Below are positions 1-64,000 of a stretch of DNA of 64,000 bases, piece after piece. Numbering within the stretch: position 1 is the stretch's first letter; each line of letters begins with the position of its first letter. The position numbers and the translations under genes are program-made. The stretch is from positions 1,856,001 to 1,920,000 of the forward strand of contig OZ241865.1 of NCBI GenBank assembly GCA_965203275.1. Direction: 5' to 3'. The stretch comes from Bdellovibrionales bacterium (GTDB lineage Bacteria > Bdellovibrionota > Bdellovibrionia > Bdellovibrionales > JAUICD01). Under the pieces are notes generated by a model that searched no databases, was not told the DNA's origin, and saw nothing but the letters and a program-made list of their open reading frames with translations.

Positions 1-1387
1 AAAGATATGATATAAAACATAATACTAAGTGACCTAATATCCTCTTGTCTGTCCAATGAAACATCGGACGAGTCTTGAGAAAACCTTTTATATCTCTAAA
101 TGCTTTCTCTACCTTCCAAAGATGTTTATAATTTAATATAAGCTCTTTAGATGATAAATTTTTTGCATTTGTAATAATTCCAAAAAATCCATCTTGTTGT
201 TCTGATGCTTTTATTGCATCTTCATTTAATTGAGGCTTGTCTTTTGAAGTAGGATGACTTATGTATTTTTTGTAATTCATATTAGATATAAAGTCTTTGG
301 GATTAATTGTCTTTTTAGATAATTTTGTTTGCAGTTTAGATAAAATATCTTCTCTTAATTTTTTATCTCTTTCTGCTCGCTTTCTTGACCAACCGATGAT
401 ACAACGACGACCTTTATGCTCTGTCTCATAGATAGCTAAGTCATCATTAACCCATTTAAAATTCTTTAGATTATATATCTCCTTAAAACGATCTTTTAAT
501 AAACCTAACTTTAATCCTACTATAAACTCATGACCTTCTTCCTTAAATAAATTTAGATTTTCATTAGAAAATAATCCACGATCTCCTACTAATATAAATC
601 TTCTTATGTTAAACTTCTCTTTTAACTTTGAGATCGCTTCTGGCATTGTTTTACCTTCATAAGTATTACCAGGATAAACATCAAAGCCTAACGGCATACC
701 TTCCGTATCTACTAACAAGCCAAATACAACTTGTGTGCAATCACTTCTTTTTTCTTTACTGTAACCAAATCTTCGAAGATCGTCTAAATCTTCTCTTGTA
801 CTTTCAAATCTCAAGGTGGTTAGATCATATAAAACAACATCACATTGATTAAAAAGATTCATCTGAGCTTTATTTTTATTGTAGAGTTTCTTTTCTATAT
901 CTTCCTTATGTTCTGCTAGAATATCTAAAGAACGATAAATATCCTGAAGATGAAGTTCTTTTTCTAAAAAGTCCGGATAAAATAACTTCTGCCAGTGTGA
1001 AAAAACTTGCAGTTTAGAACATGGCTCTACAAATCGACTTATAACCAATGTGAAAACAATCTTAACAAAATCAAATCGCAGTTTAGGATGTTTTTTCTTC
1101 AAATCTGCTAATAACTCATAGAGGTTTAACTGTTTAAAAATAGCATCTATAATAAGCAGAGGACCTAAGATAAATGTATTTTTTATATCAATTTTTTTAG
1201 CTAATTGATTCGCAGAGATGATATCTAAATGACGGCTGATCAGTTCAGATAAGTCTTCTAATCGATCATCTTTAGACTTTCCTAAAGACATAAGTGTTCT
1301 ATGGTGACTTTTACCATTTTTCCAATAGCTTTCAGCTATTTGATAGTAAGTTTGTCCTCTAGAGTTTTTTGTTTTCTTTATGAACAT
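1..1387 (-). CDS. IS1634-family DDE transposase, 3' end outside window
   Basis: ATG at 1387 (MFIKKTKN...). Same N-terminus as ORF 42237, plus a 600-bp core containing YDLTTLRFES and VGDRGL-like motifs. Confidence 0.8.
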   Translation of the reverse strand, partial: MFIKKTKNSRGQTYYQIAESYWKNGKSHHRTLMSLGKSKDDRLEDLSELISRHLDIISANQLAKKIDIKNTFILGPLLIIDAIFKQLNLYELLADLKKKHPKLRFDFVKIVFTLVISRFVEPCSKLQVFSHWQKLFYPDFLEKELHLQDIYRSLDILAEHKEDIEKKLYNKNKAQMNLFNQCDVVLYDLTTLRFESTREDLDDLRRFGYSKEKRSDCTQVVFGLLVDTEGMPLGFDVYPGNTYEGKTMPEAISKLKEKFNIRRFILVGDRGLFSNENLNLFKEEGHEFIVGLKLGLLKDRFKEIYNLKNFKWVNDDLAIYETEHKGRRCIIGWSRKRAERDKKLREDILSKLQTKLSKKTINPKDFISNMNYKKYISHPTSKDKPQLNEDAIKASEQQDGFFGIITNAKNLSSKELILNYKHLWKVEKAFRDIKGFLKTRPMFHWTDKRILGHLVLCFISYL

Positions 1388-1582
1388 AAGAATATACTAG
1401 AACAAAAATACAAAAAATCAAGAAAAAAACGACTTTTTAACGCACTGCATTCGAATTTTGTGCCACTAGGATTTTTTACAAAATCCCAAAAATTCAAGCT
1501 TGCAAATCCCTCTAACACCTATAAATAAAGCATTCTTAAAAAAAAAGATATCCACATTTGCAAATCAACTGTCAAACTCAGG
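1..1582 (-). mobile_element. IS1634-family insertion sequence, runs off the window start
   Basis: Terminal repeat CCTGAGTTTGACAG on the minus strand ending at 1582; near-identical to the IS at 42043-43416. Confidence 0.85.
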
Positions 1583-2918
1583 CACAGTCCTGAATTTAGC
1601 CTGCAATCAGAAGGCTTATAAAGATGCGACCAAACCCGTTACAGATCGCTTCGAACAGATGATGGCCAATAATAGCAATGGCAGTCAGAAGGACCAATGT
1701 CAATTGACGCAACAGATGAATGAAGTAACTAAAAAAATCAATCAATCCATCACAGGCAAATGCCATACGGCCATCCTCTCATGTAAAACTACTTGTGGTA
1801 TGGCCCTGAAAAATGCAAAAGTAGCCCACGCTGCTGCTATTGAACCTACGGCCAAAGCTATGTTCTGGGCAGAGATGACCGCTATTAGCAAGAGTATGAC
1901 AAGCTGTGCTAGCAAATGGGCCAGTGTTAAAAAAAACAGCGATCTTCAGATAGCTCGTAATACAGATGCCATTAAGCAAGCTAAAGACTGCGTAGATGGT
2001 TTGGGTGGATCCGGTGAGTTGAGCGATTCTTCTAATTGCAATCAACTTCCACTAGCTCAAAAAAACCTCTGTCAAGAACTAGGTGAGGTGGCCTTCTGCA
2101 AACAACATCCAAAGATAGATTTTTGCCGTAGTTTGTCAGATAGCCTCTTTGCCGGCAAAACAGATACCCCCGGACCTGGTCACACGAATGCCAATGCCAT
2201 CGCCTCAAATCCCCTAAAACAAACCCTAACAGGGGGGGGGGACGAAAGTCTAGGCAATTCATCGCAACAAGACTTAGCCACATCTGAAATATGTCAACAA
2301 CATCCAGATAGCCCGCAGTGTAAGAGAGATGAGTGTAATTCTCTACCAACTTCAACGACTCGTGGTTTATGCCATTCAGAGGGTATAGAAAAAACTTGCA
2401 AATATGTCCCTCAATTGCCTCGATGTAAAAAAAGAGCAGCCGATTTAGCTAAGAATAAGGTCGACCCTTTAAGTGGTCATACAAGTTTAGGATTAAAAGG
2501 TGGTTTTGCTGGTGGTGGAAGTGCTGGTGGTTCTGCTGGTGGAGGTTCTAGCAGTGGAGGAGGCTCTGGCAGTGGTGGCTTAGGTGGCAGTGACTTTGCA
2601 AGTGGAGATGGTGCAGAAGGATTAAAGCCACTGACAGGATCATCTGTGATAAAAATGGATAAGGACGGGAATGTCCATGCTCTTGTGAATGGACGATATA
2701 CAAATTTAGGTAGTGGCAGGCGAGCAAGGAATCTTCACAAAAAAATATCAGGTTTAAGTTATAGTGATTATCTATTGCGGAAGCCTCAAAAGCGAGGACC
2801 TGCAAGTGTCCAAGCAGTTAAAAGTGAAGATGTTACACCTGCAAATGGTTTAAGCAACTTCCAAAAAGTCTCCCGAACAATAAAGCTATTGTTCCCTACA
2901 TTACTTTACTCAAAATAA
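1583..2918 (+). CDS. Cys-rich/Gly-rich probable exported protein, 5' end truncated by or fused to the IS end
   Basis: ORF 1500-2918; first ~28 codons lie inside the IS end; Cys-spaced motifs and GGGS linker. Confidence 0.6.
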
Positions 2919-3790
2919 TCTAGCCGGGATCCGGGATCCGCAACCCGGCATCAGATCCTAAAAATGAAATTTTTCCTTAACATGGAGTTAAAAAACGAAG
3001 AGATCCTCCTTACTAAAAGTAAACGGACTTTTGAGGTGATGACCATTTTATCGACGGCGTGAGCCGTCGTGGTCATCACCCAAAAGTGACCAGAGGTCAG
3101 TTTACTTTTAGTGAACCAAATGTCACACCTGCAAATGGTTTAAGCAACTTCCAAAAAGTCTCCCGAACAATAAAGCTATTGTTCCCTACATTACTTTACT
3201 CAAAATAATCTAGCCCGGATCCGGGATCCGCAACCCGGCATCAGATCCTAAAAATGAAATTTTTCCTTAACATGGAGTTAAAAAACGAAGAGATCCTCCT
3301 TACTAAAAGTAAACGGACTTTTGAGGTGATGACCATTTTATCGACGGCGTGAGCCGTCGTGGTCATCACCCAAAAGTGACCAGAGGTCAGTTTACTTTTA
3401 GTGAACCAAATGTCACACCTGCAAATGGTTTAACCAACTTCCAAAAAGTCTCCCGAACAATAAAATTGCTTTTCCCTAATTTGGTTCCGTTAGTTCCTTC
3501 AAAGTAATCATTAAGTTTATCCGGGATCTGGGACCCGGGATCCGGCAGAACTTTTTCCTTAACATGGTGTTAAAAAACGAAGAGATCCTTCCTACTAAAA
3601 GTGGTCAGGCTTTCTAGGTGATGACCATTTTATCGACGGCGAAAGCCGTCGTGGTCATCGCCAGAAAGTGACCAGAGGTCAGACCACTTTTAGTGAACCA
3701 AATGTCACACCTGCAAATGGTTTAAGCAACTTCCAAAAAGTCTCCCGAACAATAAAGCTATTGTTCCCTACATTACTTTACTCAAAATAA
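2830..3790 (+). repeat. ~290-bp tandem units: gene 3' end + module B + module A
   Basis: TGT(T/C)ACACCTGCAAATGG starts at 2831, 3121, 3411 and 3703. Confidence 0.9.
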
Positions 3791-3830
3791 ATTGCTATCT
3801 TGATCCTTGGGCTACTTTTAGTGAACTAAC

Positions 3831-4050
3831 TCCCTAACCCCACCCCCCGCCCTTCGATCTGCTTTTTCATTTGTATGTTTTTTATGAGTGGAATGCGGAG
3901 TCAGGCTTCCGAAGTCCTCAACCTTCGCTTGCTTTGGGGAGCAAGCGGGTCTGCGGAAGATCTCCAGCCTGCCTCCGCATCCCACTCATAATATTCATGT
4001 TTATTTGAGATTTACGCAGAATCTAAAAGAAAATAAAAAAAACAAAAAAA
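3831..4050 (+). repeat. Module C structured repeat, ~220 nt
   Basis: Homologous to 58548-58770; partial copies at 4415, 4603, 17788 (minus) and 32907; nested inverted repeats. Confidence 0.8.
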
Positions 4051-4058
4051 CTCTTTTT

Positions 4059-4588
4059 CCTTAACATGTTGTCAAGAGACGAAGGGATCCTCCTTACTAA
4101 AAGTGGTCAAGCTTTCTAGGCGATGAGCATTTTATCGACGGCGTGAGCCGTCGTGGTCATCGCCAGAAAGTGACCAGAGGTCAGACCACTTTTAGTGAAA
4201 CAAAACAAGCTGATAAATTAGGAGCTTTTTTATACAAGTTATGTAAAAATACTTAAAGTCAAATTTGATTATCATTCCCGGGATCTGGCAATCAGGCAAC
4301 CCGGCATCAGTTCCCGGGATGCCTGCTTGCCTGATCCCGGGAATAAATATCTTGTTCCCTTAACATCATGTCAGAGAACGAATGGATCCTTCTTACTAAA
4401 AGTAAACGGATTATCCCTAACCCCACCCACCGCCCTTCGATTGTTGTTTCACTCAAAATGAACTGGCCTCTGGCCACTTTTGGGTAGCCAGCCCGACGGC
4501 TCACGCCGTCGTAAAAGGCTGACTACCTCAAAAGCTTGTTCATTTTGAGTAGAGGAGGATCCTTTTATTCCTCTACATCATGTTAAGG
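4059..4588. repeat. Module A copies (4059-4201 plus, 4446-4588 minus) with B/C fragments
   Basis: CCTTAACAT...stem-loops...TTTT(A/G)AGTGAAAC consensus. Confidence 0.85.
4201..4256 (+). pseudogene. 3' remnant of four-helix-bundle gene
   Basis: Encodes KQADKLGAFLYKLCKNT*, matching the end of 49607-49912. Confidence 0.8.
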
Positions 4589-4889
4589 AAAATTTCCTTT
4601 ATTACCTCAAGAGCAAGCTCAATTTGCGGAAGATCTTCAGTCTCCCACTGCCCCATCCTCCACCTAATTATTTTTTGTTTGAGAGTTACGCAGAATCTAA
4701 AAAAAATAAAAAAACAAAAAAAGAACATCGTATTTATCCGGGATCTGGGATCTGGGATCCGGGATCAGGCATCAGTTCCCGGGATGCCTGCTTGCCAGAT
4801 CCCGGGAATAAATATCTTGTTTCCTTAACATTTCACTTGAAATGAACCACACATTTGTTTCCCTAGAATTGAAGTGACCAGAGGTCTGT

Positions 4890-6557
4890 TCACTTGGAGT
4901 GAGAAGAATATCCTCTTTGGTAACTATGACGTGTAGCGGTGATAGTGACAACGTAAATCAAATGCAGAATCACAAAACTTGAAACATATTCTAAACCTCC
5001 ACCACCAAATCCATAAGAATGCAACCCTGCCCCTAAAACAAAATTAACTCCATACCAAGCCATCAATATCAGTGAAAAACAAATAGAACCCCACGCTAAA
5101 AATCCAAAAGGACCAAGCCATCCAGCCAGTCGCCCATGCACCACGGCAATATATCCTAACAGAGCAACCAATGCCCATACCTCTTTAGGGTCCCAGTCCC
5201 AAAAGCGTCCCCAAGAATAATCAGCCCATATTCCACCTAAAACAGTACCAGCAGCCAATAAGACCACTCCAACTTGCATGGCATAATAAGTCGCATTTGT
5301 TAAAGAGAGTACATTCGTTTGAAACAATTTAGGATTTTTTTGGGGATCTTTAAAAAAATATCCAAGCCCAATATTCGACAAAACAAAAGAAAGGAAAAAA
5401 GCAGAATACCCAAGTGTAATAGTCATCACATGTACAATAAGCCAAAGATTGCTATTTAAAACAGACATGAGCGGTTGCAGAGAAGGATCTAGAACAGTGG
5501 GAGCCATATCTGCTGTAATCAAACAAAGACAAGCTACAACACAAGCAGAGAAAACATAATAAATACGTCTTTGCCATAGCTCAAAAAGCAAAGCAAAAAA
5601 GACAGCTCCCCATGCCACCCAAATAACAGATTCGTACATATTAGAAACAGGAGGTCTCTCCATTAAATAAATTCTCAAAATAAATCCGTAAGTGTGTAAT
5701 AAAAAGGCTAACATTAAAGTTAAAAAGCCTGGATACCTTCCCCATTGCCAACCTAAAAGCACTGTCAAAAAAAATATAGCTCCTATTAGATAAAGCACCC
5801 AAGCCCATTTAAAAGGAGATAAAGAGTTATAATGTAGCTCTACATCTATTGGAGTTAGGCTAGGGTAGTGAGAAGGATTTTGTGCCTTTGCAAAAACAAT
5901 AAAATCATCGACAGCCTCTTGCAAAGAAGATACATCCTGACTGTCAATACTTTGAATAAAGGTTTTTGCCAATACTTGAAATTTTGCTTTTTCATTTTGA
6001 TTAAATTGAGAAAAGTTTTTCCATGTTTCTGTATCTTTTTGAGGGAGTAAAGCCAATGCTTGACCTGAAGTAATAGCTACAAAAGTACGCAATTGAGCTT
6101 CTAATCTTTCGACTGCTTGAAAATAATTATTGAGTTTGATTTTATTGTCTTTTTTATTTTGTAGTTCTTGAAGAATCAAACTTAATCTTGGACTAGCAGA
6201 GATCACATTGACAGAAAAATATTTTTGAGTCTCATTTAATTTAAGATTTTGCTTTAAATCTAATCTAGGAATTTCAATAATATCTACTCCAGACCAGTGT
6301 GAAGGCATTAAAATCCATGTAAAAACAACCTCAGAAGCTGCCTTTGCAGTATAATGAGATCTGCCGTAAATAAGCTGTAAAGATTCTCTGGCAAAAGTAC
6401 CAAAAGGCTTCACCCGTCCACCAGATTGAATAGGCAAGCGATTAAGTGTAGAAGCCATATCATCAGCTAAGCTTTCCGTAGAGAAAATTAAAATTGTCAA
6501 GCTCAAAAGGCCAACAAATAAAAACCTTAAAAAAGATTGGTATTGAAAATAACTCAT
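4890..6557 (-). CDS. ccsA: Cytochrome c biogenesis protein, system II
   Basis: WADYSWGRFWDWDPKEVW WWD motif, multiple TM helices, GLHSYG. Confidence 0.9.
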   Translation of the reverse strand: MSYFQYQSFLRFLFVGLLSLTILIFSTESLADDMASTLNRLPIQSGGRVKPFGTFARESLQLIYGRSHYTAKAASEVVFTWILMPSHWSGVDIIEIPRLDLKQNLKLNETQKYFSVNVISASPRLSLILQELQNKKDNKIKLNNYFQAVERLEAQLRTFVAITSGQALALLPQKDTETWKNFSQFNQNEKAKFQVLAKTFIQSIDSQDVSSLQEAVDDFIVFAKAQNPSHYPSLTPIDVELHYNSLSPFKWAWVLYLIGAIFFLTVLLGWQWGRYPGFLTLMLAFLLHTYGFILRIYLMERPPVSNMYESVIWVAWGAVFFALLFELWQRRIYYVFSACVVACLCLITADMAPTVLDPSLQPLMSVLNSNLWLIVHVMTITLGYSAFFLSFVLSNIGLGYFFKDPQKNPKLFQTNVLSLTNATYYAMQVGVVLLAAGTVLGGIWADYSWGRFWDWDPKEVWALVALLGYIAVVHGRLAGWLGPFGFLAWGSICFSLILMAWYGVNFVLGAGLHSYGFGGGGLEYVSSFVILHLIYVVTITATRHSYQRGYSSHSK

Positions 6558-6773
6558 TTTATAAGACCTTGTTTATTAGAGATGTATTTTAAGAAAGTTT
6601 TTATAATATATCAAATAAAAAATTAAGATGTAACTTGTTTAATTTGAATAAAAATAATGTTGTTGTGCTATAATGTTGATATGAAGTATGACGACAGACT
6701 AAGTTCACATTGAAACTTGAATCTTATATTATAAAATTTCTGAAGGATAAAAAAGTATGAACTTGCAAAGTAT

Positions 6774-8459
6774 CTAGTTTTCAAATATGCGAGAAATATC
6801 ATTGAAAAAAGCCAACGCCATTAAACCTAAAATCACAATCAAGCCAATCATTTGAGCAATTTCCATCTTTCTCATACTCAAAGGAGCTCCTCTAAGAGCC
6901 TCAATGGTGAAGAAAACCAAATGCCCACCATCTAAAATAGGAATGGGCAACATATTAATAATGAAAAGATTAATAGAGATAATAGCCATAATCTTAAGAA
7001 AATAGCTTAAACCCATTTGAAAGGTTCGGCTAGCTACTTGACCAATCATAATAGGTCCACCAATAGACCGGTGTGATACACGAGCTTGCAAAAGCCTTAA
7101 AAACCCAAGACAAGTTAATTTCGTCCAAAAAACAGCCTTTGTCACACCATCTTGCAACGCTAAAATAGGATTTAAAGTACGTATAATTGTAAAGTCTGTC
7201 GGTGTTTCTACTATGTGATTATAAATGCCAATGGCGTATTTGGATTCCCTACCTCCTTGATTATTTGTTTGCTCTACTAATATAGGAGTGAGTTGCACGT
7301 TTTGAATCTCTCCTTTTCTTACAACCTCTATATTTAAGTGTTGTTGTTCAGGGGTATAGCTGTATATTTTGTTCAATAAGCTTGCTCGATCGGTTAATCT
7401 CTCACCATCAATGGCTTGAATCTTATCGCCAGATAAAAGTCCAGCCTGTTCCGCAGGGCTATCTTCAGTAAAATGAGATATAAACAAATCCGGTATTTCA
7501 AATCCTAATGTTTCAGGAGTGAGTTCTCCCACAAGATCATCTGGAATTTCAATGGAAGCTGTATGTTGAGAAGATTCTGTATTTTGGGATAACTTCGTAG
7601 GGTACCTTGTGTATTTAATCTCTAAAAGTTTTTCTTGAGCAAAATCGTTTTGTAGAAGAGCTACGACCTCATACCATTTTTTAACAGGGGTGTTATTTAT
7701 GGAGTTGATTTCATCAAAAGTCATCATCCCCTCCTTAGCTGCTAATGAGTATGGTCTTGAAATACCTACTTGAGAGCTTCTTGCCATAATTCCTAAACCT
7801 TCAATAGAACCTATTTTTTCTTCTGTACTTAAAATATTAGGATTAGCTATCAGAGCCGTTGTGGTCTGTAACGAAATATTTTCAGCATGGCGATCAATAC
7901 CAAAGGTGATCTGTTGCGTTTGAGGAAGTTCTATGTGCGTTTTCACTTCTTGCCATGTTTTGACAGGGGTACCATTAATGGATGTAATAATATCACCAGA
8001 TCGGAAACCTTCCTGCCATGCTATTGACTGTGTCTTGATATCACCTACAATGGGTTTGATCATTTGTTCGCCAATGAGAGCTATAATAAAGAATACAAAA
8101 ATAGCAAAAAAGAAATTCATTAAAGGTCCAGCAAGTACAACAGCAATCCTCTGACCGACTGGCTTATGCAAAAAAGCACCTTCCCTTTGATCAAGAGGTA
8201 CTTCCATAGAAGGATCGTCTCCGAACATTTTTACATAACCACCAAGTGGAATGATAGAAATACAATAAGTTGTCTCGCCCCGCTTGAATTGAAAGATTTT
8301 CTTTCCAAAACCAAGACTGAAAGTTTCGACCCTTACATTATAAAATTTAGCTACGAGAAAATGTCCTGCTTCATGGACAAAAATCAAAATGCCCAAGAGA
8401 ATAGTCATAGGAACAAGAAAAGATAACCCTTGTTGAACAAAGTTAAATAACAAATCCAT
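6774..8459 (-). CDS. rseP: RIP metalloprotease RseP with PDZ domains
   Basis: HEAGH zinc motif, NMLPIPILDGG, PDZ-like segments. Confidence 0.93.
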   Translation of the reverse strand: MDLLFNFVQQGLSFLVPMTILLGILIFVHEAGHFLVAKFYNVRVETFSLGFGKKIFQFKRGETTYCISIIPLGGYVKMFGDDPSMEVPLDQREGAFLHKPVGQRIAVVLAGPLMNFFFAIFVFFIIALIGEQMIKPIVGDIKTQSIAWQEGFRSGDIITSINGTPVKTWQEVKTHIELPQTQQITFGIDRHAENISLQTTTALIANPNILSTEEKIGSIEGLGIMARSSQVGISRPYSLAAKEGMMTFDEINSINNTPVKKWYEVVALLQNDFAQEKLLEIKYTRYPTKLSQNTESSQHTASIEIPDDLVGELTPETLGFEIPDLFISHFTEDSPAEQAGLLSGDKIQAIDGERLTDRASLLNKIYSYTPEQQHLNIEVVRKGEIQNVQLTPILVEQTNNQGGRESKYAIGIYNHIVETPTDFTIIRTLNPILALQDGVTKAVFWTKLTCLGFLRLLQARVSHRSIGGPIMIGQVASRTFQMGLSYFLKIMAIISINLFIINMLPIPILDGGHLVFFTIEALRGAPLSMRKMEIAQMIGLIVILGLMALAFFNDISRIFEN

Positions 8460-8477
8460 ATCATTTCCTTTATTTGG

Positions 8478-9619
8478 TCCTTTTATTATCTCAATTTGGG
8501 CCTTTTATTATCTAAATTCGTTGATCTTCGTCTACCCGTACGTACCTCTTTTAGAAATACGTGAGTTGTGTCCCTCAAAATTTCCCTTCCTTGAATATTC
8601 TAATCTAATTTCGTATATTCACCAGGTCAAGCTCATTTCAGAGAATAGGAAGGTCAATTTTGAGGTGATCGGCTAGAAATTCACTACTAAAATTTATGTT
8701 TACCTCAATTTCTTTGTACATATTATTTTCACTTCCTTATTTGGTCCTAATTATTATCTAAATTCGTTGATCTTCGTCGTTTCACTAAAAAATAAACCAG
8801 CCTCTGGCTACTTTTGGGTAGCCAGCCCGACGGCTACCGCCGTCGATCAAAGGCTGGCTACCTCAAAAGTCCGTTTACTTTTAGTAGAGAGGATCTCTTC
8901 GTCTCTTAACACCATGTTAAGGAAAAAGTTCCTTCTATCAATTTTTCCCTTCCTTGAATATTCTAATCTAATTTCGTATATTCACCAGGTCAAGCTCATT
9001 TCAGAGAATAGGAAGGTCAATTTTGAGGTGATCGGCTAGAGATTCACTACTAAAATTTGTGTTTACCTCAATTTCTTTGTACATATTTTGTTTCCCTCAA
9101 AATTTCCCTTCCTTGAATATTCTAATTTAATTTCGTATATTCACCAGGTCAAGCTCATTTCAGAGAATAGGAAGGTCAATTTTGAGGTGATCGGCTAGAG
9201 ATTCACTACTAAAATTTGTGTTTACCTCAATTTCTTTGTACATATTTTGTTTCCCTCAAAATTTCCCTTCCTTGAATATTCTAATTTAATTTCGTATATT
9301 CACCAGGTCAAGCTCATTTCAGAGAATAGGAAGGTCAATTTTGAGGTGATCGGCTAGAGATTCACTACTAAAATTTGTGTTTACCTCAATTTCTTTGTAC
9401 ATATTTTGTTTCCCTCAAAATTTCCCTTCCTTGAATATTCTAATCTAATTTCGTATATTCACCAGGTCAAGCTCATTTCAGAGAATAGGAAGGTCAATTT
9501 TGAGGTGATCGGCTAGAAATTCACTACTAAAATTTATGTTTACCTCAATTTCTTTGTACATATTATTTTCACTTCCTTATTTGGTCCTAATTATTATCTA
9601 AATTCGTTGATCTTCGTCG
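8478..9619 (+). repeat. Module D element and 159-bp tandem array
   Basis: CCCTCAAAATTTCCCTTCC at 8572, 9094, 9253 and 9412 (variant ~8935); homologues at 35659, 39440 and 57003. Confidence 0.85.
8780..8922 (-). repeat. Module A copy
   Basis: Consensus match. Confidence 0.85.
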
Positions 9620-10060
9620 TTTCACTAAAAAATAAACCAGCCTCTGGCTGTTTTTGGGCAATCAGCCCGACGGCTCTCGCCGTCGATCAAAGGCTGATTG
9701 CCTCAAAAATCTGTTTATTTTTAGTAGAAAGGATCCTCTCGTCTCTTAACTACATGTTAAGGAAAAAGCTCCTTCTGATGTTTGCTCTGACAGCTTACGC
9801 TATCTAAAAAGAGCAATGCCTTTGTTTCACTCAAAATAAATCATGCCTCTGGCATGTTTTCTGGCAGTTAGCCCGACGGCTACCGCCGTCGATCAAAGGC
9901 TAACTGCCTAGAAAATCCATTTATTTTGAGTAGGGAGGATCTCCTCATTTTTTAACACCATGTTAAGGAAACAAGCTATTCGCTTCATCCCTGCCTGTCT
10001 GCCGGATCCCAGATCCCAGATCCCAGATCCCGGATCCCAGATTGACATGATGTTAAGGAA
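9620..10060 (-). repeat. Two module A copies (9620-9762, 9824-9968) plus heptamer tract
   Basis: Consensus match with variant stems; GATCCCA/GATCCCG repeats at 10001-10042. Confidence 0.85.
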
Positions 10061-10081
10061 AAAGTTCCTTCTTACACTCGT

Positions 10082-11077
10082 TTATTTTGAGTGAGATGAT
10101 AAGGGCTGTGGTTTAAAGTCCTTTGCAACATTCATGGTAGCACTGTTACCTGTCACCTGAATAACAAACAACCCCTTTTTCTCTGCATAAAGATTAGCAT
10201 TCTTTTCACAATTTAAATAGGCAACTGCTCCATACAAAATTTTGCGATTAGCCTCTTTGTTATATTGTTTAAATATATTAAACCTTTTGAATGCTTCATC
10301 TATATCTTTCTTTTTTAAGTATTTCTTGGCTTCTACAGCTACCATCTCTTTCCCATTGATAGCTAATATATCTATCTCATATCTGCGATGAGGACTCTCA
10401 TCTTTAACATGAATGGAGGTTGTCTCTACTTCAATGCCTTGCTCTTTAAGAAGCCTCACTGTCCCTGTATTAGCTAAAGCCTCAACAAACTTACCCCATT
10501 GAAGACCTGAATCTCCTATAAACTTATTTAAGGATTTTTGTAATTGTTTTTGAGACTCTTCTGCCTCCTTAATCGCCTGCTCTGCTTTTGCCATGTTCTT
10601 TTTTCGAATCTCCTCATTTCTATCCTGAGCATCTGTTACCTTTTTAACCCCATCTGCTACCTTTTTAATCTTCTGATCTAGCTCTTCCATGTTCTTTTTT
10701 CGAATCTCCTCATTCCTATCCTGAGCATCTGTTACCTTTTTAATCTTCTGATCTAGCTCTGCCATGCTCTTTTTTCGAATCTCCTCATTCCTGTCTTGAG
10801 CATCTGCTACCTTTTTAATCCTCTGATCTAGATCTGCCATGCTCTTTTTTCGAATCTCCTCATTTCTATCTTGAGCATCTGTTACCTTTTTAACTCCATC
10901 TGTTACCTTTTTAATCTTTTGATCTAGCTCTGCCATGCTCTTTTTTCGAATCTCCTCATTTCTATCCTGAGCATCTGCTATCTTTTTAATCTTTTGGTTG
11001 ACTTCTCTACTGCCTTTTTCTTGAGTCTCTGCAAGGCTTTTAATGCTTTTTAATACATCTTTTATTGTTGTTGTCAT
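10082..11077 (-). CDS. Coiled-coil tandem-repeat protein with C-terminal PD-(D/E)XK-like domain
   Basis: Five ~25-aa DAQDRNEEIRKK repeats; WGKFVE...EIDIL...VEAK motif. Confidence 0.75.
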   Translation of the reverse strand: MTTTIKDVLKSIKSLAETQEKGSREVNQKIKKIADAQDRNEEIRKKSMAELDQKIKKVTDGVKKVTDAQDRNEEIRKKSMADLDQRIKKVADAQDRNEEIRKKSMAELDQKIKKVTDAQDRNEEIRKKNMEELDQKIKKVADGVKKVTDAQDRNEEIRKKNMAKAEQAIKEAEESQKQLQKSLNKFIGDSGLQWGKFVEALANTGTVRLLKEQGIEVETTSIHVKDESPHRRYEIDILAINGKEMVAVEAKKYLKKKDIDEAFKRFNIFKQYNKEANRKILYGAVAYLNCEKNANLYAEKKGLFVIQVTGNSATMNVAKDFKPQPLSSHSK

Positions 11078-11221
11078 AATAAAAAACTCCCTTTTTAATT
11101 ACTATATCATAGCTTTTTAAATAAAGAAAACATAAAATATATAAATTTCCTCCTAAGCCCTGGCGAGTTTAAAATGAAATTTTTCCCTTACATATTTCAC
11201 TCAAAATGCATCATGCCGTCT

Positions 11222-11558
11222 GCTTCACTAAAAGTGGTCTGGCCTCTGGCCACTTTCTGGTTGCCAGCCGAAGGCTATTCGCCTTCTCAAATGCTGGCAA
11301 CCTAGAAAGCCTGACCACTTTTAGTAGAAAGGATCCTTTCCTCTTTTAACACCATGTTAAGGAAAATTTCTTTTATTACCTCAAGAGCAAGCGGGTTTAC
11401 AAATGAAACTCTTTTTCCTTAACATGATGTTAAGAAACGAAGGGATCCTCCTACTAAAAGTAAACGGACTTTTGAGGTAGCCAGCCTTTGATCGACGGCG
11501 AAAGCCGTCGGGCTGGCTACCCAAAAGTGACCAGAGGTCAGTTTACTTTTAGTGAAAC
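11222..11558. repeat. Inverted pair of module A copies (11222-11362 minus, 11417-11558 plus)
   Basis: Consensus match; the plus copy ends just before the tRNA-Trp CCA end. Confidence 0.85.
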
Positions 11559-11562
11559 AACC

Positions 11563-11638
11563 TGGCAGGGCAGGCAGGATTCGAACCCACGGCCTACGGA
11601 TTTGGAGTCCGTCGCTCTACCAACTGAGCTACTACCCT
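11563..11638 (-). tRNA. tRNA-Trp (CCA)
   Basis: Cloverleaf; anticodon arm ACGGA-CTCCAAA-TCCGT; GTTCGAATC; encoded CCA. Confidence 0.95.
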
Positions 11639-11891
11639 TTTTACTTAAACTGCTATAAATGAATAAGTTTCTGTTCGTTGTGAATAAAAAATATCTTTTT
11701 ATTTATAGATCATAAATTGTACTATCGGTAAAATAGTTATCTTCAATATTTCTTAACATATTCAGTTTATTTATTATACATTATTTTTTTGCCTATGTTG
11801 AAAATATTTTAATATCAAGTTAAAATGAATTGTGTCGATGATCCAGTAATCCAATAAGTTATATAAAAATGCATACAAAGGATTATAAATA

Positions 11892-14567
11892 ATGCCTTCT
11901 TCAAATAACAATTTATCTTCTCAATACAACGCTCAAGCTATTGAAGAAAAAATATATCACTTTTGGGAAGCTCAAGATTTTTTTAGCTGTAATGATAATG
12001 AAAGTCCTTCGTTTTGCATTATGCTCCCTCCTCCTAATGTCACAGGCTCTCTCCACTTAGGTCATGCCCTTGATCATACTATTCAAGATGTTCTGATCCG
12101 ATGGAAAAGAATGAATGGTATCAACACCCTTTGGCAACCAGGTTTAGATCATGCAGGTATTGCCACTCAAAGTGTTGTAGAAAAACATCTACAAAAACAA
12201 GGTATTAAAAAAGATATCAGTCGTGAAGATTTTCTCAAGCATGCATGGTCTTGGAAAGAAAAATATAGCCAAAGAATCATCCATCAAATGAAAAAGCTTG
12301 GAGATTCTTGTGATTGGAAAAGAAATCGTTTTACCTTAGATAAAGGTTTTTCACAAGCTGTTAAAAAAGCATTTGTTCATCTGTACAATGAAGGGTTTAT
12401 TTATCGGGGGCAAAGGTTAGTTAATTGGGACTTAAAACTAAAGTCAGCTGTTTCTGATTTAGAGGTAGAACATCAACAACAAAATGGATTTTTATGGTAT
12501 ATCAAATATGTACTCGAAGATCAAAAGGAATACCTAACTATTGCTACTACAAGACCAGAGACTCTATTAGGTGACACAGCTCTTGCTGTACATCCTCAAG
12601 ATGAAAGGTATAAAAAGTATATAGGTCAAAAAGCCCTACACCCTATCCTTGACAGGAAGATCATCATCTTAGGAGATGAGTTTGTCGATCCAGAATTTGG
12701 ATCGGGTGTTGTCAAAATCACACCAGCCCATGATTTTAAAGATTATGATGTAGGTAAAAGACATAACCTAGACTTTATTAATATACTTGAAACCAATGGC
12801 TTATTGAATGCCAATGCAGGTCTTTATCAAGGACTTACCCTACCTCAGGCCAGGGAAAAAATACTCAACGATTTAACTGAAAAAAAAATGCTTATAAAAC
12901 AAGAGTCTTATCAAGTCACTGTTCCTGTGAGCCAACGTTCAGGTGAAATTATCGAACCTCTTCTTTCTCAACAATGGTTTGTAAAAAGCTCTTTAATGGC
13001 AGATAAAGCCAAAGAAGTGATTGAAACAAAAGCTATTTGTTTTGAACCAGAGCTTTGGACAAGCACTTACCTACATTGGATGAACCATCTTCAGGATTGG
13101 TGTATTTCGCGTCAACTATGGTGGGGACATCAAATCCCTGCATGGTTTTGCAAAGATTGTGATCAAATTTCTGTCTCTGAAACCCATATCAATAAATGCC
13201 AGCACTGTTTATCAGAAAACATTAACCAAGAGGAGGATGTTTTAGATACGTGGTTTAGCTCTGCCCTTTGGCCTTTTGGCACACTTGGATGGCCAGAACA
13301 AACACCTGCTTTCAAAACTTTTTACCCTACAGATGTGTTGGTCACAGGGCATGATATTATTTTCTTTTGGGTGAGCCGTATGGTTATGGCTGGCCTCCAT
13401 CATGTTCAAGAAATACCTTTTAGAAAGGTTTATATCCACGGTATTGTGAGGGATAACAAAGGTAAAAAAATGTCTAAGTCACTTGGAAATACTTTAGACC
13501 CTATTGAACTCATTGAAAAATATGGGGCGGATGCTTTACGTTTAACACTTATGTCACAGGTTGCTGGTGGAAGAGATTTAAAATTCTCTACAAAAAACTT
13601 AGAAAGTTATAGAAATTTTCTAAATAAGCTTTGGAATGCAGCCCGTTTTACTCTTTCTCTTTTAACAAATAGCTCTCAAAAAGATTTGCCTGATAGGCCT
13701 CACACCACAACGCTCCCTGATCGGTGGATTATTTATAAACTAGGTTTATTAGAAAGTGCTGTTAATACAAAATTAGAACACTTTAAATTTTCAGAAGTGA
13801 CCTTATTGCTTTATGATTTTGTGTGGCATGATTTTTGTGATTGGTATTTAGAATTAATAAAACCTATTGTTTATCAGAAAGACAATGCTCAAAAAGCTGA
13901 TGTGTTGTGTGTGCTTTTGACAGTTTTGAATCGTATTTGTAGATTATTACATCCATTGATTCCCTTTGTCACAGAAGAAATCTACCAAAAACTTCCTATT
14001 AAAAATCAAGCTTGTATTATTGATAGCTTCCCTCAGGTGACCAGTGATAGAAAATTCTTAAGTTTAGGTTCAAAGGAGGATGCTTTTAAGATGGACTTCA
14101 TCAAAAAAATAATCACTGCGATTAGAAATATTCGAGGAGAAAATAATATCCCTCATCATAAGAAACTAAAAGTAGAGCTTGTGACAAAAAATATTCAAAA
14201 CAAGGATATGCTTGAAATGCATAAGTCTTTTATTTTAAATCTTGCTGGAGTTGAAGATTGTAAGATCACTTCTGATGCTCTTGATTTATCAGAGACAGCT
14301 GTGGCTCTTGTACAACATGGTCAGAGTAAGATTCAAGTCATTGTGTTTTTAGTAGGAGTAGTTGACTTTAAAGAAGAATCTAAGAGATTAAAAAAGAATA
14401 TAAATAAAATTCAAATGGAGATACAAAAACTCAAAGCATTACTTGAAAATTCTAGCTTTGTAGATAAAGCTCCTCAAAAGGTCGTAGAGCAAAGCAAAAA
14501 AAAGCTTAATGATTTAGAAGATAAAAAAAACAAACTGGAAAACAATTTATTGAATTTAAAGGTATAA
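11892..14567 (+). CDS. valS: Valine--tRNA ligase
   Basis: PPPNVTGSLHLGH, DWCISRQLWWGH, KMSKS, C-terminal coiled coil. Confidence 0.97.
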   Translation: MPSSNNNLSSQYNAQAIEEKIYHFWEAQDFFSCNDNESPSFCIMLPPPNVTGSLHLGHALDHTIQDVLIRWKRMNGINTLWQPGLDHAGIATQSVVEKHLQKQGIKKDISREDFLKHAWSWKEKYSQRIIHQMKKLGDSCDWKRNRFTLDKGFSQAVKKAFVHLYNEGFIYRGQRLVNWDLKLKSAVSDLEVEHQQQNGFLWYIKYVLEDQKEYLTIATTRPETLLGDTALAVHPQDERYKKYIGQKALHPILDRKIIILGDEFVDPEFGSGVVKITPAHDFKDYDVGKRHNLDFINILETNGLLNANAGLYQGLTLPQAREKILNDLTEKKMLIKQESYQVTVPVSQRSGEIIEPLLSQQWFVKSSLMADKAKEVIETKAICFEPELWTSTYLHWMNHLQDWCISRQLWWGHQIPAWFCKDCDQISVSETHINKCQHCLSENINQEEDVLDTWFSSALWPFGTLGWPEQTPAFKTFYPTDVLVTGHDIIFFWVSRMVMAGLHHVQEIPFRKVYIHGIVRDNKGKKMSKSLGNTLDPIELIEKYGADALRLTLMSQVAGGRDLKFSTKNLESYRNFLNKLWNAARFTLSLLTNSSQKDLPDRPHTTTLPDRWIIYKLGLLESAVNTKLEHFKFSEVTLLLYDFVWHDFCDWYLELIKPIVYQKDNAQKADVLCVLLTVLNRICRLLHPLIPFVTEEIYQKLPIKNQACIIDSFPQVTSDRKFLSLGSKEDAFKMDFIKKIITAIRNIRGENNIPHHKKLKVELVTKNIQNKDMLEMHKSFILNLAGVEDCKITSDALDLSETAVALVQHGQSKIQVIVFLVGVVDFKEESKRLKKNINKIQMEIQKLKALLENSSFVDKAPQKVVEQSKKKLNDLEDKKNKLENNLLNLKV

Positions 14568-15286
14568 TATATTTCATAAGTCTGTTAAAATTTAATAATA
14601 CCGCATCAAAGTCAGAATCGACAAAACACGCTTCGAATACATTACAAAAAGAGTGGATCAATTGGTATAATTGCTTTTTAAGAAAAAAATAAATTAAAAC
14701 TTTAGGAAAAAATAAAAAATATACGGCACGTGGCACAGCCGGGTAGCGTACATGCTTGGGGTGCATGAGGCCCCATTGACTTTGATGCTCTTAATATAAA
14801 ACTTATGCCTGACTTTTTAAAGGTATAATATATTTCATAAGTCTGTTGAAAATTAACAATACCGCATCAAAGTCAGAATCGACACAACACGCTTTAAATA
14901 CATTACAAAAAGAGTGATCAGTTGATATGATTTCTTTTTAAGAAGAAAATAAATAAAACTTTTTATAAAATAAAAAATATACGGCACGTGGCGCAGCCGG
15001 GTAGCGTACATGCTTGGGGTGCATGAGGCCCCATTGACTTTGATGCTCTTAATATAAAACTTATGCCTGACTTTTTAAAGGTATAATATATTTCATAAGT
15101 CTGTTGAAAATTAACAATACCGCATCAAAGTCAGAATCGACACAACACGCTTTAAATACATTACAAAAAGAGTGATCAGTTGATATGATTTCTTTTTAAG
15201 AAGAAAATAAATAAAACTTTTTATAAAATAAAAAATATACGGCACGTGGCGCAGCCGGGTAGCGTACATGCTTGGGGTGCATGAGG
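14555..15286 (+). repeat. 258-bp tandem triplication containing two 5'-half tRNA-Pro copies
   Basis: CGGCACGTGGC at 14724, 14982 and 15240; first two copies end after the anticodon arm. Confidence 0.9.
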
Positions 15287-15316
15287 TCGCTGGTTCAAAT
15301 CCAGTCGTGCCGACCA
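15240..15316 (+). tRNA. tRNA-Pro (GGG)
   Basis: Cloverleaf; CATGC-TTGGGGT-GCATG; GGTTCAAATCC; CCA end. Confidence 0.95.
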
Positions 15317-15340
15317 ACATAACCTCAAAAGGAAATAAAA

Positions 15341-17164
15341 ATGCAAACATTTTATAAAAATTTATACATTATATTTTTCATAGGATGGCTATGTGCCTTA
15401 TATACCCACCCCACCTATGCTAATAACCCTAGTGTATCTGCCTCTGTAGATAAAGATAAGGTCCAGTTGAATCAATACCTGTCTTACTTAATCACTGTTG
15501 AATCTCAAGATTCAGTCAATGTATCTGAGCCAAGACTGCCAGCTGTTGAAGGATTAGAATTCTTTTCGCGTAGTCAGAGCAGTCAATTTTTTACATCTTT
15601 GATGAATGGAACAATGCAAAGCACCCGTCGTCAAATACTCACCTATAGATTCAAAGTTACAAAAGTAGGCCAGCTGACGATCCCTTCCACAGAAGTATAT
15701 ATAGACAATACACCTTATGAAACCAATCCTGTTACAATTACAGTGCAGGAAGAGCCTGTCACACAGCAACCACAAAATAAAAGAAGATCTCTTTTTGACT
15801 TTGATGAAGCTGACGATTTATTCTCACAATTTTTTGGAACACCACGAAATACAACGCCTAACGAAGATCTTACGGATGCCTTTTTTATACAAGTAGAAAC
15901 TGATAAAAAAGAAGTTTATGTAGGGGAACAAATTATGGTTTCTTGGTACTTATATACAAAACATCATATTGCTGATATCAATACTCTCAAATACCCCTTA
16001 CTTCAAGGGTTTTGGAAGGAGGATATCCACACAGCTAATCGCCTGGCCTTCACGCAAGAGATACATGAGGGTGTGATATATAAAAAAGCACTCCTTGCAA
16101 GATACGCTCTATTCCCTATCAATGCAGGCAGATCATATATAGATTCTTATGAAGTGCAATGTGAAGTTGTCCCTGCTTTTGGTTTTAATAGGTTTTCCTT
16201 TTCTAGAGGCAAAACATATCAAAATAAAAGTAATGAAATAGCAATTCAAATAAAGCCCTTACCTATTGAAAATCAACCTGAAGGATTTTCTGGAGCAGTA
16301 GGACAGTATAACTTAATACTTCAAAAACCTAAAACAACAGAAATGAAAGTCAATGAGCCTTTTAGTTACACCCTCAAGTTTGAAGGAAAAGGTAATGCAA
16401 AACGTATTCAGTTACCTGCATTTAATTTACCAGAAGGACTTGAAAGCTATGACACAAAAACCACATCTAAATACCTTCAAAACGGTCATGGTTATAAAGA
16501 ATTTGAAATGTTATTAATCCCTCGCAAGCCTGGTGAAATTTCTATTCCTCCTATCAGGTTTAGTTATTTTGATCCCCAACAGGAAACCTATATTCAAAAA
16601 GAAATTCCTTCTTGGCAAATTAATGTTTTACCAAGCCTAACTTCTACAAAAACTTCTCACACATTTAAGCAAGAAATCAAAACTACAAATATAGAAGATA
16701 TACTCAATCAACCAGAAGTTGTGATATCTATGCCTTTGCTCTCTCAAGAAACAAAAAAAATATTATGGATTATTGTTTATATAGGACTCTTTTTTATTTT
16801 AATAGTTAAAGCTCTGTGGAGTTTTGGCTTAATGAATAAAAAGCAACCACAGGTTACATTTGAAGAACGTTGGAAGGTCATCTATGAATTAGAATCTCAA
16901 AAACAATTTCGTCAACTGGGGCGTAATGTATTACAGCTTGTGAGTGATAGATTAACTCAAATCTCTACAAAAAAAGATGTCACCATCGAGGAACTTTTAG
17001 ATAATACCCCTTTGCGTATTCAAAAGAAACTCAAAAAACCTTTAATTGAATTACTGATTCATTTTGAAGCCCTTGCATTTGCTTCTGAAGATGCTATCAA
17101 ACAAATAGATCAACAGCAAATTCACAAAGACCTCAACAAACTAAAACAAGTGTTGTTTCACTAA
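15341..17164 (+). CDS. BatD-family exported protein
   Basis: Signal peptide, repeated Ig-like blocks (KKEVYVGEQ, FSGAVGQY, FSYFDP), C-terminal TM helix. Confidence 0.8.
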   Translation: MQTFYKNLYIIFFIGWLCALYTHPTYANNPSVSASVDKDKVQLNQYLSYLITVESQDSVNVSEPRLPAVEGLEFFSRSQSSQFFTSLMNGTMQSTRRQILTYRFKVTKVGQLTIPSTEVYIDNTPYETNPVTITVQEEPVTQQPQNKRRSLFDFDEADDLFSQFFGTPRNTTPNEDLTDAFFIQVETDKKEVYVGEQIMVSWYLYTKHHIADINTLKYPLLQGFWKEDIHTANRLAFTQEIHEGVIYKKALLARYALFPINAGRSYIDSYEVQCEVVPAFGFNRFSFSRGKTYQNKSNEIAIQIKPLPIENQPEGFSGAVGQYNLILQKPKTTEMKVNEPFSYTLKFEGKGNAKRIQLPAFNLPEGLESYDTKTTSKYLQNGHGYKEFEMLLIPRKPGEISIPPIRFSYFDPQQETYIQKEIPSWQINVLPSLTSTKTSHTFKQEIKTTNIEDILNQPEVVISMPLLSQETKKILWIIVYIGLFFILIVKALWSFGLMNKKQPQVTFEERWKVIYELESQKQFRQLGRNVLQLVSDRLTQISTKKDVTIEELLDNTPLRIQKKLKKPLIELLIHFEALAFASEDAIKQIDQQQIHKDLNKLKQVLFH

Positions 17165-18190
17165 AAGTGGTCTATTTCACTCAAAGTGAACTGACCTCTG
17201 GTCACTTTCTGGTTGCCAGCCGAAGGCTACCGCCTTCTCAAATGCTGGCAACCTAGAAAGCCTGTTCACTTTGAGTAAGAAGGATCTCTTCATTTCTTTA
17301 CTCCATGTTAAGGAAAAAGTTCCTTCTTACGCCTTGAATGTTGCCTGCAATGGCTTTCGCCATTGGCAAAATGGTCATCACCTAAAAAATCCGCTCATTT
17401 TGAGTAGGGAGGATCCTCTCGTCTCTTCACTACATGTTAAGGAAACAAGCTATCCGCTTCATCCCTGCCTGACTGCCGGATCCCAGATCCCGGATCCCGG
17501 AAAAGATCAAATTTGACTTTAAGTATTTTTACACAGTTTATATAAAAAAGCTCCTAATTTATCTGCTTGTTTTGCTAATTCCATGTAGCCACTAAATTCC
17601 AAGTCTAGTATTGCCTGAACTGTTTTTCACTAAAAGTAAACTAGCCTCTGGCCACTTTTGGATGATGACCACGACGACTGTCGTCGTCGATAAAATGGTC
17701 ATCACCTCAAAAATCCGTTTACTTTTAGTAGGGAGGATCCCTTCGTCTCTTGACCACATGTTAAGGAAAAAGAGTTTCATTTGTAAGCCCGCTTGCTCCC
17801 CAAAGCAAGCGAAGGTTGAGGACTTCGGAAGCCTGCACCCGCATTCCACTCATAAAAAACATACAAATGAAGAAGCAGAATCGAAGGGTGGCGGGTGGGG
17901 TTAGGGAGTTCGTTGGTTCACTCAAAGTGAACTGACCTCTGGTCACTTTTAGTAGAGAGAATCTCCTCGTCTCTTAACTACATGTTAAGGAAAAAAAAGT
18001 TCTTTCTGATGCCGGGTTCCCGGATCACGGATCCCGGGATCCGGGATCTGATGGCGGGTTGCCAGATTCCAGATCCCGGGATCCGGGATCTGATGGCGGG
18101 TTGCCAGATTCCAGATCCCGGGATCCGGGATCTGATGGCGGGTTGCCAGATTCCAGATCCCGGATAAACAAAATGTTAGGGAAACAAGAT
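17155..18190 (-). repeat. Mosaic of module A copies (17175, 17624, partials), module C fragment and module B 42-bp tandem
   Basis: Consensus matches; GATCCCGGGATCCGGGATCTGATGGCGGGTTGCCAGATTCCA x3. Confidence 0.85.
17519..17620 (-). pseudogene. 3' remnant of four-helix-bundle gene
   Basis: Reverse strand encodes VQAILDLEFSGYMELAKQADKLGAFLYKLCKNT*. Confidence 0.85.
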
Positions 18191-19997
18191 GTTTATTTTC
18201 TTTTTTCCATAAAGCACCACTACCGCGTCCTTGAGCTTCATATCCATTTTCCTTTAGTCTGTTGCGAATTGTCATATCCGAAATGTTATCAAACTCTGTT
18301 ATTCCAGCGTCCTTTATTTGCTTGAAAGTTAAACCTTCCGGATGATCTGCAAAGAGAGCTTCTAACTTGCGACTAATTATTGTCTTTTCTTCATCTTTTT
18401 TTGTTTGATGGCCTTGCTGATGCCATAAAGCCCACGGACCGTGTCCTTGGACTTCATATCCATTTTCCTTTAGTCTTCTTTTAATTGTCATATCTGAAAT
18501 GTTACTAAACTCTGTTATTCCAGCGTCCTTTATTTGCTTGAAAGTTAAACCTTCCGGATGATTTGCAAAGAGATCTTCTAACTTGCGACTAATTATTGCT
18601 TTTTCTTCATCTTTTTTTGTTTGATGGCCTTGCTGATGATTCCATAAAGCACCTGCACGTCCTTGAGCTTCATATCCATTTTCCTTTAGTCTTCTATTAA
18701 TTGTCATATCTGAAATGTTAGCAAACTCTGATATTCCAGCGTCCTTTATCTGCTTGAAAGTTAAACCTTCCGGATGATTTGCAAAGAGATCTTCTAGCTT
18801 ACGAGTAATTATTGCCTTTTTTTCATCTTGTCTTGTTTGATGATTCCATAAAGCACCCGGACCGAGTCCTTGAGCTTCATATCCATTTTCCTTTAGTCTG
18901 TTGTAAATTATATAATCTGAAATGTTAGCAAACTCTGGTATTCCAGCCTTTATCTGCTTGAAAGTTAAACCTTCCGGATGATTTGCAAAGAGATCTTCTA
19001 GCTTACGAGTAATTATTGCCTTTTTTTCATCTTGTCTTGTTTGATGATTCCATAAAGCACCCGGACCGAGTCCTTGAGCTTCATATCCATTTTCCTTTAG
19101 TCTGTTGCGAATTGTCCCATCCGAAATGTTATCAAACTCTGTTATTCCAGCGTCCTTTATTTGCTTGAAAGTTAAACCTTCCGGATGATCTGCAAAGAGA
19201 GTTTCTAGTTTAAGAGTAATTATTTCTTTTTCTTCTTGAGATTGAAGGTAATGGTTTCTCTTTGATATGCTTAATAAAGTTTGTCTGGCTTGTTCAATCT
19301 TATGAAACAAATCTTCTTTTATTTTTATGGGAGGTTTATTTAAAAGCTCTGATAAAAAATAGCTCATACCAGTATCCACACTAAAAGTTGCTAAAAAGAA
19401 ATGTTCTGGAAATATAGAGATAAAAAAAGTTTTATTATCTGAATTATTCCGCATATATCTAATCTCTTCCTCTTTCTCTTGAACAGCTCTTTCAAAGAAT
19501 GCAATTGCACTTTCATCATACATAAGGTTAGGTACAGAAGATATATCCCCTAAATGAAGGATGAGCAGATCATTATACTTAAATAAGAGGGAGTCACGAG
19601 GCTGAATATCTAACTGACTTAAAAGAAATTCTTGAACTTCTCTTAAAATATTTAGTTCTTTCAAAATAAGACCTAAGGCATTAAAAGTAGGAGTGTCATC
19701 TATAATATCTGTATCATTCAAGTAATTGAGTTTTTCGTTTGAAGACTCTACTCTTGTCAAAGTTGCCAGAAGAATATGTTTTGTATTCACTGTTTGAGAC
19801 CCAGAAACATAAGCTATTAACGAAGCTCGAGATAACATATATCGAGAGTTGGGAGCAAGCTCTCTTAAAGTTCTCTCGTCAAGTTGTTGTTTGTCCATCA
19901 TAAGGCTTTCGGCACAAGCCCATAGAGAACCGCTGGCAGTCAGCAAAATAGTAAAAAATAAGCATAAAAGATATTTTTTCATCATAAGGAAAGCCAT
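17985..19997 (-). CDS. Signal-peptide protein with Clp-N-like region and five ~65-aa winged-helix-like repeats; C-terminus reads into repeats
   Basis: LFA(D/N)HPEGLTFKQIK...ISDxxIxxRLKENGY x5; leader resembles the ankyrin-gene leaders. Confidence 0.7.
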   Translation of the reverse strand: MAFLMMKKYLLCLFFTILLTASGSLWACAESLMMDKQQLDERTLRELAPNSRYMLSRASLIAYVSGSQTVNTKHILLATLTRVESSNEKLNYLNDTDIIDDTPTFNALGLILKELNILREVQEFLLSQLDIQPRDSLLFKYNDLLILHLGDISSVPNLMYDESAIAFFERAVQEKEEEIRYMRNNSDNKTFFISIFPEHFFLATFSVDTGMSYFLSELLNKPPIKIKEDLFHKIEQARQTLLSISKRNHYLQSQEEKEIITLKLETLFADHPEGLTFKQIKDAGITEFDNISDGTIRNRLKENGYEAQGLGPGALWNHQTRQDEKKAIITRKLEDLFANHPEGLTFKQIKAGIPEFANISDYIIYNRLKENGYEAQGLGPGALWNHQTRQDEKKAIITRKLEDLFANHPEGLTFKQIKDAGISEFANISDMTINRRLKENGYEAQGRAGALWNHQQGHQTKKDEEKAIISRKLEDLFANHPEGLTFKQIKDAGITEFSNISDMTIKRRLKENGYEVQGHGPWALWHQQGHQTKKDEEKTIISRKLEALFADHPEGLTFKQIKDAGITEFDNISDMTIRNRLKENGYEAQGRGSGALWKKENKHLVSLTFCLSGIWNLATRHQIPDPGIWNLATRHQIPDPGIWNLATRHQIPDPGIRDPGTRHQKELFFP

Positions 19998-20031
19998 ATT
20001 ATAGGATTTACTTCTTTATAGCAAGTATTTT

Positions 20032-20680
20032 TTTTCACTCAAAATGCATCATGCCTCTGGTTCACTAAAAGTAAACCAACCTCTGGTTGCTTTTGGATAG
20101 CCAGCCCGACGACTTTCGTCGTCGATCAAAGGCTGGCTACCTCAAAAGTCCGTTTACTTTTAGTAGGGAGGATCCTCTCGTCTCTTTACACGATGTTAAG
20201 GGTTTGTCTCACTAAAAGTAAACTGACCTCTGGTCACTTTTGGGTAGCCAGCCCGACGGCTACCGCCGTCGATCAAAGGCTGGCAACCTCAAAAGTCCGT
20301 TTACTTTTAGTAAAGAGGATCCCTTCGTTTTTTTAACACGATGTTAGGGAAAAAGTTCAGTTTTAGGACCTGATGCCGGGTTGCCGGATCCCAGATCCCG
20401 GATAAACATCATGTTAAGGAAAAAGTTCCTTTATCGCAAACTGCTTGCTCTTGAGGTAATAAAAGAAATTTTCCTTAACATGATGTAAAAGAATAAAAGG
20501 ATCCTCCCCTACTCAAAATGAGTGGATTTTTTAGGTGTTGCCTATTTTGTCAAAGGCGAAAGCCTTTGCAGGCAACACCAAAAAACACACCAGAGGTGTG
20601 GCTCATTTTGAGTGAAATGTTAAGGAAAAAGTTCAGTTTTAGGACCTGATGCCGGGTTGCCGGATCCCAGATCCCGGGTA
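20032..20680. repeat. Three module A copies (20060 minus, 20205 minus, 20473 plus) with module B
   Basis: Consensus matches. Confidence 0.85.
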
Positions 20681-20855
20681 AACACAATGACAGCTAGTTC
20701 AATTGGAAACAACATCTTTATTGACTTAGTATAACAGTTATCATAAAGTCTAACATCATCTCTTGTAAGACAGTCGTTATAAAAAATAACATTAAAAATG
20801 AATGGGGTCAAACATCTTGACCAATTAAGCTTGTTATATATTAGAGAGAGGCAAA

Positions 20856-22124
20856 ATGAAGATTTCCAAATTTAAAGCCCAAAATATAAAATGTTTTAAA
20901 GAAGTTGAAGTTTCATTTGAAACAGAAGCTTCAGAAACAGAAACTCCAAAATCTAAGAATTGGTCTCTGATTGTCGGGGACAATGGACAAGGTAAAACGA
21001 CTTTGCTAAGATGTATTGCCCTAGGTCTATGCGATGCTTCTGAAGTTGCTGCTTTGATTCTTGAACTGCACGGAGGCATTTTAAGAAATGATGAAAGTGA
21101 AGGCTCTATTGAAATCATTTTGAAAGATAAAAAAAATCAAAAATACAAAATTAAAACTCAAATAACATTCAATGGAAATACTGAAAATATATTTCAAGAA
21201 ATATTCAAACTCAAATCTAACGGCACATCAGATAAATTAAATAAAGAAGATGAAAGTCGAATTAGAGAACAGATATTTACCGTTGGCTATGGTCCTGGCA
21301 GATCTATCACAGGAAACAAATCTTATGAAGAATATGCTGTTGTAGATGCTCTATATACCTTATTTAATTATGAATATTATCTACAAAATGTAGAATTAGG
21401 CATGAGAAGACTTAACTCACAAAAAAAGCAAGAAAAATTACAAGAATCATTAAAAGAAATACTTATGTTTGATCCAGAGACTAAAATTTATTTATCGGAA
21501 AAAGGTATATATGTCAAACATCCTCAATGGGGAGATAAATCTTTTAACTCTTTAGGTGATGGCTATCGGTCATTAACTACTGTGATTGTAGATTTTTTAA
21601 GTTGGAGATTGCTGTACAACAATAAACAATTTGACTTTAAAAATACTTCAGGCATTTTTATTATTGATGAGCTAGAGCAACATCTTCATCCTAGGTGGCA
21701 AAGAAGAATTATTAAGTTACTTGCAGAGCAGTTTCCTAACATGCAATTTATAGCCAGTACACATTCATCTATTTGTGCTTTGGGCTTAAACGACTTAGAA
21801 TCTTCACAGCTCCTCAAAGCATCTTATACAAACCACCACAGTGAAATAACATCTTATGATATGAAAGAAGAATATAAAGGTTACAGAGTAGATCAAATTC
21901 TTACTTCTGAGATTTTTGACCTTGAAGATACAAGAAGTCTTACGATTGAAAAAAAGCTTTAAAAATACAGAGAAATTTATTTAAAAGAAGAAGACCAAAG
22001 AACACCTAAAGAAAAGCAAGAACTTAAAGAGATAGAAGAAGAATTAAAAAATTTACCTGTTTGGGATACAGTGCAGAACAGAAAAATGATGGAATCTATT
22101 CAAAAAAAGTTAGGTATCCAATAA
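20856..22124 (+). CDS. ABC/AAA ATPase (PtuA/retron-effector-like) with internal TAA at 21960-21962
   Basis: Walker A GDNGQGKT, LGDG signature, IIDELEQHLHP, STHS; frame stays open 53 codons past the stop. Confidence 0.8.
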
Positions 22125-22873
22125 TGATAAAAATTAAACGAAAAAATCCTCCTGAGACCAAAATGGACAAAAACAGAGATAAAGAGATCAATAAACTCAG
22201 AGAGCAAAATGATAAAAATCAAAAACTGAAGTTTGAATCAAAGTATTGGGGATCAGGTTCTGGCGTTAAAGAGTTTCTTTTTCAATCTCAACATGGTAAA
22301 TGTTGTTATTGTGAAAGAAAAAGAGACCAAAGGGAGCTTGATGTGGAACATTTTAGACCAAAAGCCCGATTAAAAGGTTGCCAAGAACATAAAGGTTATT
22401 GGTGGAAAGCTTATGATTTGGATAATTTGTTGATCTCTTGTAAAAAATGTAACCAGGAATATAAAAAAGATAAATTCCCATTAGAGGATGAAAGTCAAAG
22501 AGCATATAATGAAAAAGACGATTTAACAAAAGAAAAGCCAATTTTAATCAATCCTCTAACGGAAAATCCAGAAGATTTTATAGAGTATGATCTTTCTCAA
22601 AATAAACCATTGATGATTAAAGCCATTGGGAAAAACAAAAGGGGCCAACAGACAGTCAATCCATTAACTGGCATCAATGATCAAGCACTACTTGAAGAAC
22701 GAGCAAAAAAGTTTTACATGCTAAGGTTAATTGTTTTATCTCAGGCATCTCAACAAAAGGATATATCAATAAAAGATGCAATTAAAGAATATCAAAAATC
22801 TTCAAATGCTCTTGCAGGGTTTGCAAGGTTTTATTTTAGGCATTGTTTTAACTCTCAGGGAGGTCTCAAATGA
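22124..22873 (+). CDS. HNH endonuclease (PtuB-like)
   Basis: KCCYCE...DVEHFRPK...NLLISCKKCN; ATG overlaps upstream TAA (TAATG). Confidence 0.85.
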   Translation: MIKIKRKNPPETKMDKNRDKEINKLREQNDKNQKLKFESKYWGSGSGVKEFLFQSQHGKCCYCERKRDQRELDVEHFRPKARLKGCQEHKGYWWKAYDLDNLLISCKKCNQEYKKDKFPLEDESQRAYNEKDDLTKEKPILINPLTENPEDFIEYDLSQNKPLMIKAIGKNKRGQQTVNPLTGINDQALLEERAKKFYMLRLIVLSQASQQKDISIKDAIKEYQKSSNALAGFARFYFRHCFNSQGGLK

Positions 22874-24030
22874 TTCATCAGCTCATATCTAAAAACCTTT
22901 TACCTTCTCGCACTCCCTATTTTCTTATTGATAAAGAAAAACTTAAAAACAAAGCATCTTTCCATAAAAAAATAGCAGAGGAATCTAAAATAAAAATCAT
23001 CTACTCTCTCAAAACATTTTCTCATATAGAACCTCTTAAGGAAATTGCAAAATATGTCACAGGGTTTTCTGCTAGTTCACTCTTTGAAGCCAAACTAGCA
23101 AAGCAATTGAGCAATAATAAATACACTATTCATTTTGTTAGTCCAGGTATCCAATATAGCCAATGGAATGACCTATCTGAATTAATTCAGTTTATGACCT
23201 TTAACTCTTTAGAACAATTGACAAGATTTCAAAACGATCTGCACTCTCAAGTAAGCTATGGCATTCGCATTAATCCAGAAATATCTTTTATTAAAGATGA
23301 TCGTTATAATCCTTGTAGGCGATCTTCTAAGCTAGGTGTTCCTCTCTCAAATATTTTGGAATTTTTAAAAAACTCTAAACTTAAAAATAAACTGACAGGG
23401 CTACATTTTCATAATAATCATGATAGTTTTGATATATCTGAACTGAAAAAAACATTTCATCAAATAGAATCTTCTTTAGGAGAGCATCTTAAGCATTTCC
23501 ATTGGATTAACTTAGGAGGCGGTTATAGTTACACTCAAGAAAATATATCTGATTTTTATAAATTAATAGAATACATCAAGCAAAAATATGATTTTAAACA
23601 AATGATTATAGAGCCTGGGACTTCTTTTGTTAAAGATTGTGTTTATTTAGTTTCTTCTGTTATTGATATTTTTCAAAGAGATGGGCAAGATGTTGCTATT
23701 TTGGATACCACTACAAATCACTTACCAGAAATTCTTGAATACCAATTTATACCTCTTATCTCAAATACAGATACATCAGGTGTTTATAAATATTTACTTT
23801 CTGGTTGTAGTTGTCTTGCAGGAGATCTTTTTGGTAGTCATTCCTTTAAAAGTCCACTTGAAATAGGATCAAAGATCATATTTAAGGAAGTGGGTAGTTA
23901 CTCCTTAGTTAAATCTCATTTTTTCAATGGTATTAACTTACCTGATATTTATTATTTAGAAGACAACAAAAATATAAGGGAGATAAAAATTCACACATTT
24001 GAAGATTATATAAGACGTTGCGGAGGATAA
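22870..24030 (+). CDS. PLP-dependent decarboxylase, carboxynorspermidine decarboxylase-like
   Basis: YSLK lysine, RYNPC..SKLGV, HFH, NLGGG, EPG, CLAGD. Confidence 0.8.
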   Translation: MIHQLISKNLLPSRTPYFLIDKEKLKNKASFHKKIAEESKIKIIYSLKTFSHIEPLKEIAKYVTGFSASSLFEAKLAKQLSNNKYTIHFVSPGIQYSQWNDLSELIQFMTFNSLEQLTRFQNDLHSQVSYGIRINPEISFIKDDRYNPCRRSSKLGVPLSNILEFLKNSKLKNKLTGLHFHNNHDSFDISELKKTFHQIESSLGEHLKHFHWINLGGGYSYTQENISDFYKLIEYIKQKYDFKQMIIEPGTSFVKDCVYLVSSVIDIFQRDGQDVAILDTTTNHLPEILEYQFIPLISNTDTSGVYKYLLSGCSCLAGDLFGSHSFKSPLEIGSKIIFKEVGSYSLVKSHFFNGINLPDIYYLEDNKNIREIKIHTFEDYIRRCGG

Positions 24031-24058
24031 GGTAACATGTTGCGGAGGATGAGATAAC

Positions 24059-25360
24059 ATGCAATGTTTTGAAAAGGAAGTCTTAATTCCAAAGCATCAA
24101 AAAAATCAAGGATTGCTTGATCATTTTAAAAAGGAAACTCTTAGTTCATTAAACAAAGAAAGATTACTCCCAATAAGATTAATTGTTACAAACAGCTTAG
24201 GTTCAACATATAAATGTGAAGTAAGTGTTGTAGACACAAAAGAAGATAACGATTTTACAGAGATAGAAAATTTATTTAAGTTTGAAAAAAGATTATATGA
24301 AAATACAAAAAATTTCAATGTTGTTTTACTCATCCCTACAGGCATCGACTGTGAAATTGGAGGCCATGCTGGAGATGCCACTCCAGTAGCAAGGCTTTTA
24401 GCGACTTCTTGTGATCATTTAATTCTTCACCCTAATGTTTGCAATGCATCAGATATTAATGAGATGCCTGAAAATAGTCTCTATGTGGAAGGAGGTGTGA
24501 TCAGCCGTCTTATGATGGGTACTATTGGATTGCAACCTACTAGGTCAAATAGAATTTTAGCCATTATAGATAAGAATAAGCATACTTATATCAAAAACAT
24601 TGCAATCAATGCTATCAATGCAGCAAGAGCCACATTAGGTATTGATTGTTTAGATATTATAGAACTTTCTCATCCTCTCTCTATGACATCAAATTATTCA
24701 TCTTCAAAGAGGGCTGTTGGCCATATTGAAAACTTAGATATTTTATTTTCCACCTTAAAAGAATACAAAAGTACTTATGATGCTCTTGCTATTTCTTCAA
24801 TAATTAAAGTACCTCAAAATTATCACGCAGATTATTTTCAAGGTAGTATGATCAATCCATGGGGAGGGATAGAAGCGATGCTAACTCATGCTCTTTCTTA
24901 TAAGCTCAACATACCTTCTGCTCATGCCCCTATGTGTGAAGCTCCTGAAATAGCAAACATGGATCCTGGAATTGTAGACGCTAGAATGTCTGCGGAGGCT
25001 ATTTCAACTTCTTTTTTCTACAGTGTGCTGAAAGGACTTTATAAAAGCCCTAAGATTATAACGAATAAAGATATATTTTACACAAATGATATTTTCTCAG
25101 TTAAAGATATATCTTGCTTAATTATACCAGCAGGTTGTTTAGGAATACCGACTTTAGCTGCACTAGAACAAGGAATTAAAGTCATTGCTGTCAAAGAAAA
25201 CAAAAATCTTATGCAAAATGATTTATCAGATCTTCCGTGGGCTAAAGGGCAATTTATTCAAGTAGATAATTACTTAGAAGCTACTGGTGTTTTAAATGCT
25301 ATTAAAAGTGGTATTTCATCATCTTCTGTCAGGCGTCCACTCAACACACTTAAAAATTAA
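24059..25360 (+). CDS. DUF3326-like protein
   Basis: IPTGIDCEIGGHAGDATP, HPNVCNASDINE, NPWGGIEA, SAHAP. Confidence 0.75.
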   Translation: MQCFEKEVLIPKHQKNQGLLDHFKKETLSSLNKERLLPIRLIVTNSLGSTYKCEVSVVDTKEDNDFTEIENLFKFEKRLYENTKNFNVVLLIPTGIDCEIGGHAGDATPVARLLATSCDHLILHPNVCNASDINEMPENSLYVEGGVISRLMMGTIGLQPTRSNRILAIIDKNKHTYIKNIAINAINAARATLGIDCLDIIELSHPLSMTSNYSSSKRAVGHIENLDILFSTLKEYKSTYDALAISSIIKVPQNYHADYFQGSMINPWGGIEAMLTHALSYKLNIPSAHAPMCEAPEIANMDPGIVDARMSAEAISTSFFYSVLKGLYKSPKIITNKDIFYTNDIFSVKDISCLIIPAGCLGIPTLAALEQGIKVIAVKENKNLMQNDLSDLPWAKGQFIQVDNYLEATGVLNAIKSGISSSSVRRPLNTLKN

Positions 25361-25448
25361 CCTTATAAAAAATGATAAAAATTAAACGAAGAGATCATCC
25401 TAAGGACAAAATGGAGCAAGACAGAAATAAAAAACTCAATAAGGAAGC

Positions 25449-26312
25449 TTGCAAATGCTATCAGATAAAATCATTGATAAAAAAGGATATTCTTTTAACA
25501 AAGCAAACGATAGCTTTTTTGATCTACAACCTCAGTTGACAACTCGATCGCCCTTACGTTATCCAGGAGGAAAGAGCCGAGCTGTGTCGGCTATCCTTCC
25601 TTATATACCAGCAGGTACAAAAAAAATCTGTTCTCCTTTTTTTGGTGGAGGTTCTTTAGAACTTGCTTTGATGAATCGTGGCATGACAATATTAGGTTCT
25701 GATATTTTTCCTCCACTTGTAGATTTTTGGCAAGAAACAATTAAAAATCCTATAAAGCTTTCCAAGCAGGTTCAAAAATATTTTCCACTTTTAAAGAATA
25801 AATTTTACACTCTTCAGAAAAATTACACCAGTTTGCCAGATCAACTTCAGAGAGCAGCAGTTTTCTTTGTACTTAATAGATGTTCTTTCTCCGGAACGAC
25901 TCTTTCAGGGGGCATGTCTCCAGGTCATCCTCGATTTACTCCATCAGCCATAGATAGACTAAGAAATTTCCATTCAGTTGGATTGACAGTCAAACAAGCC
26001 GATTACAAAGTAGCTCTTAGAGAAAATGCAGACATACTAGCTTACCTTGATCCACCCTATCTTATTGAAAGTGATAATCTTTATGGAGCTAGAGGGGATA
26101 CTCATAAAGGATTTAACCATGAAGAATTAGCTTCTATACTTAAGATGCATGATCGCTGGATACTTTCTTATAATGATTGCCTAAAAATCAGAAAGTTCTA
26201 TAAATATGCACGCATATTCAAACCTCGATGGGCATACGGTATGTCTAACAGCAAAAAATCAGCAGAACTTTTAATTATTAGTCCAAGTCTTTCAAAGAGG
26301 CTTTCCAAATGA
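25449..26312 (+). CDS. DNA adenine methyltransferase, Dam/D12 class (start uncertain)
   Basis: RYPGGKS, PFFGGGS, YLDPPY, LSYND. Confidence 0.88.
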   Translation: MQMLSDKIIDKKGYSFNKANDSFFDLQPQLTTRSPLRYPGGKSRAVSAILPYIPAGTKKICSPFFGGGSLELALMNRGMTILGSDIFPPLVDFWQETIKNPIKLSKQVQKYFPLLKNKFYTLQKNYTSLPDQLQRAAVFFVLNRCSFSGTTLSGGMSPGHPRFTPSAIDRLRNFHSVGLTVKQADYKVALRENADILAYLDPPYLIESDNLYGARGDTHKGFNHEELASILKMHDRWILSYNDCLKIRKFYKYARIFKPRWAYGMSNSKKSAELLIISPSLSKRLSK

Positions 26313-26839
26313 AAAAATATATTTTTATTCTATTTATAACCTTGCTTGTTTCTAGCGATTCTCTAGGGCATATAGACTATCCAAATCCCTATCAACTCAT
26401 GTTGCTTGTTTCTAGCGATTCTCAATTATCTAAGATCTGTTCTGAGGTCCTTATGCCCAAATCTCAAAAAGCTATTAAAGATGGCTTATGGGCCTTAAGT
26501 GAGAGTGAATTATTGATGCTCAATAATGACTTACTAAAGTTTGTTCGTGTCGGTGACCCTAAATCGGTAAGGGAATTGCTAGCGGCCGGTGCAGACGTCG
26601 ATTATCAGGACAATGATGGCCATACGGCTTTAATGATAGCCGCTCTTAAAGGCCATACTGAGCTTGTAAGGCTATTGATAGCGGCCGGTGCAGACGTCAA
26701 TCTTCAAGACAATAATGGCAATACGGTTTTAAAGCTATTAATAGAGTCTGGAATAGATGTCAAAGGTGCTTTACTGTATGCTCTTGAAAGAGGCCCTAAT
26801 ATTGTAGGGCTATTGATAGCGGCCGGTGCTACAGAATAA
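26309..26839 (+). CDS. Secreted ankyrin-repeat protein
   Basis: Signal peptide; GHTALMIAA...LLIAAGADVN; ends GATE. Confidence 0.9.
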   Translation: MKKYIFILFITLLVSSDSLGHIDYPNPYQLMLLVSSDSQLSKICSEVLMPKSQKAIKDGLWALSESELLMLNNDLLKFVRVGDPKSVRELLAAGADVDYQDNDGHTALMIAALKGHTELVRLLIAAGADVNLQDNNGNTVLKLLIESGIDVKGALLYALERGPNIVGLLIAAGATE

Positions 26840-26909
26840 GACCACTTCTATATTTGTCTCACATATCAATCTTTAGTCTTGTATTGATTGCCATGCCTTC
26901 AAAGAGCGA

Positions 26910-27527
26910 ATGAAAAGACTTTTAAATGATATTGAAATTTTAAAGCTGAATATAGGCATTATTTGTGTTGCTTATATGAGAAAAGAAAGGGCTACAGTGG
27001 ACTCTTTACATTCCTTATATGGAAGTGGGGTCCAAAGTCAAGTGGCAACGGCAGTGTGGAAAGTTAGAGAAAAAAAAGACGATTCAGGCTATATCCTATC
27101 TTTAGAGAAGTCCAACTGGCATAAAAATAAGAGACATGGTGGATTTGAGTATAATATTGTCGGTAAGGAAATACCAAATAAGTTTATAGCTACTGGTGTT
27201 GAATTATCAGACGAGGATAAGCAATTTGGAGCGATTGAGAACTTAACATATTTAGATTTGAGTTATAATGACTTAAAAAAGTTATGTGTCGATGATTTGC
27301 CAAATCAAGTCAAAAAAGACGAAAAAAATACAATAATAAGGAAAATACTTGATGGTAAGGATAAAATACAACTAAAAGAAGTCAAATCAATGGCAATCCA
27401 AAGAGGTTTAACACCATCATTCCTTAGATATAACCTAAGAGAGATATATCTTATCTTAGATTATAAGCTCATAGCCGAAGGCAAGCCTCCGGATAGAATA
27501 TATTATCTAGTCAAAAATAAGCATTAA
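26910..27527 (+). pseudogene. C-terminal fragment of a phage/plasmid RepA-like helicase (tentative)
   Basis: MRK...GSG...LEKSN pattern resembles the end of RecA-like helicases; no Walker A visible. Confidence 0.4.
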
Positions 27528-27530
27528 TCT

Positions 27531-27679
27531 TAGGATTGACATTTTAGGATTGACACACACACCGAAAAACGTCAATCCTAACAATCCTATGTTGAAACCC
27601 ATTTTTTTTGAGTTTCACGGCTTTTTCACAAAAAAACATCAATTTTAAATGAATTTTCAATTTTAAAACGTCAATCCTA
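27531..27679. repeat. Iteron-like TAGGATTGAC direct and inverted repeats
   Basis: Direct at 27531 and 27545; inverted at 27571 and 27670, partial at 27582. Confidence 0.7.
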
Positions 27680-27933
27680 AAATTGATGCCGGGATTTATA
27701 GCTGAAAGTGGGTTTATTTGCATATCAGGATTATTAAATTGGAATTAAGAATCGTGAAACCTACTTTTTAGTCGGTTTCGTGGCAAATATAGCTATGATC
27801 CGCACAAAAAAAGACCGTATTTTATAAATGCGGCCAATATTTAGATAAAAGTGTTGTATTATTTTTATCGGCATCTATTGACTTTTCTTTACTTTTAACT
27901 TAAAAGGCTTATAATAAAATAAGGAAGGTCAAA

Positions 27934-28164
27934 ATGAAATTAAAAGAAAGTGCAATTTTTTTAGGAACATTTATATTTGGTATCTTTGGTGTTGTGGCAA
28001 GTTTATTTTATATAGGTGATATATTGAATGATCCTATACGAACACAAATAAGTCATATTGAACAAAGAATTGATGATGTTGAAGATAAGATTGATGATAT
28101 GGCTAAACAAAATGAAGAGTTTCAAAAGGAAGTGAGAACATTTATTAAAGCCTCAAATAATTAA
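27934..28164 (+). CDS. Small membrane-anchored coiled-coil protein
   Basis: RBS GGAAGG; TM helix followed by heptad pattern. Confidence 0.65.
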   Translation: MKLKESAIFLGTFIFGIFGVVASLFYIGDILNDPIRTQISHIEQRIDDVEDKIDDMAKQNEEFQKEVRTFIKASNN

Positions 28165-28344
28165 CATTATCCAAAGAGGGTGATATAAAATAATTTCTAC
28201 TATTGTAGATAAAATTCATGATTCCATATCAAAAGAGGCTTGATAACCTCTTTTTTTTTGTATATATTAAGATTGATTATCGTAAGGCCCTCCGAGGGCA
28301 ACTGACACAACACCAAACCGCTAATTTTGATAAGGATTGCTTAT

Positions 28345-28680
28345 ATGGATAAGAAAGAAACTGAGAATAATAAGAAAGTATTGTATGGCAATCTTTTACT
28401 GACTTTGTTTGATAAAATGAAAGATAAAGGGATAGATGTTTTTAAGTTTGTAGATTATTTCATAAAGGCAAGTAACGAGGCATCGATGATAATGAAAGAA
28501 AATAAAGAGAAGGCAGATATTTACATAGATGAGCAGTATAAAAGAATGAATCCTGAAGAGCAGTTTTATTGTCGAATACTTTCTCTTCTTTTATCTTTGG
28601 CATCTTTTGATAAGATAAATGGTGTTGATATGATCAATAGAGCTTATCATGTACACAAAAAACCAATAGATCAAAGATAG
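28345..28680 (+). CDS. Hypothetical protein
   Basis: ORF with probable ATG start MDKKE. Confidence 0.5.
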   Translation: MDKKETENNKKVLYGNLLLTLFDKMKDKGIDVFKFVDYFIKASNEASMIMKENKEKADIYIDEQYKRMNPEEQFYCRILSLLLSLASFDKINGVDMINRAYHVHKKPIDQR

Positions 28681-28928
28681 AATACAGATCAATAAACACT
28701 TGAAAAAAATACCATCTCTAAAAAAGAAATTCTATTCTTTGAGTCTCTTCAAATTAAGCATCGGGCGGGGCGAGTGGGTGGGGTTTGCTCTTTGGACAAA
28801 AAAATCAAAGAATCCCATAAAAAAGACTATTTGGAGTTATTTTGAATTAAAAAAAAGTGGAAAAAACCCTTGTTTTCCGGAAAAGCAAATCGGCATGACA
28901 AAAAAAGACCATAGAGTTAAATTAAGGC

Positions 28929-29246
28929 ATGACTAAGAAATCTCAAAATTCAAATTCAGATAAAAAAAAGACATATTATCACCGGAAAGCATGGAAGGTT
29001 TTAAGATTAGAAATCTTAAGAGAGCAACCTTATTGTAGAATGTGCTTAAAGAAACGTATTTTTACCAAAGCGACCCATATTGATCATATTAACGGCTTTA
29101 ATAATGAGGATGAGTTCTTTGATAGAGATAATCTTCAAGCTTTATGTTTGCCTTGCCATTCAAGTAAAACCCATGCGGCCGGGGGCGACGACTGGTTTCG
29201 TCGACGAAAGGCCAAACTCGGAGTTATAGAATATTTTGATTATTAA
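28929..29246 (+). CDS. Phage-type HNH endonuclease
   Basis: W..LR...LREQPYCRMC...HIDHI...NLQALCLPCHSSKT. Confidence 0.85.
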   Translation: MTKKSQNSNSDKKKTYYHRKAWKVLRLEILREQPYCRMCLKKRIFTKATHIDHINGFNNEDEFFDRDNLQALCLPCHSSKTHAAGGDDWFRRRKAKLGVIEYFDY

Positions 29247-29600
29247 ATGGTCGATTTTCAACTTCTAAGCTCAACTGCCTGTAAGCCAATAACCATCACA
29301 AAAAACTCATATTTTTTTTGTTAAGACCTCGCAATCGTTAGAGGCTGAGTCCCCACAAGGGACTCCATACCATGTTTTTTATCCTAAAGTAAGTCTGAAA
29401 GCCCTGCCGATAGAGTATCTTGACGTATTTTGTCTACATTGACCATTTTTGTCTCCCATCAGAAGACCTGGGTTACTTCACTTTAGTATTTGCAGGGTTT
29501 TTAGTCTATTAGACAAAAAAACAATTATGGCCTATACTTTGCAGGTATATACTTTAATATTATTTCTTTATTCCATAAAACTAAAAAACACGGAGTTAAA

Positions 29601-30593
29601 GTGAGTATTAAATTTTATAAAACCATATTGTTAGTTGTATTTTGTTTATCTTTCATAAGTCCTATAAATTTACAAGCCTATTGTCAATTTGAAGGATGCG
29701 GTGGTTCAAGCAATTTAGATGAAGCCCCTCTTACACTTCAAGAAGCTCAGGAAATAAAGGAATTCTACACGTCTGTTGAACGTGCCTTATCAGAAAACCT
29801 TGAGGTCCTATCAGATGGTACATATCAAGTGACCTTTCCTCAAAATATAAATGTTTTATTGGGTACGGGAATGGCCGTGGTAGCTGGAGATCATGGTGGT
29901 TGGCCTAATAAAGTTAAGACGCCATCTAGATCGGACTCGGACATTCGAATTAGCAATGAAAGATGGGAGACGAATAATAGAGTTTTAAGGGATTTTTTTA
30001 GAAATAGACCTCATACATCTATAAAAGGGGATGGGTTTTTAAGGGGTGGTTTTTTAGGAATGACCGAAATGACAATTAATATTGATGATCCCAGAGGAAA
30101 ATATGCCCTTCTTATTAAGCGTACAAGAAGTGATGGTTGGGAATATAATAAAGTATTTTTCTATCGTAAATTTGATAGAAATTGGGTAGCATCCCCTACA
30201 TATTGGACTTTTGACCTGGGTTATTGGGAGAAGGATAGAAGAGCTGGTAGAAATTACTTAAATAACTTGGTCAACTCATTACAGTCAGATGATCCACAAG
30301 ATTTTGAAAACTACCTTAGAGCAAGGAGAATTAAATGGACCGGTGAGGTGTTCGCAAGAAAAATGATAAAAGCTGGTAGATTTGTAGGACGATGGACCTT
30401 TCGAGCTGTTTTAGCTGGTGCAAGTATTGTGGGCGGTCAAATGCTCTTTGAATATGCTCAAGAGAATCACCCGGAAGAAACAAAGCTTGTTATAGCTATC
30501 ACAAAAGAACAATGGGAAAAATTGGTCACTAACGTAAGAGGCATCATCGAAGAGCTTTCTGAAAATAACGTCCTTAATGAACTTGAATTATAA
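29601..30593 (+). CDS. Exported hypothetical protein
   Basis: GGAG RBS, signal peptide; first ~50 aa shared with ORF 31743. Confidence 0.7.
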   Translation: MSIKFYKTILLVVFCLSFISPINLQAYCQFEGCGGSSNLDEAPLTLQEAQEIKEFYTSVERALSENLEVLSDGTYQVTFPQNINVLLGTGMAVVAGDHGGWPNKVKTPSRSDSDIRISNERWETNNRVLRDFFRNRPHTSIKGDGFLRGGFLGMTEMTINIDDPRGKYALLIKRTRSDGWEYNKVFFYRKFDRNWVASPTYWTFDLGYWEKDRRAGRNYLNNLVNSLQSDDPQDFENYLRARRIKWTGEVFARKMIKAGRFVGRWTFRAVLAGASIVGGQMLFEYAQENHPEETKLVIAITKEQWEKLVTNVRGIIEELSENNVLNELEL

Positions 30594-31005
30594 GTCCTGA
30601 CTTTTAAGAGAATTGCTAGCGGCCAGAGCTACAGAATAATACCAATTCTATATTTGTCTTACATATCAATCTTTAGTCTTGTATTGATTGCCATGCCTTT
30701 TTTGAAGTCTCAAACATCGAAACCTTACAAACCATTCTATTAAAACTACTGGATGATACTTGATTGTCTTTTTTTTAGACTTTTGAGCTTTATCCATAAC
30801 CAAATACTCCCATATCTTTGAGTCTGATTATTTAAAACAAAAAAGTAAACAGATAACAATCTATGTTATGAAAATTCTTTATCGGGTTTTACAAAAATAT
30901 CAATCATCCGGTTTAGCAGGCACGTAGAGGATGACACAACTTTAAATATTTATTGAGTAAAAATAATAATGAAAAAGGATGTAAAACATGAAAAGCTTAC
31001 ATCTT

Positions 31006-31638
31006 AGTGGCATAAAATCCCTCTCGGCTTATAACCTATTGAAATCTCTCAAATTTATTTTTATAGGCTGTCAAACTCAAGACTTATTAGAAAGATTAGT
31101 TAATAGTTCGAATATCTTATCAAGACGTTGATTAACATGATCAAATTTTTGATTAGTTTGTTTTGCATTGTCATCAATTTTCTGATTAAGTGCCTTTATA
31201 TTGTCATCAATCTTCTGATTAAGTGCCTTAATATTGTCATCAATCTTCTGATTAAGTGCCTTAATATGATTAAGTGCCTTAATATTGTCTTCTATTTCTT
31301 TGATTTGTGAAGATAGATGGTTGTTTAAATATTTCTCTATATCATCTATTTGCTTTTTAAGAGGACCATTTAAAAATCTCATAATTATAATTAAGCTAGC
31401 TAAAATACTTAATAGCCCAATTCCAAAGCCGAATATTACTTCTAAAGTGCTATATGTTTCCATACTTTAATACCTCTACTTGATCAGTATACTATATAAA
31501 GGGATTTTGTCAACAGGTAACGATCAATTGTGACGCACTGTGCGTACAAAAGCTGACTTTGTAGTGGCACAAACCCTCCATTGGCTTATAACTTACTTAA
31601 TTTACTCAACTTTATTTTTTCAGGCTATCAAACTCAGG
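31006..31638 (+). mobile_element. Two orphan IS1634 right ends (31006-31081, 31562-31638)
   Basis: AGTGGCA.AAA...GGCT(G/A)TCAAACTCA(A/G)G matches 43339-43416. Confidence 0.7.
31077..31463 (-). CDS. TM-anchored coiled-coil protein with 11-aa repeats
   Basis: IKALNQKIDDN repeats; related to ORFs 44702, 50743 and 51166. Confidence 0.7.
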   Translation of the reverse strand: METYSTLEVIFGFGIGLLSILASLIIIMRFLNGPLKKQIDDIEKYLNNHLSSQIKEIEDNIKALNHIKALNQKIDDNIKALNQKIDDNIKALNQKIDDNAKQTNQKFDHVNQRLDKIFELLTNLSNKS

Positions 31639-31742
31639 ACAGGATTTATAATCTAGGCTTGACTTTAGAAAGGTTATGTGATATATTTGCTTTAAATTAA
31701 GTAAATTGTAAAACCTAAACCCTAAACAAAGAAGGAGTCAAA

Positions 31743-32833
31743 ATGAATATTAGGTTTTATCAAATCATGCTTTTAGTTGTATTTTGTTTATCTTTCATAA
31801 GTCCTATAAAATTGCAAGCCTATTGTCAATTTGAAGGATGCAGTGCTTCAAGCAATTTAGATGAAGCACCTCTTACACTTCAAGAAGCTCAACAAATAGA
31901 GTTAGGCTGGCAAAGACTTGTTCAAAAAATAACTAGCAACATTGAAAATATAGAAGAAGTCCCTGGTTTAGTGACTGATATGGAAAATATACTGCGACCA
32001 CATTCAGATTTGCTGTTCAATACTATCCCACAGATGCAAACTGATCCTGAATTTGAACCTTATATTAAAAGATATGAAGCTCTAAAAGCTCAATATACAG
32101 GCATTCATACATCTATAAGCACTAAAGTCTTCTTAAGTGCATCACCATTGCCTGTTAAAGATTATGAGTCATCATTAAAAAAGTCCCTGGTTTAGTGACT
32201 GATATGGAAAATATACTGCGACCACATTCAGATTTGCTGTTCAATACTATCCCACAGATGCAAACTGATCCTGAATTTGAACCTTATATTAAAAGATATG
32301 AAGCTCTAAAAGCTCAATATACAGGCATTCATACATCTATAAGCACTAAAGTCTTCTTAAGTGCATCACCATTGCCTGTTAAAGATTATGAGTCATCATT
32401 AAAAAAGTCTGCATTTTGTGTGTTACCACTTGATATAATTATAGTAGATCGAGATACTTGGGAACACTACCAAGATGAAGTCAGACAATTTATATTATTC
32501 CATGAATTAGGACACTGCGACTTAGATCAAGGTCATAATTCTAATCACATTATGGACACTTATAAAAGCAATCTTGATAAACCTGCCGTAATTAGAGAGA
32601 CAATAGATTGGGATCCACTTTATGAAGAATTTTTTTCAATGAAAGATACAAACGCTTCCACCATAATAATATGTCACGAAGGTAATTTTGAAATGTTTGA
32701 TGCTTATAGCTTAGCAGAAATTAAGAGGCGTGTTTCTACTGATGATCAACTACAACGCTGTGAATCGAAAGAAGATTTCTTAAACAAATACAATCAACTT
32801 CCCATAGTATTGAGGCATTTTCTAATCGAATAG
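31743..32833 (+). pseudogene. Exported zinc metalloprotease-like gene frameshifted by a 224-bp tandem duplication
   Basis: HELGHCDLDQGH motif; 31957-32180 repeated at 32181-32404. Confidence 0.75.
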
Positions 32834-32906
32834 GAACGACAGAAGACTTGACGAGCTAGAAAAGAAGTCCTTAATATTGTGGTGTGACATCAATAAAACA
32901 TAAAAT

Positions 32907-33040
32907 TTATGAGTGGGAGGCGGGGGCAGGCTGAAAGAGTTGGCTCACTAAAAGTAGCCAGAGGCTAGACCACTTTTAGTGAAAGAGAGGTGTGGTTCAT
33001 TTCAAGTGCAAAAGACGGCATGATTTATTTTGAGTGAAAT
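32907..33040. repeat. Degenerate module C/A fragments
   Basis: TAGCCAGAGGCTAGACCACTTTTAGTGAAA and related pieces. Confidence 0.65.
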
Positions 33041-33114
33041 GTTATAGCCTCAGAATATCTATCTGTTTTGCCATGTCATCATTTTTTCCAGTAACAGTAA
33101 CAGAAGTAACCGAT

Positions 33115-33366
33115 TCAGTTAGCTACAGAAATACGAAGATGTTTTTTATTCATTCGTTCAAATAAGACAATACCAGGTGATTTTGCAAAAATGGTGTGAT
33201 CCCTGCCAAGTCCGACATTTCTTCCAGGGTGAAATTGAGTCCCTCTTTGACGAACAATAATCATCCCTGGTTTAACCTTCTGCCCGCCAAATATCTTAAC
33301 ACCTAGCCTCTGACTATGGCTATCTCGTCCGTTTTTGGTACTTCCACCTGCTTTTTTTGATGCCAT
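33115..33366 (-). CDS. rpmA: 50S ribosomal protein L27
   Basis: [16 protein letters not shown]...RQRGT. Confidence 0.97.
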
Positions 33367-33378
33367 ATTATATCCTTT

Positions 33379-33720
33379 TTAAGGTGTGATAATTTGATTG
33401 ATCTCAAGCTCTGTAAATGCTTGTCTGTGGCCTTTGAGTCTTCTATGTCTTTTCCTACGTTGTTTTTTGAAGACTAAAATCTTTTTATCCTTACCATGCC
33501 TCCTTACTGTGACCTCTACCTTTGCATGTTGCACAAAAGGATCTCCAAAAAGAGGATTATCGCCTCCAATAGCTAGAACTTCTGTGATTTCAAATTGACT
33601 CCCAGGAGTTTTGTCGATTTTAGCAACCCGCAAATGTTGACCAGGACTGACATGGTACTGCTTACCACCAGATTGGATGATTGCTTTTATAAGAGGTTTT
33701 TGAGAAACTTCAGTTGGCAT
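33379..33720 (-). CDS. rplU: 50S ribosomal protein L21
   Basis: GGKQY...GHRQ; upstream of rpmA. Confidence 0.95.
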   Translation of the reverse strand: MPTEVSQKPLIKAIIQSGGKQYHVSPGQHLRVAKIDKTPGSQFEITEVLAIGGDNPLFGDPFVQHAKVEVTVRRHGKDKKILVFKKQRRKRHRRLKGHRQAFTELEINQIITP

Positions 33721-33835
33721 TATAAAATTCCTTCTTTAAACTTTTAAAATAAATATATAATCAAAATAAGTCAAATATTTTTTTTACGCAAAATAAACAC
33801 ATAAATTAAACTCAGCATAGATTAGGAGAAATCTC

Positions 33836-34423
33836 ATGTGGCTTATTGTAGGTTTAGGCAATCCAGGTCAAAAGTATCAAAGAACCAGACATAACATAGG
33901 GTTTATGTTCCTTGATCATTGGAAAGACAAACTTCTACCTCAAGGGCAACAGGTTAGTAAAAAAGAAGCACAATCTCAAACATATCATGTCAAAATTAAA
34001 GGACAATCTGTTATTTTATGCCAACCTTTAACTTATATGAACCTTTCAGGGTTTGCAGTTCAACCTCTTATGCAATTTTATAAAATTCCTTTAACACATT
34101 TATTGGTCATCCATGATGAGATGGATTTGCCTTTTGGGAGCCTTAAATTTCATAAGAATAGAGGATCTGCCTCTCACAATGGAGTTCAACATATACACAA
34201 TCAGTTAGGAAGTAAAAATTATATGAGAGTAAGGGTTGGGATTGGCAAAGTACAAGCTACTATGGGGAAAGGACATGTCTTAAGTCATTTTTCTCAGGAA
34301 GAACAAAAGCACTTAACCGCTCTGATGGATTGGATGAGAGAAGGTATTGAAGGGCTTTTTGATAAAGGATTTGAAAAGGTAGCCAATGAGTACAATGGGG
34401 CTTTCTTAATGAATGCTACTTGA
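33836..34423 (+). CDS. pth: Peptidyl-tRNA hydrolase
   Basis: LIVGLGNPG, TRHNIGF, YMNLSG, HDEMD, HNG. Confidence 0.96.
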   Translation: MWLIVGLGNPGQKYQRTRHNIGFMFLDHWKDKLLPQGQQVSKKEAQSQTYHVKIKGQSVILCQPLTYMNLSGFAVQPLMQFYKIPLTHLLVIHDEMDLPFGSLKFHKNRGSASHNGVQHIHNQLGSKNYMRVRVGIGKVQATMGKGHVLSHFSQEEQKHLTALMDWMREGIEGLFDKGFEKVANEYNGAFLMNAT

Positions 34424-34455
34424 AAATCACCTTAAAATAAAAGTCATTTTAATAT

Positions 34456-34881
34456 TCAAGAGACAGCTTCTGGATTGTTAAAGCAAAGCAGAATAGGAAA
34501 ACGATTTGCATTCATATCATTTTGTATGGCATCTTCAGAGGAACAATAATTAAATAAATCTTGTTTATTAAATTCTTCTGGATCACAATTTGAAGGGTTT
34601 TTAGAACACATTTTAATTAGAAAATCTGCGTCATAGCTCGCTTCTTGTCCATCAGATAAAGCGAAAGTAAATTCTTCTGTGGCTTCTAGCCCTCTTTCAA
34701 CATATTCTTGGCAAAAATAAGTGATAAAAGAGACATCTAAGGCAATGCAATCTACAGGATTAGATGAAGATGAATCGTTGAGTGATGCAAGTTCCTCTGG
34801 AGATTTCATTGTGATACAGTTCTGTCCTAGAATTAATAAACAAAACAATAATAAAGCACATGTAAAATATCTGTAAACCAT
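34456..34881 (-). CDS. Hypothetical exported or lipoprotein
   Basis: Hydrophobic leader ending GQNC; Cys-rich. Confidence 0.6.
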   Translation of the reverse strand: MVYRYFTCALLLFCLLILGQNCITMKSPEELASLNDSSSSNPVDCIALDVSFITYFCQEYVERGLEATEEFTFALSDGQEASYDADFLIKMCSKNPSNCDPEEFNKQDLFNYCSSEDAIQNDMNANRFPILLCFNNPEAVS

Positions 34882-35040
34882 AATTCTTTATCGGCTTGAA
34901 AGTGTAATGACTTTATATTTGATTTAGGATGTTTTAATAAATAATACTCTAAATTCTAATAATTTATGGTTATAATGCATTTATAATGCTTTAAAAAGGC
35001 TATTTTGGGTTATTTTGACTTTCAGTTAGATCAATTTCAT

Positions 35041-35655
35041 CCGGGATCCGGGATCCGGGATCCGGGATCAGAAGGGAACTTTTTCCTTAACATGGGGTTA
35101 AAAGACGAAGATATCCTCCTTACTAAAAGTAAACGGACTTTTGAGACATTGCTCTTTTTAGACAGCGTAAGCTGTCAGAGCAATGTCCAAAAGTGACCAG
35201 AGGTCAGTTTACTTTTAGTGAGACAAACCCTTAACATGGGGTTAAAAGACGAAGATATCCTCCCTACTAAAAGTAAACGGACTTTTGAGACATTGCTCTT
35301 TTTAGACAGCGTAAGCTGTCAGAGCAATGTCCAAAAGTGACCAGAGGTCAGTTTACTTTTAGTGAGACAAACCCTTAACATGGAGTTAAAAGACGAAGAT
35401 ATCCTCCTTACTAAAAGTAAACGGACTTTTGAGACATTGCTCTTTTTAGACAGCGTAAGCTGTCAGAGCAATGTCCAAAAGTGACCAGAGGTCAGTTTAC
35501 TTTTAGTGAGACAAACCCTTAACATGTAGTTAAGAGATGAGGAGATCCTCCCTACTAAAAGTAAACGGACTTTTGAGACATTGCTCTTTTTAGACAGCGT
35601 AAGCTGTCAGAGCAATGTCCAAAAGCAACCAGAGGTTGGTTTACTTTTAGTGAAA
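35041..35655 (+). repeat. Heptamer tract followed by four head-to-tail module A copies, period 144
   Basis: CCTTAACATG at 35085, 35229, 35373 and 35517. Confidence 0.92.
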
Positions 35656-35658
35656 ATG

Positions 35659-35940
35659 ACGAAGATCATCGAAATTAGATAATAAAAGGTCCGAAAATAG
35701 AAGGCCCAAATGTAATAATATCTACAACAAAGAATATATATAGAGTGTTATGCAGTGCATTTCTGACCGATCGCCTCAAAATTGACCTTCCCTTTCTCTG
35801 AAAAAAGCTTGACCTGGTGGATTTACAAAGTGAAGTAATGATAGATTCAAGGAAAGGAAATTTTGAGGGAAACAACTCACGTATTTCTAAAAAAGGTACG
35901 TATGGGTAACCGAAGATCATCGAAGTTAGATAATAAAAGG
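35659..35940 (-). repeat. Module D element with ~30-bp terminal direct repeats
   Basis: GAAGATCATCGAA(A/G)TTAGATAATAAAAGG at both ends. Confidence 0.8.
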
Positions 35941-35943
35941 TAC

Positions 35944-37203
35944 TTACTTAGGAAAAAGCCCTCTTTGTGACATAGCTTTTTGAAAGCGTTCAAGAGCAAG
36001 GGCTATGGCAGCCTCTCTTAAGGAATATTGCCTTTCTTGAGCATGTACCCATGTTCTGTTAAAAGCAGATGAGATAATAAACTTAAGTCTTTCATTAATT
36101 TGTCTGATAGTCCAAAAATAAGAAGCAATGCCTTGAACCCACTCAAAGTAAGACACAATCACACCCCCTCCATTAGCTAAAATATCAGGTATAACCTCAA
36201 TCCCTTTCTCTTTTAATATCATATCAGCATCTTGAGTGATAGGTCCATTGGCTCCTTCAATAATAATCTTAGCTTGCACTCCTGTAGCATTGTCTTTATG
36301 AATGACTCTGTCCAATGCAGCTAACAATAGAGCATCACATTTCAGTTTTAAAAGCTCCTCATTTGAAATAGATTCTCCATGAGTAAAGCCTGATAAGGTT
36401 TTATTTTTTTGGTAGTATTCTATCAGTTGAGGAACATTTAAACCACCTTTATTGTAAACACCTCCATAGACATCACTGACTGCAATCACTTGCATTTCTC
36501 TTTCAAAAGCTGATAGAGCTGCATGGCTACCAACATTTCCAAATCCTTGAATAGCCAGTTGACAACCGCTAGGATTTATTTGTAGCTTTTGGTACATTTC
36601 TTTCAAGCAGTAAATTGTTCCTAAGCCTGTAGCACTTGTTCTTCCAAGTGAACCGCCAATCTCAATAGGTTTGCCAGTCACTACTCCAGGGATAGAAAAT
36701 CCCTCACGTTGAGAGTATGTATCCATAATCCAAGCCATGATCTGTTCGTTTGTTCCCACATCAGGTGCAGGGATATCTCTCTCAGGTCCTATGAACCTAT
36801 GTAGCTCTGTGGCGTATCTTCTTGTCAAAGTTTGCAGTTCAACAGGAGAAAGCTTATTGGGGTCTACAGCAATACCTCCCTTAGATCCACCTAGTGGAAG
36901 GCATAAAAGAGCATTCTTTAATGACATCAACATTGCAAGAGCTGCCACTTCACTGAGAGTCACAGAAGGATGAAAACGAATACCTCCCTTACAAGGTCCT
37001 AGGGTGTAGTTATGCTGCACACGGTAACCATCAAAAACAACCACTTGGTCATTATCCATGCGTACAGGGACACTAACAATAATAGACCTTTTGGGTTTTA
37101 AAATGCGAACCAAAATATTCTCGTCAATGTCTATTTGACCAGCAACACCACGTAAAACTTTGGTGATATTTTTATAAAGAGGACCTTCAATTATGCTTTT
37201 CAT
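35944..37203 (-). CDS. gdhA: Glutamate dehydrogenase
   Basis: GPCKGGIRFH, GGSKGG, DIPAPDVGT, QGFGNVG, NGGGVIVSYFEW. Confidence 0.92.
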   Translation of the reverse strand: MKSIIEGPLYKNITKVLRGVAGQIDIDENILVRILKPKRSIIVSVPVRMDNDQVVVFDGYRVQHNYTLGPCKGGIRFHPSVTLSEVAALAMLMSLKNALLCLPLGGSKGGIAVDPNKLSPVELQTLTRRYATELHRFIGPERDIPAPDVGTNEQIMAWIMDTYSQREGFSIPGVVTGKPIEIGGSLGRTSATGLGTIYCLKEMYQKLQINPSGCQLAIQGFGNVGSHAALSAFEREMQVIAVSDVYGGVYNKGGLNVPQLIEYYQKNKTLSGFTHGESISNEELLKLKCDALLLAALDRVIHKDNATGVQAKIIIEGANGPITQDADMILKEKGIEVIPDILANGGGVIVSYFEWVQGIASYFWTIRQINERLKFIISSAFNRTWVHAQERQYSLREAAIALALERFQKAMSQRGLFPK

Positions 37204-37487
37204 TTTATATTTAATCCTATTATGATTAATAGTACCTGATATTTGTATGTGATGGCAACACGAATGGTAAAAATTTCAAAAAAATTGTAATATTTTCATA
37301 GTTGAATAAGAAAAACATAATTGATTTTCTAAAAAAGTTCTTCTTCAAAAGCCTTCTTTAAAGATACTCCTGTAAAAATAAACACAATATTTTAAAAAAT
37401 GGCATTCTTGTTGCAACTTTTAATAAAATATTAATAACATAATTGTTTACTGCTAAGGCCAAAGCCTAAAGATAAAAGGAGCTATAT

Positions 37488-38423
37488 ATGCATATTATTA
37501 TAAAGTACAGTTTAGTTTTTGTTTTTTTATGTATTCCTCAAATAGGCATATCTCAAATGCAAACCTCTCATGTTATGCAAGCTGAGGAATCTTTTGACGA
37601 TTTTTTTTACAGGATATTAGACCCTATTGTGCAAAGTCGTTATAGAGGTCAATATAGATTATCTAAATTATTTCTTATAAATAGTTCAAAAGATATTCAC
37701 CAGGGCTTAACTCACCAGGGCATACAAGCATCACTAAACAATCGCAATGTTGCTTTGCATTATACTTTGGTTCATAAGAAGGGGTGGGATGTACCCAAGC
37801 ATATACCCAGAGCTTTAAACCACGTTTGTGACTTACATACCTATAATAATGAACAAACAGATTATTTAGAAATATCATTAGATAACTGTTCTGATCTTCC
37901 TCAAAATGTCAATGGGGATTTAGGAGATTGGATGGGCTTATTTAGAGACTATCGTCGTCAACAAGTTGTGGCCAATGGCCTTATACCTTTGACTTATATC
38001 TTTGTAGAAATTTTAAACAGAGGTGATACCGAAGAAAAAATTCATGTATTTAGAAAGAACTTTATTTCAACAGAAGATCAAGGCAAGTTAAAGACAGCTA
38101 TAGAAAATGGAAGACTTATCTTTAAAAATGACACCCTTGAATTGCTGGTGATAGCACTTGAATATAAAGAATACGAGATAGCTAAAATACTTGTTGAAGC
38201 TCTTATAGAAACAAATATTGATATACAAAATTATGAAATAGGATCTTCATTAGCTCGTTATTTATCCTATCCTGCACATTTAACTTTGTTAGATCTGATT
38301 CAGATCTATTTGTTTGATTATTATACTTATATAGATGATGTTGATTTTGAATATCAAAAATCTCTATTAGAGTCAGCTATTTACGACCTGCTCTATATGC
38401 GGAGATTGCTGACAGGCCAGTAA
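37488..38423 (+). CDS. Exported hypothetical protein
   Basis: AGGAG RBS, signal peptide. Confidence 0.65.
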   Translation: MHIIIKYSLVFVFLCIPQIGISQMQTSHVMQAEESFDDFFYRILDPIVQSRYRGQYRLSKLFLINSSKDIHQGLTHQGIQASLNNRNVALHYTLVHKKGWDVPKHIPRALNHVCDLHTYNNEQTDYLEISLDNCSDLPQNVNGDLGDWMGLFRDYRRQQVVANGLIPLTYIFVEILNRGDTEEKIHVFRKNFISTEDQGKLKTAIENGRLIFKNDTLELLVIALEYKEYEIAKILVEALIETNIDIQNYEIGSSLARYLSYPAHLTLLDLIQIYLFDYYTYIDDVDFEYQKSLLESAIYDLLYMRRLLTGQ

Positions 38424-38444
38424 TTATAATGTTTGGAGGTGTTT

Positions 38445-39089
38445 ATGAAATTTTTTAAAATAATTTTTATCATTTGTTTGATGAATGCTTTTTTGAGTAT
38501 TCATGCTAAGGGACAAAGTCTAAGTGGAATGGAAGCAACTAAGAGACTAAGAGCTTTGTTGATCCCTATAAAAAACAAAATTTATGCCCAAAGTCCGATG
38601 GAGTGGAATCATTATACTTCTTTGATTTGCCTTAGTGACCCCAACCCCATTGGAGTCCTAAACACAACTTTTTATTCATATAGTTTTGATAGGGAGTCTT
38701 GTTTTTGGACTTCAGGCCAAGTACTTACATATTATAAGGCGGATAGCTTTTATATAAAAACTCAAGGAGATAATCCAAAGGTCGATGCTCTTAATAGCAA
38801 TTCTCAATTCTATGGGTATTCTTTTAGAGATTTTAAAGATAACAATAAAAAATGGATTGAAGAATTAGCTACTCAGCTTATAGTTCATAAATTATGGTAC
38901 GGTTCTTTTCAACATGTTGCTCAAGAGCAATCCAAAGAGTTTTATTATGATCATGATCCAAAGGAACTTGGCAGAGAGTGTAGAGATATTTCTGACCATT
39001 TTGAAATCAATCCAGATACTTCTTCAGATATAGAAAGTATTTCTATTTGTCTGACATTACAGCCAGTGGGACAGCCTATTCGTCGATAA
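38445..39089 (+). CDS. Exported hypothetical protein
   Basis: GGAGG RBS before MKFFKI, signal peptide. Confidence 0.65.
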   Translation: MKFFKIIFIICLMNAFLSIHAKGQSLSGMEATKRLRALLIPIKNKIYAQSPMEWNHYTSLICLSDPNPIGVLNTTFYSYSFDRESCFWTSGQVLTYYKADSFYIKTQGDNPKVDALNSNSQFYGYSFRDFKDNNKKWIEELATQLIVHKLWYGSFQHVAQEQSKEFYYDHDPKELGRECRDISDHFEINPDTSSDIESISICLTLQPVGQPIRR

Positions 39090-39140
39090 TAGTTGTTAAT
39101 GGTGGTCTACCTTCTTTTTCTTCCTTTACAGGGTGTTTCT

Positions 39141-39690
39141 CCGGGATCTTAGATCCGGCAACCCGGCATCAGATCCCGGGATGCCTGCTTGCTGGATCCC
39201 GGGAGCGAATGTCTTGTTTCCTTAACATCATATTTATCTGGGATCTGGGATCTGGCAACCCGGCATCAAAAGGAAAAGGTGTAAGAAGGAACTGTTTCCT
39301 TAACATTGTGTAAAAAAACGAAGGGATCCTCTCTACTAAAAGTGGTCAAGCTTTCTAGGTTGCCAGCATTTGAGAAGGCGGTAGCCTTCGGCTGGCAACC
39401 AGAAAGTGACCAGAGGTCAGACCACTTTTAGTGAAAAAAATTAGATAATAAAAGGTCCATAATGATATATACAACAAAGAGTATATATATGGTGTTATGT
39501 AGTGAATCTCTAGCCGATCTCCTCAAAGTTGACCTTCCATTTCTCTGAAATAGGTTTGATCTGGTGGATTTACGAAGTGAGATAATAATAGATTCAAGGA
39601 AGGGAAACTTTGAGGGAATCAATGCACGTATCTCTGAAGAAGGTACGTATGGGTAACCGAAGATCATCGAAGTTAGATAATAAAAGGTCC
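39141..39690. repeat. Module B tracts, module A (39297-39435 plus) and module D (39440-39690)
   Basis: Consensus matches. Confidence 0.85.
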
Positions 39691-39697
39691 AAAATAA

Positions 39698-39973
39698 CTA
39701 TTCCCAATGAAAGGGTTGGGGTGAGATGGATGTTGGCCTTCCAAAAGTAGAGTAAGCTGTAGTACCGATAGGCAAAAGTCCTAAGATGCGTGCTTTTTTA
39801 ATAGCTTTTTTCAAGTGTCTTTGTTGAAAGTGACTTAATTTGGTGATCCGAGCAGGTGTGATCTTAGCTCCTTCAGACAGAAACTTACTTAATGATAGAG
39901 GGTCTTTATAGTCAAAAATATGAGAAGAAGGATAATCTAATCGATATTTTGAACGAATATTCTTTTTTAACAT
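39698..39973 (-). CDS. rpsR: 30S ribosomal protein S18
   Basis: DYKD...[15 protein letters not shown]...[12 protein letters not shown]. Confidence 0.93.
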
Positions 39974-40135
39974 AATAGCTCCTTTTTTTGATTTTATTGT
40001 TTATTTTATGGCTTATCATAAAAAAAATCAAAAATAAACAAAAAAATCATTGCTTATAAGACTGTTTTTTTATAAAAAAATATCAAATCATTTTTGTAAA
40101 ACTGATATAGTAATATCTTAAAAAGGAGGTTTTTT

Positions 40136-40417
40136 ATGTCTATATGTGAACTCACAAATAAAAAACCAGCAGTGACCAATCTGGTAAGTCATTCTAATAT
40201 CAAAACCAAATCACGGAGCAAACCCAATATCCAAAACAAAAGGCTTTATAGCCATGCATTGAAAAAGAGCTTTACTTTCCGTATTGCTATGAGTACGCTC
40301 CGCACTATAGAGCATAAGGGAGGACTTGATGCTTTTATTTTAAAGCAATCCCCTTCTTTGCTCTCTCAGAGGGCTACATTTATTCAAAAAAAAATTAAAA
40401 AAAAACTAGGGCTTTAA
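40136..40417 (+). CDS. rpmB: 50S ribosomal protein L28
   Basis: CELTNKKP...NLVSHSNIKTK...PNIQ...GGLD. Confidence 0.93.
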   Translation: MSICELTNKKPAVTNLVSHSNIKTKSRSKPNIQNKRLYSHALKKSFTFRIAMSTLRTIEHKGGLDAFILKQSPSLLSQRATFIQKKIKKKLGL

Positions 40418-40449
40418 AACATAAACAAATTTAAAAGGAGTCACAGAAC

Positions 40450-40791
40450 ATGAGTACATTGAATATAGACAAAAATACATTGAATCGTCACCTTCATATT
40501 CGAAAAGGTATGATGGCTACAGTGATCACAGGCAGTGATAAAGGCAAAAGTGGACGTATCTTAGATATTCAATACAAACATCAGCAAATTAAGGTAAAGG
40601 TTCAGGGTGTCTGTTTACAAAAAAGGCATCATAAACAAGGAGGAATAAAATCTCAAGAAGGCTTTATTGATTACTCAAATGTGAAAGTTGATCGTCAATC
40701 TCGACAGCTAAAATCTTCTCAAAATCAAAAGACAACAAAAGCAGAGGACAAAAAAGCTACACAAAGTGCTAGTAGTGATGGGGATGTATGA
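40450..40791 (+). CDS. rplX: 50S ribosomal protein L24-like KOW protein
   Basis: HIRKG..VITGSDKGKSG...EGFIDYSNV. Confidence 0.75.
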   Translation: MSTLNIDKNTLNRHLHIRKGMMATVITGSDKGKSGRILDIQYKHQQIKVKVQGVCLQKRHHKQGGIKSQEGFIDYSNVKVDRQSRQLKSSQNQKTTKAEDKKATQSASSDGDV

Positions 40792-41720
40792 AAAACCTCG
40801 CTTTGGAATTTGTCAAAGTTACAGAAGCAGCAGCCTCTGCTTCTGCCCAATTTATAGGTCGAGGAGATTCTGTGCAAGCAGATCAGGTAGCTGTAAATGC
40901 TATGCGAGAAGCTTTTAATTCTGTAGATATAGATGGGGTGATTGTCATAGGTGAAGGAGAGCGTGATCAAGCTCCCATGCTCTTTATTGGTGAAAAAGTA
41001 GGCCAGAGGAAAAAGGGCAGTCCTCAGCTGGACATTGCCGTAGACCCGCTTGAGGGAACATCCATTTGTGCTAACGCAGGTTATGGAGCCTTGTCTGTAT
41101 TAGCTGTAGCTCTAAGAGGACATCTCTTACATGCACCAGATACTTATATGGATAAGATTGCTGTGGGTCCCATAGCTACTGATGTGATTGATATTACAAA
41201 ATCTCCGACAGAAAATATTCAGGCTGTGGCAGAAGTCCAAGGAAAATCTGTTGATCATATAAGGGTGGTTATTTTAGATCGACCTCGTCATAAGGACCTT
41301 ATAGCAGAAGTCAGGAAAACAGGTGCTACTGTACAGTTAATTGGTGATGGGGATGTGTCTGCTGCTATTATGACAGCACAGAGCTGTGGAGTAGACTTGC
41401 TTTTAGGTATTGGGGGAGCTCCTGAAGGAGTTTTAGCTGCTACTGCTTTAAAATGCCTAGGTGGTAATTTTCAAGGGCAATTGAAATATCGCAATGCTCA
41501 AGAAAGAGAACGTACAATCGCTATGGGTTTGAAAGACCCTGATCAAATTTTAAAATTAGATGACCTAGCATCAGGAGATGTGATGTTTGTGGCAACAGGT
41601 GTGACTCATGGTCCTTTGTTAGAAGGGGTCATCTTTGCTGATCACCAATATTTGACAATGTCTTCTATGATCATTGACTCTGATTCGACTCGTTATCTCT
41701 TAACGACACGTCAAGTGTAA
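40788..41720 (+). CDS. glpX: Class II fructose-1,6-bisphosphatase
   Basis: VTEAAA, IGEGERDQAPML, DPLEGT, DGDV, GGAPEGV. Confidence 0.95.
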   Translation: MKNLALEFVKVTEAAASASAQFIGRGDSVQADQVAVNAMREAFNSVDIDGVIVIGEGERDQAPMLFIGEKVGQRKKGSPQLDIAVDPLEGTSICANAGYGALSVLAVALRGHLLHAPDTYMDKIAVGPIATDVIDITKSPTENIQAVAEVQGKSVDHIRVVILDRPRHKDLIAEVRKTGATVQLIGDGDVSAAIMTAQSCGVDLLLGIGGAPEGVLAATALKCLGGNFQGQLKYRNAQERERTIAMGLKDPDQILKLDDLASGDVMFVATGVTHGPLLEGVIFADHQYLTMSSMIIDSDSTRYLLTTRQV

Positions 41721-41741
41721 AGTGATTGATGTTATAAGAAA

Positions 41742-42042
41742 CTATCTATGATGAAAGGCTAACTCTTTAGGGCTAAACTTATTGATATAATTGACAGCAA
41801 GTTTTTCTTCCTGAGTTTTAGCTACAGTTTGCTCCCCTCTCATAATGAAATGTTGAAAGCTTACATTTTCTTGATATGCTAAGCGAATACTCCCTTTATA
41901 GTAATTTGATTGAGAGGTTAAGTTGACTAAATAACTTCTACCATCCTTTAAAATCACCTTTGTATAAAGACTTTCACCTTCTAACAAGTCGACACCATGC
42001 ACTTCTAGGTCTGCCATGATCATTTCACCGCGGAATTTTGTA
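41742..42042 (-). CDS. Hypothetical protein abutting, possibly truncated by, the IS end
   Basis: ORF 41742-42077, whose first 12 codons are IS-derived. Confidence 0.5.
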
Positions 42043-43416
42043 CCTGAGTTTGACAGTTGATCTGCAGATGTGGACATCTTTTTTTTGAGAATGCTTTATT
42101 TATAGGTGTTAGAGGGATTTGCAAGCTTGAATTTTTGGGATTTTGTAAAAAATCCTAGTGGCACAAAATTCGAATGCAGTGCGTTAAAAAGTCATTTTTT
42201 TCTTGATTTTTTGTTTTTTTGTTCTAGTATATTCTTATGTTCATAAAGAAAACAAAAAACACTAGAGGACAAACTTACTATCAAATAGCTGAAAGGAAAG
42301 ATGGTAAAAGTCACCATAGAACACTTATGTCTTTAGGAAAGTCTAAAGATGATCGATTAGAAGACTTATCCGAACTGATCAGTCGTCATTTAGATATCAT
42401 CTCTGCGAATCAATTAGCTAAAAAAATTGATATAAAAAATACATTTATCTTAGGTCCTCTGCTTATTATAGATGCCATTTTTAAACAGTTAAACCTCTAT
42501 GAATTATTAGCAGATTTGAAGAAAAAACATCCTAAACTGCGATTTGATTTTGTTAAGATTATTTTCACATTGGTTATAAGTCGATTTGTAGAGCCATGTT
42601 CTAAACTGCAAGTTTTTTCACACTGGCAGAAGTTATTTTATCCGGACTTTTTAGAAAAAGAACTTCATCTTCAGGATATTTATCGTTCTTTAGATATTCT
42701 AGCAGAACATAAGGAAGATATAGACTTTATATCTAATATGAATTACAAAAAATACATAAGTCATCCTACTTCAAAAGACAAGCCTCAATTAAATGAAGAT
42801 GCAATAAAAGCATCAGAACAACAAGATGGATTTTTTGGAATTATTACAAATGCAAAAAATTTATCATCTAAAGAGCTTATATTAAATTATAAACATCTTT
42901 GGAAGGTAGAGAAAGCATTTAGAGATATAAAAGGTTTTCTCAAGACTCGTCCGATGTTTCATTGGACAGACAAGAGGATATTAGGTCACTTGGTATTATG
43001 TTTTATATCATATCTTTGTGAAGCTTATTTAAGCAAGAAGCTTTATGAAAAAGGTATTAAATGTAGAGAAGAATTAATGACAGGTCAGAATAAACAAGCA
43101 AGGCAACTGAGTGTTTCAGAAGCAATGTTAAAGTTAAAAGAAGTCAGAGCAGTGCCAGTGACATTAAAGGATAAGACCTTGTGGATGAGAACAGATATCA
43201 CAGGTCATGCAACAGATGTATTTAAAGCAGTCAAAATACCAGCAAAACCCATCAAAGCTTAAAAGTAAAAGTAGAATCATCACAATCTTAATTTTAATCT
43301 TAATAGATTGTCCAAAATTCTGCCACAAAAACAAAAACCTAGTGGCACAAAATCCTTTTCGACTCATAACCTACTGATTTTACTCAACTTTATTTTTGCA
43401 GGCTATCAAACTCAGG
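42043..43416 (+). mobile_element. IS1634-family element, internally deleted
   Basis: Terminal inverted repeats CCTGAGTTTGACAG / CTATCAAACTCAGG; inner CCTAGTGGCACAAAAT at both ends. Confidence 0.88.
42237..43262 (+). pseudogene. IS1634 transposase lacking 200 core residues
   Basis: Joins EHKEDI directly to DFISNMNY relative to the copy at 1-1387. Confidence 0.85.
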
Positions 43417-43582
43417 ATTTGGTTATGGATAAAACTCAAAAGTCTAAAAGAAAGACAATCGAGTATCATCCATTAGGTTTAATAGAATGCTTTGTAAGAT
43501 TTCGATATTTGAGACTTCAAAGAAGGCATGGCAATCAATATAAGAGTAAAGATTGATATGTGAGACAAATATAGAATTGGTC

Positions 43583-44107
43583 TTATTCTGTAGCTCCGGC
43601 CTCTTTTAATAGTCTTTCAATATCAGTATGTCCTTTATTTCTAGCAAACCATAGAGCTGTCTTGCCTTCATTGTCTTGAAGATTGACGTCCGCTCCAGCC
43701 TCTAGCAATAACCTTACAATCTCTGTATGGCCTTCACGGCTAGCCAACATTAAGGCCGTCCAGCCTAATATGTTTTGATGATTGACGTTAGCTCTGGCCG
43801 CTAGCAATGCCCTTACAATATCTGCATTTCCTCTCTTACTAGCATGTATTAAAGCCGTAAGGTTATATGGGTCTTGATAATTGACGTCCGCACCATCTTC
43901 TAGCAATACCCTTACACTCTTTATATGGCCATAATAACTAGCAAATATTAAAGCTCTGCCTCTACCTTCCTTCATCTTGATAATTGATGTTTTAAATAAC
44001 CCTTTGTTTGACGTAAGGAATTCAGCACAAGTCTTCAATGGGTCCATAGATAGAGAATCACTAGAAACAAGCAAAGCAATAAATAGGATAAATATATATT
44101 TTTTTAT
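43583..44107 (-). CDS. Secreted ankyrin-repeat protein; start codon apparently ATG to ATA
   Basis: Ankyrin repeats; family leader KKYIFILFIALLVSSDSL in frame behind ATA at 44107. Confidence 0.8.
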   Translation of the reverse strand: MKKYIFILFIALLVSSDSLSMDPLKTCAEFLTSNKGLFKTSIIKMKEGRGRALIFASYYGHIKSVRVLLEDGADVNYQDPYNLTALIHASKRGNADIVRALLAARANVNHQNILGWTALMLASREGHTEIVRLLLEAGADVNLQDNEGKTALWFARNKGHTDIERLLKEAGATE

Positions 44108-44322
44108 TTGTACCTTCCTTTTGATTTTTGGATTTTATAACAGCATATATCTAAAAAGTCAAGCCTAGGTTATAAAAAACTAAAAAATGAGAGATTTCTA
44201 AAGTCGACCTGAAAAAGTCTAACAATTACAAATGCTTAGCACTGTAACTTTTATACAGAAGCATAAGACAAAATATTATGAGCTTCATCAATAATAAAAT
44301 GAAGTGATTTAGAATTTTGTTT

Positions 44323-44496
44323 TTATTTGTCATATTTTTCTCTTTTTTCTGAAAGCTCAGTTAAAAGTTTTTCAATATTACCAAGCAGTGAAATAGACGG
44401 GGTTGATAGACCAGCACCTATAAGAAAGTTGATATGACAATCTTGAAATATATCTTTTAAATTGTTTGAATTTGACATAAGTTTGCTATTTTCCAT
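44323..44496 (-). pseudogene. N-terminal fragment of a SIR2-family protein
   Basis: INFLIGAGLS motif followed by an early stop. Confidence 0.6.
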
Positions 44497-44701
44497 TTTG
44501 CAATCTCTAATATGTAAATTTAAAATCCATATTTTATAGGCTTTGTCTTTTTTTACCAATATTTTTATTTAGAAATCTCATGCATCGTAGAGGAGCGTCA
44601 TAATAATGAAGTCAAAGAATAATTAAGATTAAAAAGAGTAAAGAGTGTTTAGAACAGTGCTGACCTTATAAGATTTTGTGCGTGCCATTATGAAGTGGGT
44701 T

Positions 44702-44965
44702 TTATTTTTCTTGTTGGTTTTTAGCTAACATCTCAAATAATCGATCAAGTCTTTGGTTAGTTTGATCGAGTCTTTGGTTAGTTCGATCAATCTTTTCTCC
44801 AAGTTCTCTTATTTGAGTAGGGATATGGTTATTTACTTGATTTTCAATATGATCTAGCCGATTATAGATAGGGCTAACTAAAAATTGAAGTATAACGATC
44901 AAACTAGCAAGACCACCTAAAACACCTATTATTAAACCTATATTCTTTTGAAAAAAATCTTTCAT
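44702..44965 (-). CDS. TM-anchored coiled-coil protein (MKDFFQKN family)
   Basis: Paralogue of 50743 and 51166; GAGG RBS. Confidence 0.75.
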   Translation of the reverse strand: MKDFFQKNIGLIIGVLGGLASLIVILQFLVSPIYNRLDHIENQVNNHIPTQIRELGEKIDRTNQRLDQTNQRLDRLFEMLAKNQQEK

Positions 44966-45140
44966 AATTTACCTCTTTTCTCTTACTATACCACTAAAAG
45001 ACAAGAAAGAAAACAAAAATCCTTTTGATGCACAATATTATATTATTGTTTTGAAACACTTAGAAATAGCAAATTATTCTATATTTTGATTAAATTGAAA
45101 TAATTAAAGTCACAAAATCAAAATACAATAACCAATAAAT

Positions 45141-45212
45141 CCTGAGTTTGACAGTTGATCTGCGGATGTGGACATCTTTTTTTTGAGAATGCTTTATTTA
45201 TAGGTATTAGAG
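45141..45212 (+). mobile_element. Orphan IS1634 left end
   Basis: CCTGAGTTTGACAGTTGATCTGC matches 42043. Confidence 0.8.
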
Positions 45213-45620
45213 GATTAAAAATGAATGACAAACAACTCTCAATATAACCCGCGGAGGTTATAATTGAAACTTTAATATAAGCAATTTTTATCAATTTTAG
45301 TGGGCTTGACATCGTTATCTGGCCCCTGGCAGGCCCCCACTATAAGATATGCTTATTTAAAAAACTTAAGCCGACTTATCATTGTCAAAACGCTCATTTA
45401 AATGCTTTTTCAAGTTCGTTAAGACCACGTTTTAAAGTGTGACCATCCACAAAACAAAACCTTAAAAATATTATGGGATGATGGGTTTTGTGATCTAAGG
45501 ATACAAAGATAGAGAAAGCTAACAACATGTGTCACAACATCACTCTAAGATTTTAAAAGCGTTTGCATAATAAAGAAAAGTGTAAGAGACTTTCTTATCA
45601 ATATAGGAGGGAAAAAAAGA

Positions 45621-45956
45621 ATGTTAGAGTTTATAAAAAAATATAGTTCTTTGATAGCAATTGCTCTTTCTATAGTAGCCATCTGCCTTGCCATTTATGC
45701 TATTTCAATTAACAAAGAATATTTTAAAGTTACCCATCAAGATCATAGTCAAATAATTCAAAAAATTGACAATTTTGAGGCTATTCGTCAAGAGCATGGT
45801 CAGCTACTTCAAAAAACTGACAATATTGAGGATAGACATTTTGATAAGGAGTTTTGTAGGCTTTTAGAAACAGAAAATTCCATACTTCATGATCGGTTAG
45901 AAAAATCCAATGAAAACTATGATGTTCTTTTAGATGATTATTTAAGATTTCTTTAA
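45621..45956 (+). CDS. Membrane-anchored hypothetical protein
   Basis: GGAGG RBS, N-terminal TM helix. Confidence 0.6.
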   Translation: MLEFIKKYSSLIAIALSIVAICLAIYAISINKEYFKVTHQDHSQIIQKIDNFEAIRQEHGQLLQKTDNIEDRHFDKEFCRLLETENSILHDRLEKSNENYDVLLDDYLRFL

Positions 45957-45965
45957 TTAAAAAAC

Positions 45966-46688
45966 TCAATGTATATTATGACGATCAGCAAGCCTCTTGA
46001 TTGATGTTCGATGCCATATTCCACGAACACGTGTTTCAAATCCTAGCCTGTTAAATTCACAAGCTATATTTTCCCATGAAAATTTATTATTCCTTAATGT
46101 CTTTAAAGCCTCAACATGCTTTTGATCGGCTTGGCTTATCTTTGTGGGTTTATCCACTTTAGGGATTGCTTTAACTTTTTGAGGCTTTACCTTGTTATCT
46201 TTATCCTTTTTTTGTTTGTCTCGGTATTTCTCAAGACCAGCTTTAACCTTAGGATTATTTGCTCCAAGCTCCACTCCACGACCTTTTAACTCTGCCAAAG
46301 CCCGCTTTGTCCTCTTAGATATGGTCTCTCTTTCATATTGAACAATCGCTCCTAGCAAGTGTATTGTCAGTGGTGTTGCATCCGGCATATCACAACATAC
46401 AAAATCTATCTTAGATTTGGATAGGGACGTTATAAAATGCAAATCCCGACTTAATCGACTTAATGTAGCCACGATCAAAGTAGCCTTGTGTTGTTTGCAA
46501 TATTCCAAAGCCAATTGCAATTGTGGTCGATTCTTATCAGACTTGCCACTTTCCTTTTCTGTGAATGACTTGACGGGAGGCCATTTATCCTTAAGATAGG
46601 CTTTAACCATTGTCTCTTGAGTTTGTAAGCCAATAGTTTGCCTTGATGTTGATACTCTATAATAAGCTACATATTGTTTGATATTCAA
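45966..46688 (-). CDS. Serine recombinase (resolvase/invertase family)
   Basis: YYRVST catalytic Ser, ESGK..RPQL, LSRLSR, ERETISKRTK, C-terminal DNA-binding region. Confidence 0.92.
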   Translation of the reverse strand: MNIKQYVAYYRVSTSRQTIGLQTQETMVKAYLKDKWPPVKSFTEKESGKSDKNRPQLQLALEYCKQHKATLIVATLSRLSRDLHFITSLSKSKIDFVCCDMPDATPLTIHLLGAIVQYERETISKRTKRALAELKGRGVELGANNPKVKAGLEKYRDKQKKDKDNKVKPQKVKAIPKVDKPTKISQADQKHVEALKTLRNNKFSWENIACEFNRLGFETRVRGIWHRTSIKRLADRHNIH

Positions 46689-46772
46689 GCTGTGTCTCCC
46701 ACTCTAGTTTACTTTAAAGTGCAACACAGCTTTAAGAAAGTCAAAAGGATATATGACTTTATAGAATTGGTA

Positions 46773-47201
46773 TTATTCTGTAGCTCCGGCCTCTCTTAAT
46801 AGTCTTACAATATCGGTATAATCTCTATAATCTCTGCCTAAACTAACCCTCGATCTAGCCATTGATAAAGCTGTCTGGCCAGAGTTGTTTTGAATGTCGG
46901 CCACGGCCCCGGCCTCTAGCAATAGCTTTACAACCTCAATATGTCCATTATGACTAGCATACATTAAAGCCGTATTGCCTTTTTTGCTTTGATGATTGAC
47001 GTCCGCTCCGGCCTCTAGCAATAGCTTTACAACCTCTATCTCTCCACTAGCACTGGCATATATTAAAGTCTTATTGACATCTATTAAAGTCTTATTGACA
47101 TAATTATCTTGAAGGTTGACGTTTGTCCCGTCTTGAGCAAATAAGGGTTTAGTAGAAAAACATAAACATACTATTGCTATTTTTAAAAATTTTATCACCA
47201 T
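46773..47201 (-). CDS. Secreted ankyrin-repeat protein
   Basis: AAGGAG RBS before MVIKFLK; ankyrin repeats; ends GATE. Confidence 0.85.
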   Translation of the reverse strand: MVIKFLKIAIVCLCFSTKPLFAQDGTNVNLQDNYVNKTLIDVNKTLIYASASGEIEVVKLLLEAGADVNHQSKKGNTALMYASHNGHIEVVKLLLEAGAVADIQNNSGQTALSMARSRVSLGRDYRDYTDIVRLLREAGATE

Positions 47202-47368
47202 AATAATCTCCTTTATCATAATTGGTTTATTTAATAGACTTAAACGAAGTATAAACCCTATTAAATAAAAAGTCAAGTCTAATATAGATTATAAAAAACT
47301 ATGGAAATATAGGGCTTTAGAAAATTAAGCCGGTCTTTTGATTTACTTAAGGATAAATAGCATTGGTA

Positions 47369-47966
47369 TTATTCTGTAGCTCCGGCTTCTCTTAATAGTT
47401 TTTCAATCTCTGTAAAGTCTTTATAAATAGCATACATTAAAGCCGTCCAGCCTTCCTCATAGGTTTAATTGACGTTTGGCTCCGGCCGCTAGCAATAACC
47501 TTAAAATTTCTATATGGCCTTCATAACTAGCCAACATAAAAGCCGTCCAGGTATACTTGTATTGAATATCGACGTTAGCTCCATTTTCTAGCAATAACCT
47601 TACAATCTCAACATAACCTCCATAGCTAGCATGCATTAAAGCCGTCCATATATTAGTATTCCAGACATCCTTATTGTCTTGATTGACGTTAGCTCCGGCC
47701 GCTAGCAATAATCTTACAATCTCAATATAACCTTTAGAGCTTGCATGCATTAAAGCCGTCCAGCCATTAAGGTCTTGATGATTGACATCAGCACCGGCCG
47801 CTAGCGATGACTTTACAATCTCTATATCTCCACTAGAACTAGCATCTATTAAAGTCTTATTGCCATAATTATCTTGAAGATTGACGTTTGTCTCGTCTTG
47901 AGCAAATAAGGGTTTAGTAGAAAAACATAAACATACTATTGCTATTTTTAAAAAATTATTCACAAT
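47369..47966 (-). pseudogene. Ankyrin-repeat gene with frameshift near 47480
   Basis: Shifted frame continues GWTALMYA...LLREAGATE* to 47369. Confidence 0.75.
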
Positions 47967-48175
47967 AATAATCTCCTTTATCATAATTGGTTTAATTAAT
48001 AGACTTAGCAAAGTATAAACCCTATTAAATAAAAAGTCAAGTCTAATATAGATTATAAAAAACTATGGAAATATAGGACTTTAGAAAATTTAAGCCGGGC
48101 TTTAGCCAGACTTAATGATTTATTTGATAAAAGATAAAAAAAGATTCTCACTTTGAGACAAATATAGAATTGATC

Positions 48176-48964
48176 TTATTCTGTAGCTCCGGCCGCTAGC
48201 AATAGTCTTACAATCTCTGTATGTCTTGCAGTTCTAGCCATAGATAAAGCTGTCTCTCCAAAGTTTCTTTCAATATTGACGTCCGCACCGGCCGCTAGCA
48301 ATGCCCTTACAACCTCAATATGGCCATTCGCACTAGCCAACATTAAAGCTGTATAGCCATTATAAATTTTAAGATTGACGTTAGCTCTAAACTCTAGCAA
48401 TGCCCTTACAATCTCAATATGGCCATTCTTACTAGCCAAAATTAAAGCTGTATAGCCATTATACATTTGATGATTGACGTCCGCTCCGGCCGCTAGCAAT
48501 GCCCTTATAAACTCAATATGGCCATTCTCAACAGCCAATATTAAAGCTGTATAGCCATTATAAACTTCTTGAAGATTAACGTTAGCTCTAAACTCTAGCA
48601 ATAACCTTCCAACCTCAATATGGCCATTCTCAACAGCCAATATTAAAGCTGTCTGACCTTTGTTAGGGTGATCTACTTTTTGAGCATTGACGTCCGCACC
48701 GGCCACTAGCAATGCCCTTACAATCTCAATATGGCCATTCGCACTAGCCAACATTAAAGCTGTATAGCCATTATAAGCTTGAAGATTGACGTCCGCACCG
48801 CCCTCTAGCAATAACCTTACAAATTTAAGACGACCGCGTTTAACTTCCTCTAGTAATTTATTACTAATATCCACTTGATTTGGCATAAGGCTTTTGGCAC
48901 AAGCCCATAGAGAATCACTAGAAACAAGCAAAGCAATAAACAGGATAAAAATATATTTTTTCAT
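48176..48964 (-). CDS. Secreted ankyrin-repeat protein, ~6 repeats
   Basis: GYTAL..A..NGHIE repeats; ends GATE. Confidence 0.92.
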   Translation of the reverse strand: MKKYIFILFIALLVSSDSLWACAKSLMPNQVDISNKLLEEVKRGRLKFVRLLLEGGADVNLQAYNGYTALMLASANGHIEIVRALLVAGADVNAQKVDHPNKGQTALILAVENGHIEVGRLLLEFRANVNLQEVYNGYTALILAVENGHIEFIRALLAAGADVNHQMYNGYTALILASKNGHIEIVRALLEFRANVNLKIYNGYTALMLASANGHIEVVRALLAAGADVNIERNFGETALSMARTARHTEIVRLLLAAGATE

Positions 48965-49216
48965 TTGTACCTCTAATTTTTGTTTTTGATTTTATAACAG
49001 CATATTTCTGAAAAGTCAAGCCTAGGTTATAAAAAACTAAAAAATGAGAAATTTCTAAAGTCGACCTAAAAAAGTCCAACAATTACAAACACTTAGCAAT
49101 GTAACTTTTATACAAAAGTCACAATATTAAGTGACTGAAATCACTGGAATTCCAATTTTTAAACCTAATTCCTCTCATTTTTTAGAAAAATATACAGAGA
49201 AACAAATACCTTGTTT

Positions 49217-49359
49217 CCTTAACATGGTGTTAAGAGACGAAGAGATCCTTTCTACTAAAAGTAAACGGACTTTTGAGATAGCCAGCCTTTGATCGACGGC
49301 GTGAGCCGTCGGGCTGGCTATCCAAAAGTAGCCAGAGGCTAGTTTACTTTTAGTGAAAC
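49217..49359 (+). repeat. Module A copy
   Basis: Consensus match. Confidence 0.88.
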
Positions 49360-49606
49360 AAACTAGCTGAAATCACTGGATTTCTAATTTTCAAATACCT
49401 TTTTCCCCATCTTTTAGAAAAAATACAGAAATTACGAATATTTTATCCGGGATCTGGGATCCGGCAGTCGGGCAACCCGGCATCAAAAAGAAATTTTTCC
49501 TTAACATCGTGTTTATCCGGGATCAGAGTATTGGTTGTAATGAATTTTTGCATCTAAAAAATTTCCTCCCAAGCCCTGGCGGGTTTTCAGAAAGGAGGAA
49601 ATTTTT

Positions 49607-49912
49607 ATGACGATGCAAAAATTCAAAACTTATCAATTAGCTACTGAATTTTATTGTAATTCTAAAAAATTACATCTGAAAGAACCTCATAGAAGTCAAT
49701 TTCGAAGGGCTGTTTCAAGTATCGTGCTTAACTTAGCTGAAGGGTCCGCTAAACCTACAGCAAAAGATCGTAGGAAATTTTACTATATTAGCCTTGGCTC
49801 TCTAAGAGAGGTTCAGGCAATATTGGATCTAGAATTTGTTGGTTGTATGGAATTAGCAAAACAAGCGGATAAATTAGGAGCTTATTTATACAAATTATGT
49901 AAAAATACTTGA
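49607..49912 (+). CDS. Four-helix-bundle protein (23S rRNA IVP / Avd-like fold)
   Basis: SQFRRAVSSIVLNLAEGS...FYYISLGSLREV; AGGAGG RBS; flanked by heptamer tracts. Confidence 0.9.
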   Translation: MTMQKFKTYQLATEFYCNSKKLHLKEPHRSQFRRAVSSIVLNLAEGSAKPTAKDRRKFYYISLGSLREVQAILDLEFVGCMELAKQADKLGAYLYKLCKNT

Positions 49913-49989
49913 AGTCAAATTTGACTTTTCCCGGGATCTGGGATCGGGCAACCCGGCAGACAGGCAAGAATGAAGCGAATATCTTGTTT

Positions 49990-50128
49990 CCTTAACATGG
50001 AGTTAAGAGACGATGAGATCCTTCCTACTAAAAGTAAACGGACTTTTGAGACATTGCTCTTTTTAGACAGCGATAGCTGTCAGAGCAATGCCCAAAAGCA
50101 ACCAGAGGTTGGTTTACTTTTAGTGAAA
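49990..50128 (+). repeat. Module A copy
   Basis: Consensus match. Confidence 0.88.
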
Positions 50129-50521
50129 TTGTTTCAGGGGTTGCAAGGAGTGAATAATCAAGATATAATATTATCAGCAGTTCAATATCATTTATCTTGT
50201 AGAAATCCAAAGATAGATTTGGGGTTTTTCAATAGATGTTTGAAATTAGCTTCAGATAAGGATAGTAAATTAGTCAAAGTAGAAGGAGGTAAGATGGGTG
50301 CATATATACCAATGGTTAAAAGAGGTTTATTAGAAGGTTTAGCAAAAGGTCGGCAGGAAGGTATCGCTGAGGGTCGGCAAGAAGGTATGGAAAAGGGTAT
50401 GGAAAAGGGTATGGAATTAGTTGCACACAATATGTTAAAAGAGAATATGAATATTGCTTTAATCTCTCAGGTGACAGGTTTATCTCAAGATCATATTTTA
50501 AAGCTAAAAAGTAAAACCTGA
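50129..50521 (+). pseudogene. C-terminal remnant of an Rpn/PD-(D/E)XK transposase-like gene
   Basis: EGRQEGMEKG repeats, VAHNMLK...ISQVTGLS; 5' part replaced by module A. Confidence 0.7.
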
Positions 50522-51153
50522 GTTTGACAGCCTGAAAAAATAAAGTTGTGGGATTTCAATAGGTTATAAGCGTAATAAGATTTTGTGCCACTAGGATGTG
50601 AGCTTTTTTTATTGTAAGCTTTTTAATTTAGGGGAAATTATTAATTTATTCATCTGAAATTTCATTTTTCCCCTTATTTTTAGGCTTTTATATTTTACAT
50701 TATTTTTTATCATTGTGAGAGAATAAGCTAAAAAAGTGGGTTTTATTTTTCTTGTTGATTTTTAGCTAACATCTCAAATAATCGATCAAGTCTTTGGTTA
50801 GTTTGATCAATCTTTTGTCCAAGTCTTTGGTTCATTTGATCAAGTCTTTGGTTGGTCTGATCAATCTTTTGTTCAAGTCTTCTTATTTGAGTAGGGATAT
50901 GGTTATTTACTTGAGTTTCAATATGGTCTAGCCGGTTATAGATAGGGCTAACTAAAAATTGAAGTATAACGATCAAGCTAGCAAGACCACCTAAAACACC
51001 TATTATTAAACCTACATTCTTTTGAAAAAAGTCTTTCATAATTTACCTCTTTTCTTTTACTACACCATTAAACCCTGAGTTTGACAGCCTGCAAAAATAA
51101 AGCTTAGTAAATTCAGTAGGTTATGGGCTTAATAAGATTTTGTATATGCCACT
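50517..51153 (-). mobile_element. Two orphan IS1634 right ends (50517-50595, 51074-51153)
   Basis: CCTGAGTTTGACAGCCTG.AAAAATAAAG...TGCCACTA. Confidence 0.75.
50743..51039 (-). CDS. TM-anchored coiled-coil protein (MKDFFQKN family)
   Basis: Paralogue with DQTNQRL repeats. Confidence 0.75.
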   Translation of the reverse strand: MKDFFQKNVGLIIGVLGGLASLIVILQFLVSPIYNRLDHIETQVNNHIPTQIRRLEQKIDQTNQRLDQMNQRLGQKIDQTNQRLDRLFEMLAKNQQEK

Positions 51154-51165
51154 ATGAAGTGGGTT

Positions 51166-51528
51166 TTATTTTTCTTGTTGGTTTTTAGCTAACATCTCAA
51201 ATAATCGATCAAGCCTCTGGTTGGTCTGATCAAGTCTTTGGTTGGTTTGATCAATTTTTTCTCCAAATCCTTGGTTGATCTGATCAATCTTTTGTCCAAG
51301 TCTTTGGTTGGTCTGATCAATCTTTTCTCCAAGTCTTTGATTGGTCTGATCAATCTTTTGTTCAAGTCTTCTTATTTGAGTAGGGATATGGTTATTTACT
51401 TGATTTTCAATATGGTTTAGCCGGTTATAGATAGGGCTAACTAAAAATTGAAGTATAACGATTAAGCTAGCAAGACCACCTAAAACACCTATTATTAAAC
51501 CTATATTCTTTTGAAAAAAGTCTTTCAT
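51166..51528 (-). CDS. TM-anchored coiled-coil protein (MKDFFQKN family)
   Basis: Paralogue with more KIDQTNQRLG repeats. Confidence 0.75.
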   Translation of the reverse strand: MKDFFQKNIGLIIGVLGGLASLIVILQFLVSPIYNRLNHIENQVNNHIPTQIRRLEQKIDQTNQRLGEKIDQTNQRLGQKIDQINQGFGEKIDQTNQRLDQTNQRLDRLFEMLAKNQQEK

Positions 51529-51668
51529 AATCTACCTCTTTTCTTTTACTATACCATTAAAAGACAAGAAAGAAAACAAAAATCCTTTTGATGCACAGTA
51601 TTATATTATTGTTTTGAAACACTTAGAAATAGCAAATTATTCTATATTTTGACTAAATTTGAAGTCTT

Positions 51669-52070
51669 TTATTTATTTTGAACTGGATATCGACTGGCTA
51701 GCACTTCTATTTCTATCTTAGCACCTTGAGGTAATTTAGCAACTTGTACACAAGACCTGACGGGCCAAAGAGGAGCAGAAAAATACTCTGCATAAATTTT
51801 GTTCATTGTTTCAGCATCTTCTATAGATGTTAAAAATACAGTTGTTTTAATAATATTTTGAAAGTCTAAGCCCGCAGATATAAGAACTGCTCTGATATTT
51901 TCCATCACTTGTTTAGTTTGTCCTTTAATATCTTTAGCTGTGATGGCCTTTGTTTTAGGGTCTATAGGTATTTGCCCTGAACAGAACACCAAACCATCAC
52001 ACTCTATAGATTGACTATAAGGACCAATAGGTGAAGGAGCATCTGAAGTTTCAAATATTTTAATAGACAT
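51669..52070 (-). CDS. ridA: RidA-family reactive intermediate deaminase
   Basis: APSPIGPYSQ, SGQIP, KTTVFL, RSCVQVAKLP, IEIE. Confidence 0.9.
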   Translation of the reverse strand: MSIKIFETSDAPSPIGPYSQSIECDGLVFCSGQIPIDPKTKAITAKDIKGQTKQVMENIRAVLISAGLDFQNIIKTTVFLTSIEDAETMNKIYAEYFSAPLWPVRSCVQVAKLPQGAKIEIEVLASRYPVQNK

Positions 52071-52084
52071 GTAAATCCTCTTAT

Positions 52085-52630
52085 TTATATTCCACTTTTG
52101 ATACGATCTTTATCATCTAAAACACTTTGAATCCCGCCTTTTAAAGATGGGCGATAAGCTAACTCCTCAATGCCATTGATAAAACTTGAACCATTCACAC
52201 CAGGGCTTTGCCACTCAGGCCCCATTCTTACAGCATCTACAGGACACGCTTCTTCACAAAAACCACAAAAGACACACCGAAGCATGTCAATTTCATAATT
52301 AATAGGATATTTTTCTACAGAAGGGTCTTCATGTTGTGAAGCTACAATAGTAATGCAATCTGCTGGACAGTTTGTTGCACATAACATACAAGCTGTGCAA
52401 CGTAAAGAGCCATCTTTTTTCACTGTGAGAACATGATTACCCTTAAACCGAGGGCCGTATGTGTATTTTTCCTCAGGATAATTTACAGTGAGCATATCTT
52501 CATTACGTTTGAAAATATTTTGAATCATTTTGGAAAAAGTCAAAGCCATCCCCTTGAGAATACCGGGGAGATACCAACTTTTTTTAAGATTTGAACCTTT
52601 GAGTGTGATATGAAATGTTTTATTTTTCAT
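52085..52630 (-). CDS. nuoI: NADH-quinone oxidoreductase subunit I
   Basis: TVNYPEE; CTACMLCATNCP and CVFCGFCEEACP. Confidence 0.9.
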   Translation of the reverse strand: MKNKTFHITLKGSNLKKSWYLPGILKGMALTFSKMIQNIFKRNEDMLTVNYPEEKYTYGPRFKGNHVLTVKKDGSLRCTACMLCATNCPADCITIVASQHEDPSVEKYPINYEIDMLRCVFCGFCEEACPVDAVRMGPEWQSPGVNGSSFINGIEELAYRPSLKGGIQSVLDDKDRIKSGI

Positions 52631-52846
52631 TTGATTTTTCTATTCCAAATTTTTATTCCAACGGGATACCTTTAAATGACCTAAAAAGCTTAAAATATAA
52701 CAAAAGTTAAAAAATCTTCTGTAAAAGATAGGCTAGAGGCTTATCATTTAACAAATCACAAATACTTATTCTTATACCCTGTTGTCAATATCATTCATGT
52801 CATAACATCTTAATTAAAGTATCACAAAATCAAATAGGCTACAAAA

Positions 52847-53518
52847 TCATGATTTGATGGCTTTGTTCTTTTTAGCTTCTTCTTCTGCTTCCTCTGCCTT
52901 TTTTGCTTCCTCTGCTTCTTCTGCTTCCTCTGCTTCTATTGCTGCCAGGCTTTTGGCTCTTTTATTTTCAATGCCTAAAATATCTTCTAAGGATTCAAGA
53001 GCTGTTTCCCATTGCTCTATAGCATCTTCTAATGATGTCAATGCCCTTTCTTCTTCCCTTCTAAGCCTTTTCCATAGTTTAGTCATTTCTTCTAATTTAT
53101 CTATATTTTTTTCTAAATCAACAATTGTTTGACCTGGTTTTTGTATAACCATGCCTCTTTTATCTATTATTTCATCCCATCTTGAAAAAGCATTTTTCCT
53201 TGCATCTGTTGTTTTTTTCCATTTGTAATTGGCCATTTTCCAGTGAAAGACCATATTTTTTAACTGGGTTTCTGCCTCTAACCACCTACTTAATTGAGAT
53301 TGTAGCTTGAAGAGTTCCTCTTTTTCTTCTATTTTTTCTCTTAAATCCATGAGGTGATCCCACTTGTTATGCAGTCGATTGAGCAGGTCCATATCTTGTT
53401 GCCAACGATCCATTAGTGTTCTCCAATCAAGCTTTGCCTGCATCCAAGTGACAATCATTAGCTCTTTTTTATAGAAAATAAGCTGTTCTTTTTTATCCAT
53501 AATAAAATGTTTTGTCAT
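52847..53518 (-). CDS. Trp-rich coiled-coil hypothetical protein
   Basis: AAGGA RBS; helical heptads; EAE repeat tail. Confidence 0.6.
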   Translation of the reverse strand: MTKHFIMDKKEQLIFYKKELMIVTWMQAKLDWRTLMDRWQQDMDLLNRLHNKWDHLMDLREKIEEKEELFKLQSQLSRWLEAETQLKNMVFHWKMANYKWKKTTDARKNAFSRWDEIIDKRGMVIQKPGQTIVDLEKNIDKLEEMTKLWKRLRREEERALTSLEDAIEQWETALESLEDILGIENKRAKSLAAIEAEEAEEAEEAKKAEEAEEEAKKNKAIKS

Positions 53519-53699
53519 GATTATAGTTCCTTTCTTTGTTGGAATGGTGAATGTGGTAAATAAATATTTTATCCACTATTTTTGTTTAAAAATCAACCTT
53601 TATTTTTAATTCTACCTCACTTTGTCATTTTATGAAAGTCTTTTTTTTATATTGTTATGGCCAGAGGTGAAAATCATTGTATTCAAGCTATTTATCTTA

Positions 53700-55712
53700 T
53701 CAACATGTAGTTTTTACATCTTTTATTTGAAAAAAAGCTTTATTGAGGCTCTTATCTTCTTTGCAGACTTGAAAATCTTCATCGTCTATCTCTGAAAGAT
53801 GAACATAGAGTTGATTTTTATTTAATAATTCCGTTAATAGTGTCTTTTGTGCTTCTAAGCCCTTTTCCTTGCCTACTTGGATAAAATCATTAATAGCCTT
53901 TTCTGGCCTCTTATGATTGACATACCAATTTAAAAAAGATTGTTGACAGATATCTTTCCAAAGCTCCACAAGCTCATCAGAAGATTTCATTTCTTGAATC
54001 TTGTCTATATAAGTTGCGTTATATTTCATTAACTGGCAAGAAATAAAATCACCACCACCCTTCCATTTCAAAGCTCTTGAAACGCCAGAGCCATCACCTT
54101 TCATCACATTTTGTAATCGAACAATACTGTCATTCTGCCCATAATCTAACTGCTCAATGCCAATGTATTGCCGTCCCATCTTATGAGCTACAGCTACTGT
54201 GGTGCCACTGCCTAAGTGATAATCTAAAACCAAATCGCCTGGTCGTGTACTCATTTCAATAATATGTTGAAGTAATTGTTCTGGCTTTTTACCACCTCTC
54301 ATTTCAACTTGACCTTCATGGCGACAATTTCCAAAAGCAGCAGACAAATCATAAAAATTTGCAATGCTTTTAAATTTTATGGGTTGACCATTTTTTATTT
54401 CTTTTTGTCTGTTTAAGGGAATCGCAGAATAAAACTTCCCTTTTGTAGCACTTTCTCTTTGAGGGCCAGTAAAGTACCTATATCCAAGACCATCTTCACC
54501 TATACCCTCCACTTTATATAAAACTCCTAATCCATCTTGCTCTTTTCTATCAGCAAGGTGATCGGCAAAAAACTTTCCTGTTGTTTTTAAAACTGTCCCA
54601 CTTGCCCATGTCTCCTTTAAGCCTATCTTCCCTTTGGGAACTCTTTCTATTTTATAGCCTCCTTTTTTAAAGATTGTGACTTTTCGTCCTCCAAGTGTGA
54701 TTTGCCTATCCTCAGCAAGCTCTATGATCTTCCAGATAAACCGATCTGTAGAATACTTCTCTTGCTCTTTATATGGTGTAAAATGGCCTTTAGAATAAAC
54801 AAAAATATGCTCTATTAGTTTTTGGTAATTGCTTTTTTCTGCTAAAGATTTATCTTTATACCTGACTTGAATATATAAAGTGACTTCATTATTTTCGATA
54901 CCTAACACTTCATCCATAAGGATTTTCAAATAAGCTTGTTCCTTGTCATCACATTGTACAAAAATCACACCATCATCTTTGAGTAATTCTTTAGCTACCT
55001 CTAGTCTGTTTTTCATAAAAGTCAGCCAACTAGAATGATTGAAAGCATCATTATAGTTAAACGCATCACTACCTGTGTTGTAAGGTGGGTCAATGTAAAT
55101 AAGCTTAATTTTACCTAAAAACTGGCTTTTAAGTGTATGAAGAACCGAAAGATTATTACCTTTGATGATCAAATTTTCTTTAATCATCCCATCAATAGCT
55201 CTCTTGATTTCTTTTACTTTTTCAGTGCCGGAAGGTGTATGTCTTTTCCAGTGAGTTAAAACCTTAGGATCAAAAAATCTATTGATTTCATCTTCTGCTA
55301 AAACTTCATTGAAAAATACTTCTTTTCGAGTTTCTTCTTCTTTTGTCTGTCCCCCTTCTAAAATGCAGTCTTTGTAAGGCCAGACAAGAGATATATCTTT
55401 TGTTTCTTTAAAAGGTTTATCGCCTAGATAGAGACCAATTTTATTTCTAAATCGAGTATAAGAGCTAGATAAAAAATTCTTATTAGAGATATAATCAATA
55501 AAAGCATTGGTATTAAAAACTAAAGCATCAGACACTTGATCAAAAAACTTAATTTTGATCTGATCATCTTGCAATAAAAGTCCAATAAGTCGAGAGTCCA
55601 TTTTCCAAGCCTTATCTATAGCAGAGCTTGGAAGTAGGTGACCATTTCTATCTAATAAACGGGGATCCGTTTTAAGCAAATCTACAAGCTTTTTATGAAA
55701 GTTTTGTTCCAT
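53700..55712 (-). CDS. Type III R-M Mod-like N6-adenine methyltransferase
   Basis: IYIDPPYNTG, WLTFMKNRL, KKPE, DYHLGSGTT, YIGIEQ. Confidence 0.88.
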   Translation of the reverse strand: MEQNFHKKLVDLLKTDPRLLDRNGHLLPSSAIDKAWKMDSRLIGLLLQDDQIKIKFFDQVSDALVFNTNAFIDYISNKNFLSSSYTRFRNKIGLYLGDKPFKETKDISLVWPYKDCILEGGQTKEEETRKEVFFNEVLAEDEINRFFDPKVLTHWKRHTPSGTEKVKEIKRAIDGMIKENLIIKGNNLSVLHTLKSQFLGKIKLIYIDPPYNTGSDAFNYNDAFNHSSWLTFMKNRLEVAKELLKDDGVIFVQCDDKEQAYLKILMDEVLGIENNEVTLYIQVRYKDKSLAEKSNYQKLIEHIFVYSKGHFTPYKEQEKYSTDRFIWKIIELAEDRQITLGGRKVTIFKKGGYKIERVPKGKIGLKETWASGTVLKTTGKFFADHLADRKEQDGLGVLYKVEGIGEDGLGYRYFTGPQRESATKGKFYSAIPLNRQKEIKNGQPIKFKSIANFYDLSAAFGNCRHEGQVEMRGGKKPEQLLQHIIEMSTRPGDLVLDYHLGSGTTVAVAHKMGRQYIGIEQLDYGQNDSIVRLQNVMKGDGSGVSRALKWKGGGDFISCQLMKYNATYIDKIQEMKSSDELVELWKDICQQSFLNWYVNHKRPEKAINDFIQVGKEKGLEAQKTLLTELLNKNQLYVHLSEIDDEDFQVCKEDKSLNKAFFQIKDVKTTC

Positions 55713-56073
55713 AATCAACACACCTCATTTTTAGTTTTCAATACTCATTTTTACAAGTCCAGTCAAGGTCATCTAACAACAATCACTTATGACATACAGG
55801 TCAAGGCTAATTTTGATATTCATTTTCAAATGGATGTATTTTTTTAAAAAGCTTCATTCTAAAAAAGGGCAAAAATTTTGTTTGTAGTTATAAAAGTGTC
55901 TTTTCTTACAATCTTCATTAAGACCACGTTTTAAAGTGTGACCATCTAGGAAACAAAACCTTAAGTTTATTATGGGATGATATTCAAGCTGTGTCTCTCC
56001 CACTTTGGTTTACTTCAAAGTGCAACACAGCTTTAAGAAAGTCAAAAAAATACGTAGCTTTATAGAATTGGTA

Positions 56074-56715
56074 TTATTCTGTAGCACCGGCCTCTCTTAA
56101 TAGCCTTACAATCTCAATATGGCCTTGAGAATCAGCCAACATTAAAGCCGTATTGTCATTTTTGTCTTGAAGATTGACGTTAGCTCCGGCCTTTAGCAAT
56201 AACTTTACAATTTCTATATAGCCTTCACGACTAGCCAGCATTAAAGCCGTCTCCCCATCTTCTGTTTGAAGATTGACGTCCGCACCGGCCGCTAGCAATA
56301 ACTTAACAATATCAATATCCCCTCTATGACTAGAATTTATTAAAGCCGTATAGCCCCCACTGTCTTGATGATTGATGTTAGCTCCGGCCCCTATCAATAG
56401 CCTTACAAATTCAACCTTATTATGATGTTTATTGGTATCACCATAAGAAGAAGCTCCACTGGCCATCGTTAAAGCTGTCATGCCAAAATCGTTTTGAATA
56501 TTTGGATTTACACCGGCCTTTAGCAATAACTTTACAAGAGGATAGTTGCCTTCTTTAGCAGAAATTAGTAATGCATTATTAAACCCCAATATTTCTTTCT
56601 CACTTAAGTCTATTTTAATAACTTTTTGCTTTGGCATAAGACTTTCAGTACAAGCCCATAGAGAATCACTAGAAACAAGCAAAGCAATAAATAAGATAAA
56701 TATATATTTTTTCAT
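56074..56715 (-). CDS. Secreted ankyrin-repeat protein
   Basis: Family leader, ankyrin repeats, ends GATE. Confidence 0.9.
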   Translation of the reverse strand: MKKYIFILFIALLVSSDSLWACTESLMPKQKVIKIDLSEKEILGFNNALLISAKEGNYPLVKLLLKAGVNPNIQNDFGMTALTMASGASSYGDTNKHHNKVEFVRLLIGAGANINHQDSGGYTALINSSHRGDIDIVKLLLAAGADVNLQTEDGETALMLASREGYIEIVKLLLKAGANVNLQDKNDNTALMLADSQGHIEIVRLLREAGATE

Positions 56716-56776
56716 TTGTACCTTCATTTGAATTTTTGATTTTATAACAACATATATCTAAAAAGTCAAGCCGTCT

Positions 56777-57140
56777 TTTTCACTAAAAATAAACCAGCCT
56801 CTGGCATGTTTTTGGACAATCAGCCCGACGGCTCTCGCCGTCGATCAAAGGCTGATTGCCTCAAAAATCCGTTTATTTTTAGTAAGGAGGATCTCCTCTT
56901 TTCTTAACACCATGTTAAGGAAAAAATTCTTTCATCTGCTGTGCTGGCAACCTAGAAAGCTTGACCACTTTTAGTGAAACAGCCCACTTTTAGTGAAACA
57001 AAGGCTTGACCTAGTGGATTTGCGAAGTTAGAGATAGAGCATTCAAGAAAAGGAAAATTTGAGCAAAACAATGCACGTATCTCTGAAAAAAATGTACAAA
57101 TAGATGAAGATAAACAAAATTAGATAATAGAAGGTCCGAT
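56777..57140. repeat. Module A (56777-56920 minus), fragments and partial module D
   Basis: Consensus matches. Confidence 0.8.
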
Positions 57141-57170
57141 GAATGAAACAAAAACACATAAGGAGCAATT

Positions 57171-58412
57171 ATGTCTAAAAAATTCAAACATCTTAAAAAG
57201 AACAAAAAAGGTTTTAAGCGTGATGTCTTGCATTTATTTGACCATCTATTTTATGAAGTTTACAGCAAAGAACAATATATTTTAGATTTGTTTCGTTTAG
57301 TTTTAACTTCAGAGGAATTTGAACTTTTTGATTGGAGTACCTTGCAATCCAGAGTGACTGTTTTTATAGATAAGGCTTTTAGAGAGCGTCGGGCTGATGT
57401 GATTTTTTCTGTTAAACTGAAAACAGGGCAGATGGTTGAGATTATCTTCCTTTTTGAGCATAAGTCTTATAACGATCCTAGTGTTTTTATTCAGATGCTC
57501 AATTACCAAGCTAATATTTATGAGAAGGACAGCAGGCAGGGTAAAAATAAAGTGCCTTCTTTGGTAATTCCTGTATTGGTTTATTCTGGTAAGGAGCCTT
57601 GGAAGATGCCATTGAGTTTCCATGGATATTTGAATTTTCCATCACTAAAAGTGCAGGCAGCTTTTAAAGAGAATATTCTCAATTACAAATATCGCTTGCT
57701 CAATCTACATGATTTAGGTATAGAGATATTAAAATCTAAGAGCTTGATTTTTGTTTCACTCAAAATAAACTGGCTTCTAGCCACTTTTGGGTAGCCAGCC
57801 CGACGGCTACCGCCGTCGATCAAAGGCTGGCTACCTCAAAAGCTTGTTTATTTTGAGTAGAGAAGGATCCTTTTATTCCTTTACACCATGTTAAGGAAAA
57901 AGTCCTTTTATTGCCTTAAGAGCAAGTAGCTTGCAAATGAAACATTTTTGCCTTAACATCATGTTAAGAGACGAAGGGATCCTTCCTACTAAAAGTGGTC
58001 AATCTTTCTAGGTTGCCAGCATTTGAGAAGGCGAAAGCCTTCGGCTGGCAACCAGAAAGTAGCCAGAGGCTAGACCACTTTTAGTGAAAGAGACAAGATT
58101 TATGATCCTAGTTTTACCTTGGAAGTATTGCAAAAAATAGAAGAAAAACACATATCAAAGGAGGAAAGAACCATGCCACCATTACAGATCACAAGAGAAA
58201 GACTATTACAAGAAGGGTTGCAAAAAGGTTTGCAAGAAGGGTTACAAAAAGGGCGACAGGAAGGGCGACAGGAAGGGCGACAGGAAGGAGAACAAAGTAT
58301 CATCTTAAAAATGCTTAAAAATAAGATGGATATTTCGACTATTGCAAAAATCACAGAGTCCACAGAGAACAAAATACGAGAAATACAGAAAAAACTAAAC
58401 AGCTTAAGCTAA
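57171..58412 (+). pseudogene. Rpn-family (PD-(D/E)XK) putative transposase interrupted by an inverted module A pair at 57752-58090
   Basis: RADVIFSV...FLFEHKSY...IPVLVYSG N-terminal part; EGRQEG tail in ORF 58119. Confidence 0.85.
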
Positions 58413-58475
58413 ATATTATTATTTGTTGAACAATCTGCAAAATCTTTCACTTAAAGCTAAATTTGATTTTTTCAA

Positions 58476-59039
58476 GGATCTGGGATCCGGCAACCCGGCA
58501 GACAGGAGGTGAAATAAAAACCTGGTGTTAAAAGACAAAAGGATGATCCCTAACCCCACCCGCCACCCTTCGATTCTGCTTTTCCATTTTGTTTTTACTT
58601 GAGGATGAGGGCAGAGGGAGCCTTCCGAAGTCCTCAATTGAGCTTGCTTTTAAGGAGCAAGCTCAATTTGCGGAAGATCTCCAGTCTCCCTCTGCCCCCA
58701 TCCTCCTCTTAATTACTTTTTTTTGAGAGTTACGCAGAATCTAAAAGAAAATAAAAAAACAAAAAGAAACTCTTTTTCCTTAACATGGAGTTAAGAGACG
58801 AGAAGATCCTCCCCTACTCAAAATGAGCGGATTTTTTAGGTGTTGCCTATTTTGTCAAAGGCGAAAGCCTTTGCAGGCAACATCAAAAAACACACCAGAG
58901 GTGTGGCTCATTTTGAGTGAAACAACTAACTCCTTACTAAAAGTGGTCAAGCTTTCTAGGTTGCCAGCATTTGAGAAGGCGAATAGCCTTCGGCTGGCAA
59001 CCAGAAAGTAGCCAGAGGCTAGACCACTTTTAGTGAAAA
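58476..59039 (+). repeat. Module B, module C (58548-58770), module A (58778-58923) and headless A (58931-59037)
   Basis: Consensus matches. Confidence 0.85.
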
Positions 59040-59192
59040 AGATAGGCTTTGACCATTGTCTCTTGAGCTTGTAAGCCAATAGTTTGCCTTGATGTTGATA
59101 CTCGATAATAAGCTACATATTGTTTGATATTCAAGCTGTGTCTCTCCCACTTTGGTTTACTTCAAAGTGCAACACAGCTTTAAGAAAGTCAA
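59040..59192 (-). pseudogene. 5' remnant of the serine recombinase gene with its upstream inverted repeat
   Basis: Encodes NIKQYVAYYRVSTSRQTIGLQAQETMVKAY; cut at module A. Confidence 0.85.
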
Positions 59193-59395
59193 ATATGATT
59201 AAGGGATATTAACAAGTCTCTTTTTGTCGGTCATAACCCACTTATCGTCATACATATTTATAGCTCCAATTAAAAATTCCACATTCCTATAACCTTAATA
59301 TAATTTGACAAAAAAAAGAGACCACAAGGGCCTCTTATAGTGTGCATCATAAGTTTTATCTACAATAGTAGAATTTAATATCAGAATATCATATT

Positions 59396-60334
59396 TTAGT
59401 TTGCAGTACCACCTTCTCTTATCTTTCGGAGTCGCTCATGGTCATAATAACTGCCTCTAGTTCGAGTACTGGTTGGAAAAAGCTCATCCTGAATCTTTTT
59501 AGGGTCTATTCTTTCAGAGTCTCCTGTGGCACATCTTTTGCGAGCCGCACAAATAACTTGAGAGTTTAATAACTGACCTATTTTATCTTGCATGTAGGCC
59601 CCTAATACTGTGCGATCATAAAGCCTTTCAACTTCGTCTAAAACTTTATCTATGTCTCCTAGATCGGCATCTAATTCAGAAACCTTTGCTTGTAAGGCCA
59701 GAGCTTCAATCATTGCTTCTTGACGTTCAGTTTCCATCGCATCTTTTGGCACGGTGTCTGTAAGTCGATCGTCTAATCCTTCTATATCTCCGGTTAGTCT
59801 ACTCAAATACTCTCTCTCTCTTCTGAGCTCTGCCCTTAATTCAACTTGCCTATTTCTTGCTTCATCGTATTGTTTCAGCTGTTGTCTTGTTAATGGTATA
59901 CGTTCTCCATTGTGAACACAGTACTGGAAGTTATACCCATACCCAGCAGGGGGGGTAATAGTTACATTCTCTGAAGGACATATTTCTCGGGCCTTTTGTA
60001 CCATAGGTGGCAGGTCCCTTTCTAAACTCCTTATCTTTCTTCGCGTGTTCATTATCGCCCTGTTTCGATGTCCTATATTTCTCCTGATATTTCCCACGTT
60101 GGTTTCAAGGGCTACCAGATCAGCAATGGGAGTTCTTCTTCTTTCATCTGCCGCTCTTCTTCTCGCTAGACTTCTTTGGGTTGCACCCCTGCTGGGTGAG
60201 ACAAGATCGATAAGATCGGTAATTGTACGAGAGGTATATGATGTCGCTGTATTAGATACAAAGCCAATCAATAAAAAGATGATGAGACATCCTTGGCAGA
60301 TTATTTTTTTGTTTGGAACACAAAACAAATACAT
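59396..60334 (-). CDS. Exported coiled-coil protein, paralogue 1 (RBS-linked ATG at 60509 out of frame across G12)
   Basis: Conserved C-domain LGAYMQDKIGQLLNSQVICAARKRC. Confidence 0.75.
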   Translation of the reverse strand: MYLFCVPNKKIICQGCLIIFLLIGFVSNTATSYTSRTITDLIDLVSPSRGATQRSLARRRAADERRRTPIADLVALETNVGNIRRNIGHRNRAIMNTRRKIRSLERDLPPMVQKAREICPSENVTITPPAGYGYNFQYCVHNGERIPLTRQQLKQYDEARNRQVELRAELRREREYLSRLTGDIEGLDDRLTDTVPKDAMETERQEAMIEALALQAKVSELDADLGDIDKVLDEVERLYDRTVLGAYMQDKIGQLLNSQVICAARKRCATGDSERIDPKKIQDELFPTSTRTRGSYYDHERLRKIREGGTAN

Positions 60335-60961
60335 GAGTTGTTTTAAACTTATGATTTTGTAAAGTAAATAAAATAATACTTTGATCAGCTTGAGATTATA
60401 AAATGATAAAATAAACTGTCTTAAAGATTTACGTGCTAAAAAATAGCTATGACGCGACGTGTTGGGGGGGGGGGGATTTGATTGATAAAAATTTAATAAA
60501 ATTAGTCATGGTACACCTCTCTTTTTTAAAATTTGAAAAATTGAATATTTTACTCATTTAACAACTTAAAAAATTTTTTAAGTTCTAACTTAACTAATAG
60601 TTCGGCTCTATTTATTAAATCCTTTACCTTTTATTTCAATTTTTGAGAATGCTTTATTTATAGGTATTAGAGAGATTTGCAGGACTTTTGACTTACTTAA
60701 GGATAAAAAACATGGTATAAGGAGTTTATCAATTTATTTATCGGATATAGGTCTATGAAATTTAATTATATAAGTAGATTTTATCAAAATTGGCAAGTTG
60801 GTGATGCGATCAGGCCCCCTCAGTGGGACTCACTATAAGATGTGCTTATAAACCGCCCACATACGGGCGTAGCCCATAAACAAAGAGGCTGTCAAGCCCC
60901 TTTTCAAACAATTATGAGTTTTATCTACAAATAGTAGAAATTAATATCAGAACATCATATT

Positions 60962-61954
60962 TTATTGAACGCCATCTCTTATCTTTCGGAGTCGCTCATG
61001 GTCATAATAACTGCGTCTAGTTTGAGTACTAGGAAAAAGCTCATCCCGAATCTGACTAGGGGGTATTTTTCGAGGATCTCCTACGGCACACCTTTTGCGA
61101 GCCGCACAAATAACTTGAGAGTTTAATAACTGACCTATTTTATCTTGCATGTAGGCCCCTAATACTGTGCGATCATAAATTCTTTCAACCTGGTCTAAAA
61201 CTTGATCTATGTTTCCTAGACTGGCATCCAAATCAGAAACTTTTACTTGTAACCTCAGAGCATCAATCGTTGCATCTTGAATTGCCTGTGCATTAGTCAC
61301 CTCTGCATGTACTTGTGGAATCTCGCCTGCAACTCGATCGTCTATTCCTTCTATACCACTGCTTAGTGCATCCAATACCACTCTATGTTCTCTGAGATTT
61401 CTCTCTATTGCAATTTGCTCATTTCTTGCTTTATTGTATCGTTCTAGCTGTTCTTCTGATAATCCTGCCGAAGCATATAGAAGGTCTCCTGGCCGAGGAC
61501 CTTCCTCTCTGTGAACACAGAACATCCCGCTTCCACTTCTGCCCCCCCTTACATGAGTTACATTCCCTGGAGGACATACTTCTTTGATTTCTTCCGCAAT
61601 AGGAATCAGTTGCTTTTCTAAAGCCTCTATCCTATTTTCCGTAGCCTCTATCGCTCTGTTTCGATGATCTATACTTTTATCGGCATCATTCAATATGGCT
61701 TCAAATTCTTCCTTAGTAGTAATGGGAGTACTAGATAATAGACTTTTAAGTTCTCTGGTAGCACCTCCAGCTAAACTAATAGCTCCTCCAATGGGGATAC
61801 TGACTACTCTAAATGGGAACAGGAAGGCATTCTTCATACGTTCACCCAGTCCTACATTCCTTTGTGTCAATGCTGTATTAGATACAAAGCCAATCATTAT
61901 AAAGATGATTAAGCTTGAAATTATAAAATGATAAAATTTAATAAAATTACTCAT
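60962..61954 (-). CDS. Exported coiled-coil protein, paralogue 2
   Basis: GAGG RBS, signal peptide, same C-domain. Confidence 0.8.
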   Translation of the reverse strand: MSNFIKFYHFIISSLIIFIMIGFVSNTALTQRNVGLGERMKNAFLFPFRVVSIPIGGAISLAGGATRELKSLLSSTPITTKEEFEAILNDADKSIDHRNRAIEATENRIEALEKQLIPIAEEIKEVCPPGNVTHVRGGRSGSGMFCVHREEGPRPGDLLYASAGLSEEQLERYNKARNEQIAIERNLREHRVVLDALSSGIEGIDDRVAGEIPQVHAEVTNAQAIQDATIDALRLQVKVSDLDASLGNIDQVLDQVERIYDRTVLGAYMQDKIGQLLNSQVICAARKRCAVGDPRKIPPSQIRDELFPSTQTRRSYYDHERLRKIRDGVQ

Positions 61955-61993
61955 GGTTCACCTCTTTTTTTTAAAAAAATTGAATATAATAAT

Positions 61994-62929
61994 TTAGTCT
62001 GCATTACCACGTCCTCTTATCCTTCGGAGTCGCCTATGGTTATAATAACTCTCTCTAGTTTGAGTACTAGGAAAAAGCTCATCCCGAATCTGACTAGGGG
62101 GTATTTTTCGAGGATCTCCTACGGCACATCTTTTGCGAGCTGTACAAATAACTTGAGAGTTTAATAACTGACCTATTTTATCTTGCATGTAGGCCCCTAA
62201 TACTGTGTTGTCATAAATTCTTTCAACCTGGTCTAAAACTTCATCTATATTTCCTAGACTGTCATCCAAATCAGAAAGTTTTACTCGTAAGCGTAGGGTT
62301 TCAATCGTTGCATCTTGACGTTCTCTTACCCTCCTGTCCTCTGGTGGCACAGCTCCTGTAATTCGATCTTCCATTCCATCTAGATCACTTTGTAGTCTCT
62401 CCAACTCCGCTCTCTTTAGTCTAAGCCTTCCCCCTATTTCAAAATACTTTTGTCTTGATGTATTGTATAGATCAGCTAGTCTTTGTGAAATTCTTGTCCT
62501 CGTATAGAAAACTCCGCCACCATGCTGTGCAGTATGTTGCTGTCTCTTAACACAGAAATGTTGGTCATTTTGGGTCTGTATAGTCCCCTCTGGACATGGT
62601 CTTTGCATTCCTCGTGCAATAGGGATCAGTTCCTGTCGTAATTTGTCTATCTCGTCTTCCGCGTCCATTATAGATCTCCATTGGTTTACTCTCCTTGTAT
62701 TGATAGCATTTACTTCGGCTTCAACGGTTGCCCCATCAGTAAGGGGAGCTGTACTACTTCTATTTGGTGCTCTGGTTGTCCCTGTCCCACTACCACCCAC
62801 CAGGAAGTGTTTGAGACCATCTAAAAAACCTTGTGAAAATGCTGTATTAGATACAAAGCCAATTAATATAAAGATGATTAGACATCCTTGGCAGATTATT
62901 TTTTTGTTTGGAACACAAAACAAATACAT
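61994..62929 (-). CDS. Exported coiled-coil protein, paralogue 3 (RBS-linked ATG at 63110 out of frame across G12)
   Basis: Same C-domain; ~620-bp 5' region duplicated with paralogue 1. Confidence 0.75.
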   Translation of the reverse strand: MYLFCVPNKKIICQGCLIIFILIGFVSNTAFSQGFLDGLKHFLVGGSGTGTTRAPNRSSTAPLTDGATVEAEVNAINTRRVNQWRSIMDAEDEIDKLRQELIPIARGMQRPCPEGTIQTQNDQHFCVKRQQHTAQHGGGVFYTRTRISQRLADLYNTSRQKYFEIGGRLRLKRAELERLQSDLDGMEDRITGAVPPEDRRVRERQDATIETLRLRVKLSDLDDSLGNIDEVLDQVERIYDNTVLGAYMQDKIGQLLNSQVICTARKRCAVGDPRKIPPSQIRDELFPSTQTRESYYNHRRLRRIRGRGNAD

Positions 62930-63472
62930 GAGTTGTTTTAAACTTATGATTTTGTAAGGTAAATAAAATAATACTTTGATCAGCTTGAGATTATAAAATG
63001 ATAAAATAAACTGTCTTAAAGATTTACGTGCTAAAAAATAGCTATGACGCGACGTGTTGGGGGGGGGGGGTTGATAAAAATTTAATAAAATTAATAATAA
63101 AATTAGTCATGATACACCTCTCTTTTTTAAAATTTGAAAAATTGAATATTTTACTCATTTAACAACTTAAAAATTTTTTAAGTTCTAACTTAACTAATAG
63201 TTCGGCTCTATTTATTAAATCCTTTAGCTTTTATTTCAATTTTTGAGAATGCTTTATTTATAGGTATTAGAGATATTTGCAGGACTTTTGACTTACTTAA
63301 GGATAAAAAACATGGTATAAGGAATTTATCAATTTATTTATCGGATATAGGTCTATGAAACTTAATTATATAAGTAGATTTTATCAAAATTGGCAAGTTG
63401 GTGATGCGATCAGGCCCCTCAGTGGGACTCACTATAAGATGTGCTTATAAACCGCCCACATACGGGCGTAGC

Positions 63473-64000
63473 GAGCTTGTCCCTAGCATCGGTGAAAATA
63501 GACGGCTCATAATTTAGTTTTTAATTGTTTTTTCTTTTTGTCAATAATAACTTTTGTCAAACTTTTTTCTAATTGTTTTAAGTCTTTAAATCCTTTAATA
63601 CTTTTGAAATGTTTTTCTGCTTCCAATAGACTCACAGCAGACCATCTTAAAACTTGATCTGAAGAAGACCCCCAGTTCTTTACCCTACGAACTTTTTCCC
63701 TCACAACTGAAAAAACAGACTCAATAGGATTTGTCGATGATAATGACTTCCTTAAAAGTAACGAAACTCCAAGCTTGATCGTTGTCAGTGTCTCCATCTC
63801 TGCTTCTTTTAAAGAAGTGAATGCTGAATGATTGACACGCTTTAACCAGCTTAATAAAGACTCATGCTCTAGCTTAGAAGACTTCTCATCTGGCATACCA
63901 TGTAACTTCTTCCAACGACTCTTAAACTCTATGTGATGACTTGGAGGTAAGCAACTCAGAATATTTCTCTCTTTATGCTGAATACAACGCTGAACAACTG
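63473..64000 (-). mobile_element. IS256-family element; transposase 3' part 63507 to beyond the window
   Basis: VQRCIQHKERN and STNPIESV motifs; identity with the 60255-60872 duplicate breaks at 63472. Confidence 0.85.

Follow-up and report, generated by a model that had tools for sequence, protein, structure and literature searches.

A non-coding unit of about 165 nt, which folds as a three-armed hairpin, occupies intergenic positions in a host-associated relative of Bdellovibrio, where it makes up about 6% of the genomic DNA. Our main reading, to which we give a probability of roughly 0.5, is that genus g1 carries the unit as a selfish DNA element that is both non-autonomous and polar, that functions through a plus strand folded as single-stranded DNA (ssDNA), and that is inserted by primer/template switching. 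The window, meaning the whole 64,000-nt stretch of DNA that was analyzed, belongs to genome G000, a single contig that is 90% complete by markers. Five genomes were compared in all (G000–G004), with G000 and G001 representing genus g1.

Genome-wide, nhmmer returned 762 matches to near-full copies, or 732 once overlaps were removed, with 648 distinct. The 26 copies reported in the window by a first-pass annotation (15 plus, 11 minus) were all recovered by nhmmer within a few bases of their given positions, alongside five partial copies. The unit of about 142 nt described in that annotation stands as the core of the element, but not as its full extent, as the unit runs past both of those ends into a 5′ leader and a 3′ tail. 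Features of the window, beginning with the type copy, are as follows.

49192..49213, plus: type copy, purine-rich variable 5′ leader (approximate; from junction comparisons)
49214..49253, plus: type copy, conserved head with a TTTCC-TAACAT motif and a weak hairpin that lacks covariation, then the purine/pyrimidine linker
49254..49354, plus: type copy, three-way junction (covariation, folding)
49254-49266/49342-49354, plus: type copy, outer stem
49299-49306, plus: type copy, GCGNNAGC mini-hairpin; the long arm has a bulged A and a T-rich internal loop
49329-49341, plus: type copy, side hairpin
49355..49363, plus: type copy, GA and 7-nt A-rich 3′ tail, after which the upstream target repeat recurs as a duplicate
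2831..2918, plus: ~90-nt 3′ end of a 472-aa gene, repeated after each of the next three copies; long target duplication
2973..3115, plus: full copy; opens a series of three units, each made up of gene 3′ end, heptamer arm, and element
3263..3405, plus: full copy (nhmmer)
3555..3697, plus: full copy with other stem alleles (nhmmer)
4057..4199, plus: full copy; tail abuts the 3′ part of a four-helix-bundle gene
4357..4412, plus: 5′ fragment, model 2-57 (nhmmer)
4448..4590, minus: full copy (nhmmer)
8781..8924, minus: full copy in place of 45 nt of another repeat (nhmmer, empty allele)
9621..9764, minus: full copy (nhmmer)
9826..9970, minus: full copy (nhmmer)
11224..11364, minus: full copy on the left side of a tail-out pair (nhmmer)
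11415..11556, plus: full copy, 3′ end 7 nt from the tRNA-Trp 3′ end (nhmmer)
17176..17315, minus: full copy nested behind a 5′ fragment at 17344-17444 (nhmmer)
17626..17768, minus: full copy (nhmmer)
17917..17992, minus: deleted copy, model 1-50 and 111-143 (nhmmer)
20061..20351, minus: two head-to-tail full copies, 20209-20351 and 20061-20201 (nhmmer)
20471..20616, plus: full copy; its tail runs into the remnant of an inverted head
32939..32983, plus: 3′ fragment (nhmmer)
35083..35654, plus: four head-to-tail full copies, period 144 (nhmmer)
39296..39435, plus: full copy (nhmmer)
49607..49912, plus: four-helix-bundle gene (PF05635/TIGR02436) with heptamer arms on both sides; a common insertion site, outside the element
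49988..50127, plus: full copy fused to what remains of an Rpn-family gene, its C-terminal part
56779..56922, minus: full copy (nhmmer)
57755..58088: tail-out pair, made up of 57755-57898 on minus and 57950-58088 on plus, with the N-terminal part of an Rpn (PF04754) gene on one side and the C-terminal part on the other
58776..59037, plus: full copy, then a 3′ fragment at 58930-59037 (nhmmer)

The window also carries an IS1634-type end.

The element is extragenic, with only 6 of 732 copies lying mostly within long ORFs, and it is tolerated within ribosomal protein operons. Short-read contigs of run X3 numbered 1,400–7,900 over element-bearing bins versus about 55–60 in single-copy bins, a pile-up which shows that the element is not an assembly artifact. 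An identical partner was found for 124 of 640 copies, and the copies are young, with private substitutions of 0.2–0.4%. Across the five genomes, the element was seen only in genus-g1 DNA: it was absent from G002 and G003, and G004 was rejected as a carrier because its copies sit on mis-binned, foreign contigs. Different species did not have element sites in common. The first-pass annotation had not recognized the family, and no described family was matched in our searches of Rfam, phages, and plasmids. Covariance models from Rfam found only two tRNAs at gathering score, with nothing else near threshold; phages and plasmids gave no match, and the viral scan gave 0. A pattern scan of metagenomes returned 115 matches, none of which scored by profile (best E 0.19), and a pattern scan of genomes returned at least 12 loci, on one record. 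No description of the element was found in the open-access literature searched.

The proposed three-way junction with covarying stems was borne out, as three nested helices covary over many stem alleles. The fold of a single copy had a z score of −11.6 for DNA and −9.3 for RNA, and 0 of 200 shuffles were equally stable. Covariation was measured by counting double-sided changes against shuffled and slid controls; among 62 distinct copies from three genomes, such changes occurred in 31 of 45 pairs and in 484 cells, compared with 153 cells in shuffles and 11–50 in slid registers. Perfectly paired, distinct alleles in G000 numbered 10 for the outer stem, 16 for the arm, and 8 for the side hairpin, to which relatives added 8, 13, and 6 unseen in G000. 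Outer and arm alleles occurred in 29 of 64 combinations, and 74 of 609 outer stems had at least two mismatches. Loops, bulge, and head were invariant among copies. The 5′ TTAAC/GTTAA hairpin did not hold up: it had zero double-sided changes and one pair broken in 30 of 62 copies, and is therefore a sequence motif. The GATCCT linker is present as a purine/pyrimidine linker, but a hairpin there was unsupported, with pairing covariation of 3.91 versus 3.86 ± 0.03 in shuffles (maximum 3.93), which is not significant. Head-tail pairing was likewise unsupported (5.43 of 8 versus 5.34 shuffled, with no covariation at the variable position, P 0.73). The stems are likely kept by selection, as the first pass proposed, although they form a small, shuffled allele set, and template-switch correction of palindromes could pair changes without selection.

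Strand specificity resembling folded ssDNA, also proposed in the first pass, is backed by three features. The GCGNNAGC mini-hairpin occurred on the plus strand in 449 of 563 distinct copies and on the minus strand in 0; 179 of 473 tetraloops were GNYA rather than RNA-type GNRA, as the annotation had noticed for several loops; and wobbles were few (G.T in 248 cells versus A.C in 136, terminal pair excluded). Such mini-hairpins are described as far stabler in DNA than in RNA, and as found at phage ssDNA priming sites (PMC13037366). From these features we infer ssDNA, rather than RNA, as the intermediate. Folding energies, as RNA or DNA, were almost equal between the two strands. Private mutations were strand-symmetric (C>T 36 versus G>A 30) and so carry no ssDNA signature, and there was no excess of A-specific mutagenesis among them. 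No replichore bias was detected (P 0.17–0.99) in this genome, which is without clear GC skew. Within clusters, tails face outward: of 95 mixed-orientation clusters, 79 were tail-out and 4 tail-in. A heptamer module lay within 70 nt of 164 heads versus 58 tails (640 copies). Clusters consisted of a single copy in 131 of 331 cases, and same-strand clusters showed little preference for gene orientation (59/50/54/72).

The 3′ joint of the element is tight, and the 5′ joint is looser, about 11–23 nt ahead of the head. The leader is variable (11–23 nt in 306 of 508 types), and one leader class recurs across numerous alleles, joined to varied left contexts and 3′ targets. The A-rich tail reaches 7–8 nt, and the near 3′ joint lies 0–8 nt beyond the core; 198 of 272 junction types had a non-target tail of at most 7 nt (176 of those at 2–7 nt), and the other 74 had more than 7 non-target nt. 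Both end distances were consistent over hundreds of unrelated sites.

Filled and empty sites, both within G000 and between genomes, support the mobility claimed in the first pass. A paralogous empty allele was found for 30 of 434 clusters, and clean filled/empty pairs showed 0, 2, 11, 20, 30, or 45 nt lost, or 2–3 and 67–80 nt duplicated; at one site, the local target duplication was at least 139 nt. As these empty alleles are paralogs, 68–99% identical, and not true pre-insertion sites, the joints may have been reshaped by later deletion or conversion. Cross-genome empty sites lay after recG and between rpsQ and rplN, and insertion is lineage-specific. The joints show short microhomologies, an estimate that is inflated by picking the best-matching empty allele and by the many junctions inherited inside composites. 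Short-read contigs of four runs held no clean empty site. The element prefers landing in itself, in heptamer arms, and in other hairpin repeats; self-nesting is frequent, and copies truncate each other and genes. No conserved target word was found at 71 near-blunt junctions, no terminal inverted repeats were seen beyond weak possible head-tail pairing, and filled/empty comparisons gave no fixed-length target duplication. Long target duplication as a rule was rejected (37/244 versus 35/278 on the 5′ side, plus-strand copies only), and gene transduction via the 3′ end had little support. Because the scars match none of the standard bacterial transposon types, the element may spread by a different copying route.

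The enzymes suggested in the first pass (RAYT/HUH, integrase, or reverse transcriptase [RT]) were not found adjoining copies. Our G000 search covered targeted families, a motif scan, and doubly flanked genes. There were no Y1 transposases (PF01797) in G000, no RAYTs (NF047646) in G000 or G001, with the sole matches in G002, which is without the element, and no IS110 proteins (PF02371) in G000 or G001. Rep_trans (PF02486) had 0 matches in the five genomes, as did Y2 (PF04986), but controls for the latter also gave no signal. The only TnpB-domain match was a 1365-aa Cas12-like protein, with no TnpB gene in G000. No RT was found in G000 by Pfam or by tblastn with three RTs; G001 encodes a retron RT as well as a group II RT that is intact. 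No element copy lay in either of the group II intron loci examined, or in the 3.5-kb locus of any tyrosine recombinase, of which each g1 genome has two. The HUH-motif scan of G000 ORFs gave no partner. Candidates rejected were GIY-YIG (one 612–653-aa ORF per genome, UvrC-sized), DUF559 (just a broken fragment in G000), and Cas1 (also present in G003, which is element-free). Copies lie on both sides of 31 genes, none of which stood out on reading by eye. The simplest guess is that a host polymerase and a nonspecific or structure-guided nuclease serve as the machinery.

Under insertion by primer/template switching, a folded copy with a short 3′ overhang would be released or exposed, and a broken chromosomal 3′ end would anneal to the overhang through 0–5 nt of microhomology. 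A polymerase would then copy across the element, and the new strand would rejoin the chromosome via microhomology or via homology with the carried 5′ flank; rejoining upstream of the first joint would cause target loss, and downstream, duplication. Recombination between copies would shuffle entire stems, and either only correctly paired copies would propagate or arms would be corrected from one another. Primer-template switching from nuclease-made 3′ ends has been proposed for Rpn proteins (PMC5350276). More tentatively, and with the odds against it, the element could represent a new class of bacterial non-autonomous element, in which a folded single strand with a mini-hairpin and short 3′ overhang is pasted into breaks by target-primed copying. 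This SINE-like strategy would dispense with terminal repeats, HUH chemistry, and a fixed target, and would rely on host repair enzymes alone or on an undescribed enzyme; the outward 3′ ends of the element would also trim neighboring DNA back to the closest essential feature, such as a tRNA end or a stop codon.

We consider it unlikely that the element is instead a SINE-like retroelement. Read-through transcripts would in that case be trimmed by 3′ exonucleases to a few nucleotides beyond the closing stem, and a group II intron-type RT acting in trans would reverse transcribe them at chromosomal breaks. The scars resemble those of non-LTR and SINE insertion: the 3′ end is near and A-tailed, the 5′ end varies in extent, joints show microhomology, and differing lengths of target are lost or duplicated, all of which target-primed reverse transcription is expected to leave. 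In addition, 3′ exonucleases stall a few nucleotides past a closing stem. G001 has both RTs noted above, and group II-type RTs join ends through microhomology (10.1101/2022.03.14.484287). However, Pfam and tblastn searches found no RT in G000 despite its many identical copies, the GNYA loops are DNA-type and wobbles rare, A-specific mutations are not in excess, the intron loci examined are free of copies, and duplicates seldom share a boundary at an included 3′ end (12 of 1005).

It is distinctly unlikely that the element is of REP/REPIN type and mobilized by a Y1 HUH transposase (RAYT) that has been lost, acts in trans, or has diverged beyond detection. REP, BIME, and REPIN sequences with RAYTs, as described in PMC3116915, PMC3733652, and PMC6006769, are similarly high-copy, extragenic, lineage-restricted, and non-coding, with ssDNA folding, clusters, and inverted pairs (the latter two described for REPINs in PMC3116915), and atypical high-copy hairpins are associated with class 3 TnpA-Y1 (PMC6006769). 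The hairpins in those sources are 20–65 nt, whereas our element is ~165 nt with a three-way junction; it also has imprecise joints, no target word, and no fixed 5′ guide tetranucleotide, and no RAYT was found in G000 or G001. On the folded strand, CTAC or variants precede the stem in place of a GTAG/GTGG guide 0–2 nt 5′ of the hairpin, and on the opposite strand variable GTAG/GTAA/GGAG stands ahead of the linker without covariation. Unlike in REPINs, the inverted doublet is not the replicative unit: singles are common and insert alone, and tail-out pairs are enriched yet a minority.

Other known systems fit in part. Bacterial MITEs (ERIC, Nezha, Chunjie, Correia; PMC3184786) share size, non-autonomy, a stable fold, and filled/empty sites, but our element lacks terminal inverted repeats and fixed target duplication, and its ends are unlike the IS1634-type end. 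Rickettsia palindromic elements and repeats without terminal inverted repeats (RPE, CIR, bcr; CGTC REPs) are likewise structured, 100–150 nt long, and found in host-associated bacteria without a known transposase (PMC3184786, PMC3733652); our element differs from RPE types, whose sequences were compared via Rfam only, in being almost never within intact ORFs, in its polar leader and tail ends, and in its heavy self-nesting. IS200/IS605 derivatives insert precisely on the 3′ side of a conserved tetra- or pentanucleotide, whereas here there is target loss or gain and no target consensus at the 71 junctions. For IS110 bridge-RNA elements, no recombinase gene was found in G000 or G001. As regards IS91/helitron rolling-circle elements, the junctions gave no target word, and the Rep_trans and Y2 searches gave the results above, the latter with silent controls. 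Integron attC sites have R boxes at their outer ends; our element has its AAC/GTT boxes within the head, separated by 5 nt, and shows no cassette geometry.

It is very unlikely that the element is a cis-acting end, or parasite, of the four-helix-bundle/heptamer cassette or of Rpn-family nucleases. A same-strand copy or head comes first downstream of 10 of 11 listed G000 four-helix-bundle ORFs, same-strand copies lie upstream of 27 of 59 Rpn-family ORFs versus 104 of 1414 other genes, and both families are expanded in G000 and G001. However, the 19 four-helix-bundle matches of G004 are on element-free contigs, with only heptamer arms in the loci read; G003 has 16 Rpn genes and no element; and in G001 element orientation beside the bundle gene varies. 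As the element breaks both kinds of gene, the association may only mark tolerated landing sites. Co-occurrence with PF05635 and PF12784 over the five genomes was dropped after the G004 copies proved to lie on foreign contigs.

There is at best a slight chance that the palindrome has no dedicated mobility. Its copies would then stem from generic duplication and gene conversion, and template-switch correction of hairpins, not selection, would have produced the paired changes. The few discrete stem alleles, in which several bases change together and which are shuffled, the mismatched outer stems, and the existence of tandem arrays suit this explanation; the invariant loops, bulge, and head, the consistent end distances, clean insertion in unrelated targets, and the 79:4 polarity speak against it. 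A host-beneficial structured RNA or regulatory element (mRNA stabilizer, terminator, or small RNA) would suit a stable RNA fold and tolerance in ribosomal protein operons, but as a primary role it is already largely refuted by the lineage-specific sites, with mutual and gene truncation, little gene-orientation preference, and no Rfam family further opposing it.

Collectively, the observation made in the first pass is confirmed, and its overall reading is partly supported. How transposase-less, structured, high-copy repeats such as RPEs and CGTC REPs multiply is an open question to which this element speaks, and its end rules are readable and testable thanks to ~960 3′ joints, numerous empty alleles among paralogs, and stem swaps that occur naturally by the dozen. 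Some 6% of this host-associated genome consists of the element, which disrupts Rpn and four-helix-bundle genes and may be a driver of genome scrambling. Should the target-primed model be correct, bacteria would have a SINE-like amplification route that needs no terminal repeats.

All 26 copy positions proposed in the first-pass annotation were confirmed, and across G000, the genome holding the window, we found 732 near-full, non-overlapping copies (648 distinct). Including fragments, the element makes up 6.1% of the DNA of G000, and just 6 of the 732 copies lie mostly inside long ORFs. The suggestion that the fold is kept by covariation held for the three nested helices (outer stem, long arm, and side hairpin) but not for the 5′ hairpin (TTAAC/GTTAA) or the GATCCT linker, neither of which covaries. 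Double changes were present in 31 of the 45 pairs of the nested helices, far more than in shuffled and slid controls. This covariation rests on discrete stem alleles: perfect alleles in 563 G000 copies numbered 10 for the outer stem, 16 for the arm, and 8 for the side hairpin, and 60 copies from G001 (a second genus-g1 genome), loci L225–L236, and three contigs of the relative G004 added 8, 13, and 6, respectively. Alleles were shuffled between helices, with 29 of 64 combinations seen, and the outer stem was perfect in 484 of 609 copies versus 13% expected under random arm pairing. In relatives, variants at L003:1716–1800, L009:2329–2733, and L032:2785–2946 keep the fold but have an additional hairpin, placed at the junction or in the side arm.

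G000 is a single contig of 2.57 Mb (35% G+C) whose close protein relatives carry the label Bdellovibrionales. Two sponge-metagenome runs from one study shared approximately one-fifth of the sequence words in a 10-kb stretch, and in one of them long pieces aligned along the window. Ankyrin-containing, coiled-coil, and Rpn (PF04754/PF12784-type nuclease) families are large, and IS1634 and IS256-like elements are present, the IS256 label being our own reading. Replichore-scale GC skew (GC3) and gene-strand bias are absent genome-wide, consistent with heavy recent rearrangement. The 105-aa HNH gene has three copies of equal length in G000, and the serine recombinase gene has six.

Other features of the window
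3820–4040, 8566–9600, 49080–49450: at least three further families of structured repeats, heptamer arms not counted; the element often lands in all of them, and a relative of one lies next to the G001 group II intron
17985–19997: 670-aa protein with ~5 tandem winged-helix-like repeats of 65–72 aa; HTH Pfam matches weak
20856–25360: AAA ATPase and HNH pair that looks like a defence module, then a decarboxylase-like gene and a gene of no assigned family
28929–29246, 45966–46688: HNH and serine recombinase loci
44769–45068, 50843–51631: repeated cassettes with small coiled-coil genes, flanked by IS1634-type ends (45141, 50519, 51075), suggestive of MITE-like gene cassettes belonging to the resident IS1634
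49607–49912: near-identical four-helix-bundle genes between heptamer arms, as at 10 or more other loci
49970–50521, 57171–58412: Rpn genes, here and at many loci split or cut to C-terminal remnants that directly follow an element 3′ end, the element's GTG opening the reading frame

The structure, two end distances, imprecise joints, and polarity of the element are direct observations. Empty-type context, available for 672 of 964 3′ ends, was the basis of the tail measurement. The non-target tail past the conserved GTGA was ≤7 nt in 198 of 272 junction types, and tail-target identity climbs towards the joint, an estimate biased upward by choice of the best allele. The purine-rich leader 5′ of the head measured 11–23 nt in 306 of 508 types, ≤10 nt in 48, and ≥24 nt in 154, the latter mixed with paralog mismatch. 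A single leader class was found behind many left contexts and ahead of many unrelated targets; leader and tail therefore appear to travel with the element, each joint partly overwriting them. A paralogous empty allele was found for 30 of 434 clusters. Clean filled/empty pairs had lost 0, 2, 11, 20, 30, or 45 nt or duplicated 2–3 or 67–80 nt, and unique DNA was duplicated at a few sites (~90 nt at window 2831–2918, with duplications of 112 and ≥139 nt at other places). Between genomes, the site after recG is filled in contig C1 and empty in G001, and the rpsQ–rplN gap is empty in G000. Many copies are nested in older copies, with few to tens of nucleotides replaced. No target consensus was found at the junctions. 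Neither DDE nor Y1 HUH nor site-specific recombinase chemistry, as known for those families, accounts for the scars, which resemble those of target-primed insertion.

Among 95 mixed-orientation clusters, 79 had 3′ ends facing outward and 4 inward. Solitary copies (n = 59) had a gene nearer their 3′ end (medians 106 and 340 nt; P 0.02). For 7 of 36 tRNA/tmRNA genes, an element 3′ end lay 5–11 nt from a mature end (four flagged by script and three read from flanks, with two false tRNA calls excluded). Where a stop codon faced the end, as at 328 ends, the distance was within 20 nt in 64. We infer that element 3′ ends also delete adjoining DNA until selection halts the loss; a preference for stem bases as targets would yield a similar end-to-gene picture.

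BLAST matched the element in 3 of 61 genomes, and a covariance model did so in 3 of 151. All 12 matches in G004 fall on three small contigs (C1, C4, and C11; L025–L027). A second rplB, on C11, shares 96% identity with that of G001, compared with 69% for the other G004 rplB, and C1 and C4 share 85–95% and 74–87% DNA identity with G001. The three contigs are therefore foreign to G004 and look mis-binned from a genus-g1 organism, so G004 was rejected as a true carrier and the element was found only in genus-g1 DNA.

A strand-specific element, possibly acting as folded ssDNA, had also been proposed. GCGNNAGC occurs on the plus strand of 449 of 563 copies and on the minus strand of none; 48 further copies have a five-base loop, and GNYA accounts for 179 of 473 tetraloops. 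The few wobble pairs lean towards the plus strand (248 vs 136). These features agree with the proposal, whereas folding energies fail to separate the strands and private mutations are symmetric between them. According to PMC13037366, GCGNNAGC is exceptionally stable as DNA, much weaker as RNA, and occurs at phage ssDNA priming sites. The loop and wobble bias points to, but does not show, action as folded ssDNA. We put at about one-half the probability that the plus strand would fold as an ssDNA template and be inserted via primer/template switching; the intermediate, direction of synthesis, and enzymes are what we infer.

An RNA copy served by a reverse transcriptase (RT) acting in trans is unlikely. 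G001 encodes group II intron and retron RTs, and G000 has neither. Locus L023 of G001 has a 603-aa retron St85-type effector-RT fusion gene ~450 nt upstream of an element copy that abuts a tRNA 3′ end. An HUH enzyme that escaped detection is also unlikely. Searches for individual enzyme families in G000 and its relatives found no mobility enzyme partner. Dependence on bundle or Rpn proteins is improbable. Four-helix-bundle genes (PF05635/TIGR02436; 14 matches in G000, 19 in G001) track the heptamer arms. At the G000 loci read, the arms have direct orientation; those of G004 are mostly inverted or direct. As the 19 G004 matches lie on contigs without the element and Rpn genes are expanded in G003, which lacks it, neither family is sufficient; either may still play a part. 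Gene conversion alone is quite improbable. A host function is very improbable.

The element behaves like a selfish repeat of the REP/REPIN or RPE type. On the features tested it does not belong to the REP/REPIN, MITE, IS200/IS605, IS110, attC, or Rfam families, with comparison drawn from PMC3733652, PMC3184786, PMC3116915, PMC6006769, PMC13037366, PMC3997798, PMC5350276, and 10.1101/2022.03.14.484287. Our literature searches found no prior description. Spread by a new mechanism is a tentative suggestion; the element itself is a real, new repeat family.
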